This document shows positions 1-64,000 of a DNA stretch of 64,000 nucleotides, piece by piece. Origin of the DNA: Setoptus koraiensis. Taxonomy: Eukaryota; Animalia; Arthropoda. The notes under the pieces were generated by a model. That model was not told where the DNA came from. It saw nothing but the letters and a program-made list of their open reading frames with translations, and searched no databases. The number at the start of each line of letters is the position of its first letter. Within the stretch, counting starts at the first letter, position 1. The translations under genes were made by a program, and so were the position numbers. Location of the stretch: the NCBI GenBank assembly GCA_048013815.1, contig CM106586.1, positions 7,812,001 to 7,876,000 of the forward strand, read 5' to 3'.

Positions 1-1053
1 GAGAGCCTCTATCTCACCAACACCGCCGACGCGTTTCTATTTAAGGGCATGAGAATGGGATTCTTGGATGATTTAGAGGCAAAGGGCGTCCTTCCCGACG
101 ACGCTCCTCCAAATAACACATTTGGTTTCTATTATGGAAAAAACAATACTTGGGACAAAGAAAGTGATGGTATTATATCCTTGTCCACTGGTGTTGATGG
201 AGATTTTGCCAACATTGGCAAGGTCACTGCCTGGAATGGAAAAAAAACCATGAGCTTCTGGAAGCCAGTCAACAGCCAGTGTAACACATTTAAAGGGACT
301 GATGGGCAATTTTTTCATCCCAGTATTAAGAAAGACGAAAAGTTAGATATATTCGCGCCTGATCTCTGCCGAACATTGACTATTGAATATCTCAAAACGG
401 TCTCTATCAGAAGTATAGAACTTTATAGATTTGGTATATCGCCTTCATTCTTTAAGCCAGCAGATTCATTGAATGAAACCAAGTGCTACTGTGTTAAAAG
501 AGGTCAAGACATTTGCAAACATGGTGGCGTTATTGATGCCGCTGGTTGCCGCAAGAAACCCATCGTAGTATCCACGCCACATTTTTACAATGGTGATGAC
601 GCTCTCAGGGACAAATTTGAGGGTCTTGAACCCTCGCAAGCCGACCATGATACATATATCGACATAGAACCTATGACTGGTAACGTCTTGAGGGCAAGAA
701 GAAGATTGCAAGTTAATTTAGCAATGAAAAGTTATGACGGGGTGCCAATGACAAGTTTCCTAGCGAAAAGCTCCTCCTTAATCCATCCAATATTATATAT
801 TGATCAAAATGCCGTCATACCAGATGATCTAGCACAAAAGCTTGAGAGTAAATTAACTAAAAAAGTTAGAATGGCACGTATATTTTTGTATGCTGCACTA
901 TTTACAGGACCCATCATATTAGTGGCGGCATTAATATTTATATGTTTGGACGTTCGTTCTACAGACAAAAAAGGTAGAGCGAAAAAAGTTGCACAAGACA
1001 CAGGTGGTGATTACCAAGTTGTTGCTTTGAAGCCAGTCAAAGAACAAAACTAG
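1..1053 (+). CDS. CD36 / scavenger receptor class B family protein, 3' part (frame open from position 1, 5' end outside window)
   Basis: Motifs FYYGKNNT, GTDGQFFHP, FAPDLCR, STPHFYNGD, IDIEPMTG, a Cys cluster and a C-terminal TM helix are typical of the CD36/SR-B1/LIMP-2 family; no introns in this part. Confidence 0.92.
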   Translation, partial: ESLYLTNTADAFLFKGMRMGFLDDLEAKGVLPDDAPPNNTFGFYYGKNNTWDKESDGIISLSTGVDGDFANIGKVTAWNGKKTMSFWKPVNSQCNTFKGTDGQFFHPSIKKDEKLDIFAPDLCRTLTIEYLKTVSIRSIELYRFGISPSFFKPADSLNETKCYCVKRGQDICKHGGVIDAAGCRKKPIVVSTPHFYNGDDALRDKFEGLEPSQADHDTYIDIEPMTGNVLRARRRLQVNLAMKSYDGVPMTSFLAKSSSLIHPILYIDQNAVIPDDLAQKLESKLTKKVRMARIFLYAALFTGPIILVAALIFICLDVRSTDKKGRAKKVAQDTGGDYQVVALKPVKEQN

Positions 1054-1061
1054 ATTGCTAT

Positions 1062-2340
1062 GTGAGCATAGCAAAATCGTTGTGGCTTTTTTTCTATGTG
1101 AGAGAGATGTAAAAACTGGAATTCAGTAAATAAAAATTAAAACATTACTGTCGATTCGATTAAATTATCATGAATTTAGGAAATCAGCACTGACTGTTCA
1201 ACTTACCCCTTCAAGTATCGATGCGACATCACGACCCAACCAGAAAGGATATACAGCTTCAACACGACAAACTGTATCAAATAAGTATTACTCGTTCGCT
1301 GGATGTTATGATGGTCTAAAAAATACAATCAAGGATTAGCTTCACAAAACTATGTGAATAATCATCATATTGTGAATCGAATAACAACCAATACCTACCA
1401 GCCATCATCTCGTACATCAAGACTGCCTGAGCCCACAAATCAATTCCATGCAGAACTTCCGGACGTGTAAAGTCCTGTGTATCTATGAATGAAAGGTAAT
1501 TGTCTAGCTTCAAGTTAGCGCGTTTGTGATGGAACATCAGAGCTAAGGTGACCTCAGCAGCATAAAACTTTGCTTCATTTTCGTCGTATTCAAGCGCTTT
1601 TTGTGTCTGAAACATTGGATCAAAACCATTGACGTATTCGATGGCTAAAATAATCTATCGGCAGTTTCATGATTGATCATATCGTTTTACTCATACCTCA
1701 AATAAATTCTTGGCAATGAGCGCGAAAGGCTGATTGCATAGACATGGTGTCTTTGAATTCATGTCCATTGAAAATGTGCTTTCACCTATTCGAACCAAGC
1801 TTCTTAATGAATTCCCTGACTCGGAAGAACATTCAGAGGATATTGATAATCCTTGCTATATGGTCTGAAAGCGAGGCGCTGATTGAGGTATTTCCTGTTC
1901 TTGTCTTCGCTTTATTATAGCTTATAGTGAGCAATATGTAGCTAACGTGTGGTAGTTGAGTGAATAATAAATAAATTCCATTGATCAGCCTGTCAGTTAG
2001 TCACTGATTTCCAATGAATCTAATATATTTGGATTACATTCACGTATACTATCAGTAGTCCGATGTCAGAACATAAAAAATGCATATAGGAATTATATAT
2101 ATATATTTATATATTTATATTAGTTAATGGGTGCTTGTTACGATATTAATATTGATAAAATTTGGCGAATAAATAATAATATACAATAACAAAATACATA
2201 CATGGGGACTATGTTTGTTGGAGTGCCTGTCATCAACACGTTGAAATAAAAGTGAAAGTTTGTGAGTGAATTGCGAAAGAAAAGGTGTATCGAAAACCCG
2301 GAAAACGAAAAGTTTCCGCAATGATCGCCACTCTCCGGAA
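1062..2340 (-). pseudogene. Decayed, internally deleted inverted duplicate of the adjacent PKC gene (5' flank to exon 4, introns retained)
   Basis: The reverse complement aligns by eye in order to ~3200-3400, 3900-4050, 4540-4860, 5210-5235, 5830-6010, 6220-6680. Start ATG is ATA at 1889-1891; translated relic [13 protein letters not shown]...VLMYEMMAG; intron 2 and 3 sequence retained. Confidence 0.9.
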
Positions 2341-2958
2341 TAATTTCAGATATTCATGCGTGCTCAAGTCTAATTTACCATGAGGCATGCGCCCATTATT
2401 TTCAGAATTTTGGTAAAAATTTTCGAATTCTCATTGGGCGCGCTCACTTCGCATTAAGTACATGGGAGAATGTGCATGATAAATTTACTTTTGAGGTAGA
2501 TATCTCGAAAATTAAGCATCTTCCGGTAAAAAGGAAGACGTTTTCGGGCTGCCCAGAAACAATGGAGTTCAATAAGACCAGAGTCGAGTTGGAATGGATG
2601 TCAAGCTGAGGAGGTTTACCTTGTTATATATATAGCACACGTAAGGACCCGTCGGTCTTAGCACACACATACAGGAGCCTTGTTAGCGTGGCAGTTCGCG
2701 CACACAAACACGTACAAATGACGTATATTTACACACGCACGCAAGCTTCGAGGCGCGCACATGTCAGAACGTCGTCGTCTACGTAACATTTTAGCTGCGC
2801 TTGAATTAGAGCAAGTGGATTGTAAAACCAGCGCACAAATATATATATACACGGACACACACGAACATAGGCACACATTAACCCTCATTGATCTTGGCCT
2901 GCTAACTGTAGTGAGTCGCCGCTGCCGATCTTCTTCTTTCCCTCTTGTTCGTTGTTTG

Positions 2959-2959
<1 letters not shown>

Positions 2960-3053
<94 letters not shown>

Positions 3054-3072
3054 AACACACACTCACACACAC
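2960..3072. repeat. (CA)n microsatellite
   Basis: Long pure CA run with a degenerate 3' end; source of spurious HTHT/CVCV ORFs. Confidence 0.97.
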
Positions 3073-3746
3073 ATACAACAAGCCCCCCCCCCCGCACAGG
3101 AATAAGTATGCATAAGAGGTAGCTATATAGCGCTGGCAAGCTAGCTGATATAACACACTCACACACACACACACACAAGAATATCAAGATATACTATAGG
3201 AGTGAGTGAGCGATGGCGAATCCATGGCGTCTGAAGAATCCACAACTAATGTATACTAGAGTATAATAACATCGCTGCGAACTATTCCACATTTAGGCTA
3301 TTTGTGTGAGTGTGTGCGCGATGTTCCCTCACCACAACCTAACGCGCTAACACTAACGATTCGCTCACACACTTTCACTTTTATTTCAACATGTTCAATA
3401 TATATACGTATATCTATACATATAAATATAAATATTCTAGATAAATAAAACTCACACATGATATCGAGCTAACAAGCAACAAATAGAACATCACCTAATT
3501 GTGTATAGTCACACACACTCACACACCACTGCTATATACTACACCAACTAACAAATACTATACACCATAAACACTGGATAAAACAAAACATGTTAATGGG
3601 GGAGCAGACAGACCGATAGGCATTGAAACAAACATATTACCTACATATATATATATATTAAATCATTATATATTATTATTTATTCATCATATTTTATCCA
3701 TATTTATACCCTTCAATATCAGGCACTCACCCAATCACATATACAG

Positions 3747-3778
<32 letters not shown>

Positions 3779-4627
3779 TATATATATATTTATATATAGC
3801 TACTAGGAGATATATAAATACTGTAAACACAAGGCTACTCTGAGCAAACATTCTCACACACGGGCACATATTGCACAATATACTATATATATATATATAT
3901 ATAAATATAGTTGATATATGCATTTTTGTGTCCTAACATCGGACTAGTGTAAACTATTACAAATACTATACATATTTATTATCACAGTATATTAGCATCA
4001 TTGCAACCCAGTAACTAACTAACTTGCTGATCAATGGAATTTATTTATTATTGATGAATCTAGGATCTTATCAACCATGAACTATTATCAATTCTGCACC
4101 AGTGGCAATTTTAGCAGGACTAAAATTGATTGATCTATTTCAAGTCTGGCCCACATAGTCCACCCCTTTAAACAATTATCAGCACCCGATAACAGTAGTA
4201 ACTATTAGCTAGAATAATTTGCTATTTGCTAAAATTATTTATTGTTGATCGCTGTCACAACATAGTCAGCCCAAAAACTAACACTTATCCACTATTGTTG
4301 GCCACCGGTATTACCACCATGGAAACATTTATAATATTAGGATATTTTATAGTCACATTATTCAATTGTCTGGAACCAAAGACTTAAACTGAAACTCAAA
4401 AGTCTTAAGGAACGTCTATACAATTATAACCTAGATCTTCATTATTTACATAAATATACACAAATACATGAATTTCACCGAACTAAGCCAAACTATATTA
4501 GTCACGATAATAATCAATCTCAGTCAATTAATAGACGTTAGCTAAATACAGCTAACTATATGCTATACCAAAGAAACGAGGAGAAATTTTAGTTAGGACC
4601 TCAAACGAAACTATCACCTAACATTAA

Positions 4628-7011
<2,384 letters not shown>

Positions 7012-7301
7012 CTTTGATGGGAATAGTTAAGATTCTATTTATACCGTGTCTGTTACCAATGATATTGTTCTAGGTTGACCACAAACGAAATAAATTACAA
7101 TTGAGCATTTGCAATCTATAAAAATATCGCAATAGCTAAAATTAATTAATTCTTCTAAACGATGTCGTGTTGCGATTGTAGTCAGCTAATTTTATTCCGT
7201 CATGCAACTGTATTCAGTCAAAATACGACATGCAATATTAATTAAGGTAGAAAATACATTTGGACTCGGTGAAGTTGAGTATCTTGCGATAGATGAGTTA
7301 T

Positions 7302-8405
7302 TCAAACAAAATCATCACCTGTATCCGATGAGGAATGGAAACTCTCTTTCCTAAGGCTGTAACTGAGATCTCCCAAGAAATCTCTGAAGTGGATGGGATC
7401 CATGTTTTTGGCCAACAAGTCAATTAAGTACCACTCACCAACTGGCAATGAGTCGAATATTTGGACAACTTCTTTGGTAGGGAATAATTTAGCCCTATGT
7501 TTGAATACAAACAATCTAGCTCTTCTTGATACGTAGGTGCCAACTCGCCATGCTAAGCTGAAGAATGTTAAAATTCCTAAAATATAGAACCAGAACCACA
7601 AGAAGATGAATATTTTCTCGTTGATAATGTTGATTGGCAATATGCACATAGCATCGTGTCGTTGAATATCACCTGACGAACCGTATCGATGGAAGGTACA
7701 TTTAGTGAGACGTGGAAAAACTTTGATCATTGGGTCGAAACGGACGGATTGGTCCCAATTAGAGAATTGCAGTACACTTAGTCCATAAGTACTGAATTCG
7801 CCACTCAAGAAGGTGTCCATTAAATACATTTGAAATAGTACATTTAAGAATGTAAGTGCCTCACAAACTACGTAGGACAAATAATAGACCTTGTGTGATC
7901 CAAGGTTGCGTCTGAAATATTGGACGAGTATCTCTCTTCGTTTTGGCGCATCAGGTAGTATCGGACAGTCCATATTCATGAGAATAGATCTGAGTCTATT
8001 TCCTTCAAAAATCTTCCATATATATCTGGGAAGGTAGAATGAAATAGCCTGGAAGAATAGGACAAAGCAGACCCATTGGTAGTACTTGTGATAGACGCGT
8101 TTCTCGCCAGGACTATAAGTGGCTACTCCCGGATAGGGCACCTCAATGCCGACAGTCTTATTCCAAGCGTCTACAACGGAGAATGTGGCGTGTATCCAGC
8201 AGTAGGTGTCCAACAAGTTTGGTGGTATGTCATCTCTGGAGATACAGTCAATGGGATCACCAAAGTATTGTCTAGATGTTACCAATAGACTGGCACCAAT
8301 TAGAATGGCAACAGTGAATTTGTAGTGTAATTGAAATACAAAACTGTCGGTGACAATTTGTTCGATTTTAATAAATGATCTCAAGCTACCGAATAATTTG
8401 TCCAT
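7302..8405 (-). CDS. Innexin (gap junction protein, inx2/ogre/shakB-like), intronless
   Basis: RQYFGDPIDC, TYCWIH, YYQWVCFVLFFQA, FPRLTKC, CILPINIINEKIFIFLWFW signatures; 367 aa. Confidence 0.96.
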   Translation of the reverse strand: MDKLFGSLRSFIKIEQIVTDSFVFQLHYKFTVAILIGASLLVTSRQYFGDPIDCISRDDIPPNLLDTYCWIHATFSVVDAWNKTVGIEVPYPGVATYSPGEKRVYHKYYQWVCFVLFFQAISFYLPRYIWKIFEGNRLRSILMNMDCPILPDAPKRREILVQYFRRNLGSHKVYYLSYVVCEALTFLNVLFQMYLMDTFLSGEFSTYGLSVLQFSNWDQSVRFDPMIKVFPRLTKCTFHRYGSSGDIQRHDAMCILPINIINEKIFIFLWFWFYILGILTFFSLAWRVGTYVSRRARLFVFKHRAKLFPTKEVVQIFDSLPVGEWYLIDLLAKNMDPIHFRDFLGDLSYSLRKESFHSSSDTGDDFV

Positions 8406-9312
8406 TGTTGTTGTTGATTGTTGTGCGCTAAGTAGTTATGGCAATCAATTGTGTGTGTGTGTGTGTATGTGTTGGACGGACTATGTTTCCGAGTAAGGTG
8501 TTGTTTAAATTAATTAATTATGTGTTGGTTGTAGCTGTTGAAACTGGCGTTTCAATTTGAATTTAATCTACTAATTGAATTAGATTGTTGTTGGCTTGCG
8601 TGTGACACAATCAAACATGTCGTGGTTGCGCCGTTTGTCCACACGTAAATAGCGCGTGTAATTGTGAGTATAATAGCGTTGTTGATATGTGATACTGGAG
8701 TCAATAAAGCTTAATTAATCAATAATTGAAAACGATGTTCACTAATACTGTGGAGATAATTAATAATGCTGGTAATAGTGATAATTGTTGTTGTTGTTGT
8801 TGTCGTCACGAGTGTAGTGTTTCTGCGGCGACGACAATTGTCTTGAGATCAAAGGCAACAGGCTAAGGGCCAATGCCAGTGTGATAATGGTGCAGGATGG
8901 TGCAGAATATGGTGCAGTCTAAATTGAGTGTACTTTGCACCACTGCTAGTGTCGATGTGCAGTGGTTTACACAGTTTATAGGAGTGTGTGCGAACCAGAT
9001 TTCATTACCAGCGATCGACAAAGAGAGCGAGAGACAGAGAGCGAGAGCGAGAGAAAGAGAAAGAGGGAGAGGGAATAAAAAGTGAGTGCGTTGGCGCTGC
9101 CAGCGCTGCGTCCGTGTGCTGCGTTTGTGTGTTGGCGGAAAGGAGGGAAGTAACAGCCATCGATTGTTCGCCTTCATCGGTTGGTCGGCCATGGTTGCAG
9201 CAGCAGCAGCCGCGGCAGCAGCCTGTTAGTCAATTCCATTCCGAGTGTTCGCACAGAATGGAATTACACACACCGTGGAACTATAGAGCAAACTGTTCTA
9301 TCTCAGACAGAA

Positions 9313-9314
<2 letters not shown>

Positions 9315-9354
<40 letters not shown>
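9315..9354. repeat. (TG)n microsatellite
   Basis: Pure TG run. Confidence 0.95.
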
Positions 9355-9358
<4 letters not shown>

Positions 9359-11705
9359 CACACACATATCGAATAATTCCACGGTGCGCACACTAGACAG
9401 TGTCTGTGGCGAACGGGGGGCGGCATTTTGCGGAACAACAGGCGACACTGCCGCTGCTGCGATCCAGTAACAGTGTGTAATGGCAACACAACAATGGTGG
9501 ACACTGTTGCTTTCCCCTAATGGCGCACTCGAATGTTCAACAGTCACTTTGTTGGCATGTGTGCTCGTCGTGTGTGCGCGCTGACCACGGCGCCATGAGG
9601 TCCAGGGTGTCCGTTTGAACGTGATGCGTCCGTAGATGGCCATGATAACGCGTGACCGTGGTCACTGTGTGAGCAACATGCTGTTCGCTGGTGCGCTGTT
9701 CGCATTTATGGCCACACTAAACTCAAATCACAGTTTGACTCAAGTTCGCACACACATGGACACAAGTTGCGCCAGACAACGGCGCCGCCGACTGGCGCTC
9801 ATCAGCACCGCCGAGTCTGGCCGCTGGACTGCGCCAGTCGCCACAGTGGTGAGCTGTTGTTGTTGTCGTTGATACATTAGTGTATTTTGTATATTACTGA
9901 TGTGTTCTGTTTGCAAATGATGACTACAGCAACTGTACTACAGTTGCTGTGGTACAGTAAATATGCAAACTGCATGCAGTGAGCGATAGCAAATGATGGT
10001 ATCAGTGCATGGGGCACCGAACGCAGTGCAATTGATTGTTGCCATCGCTATTATTGGAGTATGATCACTGTGCTGGCAGGTCGCTCAATACAGTTAATTG
10101 TCGAGTGACGCTAATTACAATGCTGTGTCGTCAGGGCTGCTGTTGTCAGTTATGTCAGCTTGAGTCGTGTTGTTTGTGTGCACTTTGCGTCAGTAACGAC
10201 AGATGATTAGCGATGAGACACGACTCGCTACCGACAACAACACTGTTGTTGTGAGTGCCAGTGAATTAGTCAGTGAACAAACAAACGCTACATCTAACCA
10301 TTCCGTGGCCGGCAACTGGCACACAAGCGCATTGTGTGTTGTGTCGACACTGTCGAGTATGTATGACCAATTAATCGGACGACAATTAATCGGCAACAGT
10401 TGCCATTGCCAACAACGGCACAAATGAAACAATGTAAAACATTTGCCAATACAGTGTTGCTGTTGGTGGCGAATCTTTTGTCACAATTGTCTCTATCACA
10501 ACAGGGCCGAAATGGCTATCATTTATCGGCGTCATTCGAACCAGTGGAACGACCCAGCGCGCTTGTGGCACCTAGCAATAATAACAAATACAAACAAACA
10601 ATAATAACTGTGACAGCGACTGTCTACGCACGCTCACGCCGTCCACCATGGACGCCACTAATGATGAACCATCAAGCGCGCCGATCCGTCATCAAAAGAT
10701 TGCCAACGACAACAAGCTCTCTCCTTCGATCAGTTGGGGCGTTTTTTCATTGTAATTCTTCGTCGTAATCTTGCGACACACACACACACTTGCGACTGTA
10801 AAACACGATTGTCAAAAACAATAGCACAATGCTTTCATTAGTTTTGTTGGTTCGCCGTGGTTGTTTTATTGATTTCCTTTCATGTTCCTTGGTCGTCGTG
10901 TACCCGCGCTTGCTGACTCTGCCAAGGTAACCACTCTAAATTGATGACGTGCACCACTGTGCTGCTGTTACGAAATGGGCGCGTGACAGGTGTACCAATT
11001 GGCTCGGCGGGTCCTATGACACCGCTGACAGGTAGAAATGGCAAAATTACAAAGCCCGCGTAGGGGCCAATATATGAAGACAAAAAAGTGCGCCCGTAAC
11101 TATTTATCTAACAACCTAAATCGTGCACTTGTACGTAGTGGCGCACCATGGATTATTCACAAGATTGCAGTGCGCACTGCGACAAAAAACCCTCTCAAAA
11201 CGGTTTGAATGTGGCGCCAAATCCATCAATATTTACTCTACTGTTGCAAGTTGCAACCACGTTATTCTGGCGTGTGTTTGTTGTTTTTGTTGTTGCTATC
11301 ACAAAAAGAACGCTAGGGGCGCTGAATTGACTTACAATTGTTAGCGACAAAGGTTACACAACAGTTCACTGTTTCACTCCTTGGGCTACCACTCCTTGGT
11401 ACATTGGTCTCCAGCGAAAAGCAAAACCATCGCAAGCCATACATTCGCCACCACCAGGCCCACTTGCCTGGCCACGAGACATCAAAAACGCCCCCAAGCG
11501 ATCGTATTCTGCTGCGATTTTCAGTGTATCACTGACAAGCTGGATTGCTATTATTATTATTCTTTCAAGCCAATGGTAGTTGAATAATTCATTAAATATT
11601 ATTATACTTTGTGATATCAAAGTATGATTGTTGCAAAATATTAACCTGGATCCAATCTAATCAGTGATTGTCGACGAGTGCCCATAATTGATAATCGACC
11701 TATTG

Positions 11706-11882
11706 ATGCAGGGATTACCGCCTCGCTTCAAGATAACGTTGGTGTTCTCGCTGGCGTTTTTGGCTGGCAATCAAGTGACTCACATGATCTACAATCCCAT
11801 GGCGGATTTCGCAGAACTAGTCGAAATAGAAAAGGAGCGCCTATGGAACGAACATATGTCCAATCTGGATAGGAAAGACTAG
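11706..11882 (+). CDS. UQCC6: BRAWNIN / UQCC6 (C12orf73, fly sloth2)-like mitochondrial microprotein, 58 aa
   Basis: MQGLPPRFKITLVFSLAFLAGNQVTHMIYNPMADFAELVEIEK matches the remembered family pattern (hydrophobic helix, AG-x-Q/E-x-x-H-x-x-Y-x-P, acidic tail); ATG at 11706 in an AT-rich island. Confidence 0.68.
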   Translation: MQGLPPRFKITLVFSLAFLAGNQVTHMIYNPMADFAELVEIEKERLWNEHMSNLDRKD

Positions 11883-13788
11883 CTGCCAGCAACTGACCTA
11901 GGAAATCGGCCAGTTTAAATGGATAAAAGTTAAAATGCCCAGTGAATTGCATGCACATAAATTATAAGCGACCCCAACGGCTTATATATATATATATATA
12001 TATGGGCCGTTGCTGTATATATGTGAGCGGGCCTGAATATACAAGCAATCGTGCCTAGAATAGATAAATGAGCTTTAGCCAATGTGACGACCCGGACTAA
12101 AAAGGCCCACCATCATCATTCATTTTATTTTCTTTTTTCACTCTAATCATGTTGTACTCGCTTCTCCTCGCTATACATACACACCCCCGCACTCTAGTCA
12201 TTGCTCTCATCTTCTCTATGTACATGTCTATTTTCTTGGTCTATCCATTTATCCGGCCGGCGCCTCAAATGGCGGCAATAGCAGCAACAGAGAGGTCGCT
12301 GCTTTTATTATTATCATCATGAACAGATGCAAATCAAACAATGATAATGCCCCGCTAATAGAGAAAGTTGAATAGTCTGCAAGTTTAGATTTGACCAACA
12401 AACTCAATTGTTAGACTAGCTAGCTGGGGCTCTTTAATGGTTCTGGCCGGAGAGTGTTTAGTTGGTGTCCTGTTGGTTTTGTGTTGTGTCTGAAAGTGTT
12501 GTTTTGGGCCCTGAATTCATTGCACGTGCTGGGGCAATTTCAACAAACAACAAAAAAACGATCGTCGTCTTGTTGAGGCAATAACATCAGCACACAATAA
12601 GATTATTAGTAATAGTTATTACAATAAAAGATAATAATATAACAAAAAATAAATAGATAGATAGACGGACAAATGGAGGAGGGATCTCTCAAGAGAGCGA
12701 GAGACAAGAGAGGAGATAATTCAAGTGCAATAGGAAGATAGCACGAGCAACAACGTCATTGGTGCTATTGATTGTCACCAGTTTCTCTTGTGTACAGTTG
12801 TTACAGTGGTGATGTCACAACAACAACGACAAGCAATTTCACGACTTATCTAGCTTTGCAACATCTAGACAGGCGAACCAGGCGGCCAGAGATAGCTGAT
12901 GATAATCAATTGTGTAACATGTTAAGAAATGGTCGATCACTGGCCGGTACAACATAATGTCAACTGTAAAAAGGTCAGTCGCTATCTGACAAGTGTCGAT
13001 CAATTTGATAGTTTGTTGGCAGTGTGTCCGATAGCGACAACGTGATCACAGGCGACCCATCCATTCATGATCGATAATGAGTAGTTACCGAAGTGGAGAA
13101 CAAGAGCCACGAAGAAAGATAATAAAGAGAAACAAGATAAACTAACAAACGTTGCTCGTAATTAACAGCGATAATAAACAGTGTATTTTGATTATAATTC
13201 CGGTCGCCCCTCTATCTATTGCCACAATTGCAGCACCAATTGTTATCGCGAATGACGATGGTGAACGAACACTGAACGACGAGAAGATCCAGAGCAAGTT
13301 GTTAGCAATTGAAAATGAATTGTTCAAGCGAGGCGAGATAATGCCATAATGCTCTATTGACGGCCACAGTCTTCGATCTATATAGCAAGACTATTAGTAG
13401 TGTGGCTTGATACAGCCGCACGATAGCGCCACCGGCGTTGGCGTTGGCGGCTCATTTGGCCAGCTCTCTCAATAATTGAAACAGGGATTCTGGTCGTTGT
13501 GTAACAACATAAGCCTGCGTTCTGGTACTACATGGTTACGTAATAGTTTTATTTGTTGTATTAGAAACGCGGACAACAGCACCAACAACAACAACACTCT
13601 TGTGTATTTATTGTATGTGTAGCAACGGTAATGCACCGAGTTATAAGCCTCTACACTTGATGTAAGGTAGTGGGCACAACTTGTTCAATTGTGCACAACC
13701 CAACTTGTTTGTCACACCAATAATGGCCACTAGGTGGCCCAGGTGTCTTTGGCAAAATGGTTGGCTTGCATGGCGAGTATTGCATGGC

Positions 13789-13790
<2 letters not shown>

Positions 13791-13824
<34 letters not shown>
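13791..13824. repeat. (GA)n microsatellite (GAGA-type tract)
   Basis: Pure AG run. Confidence 0.93.
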
Positions 13825-13826
<2 letters not shown>

Positions 13827-14416
13827 TGAGGAAATATGCGCAATTGGCGAGATTGGCGAGATTGGCAAGATTGAGGGCGCCGCGCATTGGATGCTATGGC
13901 TATAATAAGTGATTCAAGGTAAACAAACAAACAAAAGAATATACCGCATTCAAATTTAATGTGTGTGTGTATATATAGTTGAAATAGGTTTTATTATTGT
14001 GGCGATAGCGATAGTGCGCCAGCGAGCGAGCGAGTTAGGTATGCCCAGCAAGAGCAAGAGCAATAGCACGAGCAACAACAACAACAACAACAACATCAGC
14101 AACAACGACAACAATAACATTTATTCTTTATATACGCTGCCAGCTACTACTGTCATCTGTTCGTCTCGTCTCGTTTCGTTTCTTTCGAAGCTTCTTGTCG
14201 GCACTCACACGGGCTCGCCGAGTCGTCGTCGGCGGCTCGCCATCGCATGCCGTTGCATTCGATTTGGACCCATGCTACCCATATCGTATCATTTCATTTC
14301 ATCTCTTATCCGTGGGCTCCATTGGCTCGCTGGCCAGGCCAGGCCAGGCCAGCGCTTGCTAGCTTGGGCCCAATGGCAGGCTGGTCGGGCTGGCTAGGCT
14401 ACCTTTGGCACTGTGG

Positions 14417-14504
14417 GCATTACGCTAACAGCATTACGCAAGCGGCATTACGCAAGCAGCATTACGCAAGCCGCATTACGCAAGCCGCATTACGCAAGCA
14501 GCAT
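14417..14504. repeat. Tandem array, 14-bp unit GCATTACGCAAGCN x5 plus one variant
   Basis: Units start at 14431, 14445, 14459, 14473, 14487. Confidence 0.93.
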
Positions 14505-15464
14505 GGACCCATAAAGCACATAATGTATAATGATAGTAGCAGTGTTTGTTGAGATAGCGAGAGAGTCTTATTTTTCGGTAGGCTACCGCAGCGCCAGCGC
14601 ATAGCGAGATAGTAGCGAGATTTGGCCCAGCTGACAACGGTTGCGAGCCGGCCGAATGGCACCAATTCGACAATGCAAACAATCATTACGGCTGTACATC
14701 CAAAATATATCTGCGGCCGGCCGACAATCCAAGCAGCCAGCTAGGCAGCCAGCCAGCCAGCCAGCCAACGAGCTAGCCAGCCAGCGAGCCAGTCAGCCAA
14801 CGAATCAGGGAGCCAGTGGCGAAATAAGAATGGGACGATTGAGTAAAGTATTGAAAATACCACTTTTGCTTATCCTCGGCCTACACACGCCGGGCCACAA
14901 TTGATTTGGCTCCATTGGATAAAGAATGACAGACAGTGCGCGAGGGCACATATTGGGACACATCGCGCAGACACACAATTTGATTTAATGTGCCATCTAT
15001 TTAAGCTCATCATCTATATTGGGGCGCCTCTTCTCCGCCGCGTGATGCTCGCCCCTTTTCACACACACAACTCTTACGTAACTGAGAGTTACGTAACGCA
15101 ACCTTCATATTATGATATAACCACCATGTGCTCATGTTATTACAATGGCTCGCTATTTGTTGATATAAACAGCAAGCGGGCGGGCGTCAGAATGGACGCC
15201 AATGGGCGCTCGCAATTTGCAGATTGTGGCGCGTATTGTGGGGCCGCGGCGCGCAATGGCGCAGTGTGCGCGGCGAAAAAACGACCAAACAACGAGAGAA
15301 TAACTGATGATAATATCAGTTGTGACCAGACGAGATTAAATCAGATTGGATTGGGGGCCGCGGCCGGGACGGCCCGGCCCGGCCGATCGCGGTCTGCCGC
15401 TCGCTGGCACCGCGCGGCGCTTGGGCCCGATGGCCGCGAGCACGCAGCGGTGAGGGGCGACTCG

Positions 15465-15598
15465 GTGCGTCATTGCGTCGTTGCGTCATTGCGTCGTTGC
15501 GTCGTTGCGTCGTTGCGTCGTTGCACCGGTGAGTCGTTGCGTCGGTGAGTCGTTGCGTCGGTGAGTCGTTGCGTCGGTGAGTCGTTGCGTCGGTGAGA
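15465..15598. repeat. Compound array: 8-bp (TTGCGTCR)n followed by 16-bp (GTGAGTCGTTGCGTCG) x4
   Basis: Read directly; 16-bp units start at 15529, 15545, 15561, 15577. Confidence 0.92.
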
Positions 15599-18500
15599 GG
15601 GTGGCCAGCGGGCCAGATGGAGCCAGCGGATAGTGAGCAGGCAAAGTCGTTAGCTGCTGTGATTTGCTTATCAAGCAGCCAGCGACAAGTGCGTGCAAGT
15701 CGGGCCAGCGGGCCGGCCTTACCTTGGGCTGGCGCTGGCGACTTTGGGGCCGCGCTCGCAAATAGCATCAGCGCAAAAGTAATCAGCGCGGCTCGCCGAG
15801 CCCCACTTACCTGTGCCGCGGTGATAGCAGTGTGTTATGTGTGTCTATTATGCATGTTTGTATCTATGTTTGTGTGTGTGCAAGTGCGATTTTGATCAAC
15901 TTATGCTTATGCGCGCGATGTTCGCGCCGGCACAACACGACACAAGCAGCCACCATAAGGCACCACACAAAAACACAACCACTTGCCATATTGATGATGT
16001 AATATAGGCTAGAAAAGAGGGAGCAAGATTCATTAGTTAGATTCGGATTGAATAGAGTTATAGTTGCACTTTGCAGTGTCTGGCTGTGGCCGCGATAGTT
16101 GGGCCGCGATAGTTGGGGCGCGATAGCTGGGGCGCGATAGCTGGTGGGGCCGGGCATCGCCGGCAACAGCGCGGGTCCACTCAGAAAGCACTTAGACGGC
16201 GAGATTGTTGGCCTAAGACGAGGAGCGTCTATTAAGTTATGAGTGTCGGTATCGAATGGGAACATTTAGTCGGCACTACAACTAGAAAATGTAGAGCAAC
16301 TTGTTTCGCTCACTTGTTTGCAAGCTCGCTCGCCGGCCACACAGGTTGTAGTGTCTTGACGGTTGCATAACAGCGGCCGCCGACGACACCGGCCAGTCAC
16401 AGCGCCCACAAGCACAAGCGGCGACACGCCGACAAGCCACCAAAATAATAATAATAATAATAACGATAATAATAGTTATAGTAATAATGACCACGCCGGC
16501 CTCCATCAACACGTACTAAACTAACGACTATCACGTGCTTGTCGTCGATTCGCTCGTGGCGTTTCGCGTGCCACGCGCGTATGCGGCTTTGGTCACGAGC
16601 CACCAGCAGCGCACCACGAGCCACTAGCAGCGAGCCACTAGCAGCGAGCCACGAGCAGCGCGCCACGAGCAGCGTTGGTGAGCTCGTTGGCGAGCTCGTT
16701 GCCAGCGACGCGCCAAACAAAGCCCGCCAGCCAACTAAACTAGTTAACTGTTGTTGTTGTTGCTGCTGTTGCTGCTGCTGTCGTTGTTGTGCGCTGTTTA
16801 AGTGAGTGTGCCAAAGTCAACTGTATCTCGCCCACTGTGACTCACACTTGACTTGCCACAACAACGTGTATCGAGACGCACGAGCGAGACATCGGCGGCG
16901 AGCCAAATCTCGCTGCCTGGCGCGCGTTTTCTCCGCACGTCGCCGCCGAGACGCTCGCCGGGCCCGCTCGCCAGGCTCGGGCTGCTTGCGCGGGCTGGCT
17001 CCGCTTGTCGGGCCGGAGCCGCCGAAGCGACAGTCAAAAGTCGTCCCGTTCGCCAGCGCCGCGTCCGCCTGTCGGGCTGCCAAGATGGTGCCGCAATGCG
17101 TGTGTGTGTGTGTGTGCCTCACTGACAATTGCGAGCTTGCGGGCCAGTTCCGCAGTCGGCCGGCCGACGGGGCCGCTGCCAAAAAACAACTGGCTGCACT
17201 TTATTATGCGACGCCAGCGCCAAAGCGGGGCACGTCGCCCCAGTTAATATTGTCTGCATGTTAACGGGCGCCACCGCTTGAGCTCGCCGGGCCCCCGACA
17301 AACGGCCGACAAACGGCCGACAAACAGCCGACAAGCAGCCGACAAGCAGCCGACATACAGCCGACAAACAGCCAACAAACGTTCGAGTGCCAGCGACTGA
17401 CGCGCTCCGCTCAGCTGCTCGGCCGGCCAGTTGCCAATTAGCGTTCGCATGACAGCTGTTTTAGCCGAGCGAGTCTGGCGAGCAAAGAGATAAATAGAGA
17501 GATAAATAGAGCGAGATGCTGCTCGCAGACGCCGCCGCTCGGTGCGCTGCTGTCAATTGGGCGAGAGCGTCAGTTCACTATCGTTGCAGCAGTCTATTTT
17601 TAGCCGCTTTCAGGCCCCAAACGAACAACGACAAAACGAATCGATAATTGCTCAACAAGTTCCGCGGGCCCCTCGACGCTTTCGAGTCGACGCTATCGAG
17701 TCGACGCTATCGAGTCGACACTATCGACTCGATAATGTATATTGATAATGCTGCCGACAAATTGTGCAGTTCCGTTACTGGTTGCGCTGGCTGCCGTTGG
17801 CGAGGGCGTGCGAACGCTCACCTTTGCACGGCCAGAGATGATTTGGCAGATTTGGTTGGCGAGATAAACATTTACAACAACATTTGCATATGTCGCTGTG
17901 CTGCCGTTGGTGTGGCTGTTTTGTCGCTAGGCGCTTGTTGTCGCCGTTGCCACACACTGTATGGCACACACGCAGTAACTGTAGCCAACACACAGTTACT
18001 GCGTATGCCAACGGTGAACTGTAATGCAGCTTGACGTAATCACAGCGCTTGTGAGTCACAAGCGAGCGCGCCACACTGTGTGTGCAGTGGGCGCTGCAAG
18101 CGGGCGCCTCTATCGGCCGCTCAGCGGCACTAACAAATGAAATAGGACTCAATGACACAACAGCAAAAATAGTTGCTGTCCCATGTACGCACGTAATGCA
18201 CGTTACGTAATACTCATGCTTGTAATGGTTATCAAAAGTGAAATGTCTTTTTTACTAGCGCCCAGTGCTGGCGATCTAATGGTATATTGGCCCCGTCCCA
18301 AAGGCTGCACTGCGACTGGCATTGTGCGGGCCTTGTCGGGCCTCTCCATCCGATTGCAATTGCGTTCCAGCGACGGCCGGCACGGGATTGGACCGAGCGG
18401 GGCCCCGTTGCTTGTGGTGCGGATAAGCGGGCTAAGCGGGCTGTACGTTGCGAGCGGGCTTTGTTGTTGGCGAGCCGGGCAGCGGTTGGCGTGTTTGCGT

Positions 18501-20559
18501 GCGGCCGATTGGGGCCCGTTGCAATGTGGCAAAAATCAGCAGCGGCAGCAGCGGCACTGTTATGATAATAATGGCAAAATAAAGATAGGAAAAGAGATTT
18601 GTGTTTAGCGCGCGCACAGTGACAAATAACAGTGCAACGGGCCAGTAATGACACTTGTAACTTACGACAACAACAACGGCGCCAACAACAACAGCGGCAC
18701 CGGCAACAACAACAGCAACAACAGCAGCAGCAGCAGCAACAACAACTACGACTACAACGACTACAACGGCAACAACGGCAACGACGACATTACTGGACGA
18801 CTCTTGATCATTGTCGGTCGCTCATTGTTGTCGCGCCGTCGAGCTCGTTGAGGCGAGCCAGCCGAATGATGCAACAATAATAACGGCGGGCCAGCCTTGA
18901 CTGACTGACTGGCTCGGCAATGGTGCATTAAGTACATAGAGCGAGAGGGAGAAAAGTGGAGAGCAAAGTAAAATAAATTATGACTTTACAACCGGCCAAC
19001 ATACAACGACCACCACAAATGACCCTGCTGCCGCTGCCGCTGCTGCTGTTAGTTAGCTCGCCACGATCATCATCGTTTTGGGCCGCCATGGCGCACCATT
19101 TGTCTACAACAACAATGACCGACGAGTCTCGTCTGACGCAAGCACAAACACAAACTCACCCGTTATAATTGCTGGCGCCGGCGCCGCCACCGCTTTATAA
19201 CGGCTGCTTTATAACGGCAAATCTGGCAGCATTGTCTGCCAGATTTGTGTCCAGATTTTACAGCAAATGCAGCAGTTGGCCCCCCCCCCCCGCTAATTGG
19301 AGTGACTTACAGCAAATAAATCGTCAAGCGTTAAATAACAAGCGCTTGTACGAGCGCATGCGAGTTAGTTAATGCCGGCGAGCTTGCCAGTTTGACAGCG
19401 CCCATGATACAGCAAGCAATGAAGTAATGACGCGATGACGCAACAACCACACCGAGTGTCATTGTGGCCGGCTGGTCGGTGCGATATGGCCGAGCGCTGG
19501 CATTGTCACAACTTGTGACTCACAAGTCGGTATCGCAAATTGGGCTCGATTGGCAATTGTGTCACACAATTTGTGTGTGCGTCAATTGTCATTGTGGGCC
19601 GTCTTAATTATGCACACACACACACACACACACACACAATTATTAGCCTTATTTAATAATGATAATAATGCTGTCGCTGCAATTGAGTCGTCGTCCAGTT
19701 AATATATTAATATGACGCGCGTTATGTGTCACATTATTAATAGCGAGCGGCACAGTAGAGGCACAATTTGTTCATCTGCACATTTGGTTGTCGCCCATTC
19801 GCACATGTCCGCACATGTCCGCACATGCCTAGATATATCTGGATACGGCGAGATATCTGTGCACGCTCACAAGCCAGATAGCACCGGATAGCGCCATATA
19901 GCACAATATACAGGCCGCACAGGCCGCACTGGTAACCAGTGACTGGTTGCACCAGCGAGCTGCCAGCATTACAGCAAACAGCCGATATTACATCATTACG
20001 TCATATCGTGTCAGCGTGCGACTGTGGTCACTGGCATGTGCCAGCGCCCAATCGCACAACAAATGCCACAAGGCTGACCACGCACACTGGCCAGCGCGAA
20101 TGGCCAGTGCCAAAATAACGACAACGCACACAAATGGGCAAACGCATAAATTGGTATAAATTCAGGCCAAACTGAGGCCGGTTTAACTGGCAAGCAGTGG
20201 TCAAGCGTGATTGCACTTGTTTCGGTTTTGGTCCATTTGTGATGTATGTGTGATCCATGTGTGATCTATGTGTGATTGTGTGCTGGCGCGGGCGCGGGCG
20301 CCGGCACATGATTGAATGGGGCCGACTAATGAGCCATCATGCTGCATATGATTGCGTAACTCAATTAAATTAATCATGTGTTCGCCTCTCTGACACACTC
20401 TGCCTGTCAGCTGACTAGAATCGCTGGCCACAGGCTGTCAGGCGAGCACAGTGGCGCCATGTTGAGACACAAACACAATCGACATTTGATGATAAACAAT
20501 CAAATACAAATGATGATATGGCCCATAACTTGTGGCCGACACTACACTTATCACACCCA

Positions 20560-20590
<31 letters not shown>

Positions 20591-20630
20591 ACAGTGTCAC
20601 AACAGACACACTATTATTATCGCTGGACAC

Positions 20631-20668
<38 letters not shown>

Positions 20669-21389
20669 GGGTCGCGAACGGAGCTAGGCGCGCCGTTTTG
20701 TCGCTGTTGCCACTTGCAAGTCGCTATGCGCTCACCACGCTGACCATAGTGTGTCTAATAGCGCCACACAGCGGCCAGCCGCCTGTTATGGCTGCTGGAC
20801 ATAAACATTATTTATTGTTGTTCACACAGTTGTCACTTGTCTATGCGCGTCACTGGGCCCCCTTTATCATATATCTTTCTGCCTGTCCCGCCGGCCCGTC
20901 GTTCCGCTATCCCCGCCGGCCCGTCGTTCCGTGATACCGCCAGCCCGCTGGCCCAAGGCTGACAAGCCCACTGGCCCGACGGCCCGATGGCTGACAAGCC
21001 CACAGGCTCGCCAGTGCGCTGTCGGCCAGTGTGACTGGCTGTGGCTCGACAATCGCGTTTTGAGTTGCGCAATGCGACTCGGCCGCGACTTGGCATCGCG
21101 CGGCCAACGGCTCGACAAGCAGCTCGACATGCAAACTTAAAACACTTTATGCTGCTCACAAATAGCCGAATAGCCGCAACAACAGTCGCAGTTGCTTCAG
21201 TCGTTGTTTGCAGTTTGCTCAGATGGCGTCACTATCTCGATCTCGCTGCTAGCTCAACTAACTCACTTATTAACAGTTATCGTTTGATTACATTGCGCAA
21301 GAGAGAGAGAAAATATTTTCATTGTCGGGCACGGACTCAACTGAATTGGAATCATCAAGCGAAAGCCAGTCAAAAGCCAGCAAAAGCAA

Positions 21390-21557
21390 TCAGTCAGTCA
21401 GAATCGCATCAAACGACCAGGCAAACGATCCGACAAACAATTGTTGACAAACCAAGCCAAAGACAACAAAAACACTGTTGGTCAGAGAGGACACTCCAAA
21501 AACAAGCGACCGCACAACCAACGAATACAACAGCTCAACGCGCAACTTCCATTCAAG
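21390..21557 (+). other. Candidate non-coding first exon (Inr-like TCAGTC to AAG|GTGAGT donor), possibly of calmodulin
   Basis: Inr-like TCAGTC at 21390, A/C-rich ATG-free stretch, consensus donor at 21558. Confidence 0.3.
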
Positions 21558-24458
21558 GTGAGTACTGGCCAGTTTGTTCGAATTGGGGCCACTTGATTCG
21601 GCCTCTTCGTCCGATCGAGTTGGCCGCCGACAACCAGTTTTTAGCCGGCGTGTTTTTGTTAGTTTTTGTTCGGCGTGGATAATTCACGCCGAATTGACGC
21701 GCCAGCGTCATCGTGAGCCAACTGTGAGCCGGCCGAACAATTGCCAGCGAATACCAGTCGGCTGGCTGGTGTGGCCGCGCTCGTGGGCCCGGCGCATCTG
21801 GCCGCCAGATTCTGGCGAGCGACTCGTCGCCGTTCGCCGACGCCCGGCTCCGCGGGTCGCCAGCGTCGCCCGTGTCGCCGACGCCGAAAGAAACGTCTGG
21901 CCGCGCGGGTGATCAGCGCCGTCGAAGGAGTTATGATAATTGGTTCCGCTCGAACGGTGCCGATGGCTGGCCCCTGTGCGCTAACAAGTGTGCGCTGACA
22001 GCGCGCGTTGCGTAATTGTCAACTGACACAAACAGGTGTCGCGGGCCCCAATCTAATTGAAATTTAAACTTTTCGTCTGTTCGTTTTCTGCTCTGCCAAC
22101 TGTGTCTTGTGTGTTGCTCTTGTGTGTCGACACAAACAACGCCAAGCAAACAAAGAGCGCCACACAAATAGATGCCTATCTGGCCGTGATCCGTTCGCAT
22201 TGATTCATTCAAATTGAAAATCCCCCGTTTCCGTTTTGTCCGTTTTATCCGTTTTGTTCGTTTTATCCGTTTTGTTCGTTTGCAAGCGGCGGTGCGAGCG
22301 CCACCTGCGCATCATTATCGCGCCCATGCTGGCGATAACGGTGAATAGTATCGGTGTAGCATTGAGCCACTTATTTCTATTGTATTATCGCTGCCTTGTA
22401 ACTGTTACATAACTGTGCGGCTGTATAAAACTGTGTGGATGTATATAACTGTGTGGCTGTATACAAGTGGCTGCCGAATCACGCTGCATTGTTAACTCAC
22501 ATAAGTGACCTGTCTGTCGCTCGGCGGGCCCCATCGAACAATATTCGTGGGGCCCGCAAGCGGCCAATATTGGCATGGTGAATTGGGAGTATCAAATGGG
22601 AGTGTTCATGCCCAACTTGATATTATCAACTTGATAATACCAAGCTCATAATGGCAAACACGCCGGGCACGCACAGTGCAGAGGCTCAATTTAGATCTGA
22701 GCAGATACACGCGCTGTAAAATAAGTGGGGCCCGAGCAGTGGCTAATAATATATTTTAATATATTTTAATTTGGCATATATTTTAACTTGTGCCCGCTTC
22801 AATGTCGACAAATGCCCCGAGTGGGCCGATATGCGAGCTTTAGTGTGCGCCCATTATTATGCTATGTGGCCCACATACAAGAATGTGTAATGTGGCTCGC
22901 ATGCAAGAATATATATTTAAATGTGTGCGTATTTAAATCTGGCCGCGTTCTCATTGAAGCGAGACGTTTATAGTTGGGGCCAAGTCGACGAGTAATGTGA
23001 TTGAAGTTGTTGCCAAGAAAAAGCCAAAAATAAACCCTAAGCTCGCTGGCCCAATTCGTGTGTGTGTGCGGCCAGTTACACACTTAAATTGGCCAACTAT
23101 TTGAGATTTAGATTTGCACCAACGTTACGTAATTGTCTGGCTGTGTGTATCTGTTACGACTGTGTGGCCGGCGCGGCGCAACGCGGCCTTGTCTTGCCAG
23201 CTCGGCTGGCTGGCTTGCTATATCAGTGATATAATATCACTGATGTAATATCAGTGGCTCAAGTGGCGAGACTGCACAGTGCCGATGGGCACACAAGCCG
23301 AGTCATTTTGTTAGGTCTGTAGGTGCCCTTTATCCATGCACTTATCCGTGGGGCCCCGCAACTGGGCCACTTGCCAACTGGCTGCCGGCGGCTGGGACCG
23401 GGGCCCCATACGCCGAGCTGGCTGCCGTTAGTTCATTAGAGTGCCAGTTGGGTAGTTGCGAGTCGCAACTCGCGACTTGCCAGTCACAACTTGCGACTCG
23501 CGATACTCTCACAGCGAGCCAAGTGTCAGCCAGTGTCTTCATTTTGCTCGCCGGCTCGGTGTTATTGTGTGTGTGTGTGTGTTATTATTTGTCGCAGTCT
23601 AGCCAAGTCGACACGGCGCACTCTAGTCGATATAGTCTAGCCAAATAAGTCTAGCCGAGCTGGCTGAGGCTCGCAGCCGACGACAGTCTAGGTGGATCAG
23701 ACTAAACCAGTGGCGTCGCCCTAGCAGCGAGCCACTATCAATCGGGATCGTTTAGGGGCCCGGCAGTGGTGCACAACAATGCGCCACAGCTCATGATATT
23801 AATCTCCGTGGCGCCGCTGTGACGCCGCAACGCAAGACTTGGATGCACTCCAATGACACCGCCTGAAAAGTTGCCCAATCGGCCCCATATCCAGCCAGCA
23901 AATTAGCTCGGCCCGATATTGCCAGTGGGGCCCGGTGTTGCCAGTGGGGCCCGTGTTGCCGCTCGTCTGGCTGCTCGGGGCTGGCTGGGCGCTTCGAAGC
24001 CGAGCAGCCGAGCATCGAATATTGCCGATGCATCGAAATATTTGCACTTGGCATGTCGCGCGACGCGACAAGCCCATCCGACAAGCGCACCCATATAAAT
24101 CGCAAGCCGGCCGTCTTTCGGCGAGCACATGGCGCCATCTTCGGGTCCCGGAGCTCGCGCTGGCGCTAGCCCGAGTGGGACCGGCCGCGACACCGGAACA
24201 TACGCAATATTGACGCCGTATCTTGACAAAAAAAGCCAGCGTCGAGGTGCCAATTTCGTCGCCAGCTTGATGCAGACTTGCGCGGGCCAATTTTGCGCGA
24301 GATGGTGGTGTGCCCAGCCACCACGTTGTGCCAGTGTCCCGACGAGTTGTCCGACCAGTCGCAAGTTGTCGGCGGCACCGCACTTGGGGCAGCGTATTAG
24401 GGCCCGATGTAGGCCTCCAGTGCGTCGGCTAATGGGGCGCCGCCGCGCCGGCCTCTCA

Positions 24459-24526
24459 CTGTGAGAGTCTCACAAGCTGTGAGAGTCTCACAAGCTGTGA
24501 GAGTCTCACAAGCTGTGAGTCACAAC
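24459..24526. repeat. Tandem array, 18-bp unit CTGTGAGAGTCTCACAAG x3, each internally palindromic
   Basis: Units at 24459, 24477, 24495. Confidence 0.93.
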
Positions 24527-26529
24527 ACAGAATCGCTGGGCCCCAATTGAATTGAATGGGCCGAATTTTTGTTGTATTTGTGTTGTTGTTGCGTCACTCA
24601 CAACTTTGCAAGCAGCTTTGTCCAGTTTAGCCCGTTTAGCTAAACAACCGACGGGGAGAAAGGGAGCGAGGGAGAAAGCGAGAGAATTCGGGGAGAAGGG
24701 AGCGGGCTAAAAGGCAAGGCAGCAGTTTTAGAGTGAGCCGGCTTTATTTCTATTATTCTTTTCACTTTGTGTGTGTGTGTGTGCGTGTGTTGGGGGCCTC
24801 TTGTGACGAGAGTCGGGCCCGAGCTGGCTGCTTTCCAGCCAAAGAAGCAAACAAGTGCCTCTGGCCAGTGCGGCCACTCACGGGCCAGATACAACGATAG
24901 ATAGAGTTTGGGGCCCGCCGAAGGGCGATTCGCGTTTTTTTGATGCTTGCAATGTTTGCTCGGCCCGACTCGTTGCCGTGTTGTGCACGGCCAGCGAACG
25001 GCAAGCCTCTATGAGAGCATATCTATGAGAGCATAGGATTACTCGGGCCGGAGCCCGACAGGCTGGGCGTATATATATAAATATATATATATTTTATAGT
25101 GGCTGTTATTGAGTCGCCTATACCCGTTTCGCAGCGAAACTGGCCGTTGGAGCCGGCCCGCGCTTCTCGCTTCTTTTCCAGAATAATTCGCCAATTCTCC
25201 ATCAGCAATATATATATATATAAAAACAATACAACAATATATATATCCTATATACAAAGCCAGCCACTGGCTAGCTGACAGCCTATCAGACCATGGGCGC
25301 ACTAATAGCGCCAAACCGGTTCAGTCGGACGTATCTAAAAAGGTCGCGCTGATCTAGTCTAGACAGGTCCCGCTTGCAAGTTGCAATTGAATATAATACG
25401 CGGGTCCGATCGTGTATTATAGCCGGGGCCCACGTATTATACGGCGTGTATTATATGGCCGGTATAACAAGCGAACAGTTTGCCAAACATTCCGACACGC
25501 GAAAAGCCCGGAAAGAGAAGCACAAACAGTCTTATCCTCTAAATAGAGACAATTTGCAGTCGGATATGGTGGCGCCGAGAGATGCATTGGCACGACTATT
25601 GAGACCATTGGGCAAATATTGCCACCAGGGTGGCCCCAAAATGGCCAAAGAAAAAGAAAAGAGTTGCATAGGCGTGTAGGCCAAAGACAATACACCACTG
25701 CATAGGTACACAAACAGTGATTTGCATAAGCAATTCAATTGAGTTGCTAAGACTCAGCCTGAGAACCGTTCGAAAACGAAGCTTGCTCCTTGCGAACGGT
25801 TCGCTGGCGAAGTTTTGTCGAAGCCACTTGATGTGCGCTCCGACTTTGTGTGCCAAGTGGCCAAGGTCGGCTTATCCATGGATCCAAAGTCGAGCCTGGT
25901 CGGGCGCCCGCCCCGCCAAGGGCCGGCCTAAAAGAGCCGCACTAAAAAGAGTTGTGGCTGGCGCGGTGTGGCCATGCTCGATCGGGCTCTATTCATGCCA
26001 ACTTTGCATAATGTAGCCACTTTGGGGGCCCGCTCGACGGGGGCAAACCAGCCAAGAAGTTGAATCTTCGATTTATAAGACTGTGCTCGATAAGGCTCGA
26101 CAAGAGACGGCTCGCTTATAAGCACACTCTGCTCATTATAAGCCACGGGCGCCAGAGAATCAATCAGTAGAAATTAGTCCAATTATGCAAATGATATTGT
26201 ATAGTTAGATAGCGGCGGCCAGGCTCTATTATTACACTATTCGTTATTCGCTATTCAGTAGAATGTAGATTCACTATGCAGATTGTAGATAGCGACACAG
26301 TTGGTTGTATGCTGGCGGTTGCCCGTTGCCCGTTGCGACTCACAACTTGCGGGGCGCTTTGCCCGACGCCCGAACCAGTCGGCCCGTCGAGCAGAGAGCG
26401 AGCGCGCCGGCCAAAGAGCGGGCCCCAGTTAACGATGCTCGCTTATGTGGGCTCGTCGCTGATCGAGCCACTTGCGAGATGCTGGCGCCACTTGAAGGTC
26501 GCCGGCGATTGTCTGAATTGGCGCCCCGA

Positions 26530-26530
<1 letters not shown>

Positions 26531-26589
<59 letters not shown>
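26531..26589. repeat. (CA)n microsatellite
   Basis: Pure CA run. Confidence 0.96.
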
Positions 26590-26590
<1 letters not shown>

Positions 26591-29288
26591 CGGCGAGACG
26601 CACGAAATTGAGGCACAGAGCACACAAAAGCGACTCGCCAGCGTGACAAAGCGGGCCCCAGATCGACGAGCCAGGCTGGGGCGACTAGGCGCCCAGCAGC
26701 AGCAGAGACATGTTGTAGCAAAACGAGCCCCAAGCTCGATGAAGCGAACACACACATTGGGGCCCAAATTGTAAAGCTTAGCTGAAAATTACTTTAGAGG
26801 AACAGCCGATGATTGGATTAATGACGACGACTAAAACGAGCGATTATCCGAGATCAACTGATCCAACAACAATTAACTATCCACTGGCGGCATGCGAGAG
26901 GCGCACTTGCTGCCAGTGCTCTCAATTTGGCAGCGCGCCCAATTTGGGGCCCCCAATTTGAGAGAGTCTCGCTGAGGGACTGTGGCGGGCTTGTCGGCCG
27001 GGCACACACAATCTGTGGCGGGCCGTCGGCATTGGGGAAAGCGGGCGCGGGATCGTTGGCGAGTGCGGCAAGCGGGCGGACGGACGGGCGGACGGGCAAC
27101 AACAATTTAAACAAGTGCCACTGCGCGCGCCCGATCAGATTGATGCCGGCCCGATCATTGCTCATCGGAAGTCATGGCAAGTGTTGCAAGTGGCGCGGGC
27201 ACACACTATTGAATCAATAGTATTGATTCAGCGGCGCGGCGCGGCGCAGGATAAGTCGGGCGCGTTTATCTCTTCATTGCGAGCTGCTGCCGGCAATGGG
27301 GCCCCATTGCCGGCACACAATGAACACTTGCTTCTTGGCAGGTTACTCAAGGCAAACACAATTGCAACAGTGCACTCCAATTCTCCGATCCGTCCGATTG
27401 ATCGATTGCGAATCACTAGATTTGATTATTTTGCTGCTACCACCAGCACTTATATTGTTGCCACTTGTTATACGCGCGCGCTGATACCAACTTTGCGATG
27501 GCAAGTTTCCAGTAGCACCAAGTTGCTACCAGCGGCCACCAACGGCCACCAATACACGTACATGGTATATAGTTATATAGTTGTATAGTTATATAATATC
27601 AAACTGGCACCAAGATCGATTACGCAATGCCAACAATAGCGTGTAATGTAACGGATATTTGCAGGTACAGTGAGCATGGTGTTACGGTGTTTGTAGCTGC
27701 GGGGCCAGTGCGCGCTTTGCGGAGCTTGGCACAGGTAATAGTTGCTCGTGTGTCATGATTGCTCCAATGGGTCCCTTGTTTTTGATAATGTCATCCATCG
27801 GATAATGTGTGCGCAATAACAAGCGATGGCAACGCCGCAATATATATGCCACTTACTGTCTGCTGCTGGCGGCCCTTGTATCATAGTGGCAGCATCACAC
27901 TGGTGCCATCATACTATCACTATCGCACTGGCAGCATCACACTGCCTAGTCTAATCGCACAAAGGGGCCCCAAACGCCAGCCAAACGGCGCTTGCTGTTG
28001 CCAGGAAATGACTCTCAAGGTCGCCGTCGTTACATAAGCCCGTTATAAGGCCTTATGATGCCTTGCGAGGCCTTGCGAGGCCTTATGAGGCCTTGTAATG
28101 CCTTTTAATGGCTTGCTTGCTTGCGAAAATTCCGCTCTGGCGCCCCATTTCAGTTGGTGTTTGTCCGCGCCAGTGGCCACTTTCACGTCAGAGTTTTGCA
28201 AATAAAAACTTTGCCCCGCCATTCGAGAGAGCCAAAGGGCCAAAGTTTTGATTTGAACCGCTCTGTCGGCCATTTCTACAGCCACTGACAGTGGCCCACT
28301 GTAGTACAGTGACTGTGGTACAGTGACTGTGGTACCGTGGCAGCGAAAATGGCAAGCTAGTTGCTCGTGCTAAAACAATTTTTCGCGCCATCACCAGTGC
28401 AGTTGGACATGGAAACACAAACAAACAAGCTGCTCGGTTGCCGGCCTCACCTCAGGCGACATGTCACATGTCTCAAGTGAGGGGCCCGTCTCTGTTGAGA
28501 CAGTGTGACAGTCTGTGGAGTGCCGATGGCCTGCGTAGCCTCAACAGCCAACGGTCTCGGCACAGCTGACAAGCTGAGTCTAGTGATGGGTCGTCAATTA
28601 TTGTGACAACTATTGACTGATGCAACTGGCAAGATGGGCCAACCGGGCCAAGCATCAATATGCAAATGACACTGCGACCGGTCAATAGTTAGTTAATAGT
28701 TAGCTAATAGTAAGTCAATACAAGTTAGTTAGTGCAGTCGTCGAGGCCGTAAAGCAGCAAACAAACGAGCCATCGATAGCAATAAAAGTTAATGAGCTCA
28801 ACATTATTTATCCAGTGATACTCGTGTCAGATAATGGAAACATGTTATTAGCTTATAATAAGTCATAATCGCAATAAGTGGTCGCCACTTGAGGCCCACC
28901 TAACCTAGTGTGACCTAATCTAGTGTGACCCAACCTAGTGTGACCCAACCTAGTTTGACCTAACCTAACCCGAGCTGCGGGTTCATCGCTGCTTGAATTG
29001 AAGTTCCCATTGAGCAATTGCCCATTGTTGGGTGAGCCGCAATTGGGTGCTAATTCTAAATCTAAATCATGCCATGTCTAAAAGCCCCAAACTACAAGCG
29101 CACAAAATACCATGATGGACCATCACCGATGGCCCGTTTGCACTGTTGTTGGCGCGTCTTGACAGCAAAATGCGCCCAAAATCCGGCATATATCACCTCG
29201 CATCGCATCAGGTAACAAGTGCTCAGATGGGTGGCCCAGTTTGTGTGTGGCACAGTTTGCTCACTCCACTGGTTGGTGGGGCCTTAAA

Positions 29289-29355
29289 CCGGCTCAGGCT
29301 AAACTGGCTCAGGCTAAACTGGCTCAGGCTAAACTGGCTCAGGCTGAACTGGCTC
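29289..29355 (+). repeat. 15-bp tandem array (CTGGCTCAGGCTRAA)n, inverted partner of 30279-30332
   Basis: About four units read directly. Confidence 0.9.
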
Positions 29356-30278
29356 AACGGGCCTCAACGGGCCTCAACTGGCCTCAACTGGCCTCAACTT
29401 GCCAGACCGGCCAGTGGCTGGCGCGGCACAGTAGCGCCGCAAATGCAAATACACATGTCACTAGGTAATTATCATATCTATTTGTTTGTTTGTTGGCGGG
29501 CTTTGTTTGTCTTCGACTGGTGGCGCTGGCAACGGTGCAAGCGCCAAACCTAGCATTAACGGCCACCAAGTAACGGTACGGCACGAGCAACGGTACGGCA
29601 CCAAACAATGGCCCCACAGCCCAGCCTAACCTTGGCACAAACTGGGCTAAACTGGGCACATTCAACTAGACTAAACTAGGCGCACTCGGCTAGACTGGGC
29701 CCATTCGGCTAGACCAGACCAAAATAAATGGACTAAACTAGGTTAAACTAGGCGAGACTGTCGACAATGTACGCCTAACCGTATATTGTGGGCTCCTCAC
29801 AAGCGAGCCGGCGAGCGGTATATGGCGCATGGTGTGGCGTGCATGCGGATAAAGTGTTGGTGATGTTGCTATATTTAGTAGTGCGGCCAACATGGTTGCG
29901 TGGCTCGCTTGCCGGCGGCCCCAAGTTGCGCAACAAAAAACAACGGCGCACACTTGGGCCCCGCATGCAGGCGCATGGAGCACGCGTATAAATTGCGACC
30001 ATTTGTGTCTTGACTGAGCACAACAGAGAGCACAAAGAATCACGGTGCGTACACGTATAAGTAGCCTGTCTAATCGTGCCGGCGCCAGATTAATCTGGCC
30101 AGTGGGGCCCGCGTGTGTGTGTGTGTTGTCGTAATGACTAGATGATCAAGCGCGCGCGCTCGTGATTTGCCAAACACAAATACACAAACAAACAAAGTGA
30201 TGCTGGCCCGTGGCTATATGCACCGCGCCGCTATATTTGGGGCCCCGGCTAGGCGCACAACACACAATGGCGGCTGAG

Positions 30279-30332
30279 TTTAGCCAGTTCAGCCTGAGCC
30301 AGTTGGGCCTGAGCCAGTTCAGCCTGAGCCGG
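30279..30332 (-). repeat. 15-bp tandem array, reverse complement of the 29289-29355 array
   Basis: agccagttcagcctgagccagttgggcctgagccagttcagcctgagcc. Confidence 0.88.
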
Positions 30333-30985
30333 CGCTTTGGGGCCCCAGCGGCCAGCCGAGTGAGCAAACTGTAAACGAGGCGAGCGACTTGCTCCTTTGG
30401 CTGGGCCAGTTGTTTGCAGTGTTATATGGCATGTTTAGGCAGAGAGGTGCCTCTCAGCGACAAGGCCACAAAAACAATCTGCACACACGCACACGCACGC
30501 CGACAGGCAGAGCGTCGGACAAACACGAGCGGCGCCAGTTGGGCCCCACAACTAGTTAGGCCACATACAGCGAGAGCAGTTGGCCCAAATACAATCGCCC
30601 AATGATAAGCCGGGCGAGCACGCGACGGCAAACAAAGAGCGCGCTCTTTGTTTGGCCATTGTTTGTCCGCGCTGACCAGCGCCGGCCAAAACAACAGCAA
30701 CAACCCACCCAACAGCCAAGCCAACAACCGAGCCAACAACCGAGCCAACAACCGAGCCAACAGCAACAACCGGCTGCATCGGCGCTGGCAAGACGCTCGC
30801 CGAGACCGTCCAGTGTCCAGCAGACGGGCCCAGGGGCCCAGAGGCGAGCTCTTGTGGCCGCGGCCAGAGTGAATGAACCGCTGATTGGGGAGAACAATGG
30901 GATGAATAAAAGTGCAACAGCAAGTGAGCAACCTCAAGTCCGCTCCACTCCGGCCCGACTCTTGGCGAGCCGTGCGCGGCCCCCT

Positions 30986-31092
30986 GGTCGCAACTCGGGG
31001 GTCGCAACTCGGGGGTCGCAACTCGGGGGTCGCAACTCGGGGGTCGCAACTCGGGGGTCGCAACTCGGGAGTCGCAACTCGGGAGTCGCAAC
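30986..31092. repeat. Tandem array, 14-bp unit GTCGCAACTCGGGR x7.6
   Basis: Units every 14 bp from 30986. Confidence 0.95.
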
Positions 31093-33941
31093 TTGCGAGC
31101 GAGTCGCCACCGGCGAGAGGACGTGTCCAGGGTGAAATCAGCTCGCCCGGCCATTGTGGTTAGCTCGGGGCAATGACGCAACACCGGGGCGCGTATCGAG
31201 CTGGCCGCCAGCCGTTGAGCCAGCGACAATGGCTGTTGTTGTTGTTTGCTATTTGTTGTTTGCCGTTGGTTGTTTGTCGCTTATTGTTTGTCGTTTGTTG
31301 TTGTTGTTGTTGTCGTTGTTGTTGTTGGCGTCGTTGCAACGGCGACACAGCGCCAACCAGCATCGCCATTGATTAATTGAACGGGGGCGCAAACTTGATT
31401 ATCACCGGGGCCAGCTCGTTGGCCGGCGCGCCCACCAAGACGCACTGTGTTGCCGACCGACATGTCGGCCTCGCTTAGTTTGCAAATGTCCGCTGCGGGT
31501 CTCCCGCTCAATGTCACCCCAGCACACACAGACACAATTAAGCGACAGCTGCAATCAAGGTCTCGCCGTTGTTATTATGCCGTCTTGACTGGCTTGTGGT
31601 TGGCGTTGGCGCCGTTGCTGTCGTTGCGGAATGGCCGCCGACGACAACAACACCGACAACATCACCGACAGCGACAACAGCGACAACAGCGACAACAGTG
31701 ACAACAGCGACAACAGCGACAACAGCGACAAAAAGCGATAAAAAACGACGAAAAGCGACGAAAAGCGGCACCACCACCACGACATCTCGAGCACGTCGAG
31801 CAAAGCCATAAATCATCACCATCCCCATATATCACCACACAAGTGGCTGCGATACGGCGATGGTTACATTGACACAATGCGGCATCGGCTCGATGCCAGC
31901 GTGCTCTATGCTGCAACAGTGCAAAAGTGTTTCCGGTGACCTTGACAGCTAATCAAATATTAATAAAAGCTCGTATGATACTGATAATTATTTCTGCAAT
32001 AGTATCAATGGGTGCGTATGCGCCAATTGAGCCGCGGCCGCATTAATACAAGCACTATCAATATTGATATTTGGCGGCCCGTTCACTTGGCCCGAACGAG
32101 CGAGCCAGCCGACGGACTCAATCGGTTGGGGGCGCATTTCGAGCTGGGCCAGCATCGATTGGCCCCAATTGCAAAGCTGGCGAGTGGCCAGGTGAGGCCG
32201 GCCGCCAGGTGAGGCCGGCGGTCAGGCGAAACGGCGAGAGGCCGAGAACGGCGAGAGGCCGAGAACGGCGAGAGGGCTGAAAATAATAAATAAATAATTC
32301 ATTCGAGTCAGCTACACTGCATGCGGCGATACAATGTGCAAGCTCATGTTTGGCAAGCTCGTGTTTGTCATTACACTAATGACCAGCGCTGGCACGGTGC
32401 TCTATATTTGTCATGCTGGCAGCTACAGCTGACAAATTTGAGAGCGAGTGGCCCAATTGGCCAGCACGGGCTCGCATCATATGTTTGGTCGATCATATGT
32501 GATCACATGATCAAAACAAACAAACATGACGCAACTATCGTTGCCGTTATTGTGCACGACGGATAGCCGACTTGCCAGATAGGAAGCCAAGTAAGTGTTT
32601 AATGTGTGCTGACAATTGCTGAAATTTGACACAACACAGATGACGCAACACACACACACACGACGACAACTGATACTTGACACTGCAACTGCCAATGTAA
32701 CTACCAGCAACTAACAGCGCTAACCCTGTACACAGCGAGCCGGATATTAGACAATGATACAATTGATTATGGCTGTGCAAACTGTGCTTTACTGTGCTCT
32801 CATACTATGAGACTCATAGTGTGTGTGTGTGTGTGTGTGCGCGCGTTAGCGACAAGTGAACAATACCGGAAATGGCAGTAGTGACGCGCGGCAACCTATG
32901 CTCGTGAATGCGCGCGATTGCATCATCTGCGCGCAGACCAGATATCGCTTCATGTTTGTGTGTTTGTTTGCTTGTTTGTTTGTTTATTTGTTTGTTTGCC
33001 TGTTTGCTTGTTTGTTTGTCTGTTTGGCCGAGCAGACGAACGTTGTGAGGCAGCAAAAACTGGCCAGTTGTCGCAAAGAGCAAACAACTGACAAGTGTGC
33101 GACAAGTGCACTCGCAACACAACAACTCATCACTGATTCCAGGTGACCAGTCGGCCGGCCAACCGGCCATAATGTGACCGTTAGTTCCATGGGGCGACTT
33201 GATAAATCGCTGAGCGATTTTACAGCCGATTCAATTGGCGAGTTGTTGCGTTGTTGCTCATTTCAATTGTTTCGTCATCGCATGCCGCTCACATCCGGCC
33301 AATAAGTGAGCCAGCCGGCAAGCGAGTTATCATTGCCACTGCCAATAATATGCCAATGACATGCCAACGATATGCCAATGGAGGCCCCAAGGAGGAGAAA
33401 TGGGCCGACAGCGGCATCGGTGCAGCACAAGCGTGGGCCATGCGCTGTTACGTAACGTCGCGAGCAGTGAGTTGGGCGCCGGCCATTATTAAATGGCTTT
33501 AAGCTGATTAATGGTGATCAACAAAACGTCTAGCAGCGTTTAGCTGTACAGGCTGCAGTGTGTAGCCGGGCCCATAACTTGAGGGCATTTTGGGTAGCAC
33601 CACGGGGTACATTGTTTGCATATTGCATGAATGAATAGATACGGTATATTCATTCATATACATGAGCACGTGAATGAACGTGCTGGCTACCTTCGGGCTC
33701 TACCCAATGGGCGCCTAGTATGGAGCTCGGTATTGATTATGTATGCCACACATCATGTGTGACATAATCATGGTATGCCCCTCACAATATGCGCAGGCTG
33801 GTATTAACAAGATTAGGGTTAAATAGGTTAATTTAACTAATAACCCGATAAATGTCGATTGGCGTCGCTGAGTGCCCGCTAACTACCTTCAAACATGCTC
33901 TGTGTGTCTGTGTGTCTGCCTGTTTGTCACCCCGGAGCCCT

Positions 33942-34057
33942 CGGTACTAGCGAGTCGGTACTAGCGAGTCGGTACTAGCGAGTCGGTACTAGCGAGCCGG
34001 TACTAGCGAGCCGGTACTAGCGAGTCGGTACTAGCGAGCCGGTACTAGCGAGCCGGT
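33942..34057. repeat. Tandem array, 14-bp unit CGGTACTAGCGAGY x8
   Basis: Units every 14 bp from 33942. Confidence 0.95.
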
Positions 34058-37000
34058 CATGTACCGAGTAGCCCGTCATATAGCCAGTTGCGTTGTTTAG
34101 TCGACTAGTTGGCCCGTTGAGCAATTGAGCAGTAGGTGCTGGCGTTGCCGCTGGGGGCCGGCGCAGGCCAGGCGCCCATCCAAAACAGCAACAACGCAAA
34201 TAATAATAATAATCATATCATCTTGAGCGGCGCCAATTAACACTAGCCAGCGGCGGCTTAATTGGCGCTCGGAGGGCCCCACTAGCACTGGTTAGGCACG
34301 TCAATAGTGTGTGTGTGTGTGTGTTGAGTCAATAGTTTAAGTCAATATGCGACAATTATACAACGACAGCGACAATCGGCCAATAAACGGCGCCCGAATT
34401 ACGTAACTGGTGCGGCATAACTTGCATTGTCAACGACCAGTCAATGACGATGACAATACCGAAACATGTGCTCACAACAACAACAGCAACAGCAACAACA
34501 ACAGCAACAGCAACAATAGCAACAACGACCGTATAATAACAAGCGCACAGCCAGTTCAAGTGAACTACTTGAGCTTGCTTGTGTCATCATCATTTATTGA
34601 GCTGTTATGCGAATTAATGAGTGGGGCCAGCTCACTTACTTGTTAGTCAAGTGCTTGCAACAAGCCAAATTAAAAAGGTAACCAACATGACATAATAATA
34701 TACTGTGTGCCTTACCGGTGTCGTCCAGTTGTGCTGACGACAGTTGTGCTGACAGCAGTTGTGAGTGCAGCGTTGAGAGAGCGGCCCCAGGAGAAAGTGA
34801 GCCAAATTAGGTCACACTAACAGCAGTAATGATCTCGAGACGATTAACAAAAAGACGCTAACGGCCGGCCAATGTAACTATGCCACATTACACTGCGCCG
34901 TGCAAAGGGGGCGCCCCGTCTGCGAGGCTCCGGCCAACAAACTGCGTCTACCTGGCTGCAGCAACAACAACGACGACAACAGCCACAGCTAGGCAACACG
35001 CAGCAGCAAAGAAACACAAAGCACACTATTCACGATTAATCTTGACACAATAAACGGCAACAGCGACAACAGCAACAACAACAACAACAAAGGCAACAAA
35101 AACAACGGAAAGAACAAACATCAACTAGATAAAAACGCTGTTACGCAACAACAAAAGCAAACAACGTTGCGCAAAGTTTATGGCACAGCGAGCAACTTTA
35201 TACCAAATTAAACTTTGCACTCTCCAGTGTCTTGTGAGCCAGAAGTTGAGCTGCTCCAGTGTCACTGTGTGCTATTTGCTATTTTGTTGTGCGCATTTAT
35301 GCACGCGCCCCTGTCGCTATAGTCTCCGCTGCGCCCTGCAGAGACCATAGCGACTGCAGAGACTATAGCGACTGCAGCGAGCGCGCCCATTATAGCCGCG
35401 CACGTCGCCACTCGAACGGGGCACAACAAGAACGGGGCGCCTTGTTGCGCCTCGTCCTCGTCGTGCCCATTCGGGCTTGTGGCGTCTTGTCGGTGCGTCG
35501 GCCCGTTGCGTTGACCCCACAGCCACAGATAGCCTAGCCACACCATGCACCTTTGTGTGTGAAGAGAGCGCCACGAGCGCCCCCTGGTCGCCGCCGGTCG
35601 GCGCACCGGTCCCCGCTGGCCCATTGGCCCCACGGGCCCGCTGCACCCACTGGCCCCATTGGCACCTATTGATACAATCAAGGCGAGCTAATGAGATAAA
35701 TAAATAGATGCGCGAGGCATTTGGTGCGTTTTATTTATTTCCATGTGTGCCGATCATCGGGTCCCGGTGCGCGGGCCGCGCGCGACCAACAATCAAACAG
35801 CTAGCTGGCCAGCTCTGTGTGTGTGTGTGTTCAGATTAAGCTGTTATATTGCATAAGCATAACTTTCGCCTGGTTAGCTTCGATGGGGCCCACACAAGAC
35901 TCATTTGCTTTAGTTTATGCATCTCGGCTCGTTGCTGGGCATGGCTCGCTGAGTGCACTCGCTTTGGCTAGCTGGCTCGCCGTTTCGCTGGCTCGCTGTC
36001 TGGCTGCTGGCTGCTGGCAAGTCACAAGCAGGGCTCGTTGGCACGGGCACGTGTTACAGCTTCGAGCCGGGGGCCAGCCAGCGGCCAGCGACCAGATGCC
36101 ATAGAGTGACAATTTGACTATTAGTTATGGGGCGCCGCCAACGCCAAGCGCACTGTGCGCGCAAACAACTATCACTGGTCAGTTATTGCCACGGCGCGCT
36201 GTGCGCTGGCCAAACGCACAGTTACGTAACGTGCTCGCGGTGCGCAGTATGCACACTTCCACATGAGCGCCCCGTTGAGGAATGGGGGCGCCCCGGCAGC
36301 GATAAAAATAGCAAACGTATCACATGCATGAATGTGACGGTGATTAAATAGAGCAAGCGGCGGACAGGCGCTCCGTTGGCGACATCTTGCCGCAACAACG
36401 ACAACAACACAGCACCGCCGCCGACAGCGCCACCAACGACGCCGGCCACATCAATAGCAGCAACGCCAGCCGCGGCGGAGGCGGAGGCAACAACGCCACC
36501 GACACCGGCGCCGGCAACATCACCGGCGGTGATGGCTTGTCACCTTCATTGGACTGGACACGCCATTGGGGCCGCGCGGCGCGCTGTGTTTATTACGGGC
36601 TGTTGTGCGGCGGCCAGCGCGCGCGCCCCACGATTAAATTGAACCGACGATAAAAAGAGGCCAGCCAGCGGACAAATTTGCGGGGCCGACATTGACTGGT
36701 GGCGAGCACGCAAATAAACTCGACTGGGCGCATGCCGACACTGACCGGGCCGGCGCTGGCGCCGGCGCGACCAACTGTCAGCGGCCGGGCCGCCCGCTGG
36801 CCGCCGACGGGCCGCTGACAGTGCCCTGGGTGCCCGGAGCCGGCCGACGGCGCCAGCCATTTTAATAAATTAAAGCCCGCCAGCGCACACTCGTGTCCGC
36901 TCGCACTATCTTACATGACACAAATGGGGCCCGCTCTGGCGGCCATATTATTATTGGGGGGGGGGGGCCAGTAGCGGTGGCGGTGGTAGTTGCAGGGGCG

Positions 37001-38224
37001 GCAGTTGCAGTTGCGCGCCGCATTATTAGCGGTATTAGCCTGTCAGCGTTGTTATGCAACACGCAGACCGACAGACAGACACACACACGAAATGAGGGGG
37101 CCGGGGCCAGAGTGCGCAATTGTGCAAAGCGGAGCAGCGAGCGCCGGCACTAATAAAGTAACTTTGGCGCACTCATACTCTGCAAAGACAAAAGATGGCC
37201 GACAAGACAAAGAGAGATGGGGATCAATTTCGACATGCCGCTCTCTAAGTTATCATTATTGTCTCTGCGCGCCGTGCAGCCGCTCAGCCGGCTCGCCAGG
37301 TCTGACTGACGGCTCGCGGGGGCCCGCAAACGCACATATATTATTAATAGCTAATGAACATGAGCCTGGCTGCGCCATTGTTTGGCTTGCGCGACTGGCG
37401 GGCCGACTCGGGCGCCGCTGAGTCGACCGGCGAGCGCGCCGACCAGCCGACGCGGGCGGCCGCCGAGCCCAACGTCGCAATTGGAACGGATTCGGCGCTG
37501 CAGCGCATTACTGTTATTATTACCGCTGCCAGCGCTATTACCGTTATTGGCGTGGCCGTTGCCGATGCTGTTATTATCATAATAAGTCGCTGGCCCGCTC
37601 AATCGCCCGCCTAGGCGAGCTCGCTTTGCATCGCTCCTCGGCGATCGGCCGTCTTGAGCGGCCCGACACACGGCGGCCCGACACACGGGGCCCGACTCAC
37701 GGCGGCCCGACACACAGGCGGTCCGATGGCGCCAGCAGAGCTAGCAAATGGAGATATATGAGCGGCCATTTATGCGAGACACACCGGCGCGCGCTTGTTG
37801 TGGCGCCGTGCTGCCACAACAAGCCTGTCGTATAAGCCTGTGCGAGCCTGCAAGTGGCACCCGTGGGCCGCTCCGCGCCCTGGCGGGCGCGCCGCACACT
37901 TGGGGCGCCGCCAGTGGCACAGTTTGACGGGGCCAGCCGGCGGAGCCAACTGGCCGCACGGCGCGCCAAGCGAGCGCCGGGCGAGCCGCATAGCGCGCGA
38001 GGGGTCAGCCCGAGCCAATAGTGTACATAATGTGCCGATTGTGTGCAGGGGGAATCGGGGGGACCAGAGAGAGAGAGAGAGAGAGAGAGAGTTGCGTAAC
38101 CACGATTTGGAATGGCCAGGCGCTACGTGATTGGTGCCACGGGACTAATGCGCCGCTAGGTGGCTGGAGCGCGAACGCGCAAGTCGCATAGGGGCGCCGC
38201 GCACACACACTGCACGCAGCACAC

Positions 38225-38227
<3 letters not shown>

Positions 38228-38306
<79 letters not shown>
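38228..38306. repeat. (CA)n microsatellite
   Basis: Pure CA run. Confidence 0.96.
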
Positions 38307-38309
<3 letters not shown>

Positions 38310-38748
38310 CGCATAGCACACAGAGGCAAGCGCAGACGGGCGGGCAGAGCGAGCGAGAACAGCGAAAGCGCGAGCCAAAGCGAGAAAGTAGCACGTGCCG
38401 CAATGCGGCCCTACTCGTCGCACTGGCTGCCGGCGCCAAGTTTGAACCCGTCCGGCCGGACGGGGTTCCCGTCCGAGCGGCACAAGCTGACCGACGGTGC
38501 GCCGCACGCCGAGACATGCGATGCGGCAATCGCGCGCTGGACCTAGCGCCGCGAGCACACTGGCCGCTATGCAACGAGCGCGCCACGTACTCGCGTGGCC
38601 GCCGAGTGTGGCGCGCTGTGGACGCCGCACAAACACACAAACAGAGGGGCGAAAGTCCAATTAAGCAGCTCGCATCTTGTGCCCACATTAAAAGCTTATG
38701 CATTAATATTGCGCGTCACAAGCTGCGCATCCTTGATGGCCGACAGTT

Positions 38749-38790
<42 letters not shown>

Positions 38791-40593
38791 CAACACTTGG
38801 GCGACTTACGAGCGACACATATCATCATTACACGAGTGTGTGTATCATTATGTCCGCGCGCTGGCTGCAGCGAGCCCGCCCGACGATTATCCAAACACAC
38901 ACCCTGGCCGGAATGCAGCCAGGGTGTGGATCGGCGGTCCCGATTGGCGGCGTCCGCACTGGCCCCGCTGCCCACGTCAGCGATGGTCGCCGCGGCGCTG
39001 TGTTTGTTTGTCTTGGCTGGCCGCTCACTGGGTCACCGGGCCGCCAGCGGATGTGTGGCGGCCGACAGAAGGAGAGAGAGAGAGCGAAAATAGCAACTAT
39101 TGTGTTGCGTTGTTTTTGCGCGCTGTTGAGACCAGACGCGCACGAACGGCGGCCCCATCTGGCCAGCGATTCATTTATTTATGCTGGGCCAGGCTTCGTC
39201 TCGCGCGCGGCGCGGCGCGATCTGCCGCACGGGGGCCGCCAAAAGGACAGCGCCGGCCGCTCACCTGGCAACTGGTCCGGCCCGCCCGCCCGCTCTCTCG
39301 CTGGCTGTCTGGCTGGCGTGCACTCGCCGTGGGTGTGGGTGCTCGGCTGACTCGGGTCACAATTACGTCAGATTACGAGCGACGATAATTGTTGATCGCC
39401 CTCTCGGCTGTTTTGGCTCTGGCTCGTGCTTGCGCGTGCACGCGCGTGCTGCATGTAGCGCTGCATACGTGCAAGGCGCGCGTTCAGGTGCAGGGAACAG
39501 CAGTGTACGCACAGCAGTGCTGCGCGCTGGCAAGCTACTGACGGTGCGCAGACAGATGTCGCAAGTGTGATTATGACATCCGCATTAGCATTGCGCGTCT
39601 TGACAACCGAACTCGCCATTGGGCCGACAGTGTTCGACGTGCACTGCTCGACGAACTGTGCGACTCGCACAGTACCAGCGCCAGAGCGAGCAAATTACAT
39701 AATTTGCTCGCTCGCCACGATGCGCTCGCCATGGTGCGCTCGCCCCGCATAGCAGGTTGCGCAACTACCCATGGCAGCCACAACTTGTGCGATGCTGGCA
39801 TGGGTAGCGCCAACGGCATACGCTGTTGCTGTCCGGGCTGAAGAGCGCCAGAAGCAATGCAAATGCAAAGTCGCAATGGCGATACCAAGCGATTGATTGA
39901 TTGCGACGGCTGGCCTTTGCCAGTGCTCACAGGTATTGTCAGAGCTCGGCCGGCTTTTGTTTTTGGGCGCTCGCAGTTTTGATGAGGTGTCATAATGGCG
40001 GCAGTGTCGTCATTTAAACAGCAGTCACTGTTGAACAGAGCAGGTGCATCGGGCCACTGTTGTTGCTGCTCGCTTTGCACTGCTGATCGATTGGCCTTTA
40101 CATTCGGAGGCATGTATTATGGCATTGTTCAGGATTTCGAGTGAGTCTCTTCACAATTCACATTGAGTGACTGCTGCAAGTTAATGGCCGGCCTTGTTCA
40201 TGAAAACTTTCCCTGACTAAACTCTGTGCGAGAGCTTTCAAAAAAGCGCGCCCAAAGTGCGTTGCGCAACGTCTCTAACGCGGTGCATGTAGTCAATGTC
40301 TAGACGCTGTTACGTAACTCACTGCTGCCATAACACATTGCTGCCTTTTGGCCACGGTAGCAGCGCAGTGATGATAATGATGATGATGACGAGCAGCAGC
40401 GGCCGCGGCCGCGCCAATAGTAATAGTGGTAATAATAGCGATCATGGTAATAGTGATGATAACGCAGCGAGTTGTTGTTGTTGTAGTTGTTGTGGTTGGC
40501 GCCGTTGTTGTTGCGCTATCACGGTGCTAGCTGCTCACAGTGGCGCTGCTGTATTGATGATGGTGCAGTGGTTGATTATGATGGAGCTGCCAT

Positions 40594-40594
<1 letters not shown>

Positions 40595-40647
<53 letters not shown>
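40595..40647. repeat. (CA)n microsatellite
   Basis: Pure CA run. Confidence 0.96.
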
Positions 40648-40651
<4 letters not shown>

Positions 40652-40976
40652 CATCAAAAAGTGGAGGCGCACTCGGTGCGGCGGCCGCGCGCGGTGGGGG
40701 CGGTTCGATTTTTTTCACATCCGTGCGCGGTGGGGCCGCCGCACCGGAATTATTCAAGACAGTGTGCTGCTGGTGGTGCTGGCGTGCGTATTGCGCGATT
40801 CGGTAGTAGCGAACAGCCGCAACAGTGGTGCTGGTTGGTGCACACTACTAATCCGCACCGCCGTCTGTTGCAGTGATGCTGCTGCTGCCGCCGTTGCTGC
40901 TGCATTAGAACATTTTTGCTTCGTGCGCGTCTGTCTCTCGCTGAGTGCGTGCCTGTCTGTGCTGTGCGTTGCGAGT

Positions 40977-41011
<35 letters not shown>

Positions 41012-41579
41012 GTGCGATGTGTTGGTGTGCGTGTGTGTGTGTGTGCGTTGCACCGCCAAGTCGATGGTGGCGCATAGAGGAGACAGACAGACGGGCCGCA
41101 GCGCATTCATGGGAGCCATGTCTCATTTTCAGCTTATCGTTTGCCGTGCTACGCGACCACGTCCAGCCAGCGCATAGTTGGCTAGCTCGCTGCAGCCTCG
41201 CTGCGGTGCAGTATGCCAGTGGTGCAGTGCAGCAAGCTAGCTGCCAGCACCAAGCTAGCTGCCAGCACAGCGGTGCCAGCACAGTGGTGCCAGTGCAGTG
41301 TGCTAGTGCAGTGTGCTAGTGCAGTGTGCCAGTGCATTGTGTGGTGCAGTGTGTCGTGCTGCACCACTGCTCGCTCACGGTGAGCAGCGAGCAGCACAGT
41401 GCGCAATGGGGGAAAGAAGCGCACCAGCAGCAGCAGCAACGGCAGTGCAGCTATGGTATCGCGCAACGGCGCTGAAACGGCAGCAGCAGCAGCAGCATAG
41501 AGTAATTTGCAGCAGCAGCACCACCACTAGCGACTATTTTTCATTTTGAATTTACTCAATCAATTTAATACTACATCAG

Positions 41580-42386
<807 letters not shown>

Positions 42387-43779
42387 GACCTGCCTTTCAT
42401 TCAACTTTTCATTGATGAAAGAAACGAGAGAGAATCTTATTTAATAAATAATTACCATTACCACAACAGACACACAACACATTACACCAACACACATACA
42501 CACACACACACACACATAAAACTACTCCTATTATTATAAATATTATTATTATTATTAGTAGTAGTGGTAGTAGTAGAAGTGGTAAATATATCATCATTAT
42601 CATCGCCGCCGCCGTGGTCGTCGTCGTCGTTAATCATCACGTGAAATCAATTCAATGCCAGTCACCCATATTGTATAAATGAAAAAGAAGAAGAAGAAAA
42701 AATTTATATCATCGTGTGCTAGTATTTTAGCCTTTAAGTGCTTGCCCCTCTGTCTACAACAAAATGTCTTTAAACATACAACAACAACATCAACAACAAA
42801 TTAATTATATAGCAACACGGCACATACAAACATCGCGTCATCAAATAGATTTGTCTTAAACATCTTTAAATCTGAGCTTATGTAATATCTCTAGATTAAA
42901 AAATGTAGATTGAATCTATTCCAGAACAGACATTGTGTACCTGTAAGCACCTTTTGGTTGGAACAAACAACAATATAAAAGCTAGATTATTTAATAATAA
43001 TTATGAGCAGATCTAAGAGGAAGAAACCATTCCGCACCCAATCACCCATCTTCAACCAACTTCATCAGCAAACAAGAGAAACCCAACACAAGATTTGAAA
43101 TGAAATTATTGCAACACAACAAACCAAAAAATTATCAGTATAAATACAATTATATCAATATTATTATTATTAATTATTATTATTAAGGTTATATAATGAG
43201 TTTATTATCATATTATTATACTATAATTATTATTATTACTATCAATGACATCATCATCACAACAGCAAAGCGATATTATACACCACCCAGCTACTGTGGT
43301 TAAAGATATCATGTCATCAATAAGAAGAAGAATCTATCCTATTGATGCTCTATGTACAAAATCACTCAGCGTCATCTGTGTCGGCGACATCATCATTACT
43401 AAGTCATAATCAAAAAGTAAATGCAACATTATTCTGACACTCAAATCATCAAACACTCAATAAACTTTCAATCACAACAACAAAAACCAACCAACAGATT
43501 ATGAAACAATCACAACAATAACACAAAAGCAATTTACAGTAATGCCTCTCCAATGCAATGCTACCAAATCCAATTCTACTGAGTTACTCAAGCCCAAGCT
43601 TTTCTCAAACACAGACACAATATCTTAAACTTTCAACCAAACTAGTTCAATTATCCTCCAACGACCTACCCTATCCTCTTACAATCAATTCTAGATCAAT
43701 AATTAATTCAAATCGAATAGCTAAATGCACACATAGCTTGTTTCAAAAAACTCTGGGATATATTTTAATCAAACCATCA

Positions 43780-45980
43780 CACCTATGCATTTGCACTTAA
43801 CGGTATTACCGTGGGCTTCTCTCAAAACAAACACCAATAACTTGGATTTCCATAGTGCTCTTATAGGATGGATATACTCAACAACTTGAACAAATATCAT
43901 TTACCAGGCATAGTAAATAAACATCATATGCAAGTCACACATTTAAAAATGATTTGGCGTCTACTCTAGCAGTAGCATTAACCAAGCTTTTAATGAACCT
44001 CAAACATCCTTGAAAGCAATCATCTCCGAAGCCAAATTAATGAAGTTGAAGCATCACCAATAATTCTCAATTATTGTTCTCTATGTCGCCCGCACAGTAT
44101 CCCATGACATATTTTGTTGGTAACATTTTGGACAATTAAAAATCAAATGCATTTGCAACTCAACACAAAACAACTCAAACAAAGACATGCACACAATACT
44201 GATATGCACCTGAAGTAAAAATACTGCGATTTTGATTAATGTTCATGAGTGTTTATTAAATTACAGTTTTAATGTAAAGTGTACAAAATCTAGTCTATTC
44301 ACTAATCAATCACATCAGGTACAAAGCATTGCTCACTATTTTGAGGCTCTACAGTCATCCCACGTGAACATCACTCAATAATAATATTCCTGTTCTGGTT
44401 CCATCGTGACCCGATGAGTTCATAACTCATTAAAAAGAACTCTATTTGTTTGTACTTTTGAGTTTGCGACATATCTCAATGATCTGTAATGCTGCTGTTG
44501 TACTTTTAATCTTCTTGCTTGATGTCCCAAAACTTCAGTTTCTCGTACGTATTGGTAGATGTGCCAAAAATCCTGGTTTGGCCGAGACGTGGTCAAAGAA
44601 TTTTCATCACTAGCATCGATTTTCGCTCGATGAGAACCTTCCATTAAGTCATGCTCATGATTATTTGGTGCACTCTCAATCTGGGTTAAGTACAAAATGA
44701 ATTATTTTGTATAATAAAATCACGGGGACCACAGAAAATGGTCGAACATCAAGTCAGCGAGATGAGAAAAATCAGGTCAAACATACTAACAGTCACATAG
44801 TATAGAGAGGCTCGTTGACCTCATTCAACAGTGACTAGTGCTTATAAATAAAAGAGAGAATTGCAAGAGAGGTAGAGTCTATAACGCGCGGGGTTTCGAT
44901 GCAGATTCTGGTCACGTCATTCGAACTAAGTAACTCTTTGATTTCTATGTTTAATTGTTCCTCCTCTGTTGACTTATTAATCAAAGTCCATACAGTTGTA
45001 CACGTTTAGTTATACACGTTTAGTGTAACTAGATATATATATATATATATATACATCTTATTCCATTTGTTAATTTAATCCTCCCCTGAATCGGAAATTG
45101 GTTATCATGATCATTGTGGCCGTTCTGTCCGTATCAAGATGGCACATACAGGAAAAGATCAATAGATTGTCATGCTAGAGGACTTGAAACTCGAGTTGCA
45201 ACGATTCAATAAGTGAACTACAATAGCTATAGATATCTGGTTACGTCATCACCGTTCGAATATGACCGATAGTAATGCATGTCCGGCCACCATCAACTCT
45301 TTTTCAACGGAAGTACCAGTTACAATTAGATCAATTATTTAATTTGTTTTTTTTTATATTATTGTCCGGTTTCAACATCCTTGACACAAAATACATGTAT
45401 AAATATAAATAGCCTAATAACGTTATTAGGGTCAACATTGTTGATTGTCACTAAACTACGTTGAGTAGTCTTGAAAGAGTAATACTTTGAACGAGATGCG
45501 ACGCTCATTATTCCATTCTAATTGTTGGATGGTACACAGTATATTATGTATGCGAGTGAAAGACGGAAAGTTTAAAATTCTAATCATGATTATTCTACAA
45601 TAGCCAACAAAGACCAAATGATCAGAGGATATTATGTTAATTAGTCACGCTTAAAGTTTCAGCCATTCGGCTAGCGCATGTGCTGCCTGCTACTGGTGCT
45701 CTGATGTGAACACGAGATACACCTATTTATAATTTTTTGGATCGCCATCAACCGCATCCGATATAGCCTAAAGCCAAGAATTGGGTCACTATGAGGCTTT
45801 CTTGTGGTGCTGAATTCTACTAATGACCGCTCGACTTGATTGTAGATGCGCGCGTTTGTCTTTAGCTCTGAATTTAATGCAAGCCAGACCCTGGACAAAA
45901 CTAAAACAACATCTATCTTTGTGGTCAAATGTGGTTCAGACAATGTGTCGTTTGGCTGTCTGTATTCAATTGTTGCCATC
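43780..45980 (-). pseudogene. Possible decayed coding relic with weak TGF-beta-family resemblance
   Basis: Fragmented frames with stops: RSLR (44474-44485), VG*, MLPTKYVMGYCAG (from 44126), terminal KCKC (43787-43795); two 91-103 aa open stretches. Confidence 0.22.
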
Positions 45981-46250
45981 AATTGTCATTCGTTCAAATT
46001 TCGTCGTTCATTCGAGCAAAAGAGATCCCCCACATTTGTACATATAGCCACTTTCACATCCAGCTAGTTTCATTTGACAAACATCAAGTTATGACAAACT
46101 ACTGACTAGTACTGACTAGGTGGCTAGATACAAGGGAGTGACGGTCAGAGAAGAACGAAAAACTGCAAGTATTAATTTCGATTCGAAGTGAAAACTGCAA
46201 GTAGTTTGACAAAGTTAGTGTTTTACAGAGTTAACAAGTCATCAATCATC

Positions 46251-48029
46251 ATGCTGCATTACGAGAAACCGATCATCGCCTTTTTTGAGGCTATCAAGAA
46301 TTTACGCTATAGGTAAGCTGTTTGAGGCTAACACCTCTCTCTCTCTCTCTCTCTTTATGCACCAACTTGAACTTATATACAAGTTATATACAAGTTATAT
46401 ACAAGTATAACTATCTTATACAATAATTCTGACAATTCTGTCACACTTACACACCACAATCAGGCAAGTGGCTCTTATATTGCAGACCGGATTTGATCCA
46501 AATCTATTATTGAATGCTCACAATCAGAATGGGCTACAATTTCTAGTGAACTATTTCGGTGATACTGATGCTCGCATTCGCTTACAAATACCAATTAACA
46601 AAGCGGCCTACATAAATATCGCAAAACTTTTGCTAGATTCTGGTTTGGACGCTAACACTATTGATTTGTTGAGTGGCGAGAGTGTTCTGTTTGACGCTAT
46701 ACGTTACGACGATCGCGACATGGTTTTACTCCTGTTGGGTTACGTAAGTAGTACATTGTTATAAGTGATTTTTATTATATGCCATGAGACAATGCTGAAT
46801 GCATTGAATCTGTTCGTCAACTTGGATGATGCTTGAGAAAATAAATGATGATTGCATACATTGTTTAGAATGGCATCGTGTTAACAGCAAATGTCAATTT
46901 ATTTGTACTCTAGGTTGACATGTCGATACGCAACAAAGAAGGCGAGACGGCGCTAATGTTTGCAGCTAGAATTGGCACTAGACAAGTGATGAAGATGATG
47001 TTGGAGCATTTGCGTTTAATTAACATGGATGGCTACTTTTTACGTCAACGCAATCGTTATGGAAACACAGCATTAGAGCTGGCTAGAGCCAGTAACTTGG
47101 AATGCGCCAAAGTGATGACAAAACATCTCATTCATTATGGTAATCAATCATTGGGCCCCACTTATCATCAGCACCAACATCACCCAAGTAAGTAGACTAG
47201 CTCATGTTATCAGTGATTATAATTTTGATGACATGAGGCATATTATGTTACTGAGATCGTCATCATTGAAAAGAAGTAGCTCACACACAAATTATAACAG
47301 AGTATAACAATACATGATTCAATCTTCTGACACCCTTGAAACAATAAAAACAAACAATACGGATGATGATGATAACAAGTTCTAAGCAGATCGTCATCAC
47401 ATCACCAATTATTAGCTGCTGCTGCCGCAGGTATACCTGTTGTGCACAATAGTTCACGTTATCATCATCATCATCACCGAAGAGCACCAAGTCATCATTC
47501 ATTATTATCATCCGTATCTGTTGGTCTGGGCGAAACAACAACAGACGATAGTGATATTGATGGCAATGTGGCTAATGATGCTTCTCTGTTATACAATGTT
47601 AGACATCAATCACGCAATAAGCACGATAAATCATTTATAGGCACTAGTAGTAATGTTAGCCATCGTTCATTTTACAATCAGGGCGGACAAATGGCAAATT
47701 CTTCAGCGGGAGTAGCAGCAGCACCGGCTCAGCCGATTCATCATCGTCGGAGCGCCCGATCGAAGGCCACAGACAATCTAACTGGTGCTCAAGCAATGAT
47801 ATCAATGAATTCAGACGAGGAAGAAGAGGTGGCAGAGGCCGTGGCAGCTGCCAATTCAGGAGAAGAGGCCGCTGCTGCTGTTCAAGCTGCTGTAGAGGCT
47901 CAGCAACAACGATGCCAACAACAAGTAAAAGGTACAAAGGGTCGATCGGCATCGGATTTGCGACGTCAACAACAAAACGAAGAGGATATGGGCTATATGA
48001 TGGATCAATTCCGAGGCATGAGAACATAG
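46251..48029 (+). CDS. Ankyrin-repeat protein. Exons 46251-46312, 46464-46743, 46914-47187, 47416 or 47431-48029 (unspliced form stops at 47195)
   Basis: Ankyrin motifs GLDANTIDLLSGESVLFDAI, NKEGETALMFAA, NRYGNTALELA; GT-AG junctions with compatible phases; low-complexity His/Ala/Gln-rich last exon. Confidence 0.72.
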
Positions 48030-48534
48030 TCGAGCCGTTGTTGCACAGATCATGGCATTCGACAGAACAAATCGCTTCAACGCGCTACGAGAAACAATTA
48101 CATAAGCAAACTGTCGCTGTCAAGAGTAAATCATCGTCAAATGAGTCTAAAAGAATCATGCAAGAGAAACAAAACAGACAGTTCGAACGAGATAGCTTAA
48201 GATGGTTTAGTTTAAGCAATCTGAATGATATTGACAACGGCAACGATTACAACAATAATGATTCCATCTATTCTGCGACATACAAGAACAACAACAGGCT
48301 GTTGTATAATAAAAATCACAAAAAACACAATAACAACAACAACAACAACGAAGCTTCAAGAGTAATCAAGCGACAAGTTCGATTCTATCAAGAGACAACC
48401 TAATCAGTTTAGACAAAGACAAAAACAAACAAACAAACGCAAAAAGCAAACCTTGGCTCAATAATTAGTAAAAGAAGCAATTTACTCTCAACACATAAAA
48501 GTAAACAGTCTTAATTGATGATAATCTTAAATAT

Positions 48535-50362
48535 CTATGTTCTATTGTTTTTGTATACAGTGCGTGAAAACAAACATTTGGACGAGTGCGTTGCAAGCAC
48601 TTTCTTTCCGCGCGCTTGTATTTGGGCCTCTGTTTCCATCTCCAATGACTTCTTTGGATTACGAGAAACAAATCGATCGAGGAAATTTTTTACGCTGAAA
48701 TCCTCTAGAGCATCACCATCGTAAATATAGTATTCGCCAGAGATGGCTTTGTTAGCAAATAAGGCCACTGATGGATGATAGTGCTTCGTGAGTGCGTATA
48801 ATTCCCATAATTTGGCGTTGCCCGCTTTACAATATTTGGGATTCCTCGCGAGAGCATCGTAATCTTTATTAGTATCATCAGACGTGCTGTTGTGTTGCCA
48901 TGAGGTTGTGGATATTCGAGCGCTCATCAATAACGCCTTTTTCGCATCTTCACGATCCATAAGCTCTGAGTTTTTGCGTTTTTTACCCTTTATATCATTG
49001 GTGGCTGTCTCGTCATCGTCGTCAGGAATATCTTCGTATCTTTCCTCGTCGTCATCATCAAGGTCAATAAATTTGGCCATCTGATCCTCCTTGTGATCAC
49101 TCTTCTTTTGGGCAGCGTCTGGAGTTGCTGTTGCTGGTTGCGGTGCTGATTTCGCATTCATTAATTTTATAACAACAAGTAAAATGGAACAAGCGAAAGG
49201 AGCTGGGCTACTTAAGGCAACTTGTAGAAGCCTTTTAATGAAAGCCCTCTGTCTCTCGATGACTTTATCTTGACTCACAAGAGTGCATACCATATTCAAA
49301 ATTGATTGTTGCTTAGAACATGTTTGCAATTCAGAATGAAGCAAATGGTTGTAGACTGTGTTGTAGAAACGATCCTCTATTGGTATCTTTTGAGTTAATA
49401 ATCTGCGACTTAATATGGTATGTATAAGAACAAGAGCCTGAATACTCATGGTGTAATTTACATAATGCACAATTGTATATAAAACTTGTAACTGTTGTTC
49501 AAAAACGTCAAGTTTTAACTTGGAGAAAGGATATGCTCTATTGATACCTATTAGCAGGGCTCCCATCAATTTAGAATCAACACTCCCTTGCTTAATTTGT
49601 GTCGAGAAATACCTTAAATATATCTCCAGTAGCTTATTGGCAAGATCTGGATTCTTTCTGGACAGAATAAAATGATTTAACAAACACAGAGTATAATATT
49701 GAGCCTTTTGTTCAATATTTGAACGATTCAAAAATCTCTCAGCCTCTATTAGAGCCATTTCTTTCAGTTCAGGTTTTTTCTCGTTGATGATTTGCTCAAT
49801 AAGGTGGCTCGCATGTGTAGCTATCTTAGGAACTTTATCTCCTATCTTATTGACTAGCTTTTCCATGATGTACTTCTTGTTATCTGGGTGCTTAACTAGC
49901 AGATCGGCCATAGTATTGATGGCCTTGTTCCTTGTTGTAACAAGGGTGTCGAATGCAACAGCTTCTAGTCGATCGATGAACTTAGTATAATAGAATTGAA
50001 TCTTTTTCAAAAGTTGAGGCTGAACAGAGGTAGGGCTCAGTGAATCAAGGAATAGTTCCTTGAGAGTATCCATGGCCATAGTGCACTCTCGTCTGCACTT
50101 CTTGACGTCTACCATGTCTATAATTGCAGACAGGCTGTTCAAATCTTTGGCCTCATGAACCAGTAATGTATGAGCCGCCAGCCGGTCGGCTATGGTACCT
50201 TTTTTGAGCACGGTATTTATCCATTTTGAATCGCTCTGATTAGTTGATGACGTCAATTAAAGACAGAATAAAAAGATTAATAATATTGTTTTACAAGCAG
50301 ATACAAAATAGGATTCTCAGCCGTATCGATTCTTTTACCTTTCCAAACTTTTCCTCCTCCAT
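48535..50362 (-). CDS. CEBPZ: CEBPZ / Noc1 / Mak21 (CBF/Mak21 family ribosome biogenesis factor). Probable exons 50362-50339 and 50235-48535
   Basis: GTIADRLAA, LVNKIGD, IGINRAYPF, DRFYNTVY, RNPKYC, HYHPSVALFA motifs; phase-0 GT-AG intron links MEEEKFGK to SDSKW. Shorter than typical orthologues; the C-terminus is uncertain. Confidence 0.88.
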
Positions 50363-50554
50363 GATGAATAGATTGAATAGTTAGGTCTTGCCTCTAGTGA
50401 ATTGATTGTCAAAATTATTCAACAAAAGTTCATTTGTTGATCGGAAGAAGGAATGAAGAAATGATTAGTCTTGGCTACTGAGGCGATTTAATATGATTTG
50501 CTATGAAAACACGTGTTCGTCCAAGCATGTCATATTTAATTTATGATGATCTTG

Positions 50555-50567
50555 CACCAGAGGGCAC
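50555..50567 (+). promoter_or_regulatory. CTCF-like site CACCAGAGGGCAC
   Basis: Matches core CCASYAGRKGGCRS except the first base; same 11-mer at 61610. Confidence 0.35.
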
Positions 50568-50587
50568 TAAATAGCCGGCATTTTGCC

Positions 50588-50669
50588 TGTTCAAATTTGG
50601 CGCTCACAAAAGGATCGACGAGGGTGCGCAAGATGCCTGTTTGTCGGAAGCGGCATGAGACGAACGCTG
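50588..50669 (+). promoter_or_regulatory. Shared ~85-bp element, copy 1 (CEBPZ/eIF2gamma divergent promoter)
   Basis: 23-nt identity GTTCAAATTTGGCGCTCACAAAA with 62039-62061, plus continuing similarity GAGGGTGCGCAA..ATGCYTGTTT..CGGAAGCRGCATGARACGAACGCTG. Confidence 0.75.
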
Positions 50670-50914
50670 CACGGTGTTTAACAAAAATCTTCTCTCTCTT
50701 CATCAATGACCATATGTGGGATTCACGATCAGGCACTATTACAACAGGAATAACGATAAAATGTCCCCAATCAATATTTTTTAATTCAATTTATCGCCTA
50801 AAATATTCTAGCAACTACAATAAACAAGTGTTTGGATCTGAATAAGCCTGTCGCGCTCGCAGTTGGCATAAATTATAATTATATTTGCTGGAATTTGATA
50901 GAAACAATAACAGG

Positions 50915-52526
50915 ATGCCGCCTCCAACTAATGTAAGTAACATCCTCACAAGTTCCAGGAGTTAGTGGCTTACTTTATCGAATCACATCAAGATTCTCGC
51001 TAGATCCCAACTCTAGCGACCGACTAATCAGACAACTTACTAACCTCTCATGATTTTTATCTCGCCCCGCTCGTCCCTCAGCTGACGCCGCTGTCTAAAG
51101 AGGTTATAAGCAAACAAGCAACTATAAATATAGGAACAATTGGACATGTGGCACATGGTAAATCTACTGTTGTCAAAGCTATTAGTGGTGTGCAGACTGT
51201 TAGATTTAAGAATGAATTGGAACGTAATATTACTATTAAATTGGGATACGCCAACGCCAAAATATACAAATGTGACAATGATGCCTGTCCCAGGCCCGGT
51301 TGTTATACATCCGCTGGCAGTAACAAAGAAGACGAATTCCCTTGCCACAGACCGGGCTGTAGTGGACGCTTCAAACTGCAACGACACGTATCATTTGTTG
51401 ACTGTCCTGGTCACGACATTCTCATGGCCACTATGTTGAATGGAGCAGCTGTCATGGATGCCGCTCTTTTATTGATAGCCGCCAACGAACCTTGCCCACA
51501 ACCCCAGACATCAGAGCATCTAGCCGCTGTTGAAATCATGCAGCTTAAGCATATACTAATTCTACAAAACAAAATTGATTTAGTCAAAGAATCACAGGCT
51601 AAAGAGCAATTTGTGCAAATCCAAAAATTCATCGATGGTACTGTAGCTCAAGGTAGTCCAGTTATTCCAATCTCAGCACAATTGAAATATAACATTGATG
51701 TTATTTGCGAGTATATATGCACGAAGATACCTGTCCCAAAACGTGACTTCGAAACTCCTCCGCGACTCATCAGTAAGTCAAACCAATCAAGATGACACAT
51801 CCTTACTATTATGATACCAATGTTCCCCCAGTCTCGAAAACTAATCCTTTACTTTTCGTCCTACTTTTTGCAGTCATTCGTTCCTTCGATGTCAACAAGC
51901 CAGGTTGTGAGGTCGAAGATATCAAGGGTGGTGTCATTGGTGGTTCCATATCGACGGGACTTCTCAAAGAAGGTATGGAAATTGAAGTTAGACCAGGTCT
52001 AATAGAAAAAGACGAAGACGGTAAAGTTATATGCTGTCCCATATTTTCAAGAATAGTATCCCTGAATGCCGATATAAATGAGCTCGGTTTCGCCGTACCT
52101 GGTGGTCTAATTGGTGTTGGTACAAAAATAGATCCTATGTGGACAAGAGCCGATCGTATGGTTGGTCAAGTATTAGGTACTGTGGGTTCGTTACCAGATA
52201 TTCACACAGAACTAGAGATAACTTATTATTTATTGAGGAGGCTCTTAGGAGTCCGAACGGAAGGCGACAAGAAGGGTGCAAAAGTTCAAAGACTCTCTAA
52301 GGGTGAGATGCTTATGCTCAACGTTGGTTCTTTATCTACAGGTGGTAAAGTAACCGCTGTCAAAGTTGATTTGGCCAAAATATCATTGTCCACCCCAGTA
52401 TGCGTAGAGATTGGTGAAAAGATAGCATTAAGCAGGAGAGTTGATCGTCATTGGCGTCTCATCGGATGGGGCCAAATTAGAAGAGGTACAATCATCGAGC
52501 CAACTATTCGCGAAAATCGGCCATGA
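50915..52526 (+). CDS. EIF2S3: Translation initiation factor eIF2 gamma. Exons 50915-50932, 51082-51772, 51874-52526
   Basis: [44 protein letters not shown]; consensus GT-AG introns in frame. Confidence 0.96.
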
Positions 52527-53476
52527 GATACAGCTCGATCGACATGTCCGCATGTCCAAGTTGCCTTGTTTAATAACTTACAAATTCACCTATAGCTTAA
52601 ATAAAAAATAAATTAAGTAACTTTATCATGCTTCCATATCTTAAATAAGATAGCAATCAAGAGAGTTGGAGAGCATCACTTAAGTAGATCTATGAGGATC
52701 AATTAAAAAATAATATGAGTCATTGCATAACCTTCCGACTGTCACATAAAAATCAATTCTGTTGGGCCGAAAAGAGAGAACAATAGCCGGCATTTGCACT
52801 CAATAGAAATCTTTAATCAGATGGTGTACATCTTATTCAATGAGCACTTTGATTGAAAATGAATGATATCAGTAACCTAAGCTTCTCTAATCGATATCAA
52901 CTTGATCGGCCCTCCCTATTGCGATCGCGACCACTGGATTGGGTCAAATTTCCTATTTTGAACGTTGCCATAGTGGGTCAGAGATAACTATTTGTGTGTG
53001 GAATCTGAAATGAAAGTTCCGTTGTGTGATCTATTCAATATTTATATTTTACTAGCAACTTATGACAGCAAAGCACTAAGTATCATATGGGATATCAAAC
53101 CTTTTAAATGTTGGAAGATACCGGAAATAGAAATGTACTCTAGTTGATTTAGCAGTATTAACGCAGCAGCTGCTCACGTTAATTAGTTCAATCGTATTCC
53201 GAACTAATAGATTAAATAGTACCTCACTCAATCAACTACTTATACCGTGGACCACCTAAAATATATATAAAATACTCAAGAGGTCAGCCGTAAGGATTGG
53301 GATACAAGGATGTTTCAGAAATTGGTTCAATACTAACTTACATCGACATACCTGTCTAACTAGTTCAATCATTAAACAAACATTCAATCGATCGTTAACG
53401 TTTCTCTAGGCAACTTTAAAAGTGAGATAGAGAAGTGGGGAGGAGAAAACACAATATAACTCAATACTGATGAGTT

Positions 53477-53998
53477 TTAGGGAAATAATTGTTGTGGCTT
53501 ATTCTGTTGATGAGGCATCAAAAGAGCTTTTTGTGATTGCTGCTGCTGTCGTTTTTGCTTCTCGTTGGAATCAATGTACCAGACAGTTATGGCAAATCTG
53601 ATTCGTTGTGCTGGTTGAACTTCGTGCGGATTCCTGCGGTCTGACCAAAAAAATAGAACTCTATCAAATAGTGGCGCTATGTTTGCCACTTCGTCGATTC
53701 CCACGGGAAATATTCTTAGTAGGCCACCATCTCGCGAAACATTCCAGTCTTTGTTTAGATAATATATCGATGTTATACAACGCCCGTCTCCGTTAGGATT
53801 ATCTATATGCTTAATGTAATGGGTCCCATTTCCTGGATAACAAGCAATCATAGCTTTTGTTCGTTGATTGATTATGTGCCTATCGAATTCGCCATTATTG
53901 CCCGACATCCTGTTACAATATATTATAACAGAATCGAGAGCTTGAATGAGCAATTCAATCTGTTTGCAACCTTCTTCGGTACCATCCACCCAGATCAT
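53477..53998 (-). CDS. EGLN1: HIF prolyl 4-hydroxylase (EGLN/PHD/Hph) catalytic core; 5' end missing or decayed
   Basis: [49 protein letters not shown] with intact HxD...H and 2OG-binding Arg; in-frame stop 5 codons upstream of the ATG. Confidence 0.8.
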
Positions 53999-54733
53999 AC
54001 TATCTCGGCGTCAGATAGTGAAATCTACTTTCGCCGTTGTGTTGTTCACAACTAATTATATTACTAGTTTCTATCCCCTGATAATTTAACCTCCATTGAT
54101 CAAAGTTAAGAAAGATCTCTTCGCAGTAGGCAGCTCAGCTTATCTCTTCCTGATAGAAGTTTAATTTAATTGCTGAACGAAATTAACGACCATCATGCAG
54201 TAAGTGTCGCTCTGTAGATCTATAGAGTTTAGTAGTCTGCTCATAACTCATTGAGTTTTCCTCGAAAATAAATACTTGAATTCCTTGTATCTTGATCAAT
54301 GAAGATCATCGTGAACATGATTCCGATTGATTTTAAAAGCACAAATTGAGATACTTCCCATCAACACCCCCCACCTGATCGAGTTATCTCATATCTACTA
54401 ACAAATAAAGACTGTAGATGTCATATATTCTCCGAGTTGGCCTCATCTAAGGGCCCCCAAATGAGTTCAATTTTCGCGCGCAACAAGTGAACATAGAAAT
54501 TCTTTGGTAGAATGTTGGCTATGTGCGAAAAAGAAGTCTTTTGTTTGAACGAGTTGCTCGTACCCGATCATCGAGTTTCGAAGTTCGAACAGCAGCATAT
54601 GTGTAACCATGGTGACACATTCTTTCCAAAGAATCTTGCATGATTATTTCTCATCGATGCATCTATGTATCTGAACAACAATTTGGTCGATCCGATTTGA
54701 AGCCTGACTAACCAGGAGCATATACTGTTCGAA

Positions 54734-55730
54734 ATGAATGACATGCACCTAATGAACGCACCCACTGACAAAGAATTCCTAAGAGAAAAATATTTTAGTT
54801 CATTTAAATCATTCGGGATGGAAGAACGATGCAAAGAACAATGTGCAATCAAGAGCACATTCTATAATTTACAATGTAATGATGAACCGGCACCAACCAA
54901 TACACTGGCCTCATGTAATAATCTTGTAAACTATGCAAATGCCTCCGTGTTTAACTTGAAACATGATGAGGAGCAAGAATCATTTGATTATTATAACACA
55001 AACACACAATTCAATTATAACACTAATGCACCTTACAATACATATTACAATGTCAAACAATTGAGAAATGATCCAACTTTTCTAGCACTGAGATCAACAA
55101 ATACTACTTTACAAAGCCAAAATGGACATAAGAAGAGACCATCGCCAATACTAGGTACTCAGCCAACTCCATTAATTAGCGAAAGACCAGAGGATGACGT
55201 TACGCATATGACAATATGTATTCGTTTGGGACGCACAATTGTAAGTGTTTCAAATACCACTCTATGTTGCATCAATTTTAGGATTTTCAGTTAAGTCTCT
55301 ATTCTATAAATCACTAACAAAAAATTTCGCTTGCTCTACTAAAGGATACGGATCCTCCTGTGCCAGAGAGTAGGCCCTATACCATAGTGGGGAATCAAAA
55401 GGTTGGCTTCCCGCAAATCAGGCAGCTTAGAAATCAGTTCATCGGTAAGTATGAAGTATTTACACTGATGACAAAAGTCGCTCATGATGAAACGAAAACT
55501 TTTTCTAATCGACTGATGTCTTCAATCCATGATGCACATTCAATAAAGATCCAGCCTCAGGTATCGTACTACAGGCTGGCGAAAGAGTCAGAGTTATCGG
55601 CCCATCACCCGAACCGCCTCGGGGTCGATTGCGAGTGAGACATCAGCAGCACTATATCGATGTGCCTCACTACGACTTTTTGAAACTCACTGAAGTGGAC
55701 ATATGGAAAAGTATTCAATCTACAAAATGA
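54734..55730 (+). CDS. Uncharacterised protein with a short beta-rich (SH3-like?) C-terminus. Exons ~54716-55240, 55345-55444, 55561-55730; start uncertain
   Basis: Consensus donors GTAAGT at 55241 and 55445 and phase-compatible acceptors at 55344 and 55560 join three open frames ending at TGA 55728-55730. Confidence 0.6.
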
Positions 55731-56019
55731 GTGTACAACTATAATGACACTCTCTCTATGCGTCTCTTTCTCAGAGGAGCACATGTCAAGACGCCAACTT
55801 AAATATTTCTAAAAGGAGTGTCAAGTACTGATCCTGCATTCAACTTTCATGAAATGAATTAATCCGGTGCGCAATTGAAATCGCTTTCAACTCTATTAGC
55901 AGACAGAATTATATATTATATATTTATTTAGAACTTTGACCAATTAACATTTAAGATTATCAAGTAACACTTCCATCTAATGGTGAGATTTGCAGACTAC
56001 CTACAGAAAGATAATGAAG

Positions 56020-57057
56020 CTAGTGGGAGAAACGAATTTTTAACTTTTCATCCAGATCTATTCCATCAAAGACTCTACAGAACTCATCAAAATCGATATA
56101 ACCATCACAATTTAGATCAGCTTCTCCGAAAGCTCTGCGGGATATTTTAGCTATTTGAGCATCGTCGATGAAGTTCCCAACCATCATTTTCAGCATGGAT
56201 TGAAGGTCATTCAAAACAATCCGATTGTCATTATCGACATCATAAATTTTGAACATAAAGTATAGTTTCTGTTTCCTGCTATTTGGTGGTTCATCCATAT
56301 CTATCAGGGGATTATGCTGATTGAGTCCTAAAGTAGGCTGTGATGGTCCCGCAGCGTAATGAACACTATGCTGATTGGTAGTATGATGATGATGTTGATA
56401 GTAGTTCAGGAAGCCGTCATTACTAGAATGTCTTTGATGATGAGGCCGATAAAAGTTACTTTGGATGGCACTCGAAGGATGATCGTCACGGTCGAAACTA
56501 CCCAAGCTCCTGAGCGATAATCCATCTTGACTAAATGATCTCCCTAATAAGGTAGCGATAGAGTTTTCTTGTGAGAATTTTCTTTGGATGGCTAAATGTG
56601 AATTGTTCGGTGCTAGGTTATTATTATATCGGGATTGTAATGTTTGATTGACGCTCTCTCCTCCCTTGATCTTGTTATTTGAATCCTTTACAGCTGCTGG
56701 TGGCACGAAATGATGATTGTGTTCATTTTCTTGTCTCGAAGGGTTTCTGGAGGATTTATTGGATTTGTTATTTGGTCTGAAAACAGCCAGTACCTTCATG
56801 AATTGTCGAAAATTTATCCTATCATGATCTTCGTCACAGTCGGCGAAGAACAGTTGAACGATACGATCACATAGCGGGTTGATGGCTAATTCAGGAACTC
56901 TGAGAAAATCATCCCTGCTTAATGAGCCATTATCTTCTTTATCTAGACTTGTGAACCTGGTGTATAACTTTTCAATTTGAGTAGATGAGAACCCAGTCTC
57001 GTGGCTAATTAGATTTATTTCTTCATCTTGGAGCATAATAGATGATTTGTTTCCCAT
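56020..57057 (-). CDS. CHP1: Calcineurin B homologous protein (CHP) with a 160-aa loop insertion, intronless
   Basis: MG N-myristoylation start, ETGFS..QI..LY.RFTSLDK, PELAINPL, FRP...EP.NSR, MMVG, EF hands and C-terminal KIRF.H. Confidence 0.9.
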   Translation of the reverse strand: MGNKSSIMLQDEEINLISHETGFSSTQIEKLYTRFTSLDKEDNGSLSRDDFLRVPELAINPLCDRIVQLFFADCDEDHDRINFRQFMKVLAVFRPNNKSNKSSRNPSRQENEHNHHFVPPAAVKDSNNKIKGGESVNQTLQSRYNNNLAPNNSHLAIQRKFSQENSIATLLGRSFSQDGLSLRSLGSFDRDDHPSSAIQSNFYRPHHQRHSSNDGFLNYYQHHHHTTNQHSVHYAAGPSQPTLGLNQHNPLIDMDEPPNSRKQKLYFMFKIYDVDNDNRIVLNDLQSMLKMMVGNFIDDAQIAKISRRAFGEADLNCDGYIDFDEFCRVFDGIDLDEKLKIRFSH

Positions 57058-58172
57058 TTTCGTGAGGCTCCCTCTATGCGCACTAATAGAGGTTGACTAT
57101 TGCTTGATATTGATTGCTCAATACTTATTATGCGTAAACATTATTCAATTATATATAAATAAATATATATATATATATAATGCATATATATGTGATATAT
57201 GTGATCTGATAATAGTGATAATGCAATAATGATATAGTGGTGTTACAATTGATTCAGAGAGTTTTTGGTTCCGGCAATTTATTGGTGCTAGGGTTTCGGT
57301 TGAGAATTTTTGAAAAGGAGGTCTCACAAATGGTTGAAATAAATAAATTTTTAGCTGTATTTGAGTCTTCTACTTGTGCAACGAAATGTATTTGATGAGT
57401 AATTTCGATATTTAGGTGAATAAAATGTAAGGAAGTAGATGAGGAGAAATATCATTGGTCTCCAGAAACGATTATTATATAAAATTTACTTGGTTTATGT
57501 CGGTGATTGTGGTGCAAAAATTACAACTATATCAATGACAACAAGATTATCAATAAGGAAGAACCTGATATACACTGATAATACAAGCACAGGTGATTTC
57601 GATGAAGTGGAAGTTGCTTACTTATTAGTACACACTGGAACATGTAGAGTGGAAACCACAACCAGCAGTATTATGTTTACGGCACGACAGTGTTTAGTTT
57701 GCAGTGTGAATTTGTGAACGAATAAAATTAGTCCTATCTCAAAAGCTTATAAATATTGTGAGCCAATATGATTTTGTTAGTTATCTGACATCGTCAAGCG
57801 ATGGAGGGAGGAACATTACTCTCCCCTCATCTCCGTCCCGTATCCCAGATGGGAGAGGATCGCTGTTCAGCACATAAACAAAAGAACGGTTGAATTGAGC
57901 CATGGATCGCTGCTGTGATGCTCGCAAGTACTTTATTGACACCTAGTATTTTCGGCGACAAATAAGTGCGTCCATGGTGAAACTTCACTGAGCCAAATGA
58001 AGAAAAATTAATCCATACCATCCAACTAATAATTGATTGCAGGATCATAGAAGCTAGATTCTAACATGAAACTGAATGAATTTATTACAGATATTCAACT
58101 ATAAATACAATCAGACACTGTTGATAAACAAGCATTTCACACCAAAATAGCTATTCAGCTCATAGGCAAACG

Positions 58173-61333
<3,161 letters not shown>

Positions 61334-61609
61334 AATTGTCGATATGAGTGAGAGCCTCTATAAGTTCGAAGATAATAATTAGTAATAACATTCGATCTTT
61401 TTATTCTATTTAATATAAACTCTTACATAATCACAATTTTGATAATCATAGTATCAGATCCAAAGAACAGAGAATACCTACATGTAGAAGAGTAGTTGTT
61501 GTCTATTGTATCTTGATGGCATTCAGTAAGACAACAAAGACAGGTGATTTTGATCACAGATTACAGGGTGACGCAAAAGTCTCGACGCCATTCGCTTGCA
61601 TTACATTTT

Positions 61610-61622
61610 CACCAGAGGGCGT
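61610..61622 (+). promoter_or_regulatory. CTCF-like site CACCAGAGGGCGT
   Basis: Same 11-nt core as 50555. Confidence 0.35.
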
Positions 61623-62037
61623 GCAGCTTCTGAAGCTATGAGAGTTGTGTAAGAGAGTGATCGCTCGCTCCGTGCTAGTCTGTTTCCCTTCGCATGAAAC
61701 ACGATTAAAAACTTGCTAAAAGTTTTGTAATAAAACTTTCACCATAAAATTTCAAACCAACCAACCACTGACTAACCAAATATTATCCTGAAGCGATATG
61801 GTTGGCATGTTTCTAATTAACTATGCCTTTGCTTGAGAGCAAAAGGTTCCCCATATCAGTGAAAAATATCGGCGTTGGGGGTAGTTCTGTATGGTGAGGA
61901 ATTTTTAAGAACAAGGTATTGTTGTAAAAATGTATTGTTCAGCAAGTTGTGGTCGATGTGATGTGTGTATGTCGCACAGATTCTATACCAAGTGGTACCC
62001 GGTGGGTATAGAGAAAATGCCCCGCTGAAATTTTTCT

Positions 62038-62123
62038 CGTTCAAATTTGGCGCTCACAAAATAATCGAATCGAGAGGGTGCGCAAAATGCTTGTTTAGCG
62101 GAAGCAGCATGAAACGAACGCTG
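62038..62123 (+). promoter_or_regulatory. Shared ~85-bp element, copy 2 (NAK/RpL18a divergent promoter)
   Basis: Colinear with 50588-50669 at roughly 80% identity by eye. Confidence 0.75.
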
Positions 62124-62342
62124 ATCAGAGATTCACGAATTGTCTTCACAGTCTTTCTTTATTTTAGGAGAACGATAAAAGGTCCCAGACCATTCGATTT
62201 AACCAATTATATAACATATTCTAACTAGATTCAATTAACATACAATAAACAATTATTTGGACCTCACTAAGCTTGTAGCGCTCGTTTTCTAGCGTTTTTT
62301 GGTTATTATTATATTCGCTGGAAACTAAATTAAATCAACAAG

Positions 62343-62992
62343 ATGCCTTCAAATGCTGTAAGTAACCTCTGACTAACCATGACGATTTGCACCAGGATTC
62401 AACCAAACACTCTAAGGCGAATACTATTGGCTTGTTGGCAACTCACTTATTTTTCATTATTTTTATTTCACTTTAGTCTCTCAATCAATACAGAATCATC
62501 GGCCGTAAGCTGCCCAGTGAAAAGGAGCCCAGCCCGCCACTCTACCGAATGACTGTCTATGCTCAAGATGAGGTAGTAGCAAAATCTAGATTCTGGTATT
62601 TCATGAGAAAGTTGAAAAAGGTCAAGAAGACTGCCGGGCAGATCGTTCAAGTTCAAGAAATTAACGAGAAGAATCCTAACGGTAAAGTTAAAAACTATGG
62701 AGTGTGGTTGAGATACGACTCGAGGACTGGAACTCACAACATGTACCGTGAATACCGGGAGTTATCTGTGGCCGCTGCTGTCACCCATGCTTACAGGGAC
62801 ATGGGAGCCCGTCACTCTGCTCGCGCATCGTGCATTCAGATCATCCGTGTACTACCGATAGCAGCGAGCAAGTGCCGCAGGCCTCATGTCAAACAATTTC
62901 ACGATAGCAAAATTAAGTTCCCGCTACCACAATCATTCGATAGAAAACTCAAGAGATTTACCACACGTAAACCTAAAGCTCGTCTCATATGA
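62343..62992 (+). CDS. RPL18A: 60S ribosomal protein L18a (eL20). Exons 62343-62357, 62477-62992
   Basis: [66 protein letters not shown]; phase-0 GT-AG intron. Confidence 0.96.
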
Positions 62993-63181
62993 TTGTGTTA
63001 ATCGCGAACACCAAGTTTCAGCTTTGATCACTATTCTACAATGGCAATCATGTCAAGACATTACGATTGTTCGAGGTCGACAAAATAAACTTTGTAAAGA
63101 CAGCTAATGTGACTTGTATAGCAAACAGAATAAATGACTGCAGAGCTGACTCCACATAATGATGCATAATATTTATAGAAT

Positions 63182-64000
63182 TTAATAACTTTCAATTGTC
63201 GGTATCCAAAAGGACATTTTTGAACAAGTAGATGCTAACATCATATACTTGGGGTTAAATTGGACGCAGGTCACGGGGTCAGTTCTTTCTCCCTTTAAAA
63301 CTGATACTTTTCTTCCGTCATTGGCATTCCACACATGAATGCAACCATCATGGGACCCACTAAAAATGTACTGAGAATCCGGCGAGAATGAAGCCTCTAT
63401 GATGTCTTTGGAAACTGAGGGCTGACCAATGCTGAGAGTCTGTTGTGGCTGACCTTGGAAGGCGTCAATTGTATAAATGATGCTTGAATCAGTGGTTATC
63501 ATAATATTCTTACCATCGGGCGAAAATTTAATGCCCGTCCAATTGACTTCTCTTCCGGCTTGAGGTAACTTGAAAGTATTGAAAGGACCTTTATCGAAAG
63601 ACCTCAGATCATATAACTTTACCGACTCGCTGTTAATACCAACTGCAAATATGAGTCCCTCAGGATCGAAATTGGCCACAGGTCTGCCCATGAGATGCAT
63701 CAGGCCTTGACATTGTTGTGATTTGAGATCCCATAATCGTATTGTCTTATCAAGCGAACCAGATAAAAATGTGTCGTCGGCTGGTGACATGCATAAGGTG
63801 ACAACTTTTTTAGTGTGTCCATGGAAGTACCGCAAATACTTGTTGTCATGTAATGAGAGATATCTGATAGTGTCATCGACTTTGTTTGAGGTATGTATGG
63901 CAGTATTGGAGGCATGAGTATGATGAATAAGGTCTACCCCATACTTCTTAGATTGTAATGTTCTTTTGGTGGTTCCCTTCTCGCAATCATAAATAACAAT
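63182..64000 (-). CDS. WDR82: WD repeat protein 82 (Swd2), 5' end outside window
   Basis: [68 protein letters not shown]; frame open to 64000. Confidence 0.95.

What the first reader, a model, noticed from the sequence alone, without database searches (positions are those of the whole stretch)
13535..40318. About 20-fold excess of perfect PAR-bZIP/Vrille-type sites upstream of calmodulin
Seen: at least nine TTACGTAA cores (10-mers at 13535, 15073, 15088, 18202, 23124, 33447, 34398, 36221, 40309), eight with full RTTACGTAAY flanks. There are also TTATGTAA variants (22404, 28029, 39694) and several TTGCGTAA/TTGCGCAA C/EBP-type sites. About 0.45 copies are expected in 29.5 kb at uniform base composition; I saw only one elsewhere in the window (46740, a splice junction). 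Established: RTTAYGTAAY is bound by PAR-bZIP (Pdp1/DBP/HLF) and Vrille/NFIL3, clock output factors. Inference: a distributed homotypic enhancer system, possibly giving rhythmic or stress control of calmodulin.
Basis: partly seen in the sequence, partly recalled or inferred. Interest (0 to 1): 0.7.

Follow-up and report, generated by a model that had tools for sequence, protein, structure and literature searches.

The report
bZIP palindrome excess in mite non-coding block
A 29-kb gene-free, GC-rich stretch between an innexin gene and the calmodulin gene of a gall mite holds nine perfect copies of TTACGTAA, a binding word for one family of gene-regulating proteins, where less than one is expected. 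First readers noted the same excess in many other non-coding stretches of this genome, so it says little about calmodulin or daily rhythms in particular.

Summary
TTACGTAA occurs 10 times in the window (0.95 expected), and 9 copies lie in 13536-40317. That stretch is a 29-kb block of 50-63% G+C with no detectable gene, where Markov and local-composition models expect 0.06-0.31 copies.

Three points argue for real sites of a PAR/NFIL3(Vrille)/C-EBP-class bZIP dimer:
- It is the top non-repetitive 8-mer and by far the most enriched 8-mer palindrome.
- The sites sit in unrelated, unique contexts, and 17 of 18 half-site flanks are Y (RTTACGTAAY).
- The only one-mismatch variants present are bZIP half-site swaps.

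- The block lies between divergent innexin (-) and intronless calmodulin (+) genes, so the target gene is unassigned.
- Sites are about 3 kb apart, so this is not a classical homotypic cluster.
- Ten insect calmodulin loci show no excess.
- A related gall mite lacks per, tim, cry and Pdp1 and keeps vrille, so clock output is doubtful.
- The scan had already noted the same excess on other DNA: at least 18 other notes on long non-coding domains of this genome (AI notes, one followed up).

Conservation and expression could not be tested. Interest is moderate.

The parts
13001..41900 (.). GC-rich (50-63%), gene-free block rich in micro- and minisatellites. It is part of the 8406-41936 intergenic gap between innexin and calmodulin.
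   Evidence: Composition. 15% is masked as tandem repeat against 3% outside. CpG o/e is 0.97-1.17. Twenty ORFs tested had no Pfam match reaching its gathering score. ORFs overlap in all frames. No Rfam family.
13536..13543 (.). TTACGTAA site (GTTACGTAAT)
15074..15096 (.). Pair of TTACGTAA sites 15 bp apart (CTTACGTAAC and GTTACGTAAC)
18203..18210 (.). TTACGTAA site (GTTACGTAAT)
23125..23132 (.). TTACGTAA site (GTTACGTAAT)
33448..33455 (.). TTACGTAA site (GTTACGTAAC)
34399..34406 (.). TTACGTAA site (ATTACGTAAC)
36222..36229 (.). TTACGTAA site (GTTACGTAAC)
40310..40317 (.). TTACGTAA site (GTTACGTAAC), 1.6 kb before the calmodulin ATG
22405..22412 (.). TTAYGTAA variant (TTACATAA). Two more lie at 28030-28037 and 39695-39702.
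14417..14504 (+). 14-bp minisatellite, each unit carrying the PAR/C-EBP hybrid word TTACGCAA (5 exact copies)
15462..15597 (-). 8/16-bp minisatellite built of CGACGCAA units; two units read TGACGCAA (one exact copy was counted, at 15481)
7302..8405 (-). Innexin (inx2-like) gene, transcribed away from the block
   Evidence: Pfam PF00876, E 1e-113; orthologues
41937..42386 (+). Intronless calmodulin ORF (149 aa, arthropod-type sequence)
41879..41909 (+). Two TATAAATA boxes in a duplicated 19-mer, 58 and 35 bp before the calmodulin ATG. This is the likely proximal promoter (inferred).
46740..46747 (+). The single TTACGTAA outside the block, at a probable exon/intron junction (TTAC|GTAAGT) of an ankyrin-repeat gene; conserved in the congener

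Best explanation
The nine TTACGTAA palindromes are most likely real, selectively kept, high-affinity binding sites for a dimer of a PAR/NFIL3(Vrille)- or C/EBP-class bZIP transcription factor. They are scattered at about one per 3 kb through a long intergenic regulatory domain between innexin and calmodulin. They seem to be one local sample of a genome-wide vocabulary of this mite's long GC-rich non-coding domains, not a device special to calmodulin. Shown here: the excess, the flank preference, the restriction of variants to bZIP half-site swaps, the independent unique contexts, and the absence of detectable genes in the block. Inferred: that a bZIP protein binds. Vrille is the best candidate, because a related gall mite keeps vrille and was reported to lack Pdp1, and because NFIL3 prefers TTACGTAA about 12-fold over TTATGTAA. 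Also inferred: that binding changes transcription of a neighbouring gene. Which gene, and in which direction, is open.
For: Nine copies are seen against 0.06-0.31 expected. After tandem-repeat masking, GTTACGTA and TTACGTAA remain the top non-simple 8-mers. TTACGTAA is the most enriched of the 256 8-mer palindromes (p 2.6e-17), and palindromes as a class are not enriched. Flanking bases are Y in 17 of 18 half-sites (p 7e-5). All 12 independent one-mismatch variants fall in the three bZIP-compatible classes TGACGTAA, TTGCGTAA and TTATGTAA (p 1e-5 to 3e-4), and the nine other classes are empty. The whole bZIP octamer family numbers 34-38 in the block against 4-7 expected, but 11 against 8 outside it. 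The word is 75% A+T inside a 52-63% G+C domain. No repeat family holds the sites and no flank motif is clearly shared; the best word, ACGCGG, is only borderline after correction for the words tested. CpG is not depleted, so the central CG is not decaying. From the literature, TTACGTAA is the consensus site of NFIL3, DBP, HLF and TEF, and C/EBP alpha and beta also bind it well (PMC10941009).
Against: There is no binding, expression or chromatin evidence. No RNA run was found, and the laid contigs gave nothing. Conservation could not be tested, because the congener's contigs stop at microsatellites and bait searches failed. The left edge of the intergenic gap, just before the GC-rich block, evolves fast: 62-64% identity to the congener against about 80% for non-coding DNA in the compact part. 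The domain spawns minisatellites built of similar words, so a non-selective origin is not excluded. A density of one site per 3 kb is low for an enhancer.
Confidence: 0.55

Rival explanations
1. The sites form a distributed homotypic enhancer through which clock-output factors (Pdp1/Vrille) give rhythmic or stress control specifically to calmodulin.
For: The word is the PAR-bZIP/Vrille consensus. The nearest gene on the right is calmodulin, with a site 1.6 kb before its ATG.
Against: The block is shared with a divergent innexin, and four sites lie nearer to it. Ten insect calmodulin loci have 6 sites against 8-11 expected. A. lycopersici lacks per, tim, cry and Pdp1. First-reader notes describe the same excess at AP-2, AhR, RhoGEF, receptor and other loci of this genome. 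The density here (0.31 per kb) is lower than the titles of some of those notes imply.
Confidence: 0.07
2. The excess is a neutral by-product of the sequence dynamics of these GC-rich, satellite-spawning domains. Slippage, micro-duplication or biased repair would seed and spread short words, with no protein reading them.
For: 15% of the block is tandem repeat. Arrays made of TTACGCAA and of CGACGCAA/TGACGCAA units sit beside the 15-bp pair of TTACGTAA. Another word, GGGCCCCA, is also about 10-fold enriched. The left edge of the intergenic gap diverges fast.
Against: Eight of the nine sites are solitary, in unrelated unique contexts. The variants follow bZIP grammar, not random decay. The flanks fit the protein consensus. 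An A+T-rich word is kept perfect in G+C-rich DNA.
Confidence: 0.18
3. The sites are bound, but not for gene-by-gene enhancer action. They would mark a class of long non-coding domains, as an architectural or boundary mark, a silencing mark, or a replication or recombination mark.
For: According to the scan notes, the excess is genome-wide and confined to long non-coding domains. Spacing across the whole block is fairly even and there is no clustering into modules.
Against: No PAR/C-EBP-class bZIP that I know of has such a role (my own knowledge). Nothing in the window tests it.
Confidence: 0.15
4. The sites are relics of a mobile element: its termini, target sites or excision footprints.
For: Palindromes with a TA..TA frame can arise as transposon footprints (my own knowledge).
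Against: No dispersed repeat family was found in the block. No flank motif is clearly shared; the best word is only borderline. Palindromes in general are not in excess.
Confidence: 0.03

Closest known systems
D-box / PAR-bZIP-NFIL3 (Vrille, Pdp1, Giant, DBP/HLF/TEF, E4BP4) binding site, RTTAYGTAAY
   Same: The core is identical, Y flanks hold in 17 of 18 half-sites, and C is preferred over T at the centre as for NFIL3.
   Different: Known D-boxes act as single sites or small groups in promoters and enhancers of clock-output or developmental genes. Here perfect sites are spread over 27 kb, and apparently over many domains of the genome. The clock's negative limb and Pdp1 were reported missing in a related gall mite.
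C/EBP and C/EBP-ATF/CRE hybrid sites (TTGCGCAA, TTGCGTAA, TGACGCAA)
   Same: These words are also enriched in the block: 6, 10 and 7 copies against 1.5-2.2, 0.6-1.6 and 1.2-1.9 expected. C/EBP alpha and beta bind TTACGTAA slightly better than their own reported consensus TTGCGCAA.
   Different: Their excess is far weaker than that of TTACGTAA, and half of the TTACGCAA copies are one minisatellite.
Genome-wide over-represented regulatory words of other arthropods (for example the DRE palindrome TATCGATA, or Zelda's CAGGTAG, in Drosophila; from my own knowledge)
   Same: A single short exact word is strongly over-represented in non-coding DNA of many loci.
   Different: Those words concentrate at promoters or early enhancers. 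This one is spread through long G+C-rich gene-free domains, and its reader is unknown.
Homotypic clusters of binding sites in developmental enhancers
   Same: There are several copies of one site near one locus.
   Different: Classical clusters hold several sites within a few hundred bp to 1-2 kb. Here mean spacing is 3.3 kb, with only one close pair.

Membership tests
PAR-bZIP/NFIL3 (D-box) binding site | Palindromic core TTAYGTAA | tested here: met
   Nine TTACGTAA and three TTAYGTAA (Y=T) copies in 13001-41900.
PAR-bZIP/NFIL3 (D-box) binding site | Flanks R at -1 and Y at +1 (RTTAYGTAAY) | tested here: met
   17 of 18 half-site flanks are Y, p 7e-5.
PAR-bZIP/NFIL3 (D-box) binding site | A PAR/NFIL3-class bZIP encoded in the same genome | not tested
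   No such gene lies in the window. A scan note with one follow-up mentions a vrille gene 4.3 Mb away. A. lycopersici has vrille but not Pdp1. I had no way to search this genome.
PAR-bZIP/NFIL3 (D-box) binding site | Binding by the factor, and an effect on transcription | not testable with these tools
   This needs EMSA or DAP-seq, ChIP and a reporter. No RNA run was found.
Circadian clock-output element | A working clock (per/tim or cry feedback) and a rhythmic target mRNA | not testable with these tools
   Literature on a related species reports per, tim, cry and Pdp1 as not found. No time-course data exist.
Homotypic site-cluster enhancer | Several sites within about 1-2 kb | tested here: not met
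   Gaps between successive sites are 1.5, 0.015, 3.1, 4.9, 10.3, 0.95, 1.8 and 4.1 kb. Only 14.4-15.6 kb holds a denser mix of bZIP-type words, partly as minisatellites.
Calmodulin-specific conserved cis-regulation | The excess is also present at calmodulin loci of other arthropods | tested here: not met
   Ten insect loci of 29-90 kb hold 6 sites against 7.7-11 expected. No eriophyoid calmodulin locus could be fetched.
Dispersed repeat or TE-derived motif | Sites embedded in copies of a common longer sequence | tested here: not met
   No dispersed family at 40 nt or more. No flank word is clearly shared after correction; ACGCGG is borderline.

The most novel reading that the evidence does not exclude
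In this streamlined gall-mite genome, TTACGTAA is the signature word of a whole class of long, G+C-rich, gene-free domains. A PAR-family bZIP left over from a dismantled circadian clock (Vrille), or C/EBP, has become a master reader of these domains and acts on chromatin at domain scale instead of through single enhancers.
Probability: 0.15. Interest if true: 0.65.

Novelty: new member of a known kind. Interest (0 to 1): 0.42.

Why it matters
Gall mites have the smallest arthropod genomes, with a median intergenic gap of about 0.5 kb in A. lycopersici. A 33-kb gene-free gap is therefore conspicuous, and what it holds hints at why it is kept. A perfect bZIP palindrome that is 30- to 150-fold enriched points to one transcription-factor class as a major reader of such domains. 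If the other notes of this scan hold, this recurs in many long non-coding domains. That gives a simple handle (one word, one small protein family) on how regulation is organised in an extremely reduced animal genome. It also raises the question of what Vrille does in a lineage that seems to have lost the core clock repressors. For calmodulin itself the finding says little.

Tried and rejected
1. Repeat or TE origin was rejected. There is no dispersed family and no clearly shared flank word.
2. Hidden genes in the block were not found. Twenty ORFs had no Pfam match reaching its gathering score, the two longest ATG ORFs translate to low-complexity junk, ORFs overlap in all frames, and there is no Rfam hit.
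3. A general palindrome excess was rejected.
4. An artefact of local A+T-rich pockets was rejected. The local-composition expectation is 0.26, and the 100 bp either side of the sites are 43-59% G+C.
5. The idea that the block is an ancestral innexin landscape was rejected. In F. setiger and two other eriophyoids the innexin orthologue has only 0.5-2.4 kb upstream and different neighbours.
6. The conservation test failed for lack of data:
   - The congener's contigs (L002, L013) end at microsatellites outside the block.
   - The exact-protein look-up of calmodulin returned only insects.
   - The metagenome scan returned short contigs (probably transcripts) with at most 82% CDS identity.
   - Two ORF baits from the block found nothing but low-complexity matches.
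7. Reads gave nothing on expression. No RNA run is on record; X5 is the same organism; X7, X9 and X10 gave only other organisms' calmodulin and simple-repeat matches.
9. The identity of the genome is not proven. It is a two-chromosome gall mite that turns up in runs of a second organism, which fits the unidentified eriophyoid assembled from Rhodamnia argentea data (PMC11879100).
Full report
**Observation.** The DNA search finds TTACGTAA ten times in the 64-kb window. Dinucleotide shuffles give a mean of 0.95 and a largest count of 4. The tenth is at 46740. Seven of the nine read GTTACGTAAY and eight read RTTACGTAAY.

**Setting.**
- From about 13 to 42 kb, G+C is 50-63% against 37-40% on both sides.
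- 15% of this block is micro- or minisatellite, against 3% outside.
- CpG is not depleted; o/e is 0.97-1.17.
- I found no gene in the block. Twenty ORFs gave no Pfam match that reaches its gathering score. The two longest ATG ORFs translate to junk. ORFs overlap in all six frames, as expected for stop-poor DNA. No Rfam family matches.
- On the left is an innexin gene on the minus strand (7302-8405; PF00876, E 1e-113).
- On the right is a complete, intronless calmodulin ORF on the plus strand (41937-42386). Two TATAAATA boxes lie 58 and 35 bp before its ATG.
- The block is therefore a divergent intergenic gap of about 33.5 kb.
- The scan's notes call this a gall-mite genome in two pieces. The median intergenic gap of the gall mite A. 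lycopersici is 538 bp (PMC7738191).

**Is it chance or composition?** For 13001-41900 the expected number is:
- 0.31, 0.28, 0.06 and 0.09 by Markov order 0 to 3;
- 0.26 when summed from local 500-bp tiles;
- 0.28, 0.06 and 0.09 in 300 simulated sequences per order, never above 3.

GTTACGTA and TTACGTAA remain the top non-simple 8-mers after tandem repeats are masked. Among all 256 palindromic 8-mers TTACGTAA stands alone (p 2.6e-17), and palindromes as a class are not enriched. All nine TACGTA hexamers of the block lie inside the octamer, while ACGT and CACGTG are if anything depleted.

**Is it a repeat?** No dispersed repeat family exists in the block. No flanking word is clearly shared by the sites: the best, ACGCGG, is seen at 4 of 8 loci and is only borderline once the number of words tested is counted. 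Apart from one pair 15 bp apart, the sites are solitary in unique sequence.

**Does it look like a protein's site?**
- The base outside each half-site is a pyrimidine in 17 of 18 cases (p 7e-5). That is the RTTAYGTAAY rule of PAR-bZIP proteins (established knowledge).
- Only three of the twelve one-mismatch classes occur: TGACGTAA (3), TTGCGTAA/TTACGCAA (10, five of them in one minisatellite) and TTATGTAA (3).
- These three classes are exactly the swaps between PAR, C/EBP and CRE half-sites and the D-box Y position. The other nine classes are empty.
- The chance that all 12 independent variants fall there is 1e-5 to 3e-4.
- The whole family of bZIP octamers numbers 34-38 in the block against 4-7 expected, but 11 against 8 outside it.
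- A structural and ITC study shows that TTACGTAA is the shared site of NFIL3, DBP, HLF and TEF. NFIL3 binds TTATGTAA about 12-fold less well, and C/EBP alpha and beta bind TTACGTAA slightly better than TTGCGCAA (PMC10941009).

I conclude that real bZIP sites are the best reading, with confidence 0.55. Binding itself is inferred.

**Is it about calmodulin?**
- The sites span the whole gap. The left four are 5-10 kb from the innexin ATG and 24-28 kb from calmodulin.
- Ten insect calmodulin loci fetched by the identical protein (29-90 kb each) hold 6 copies against 7.7-11 expected.
- The block is not an old innexin landscape either. In Fragariocoptes setiger and two other eriophyoids the innexin orthologue has only 0.5-2.4 kb upstream and other neighbours.
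- 74 kb of compact DNA from four other eriophyoid species holds 3 copies against 1.0 expected.

**Is it about the clock?** In A. lycopersici, vrille, Clock and cycle were found. period, timeless, cryptochrome and Pdp1-epsilon were not (PMC7738191). If that holds here, a PAR activator/repressor clock output is unlikely. Vrille (or C/EBP or Giant) acting outside a clock is the more likely reader.

**Is it special to this locus?**
- The scan found this before on other DNA. At least 18 other first-reader notes on this genome report the same excess in other long non-coding domains: AP-2, AhR introns, RhoGEF, a 14.5-kb gene-free block with 18 sites, and others.
- One note says the excess is 'confined to the two long non-coding domains' of its window.
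- One follow-up reports a 60- to 100-fold excess in the introns of a receptor gene, and mentions a vrille gene on this chromosome.
- These are AI notes and I could not count the genome myself.

**What could not be done.**
- Conservation. A congener (run SRR33593474) is 87% identical in and around innexin/PKC and about 80% across the compact region next to calmodulin. It is only 62-64% identical at the left edge of the gap (8.3-9.8 kb), just before the GC-rich block. Its contigs stop at microsatellites before any site.
- A metagenome scan for calmodulin gave only short contigs (probably transcripts) with at most 82% CDS identity.
- Two ORF baits from the block found nothing useful.
- Expression. 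No RNA run holds the stretch, and the laid contigs showed only the same organism or other organisms' calmodulin.

**Verdict.** The reading as PAR/NFIL3/C-EBP-type bZIP sites is reasonable. The reading as a calmodulin-directed, clock-driven homotypic enhancer is not supported. Any wider value lies in the apparently genome-wide pattern, which needs a whole-genome count and a binding test.

Noticed in passing
window 18510-36932 (26 copies); one more at 47153: A second dispersed word, GGGCCCCA/TGGGGCCC, occurs 26 times in the block in unique contexts, against about 2.5 expected and one copy outside. Two copies are the full palindrome TGGGGCCCCA (27297, 30338).
   Followed up: partly
window 14417-14504 and 15462-15597: These two minisatellites have units that are bZIP-like words: ATTACGCAAG with period 14, and CGACGCAA (two units TGACGCAA) with period 8/16. 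They flank the close pair of TTACGTAA at 15074/15089. Slippage may be creating or amplifying binding-site arrays.
   Followed up: partly
window 14417-41293: Thirteen minisatellites of unrelated sequence share a 14-bp period (starts 14417, 16083, 16617, 17673, 19192, 23220, 25008, 28298, 30986, 31239, 33941, 39709, 41260). Period 14 is the most common in the block.
   Followed up: no
window 29289-29358 and 30278-30332: Two 15-bp-unit minisatellites form a 92% complementary inverted pair about 0.9 kb apart.
   Followed up: no
window 41937-42386 and 41860-41936: The calmodulin ORF is complete and intronless, whereas insect calmodulin genes span 9-70 kb. A 19-mer with a TATA box is duplicated just before the ATG.
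   Followed up: partly
window 8333-9800 versus L002:943-2300: The left edge of the intergenic gap, just before the GC-rich block, is only 62-64% identical to the congener. Non-coding plus coding DNA of the compact region (window 42767-50382 versus L013) is about 80% identical, so the long gap evolves faster than the compact part.
   Followed up: partly
L016:5036: In another eriophyoid (Logan run SRR33927463) a single ATTACGTAAC lies about 0.8 kb upstream of the innexin orthologue, in a 1.1-kb intergenic gap.
   Followed up: no
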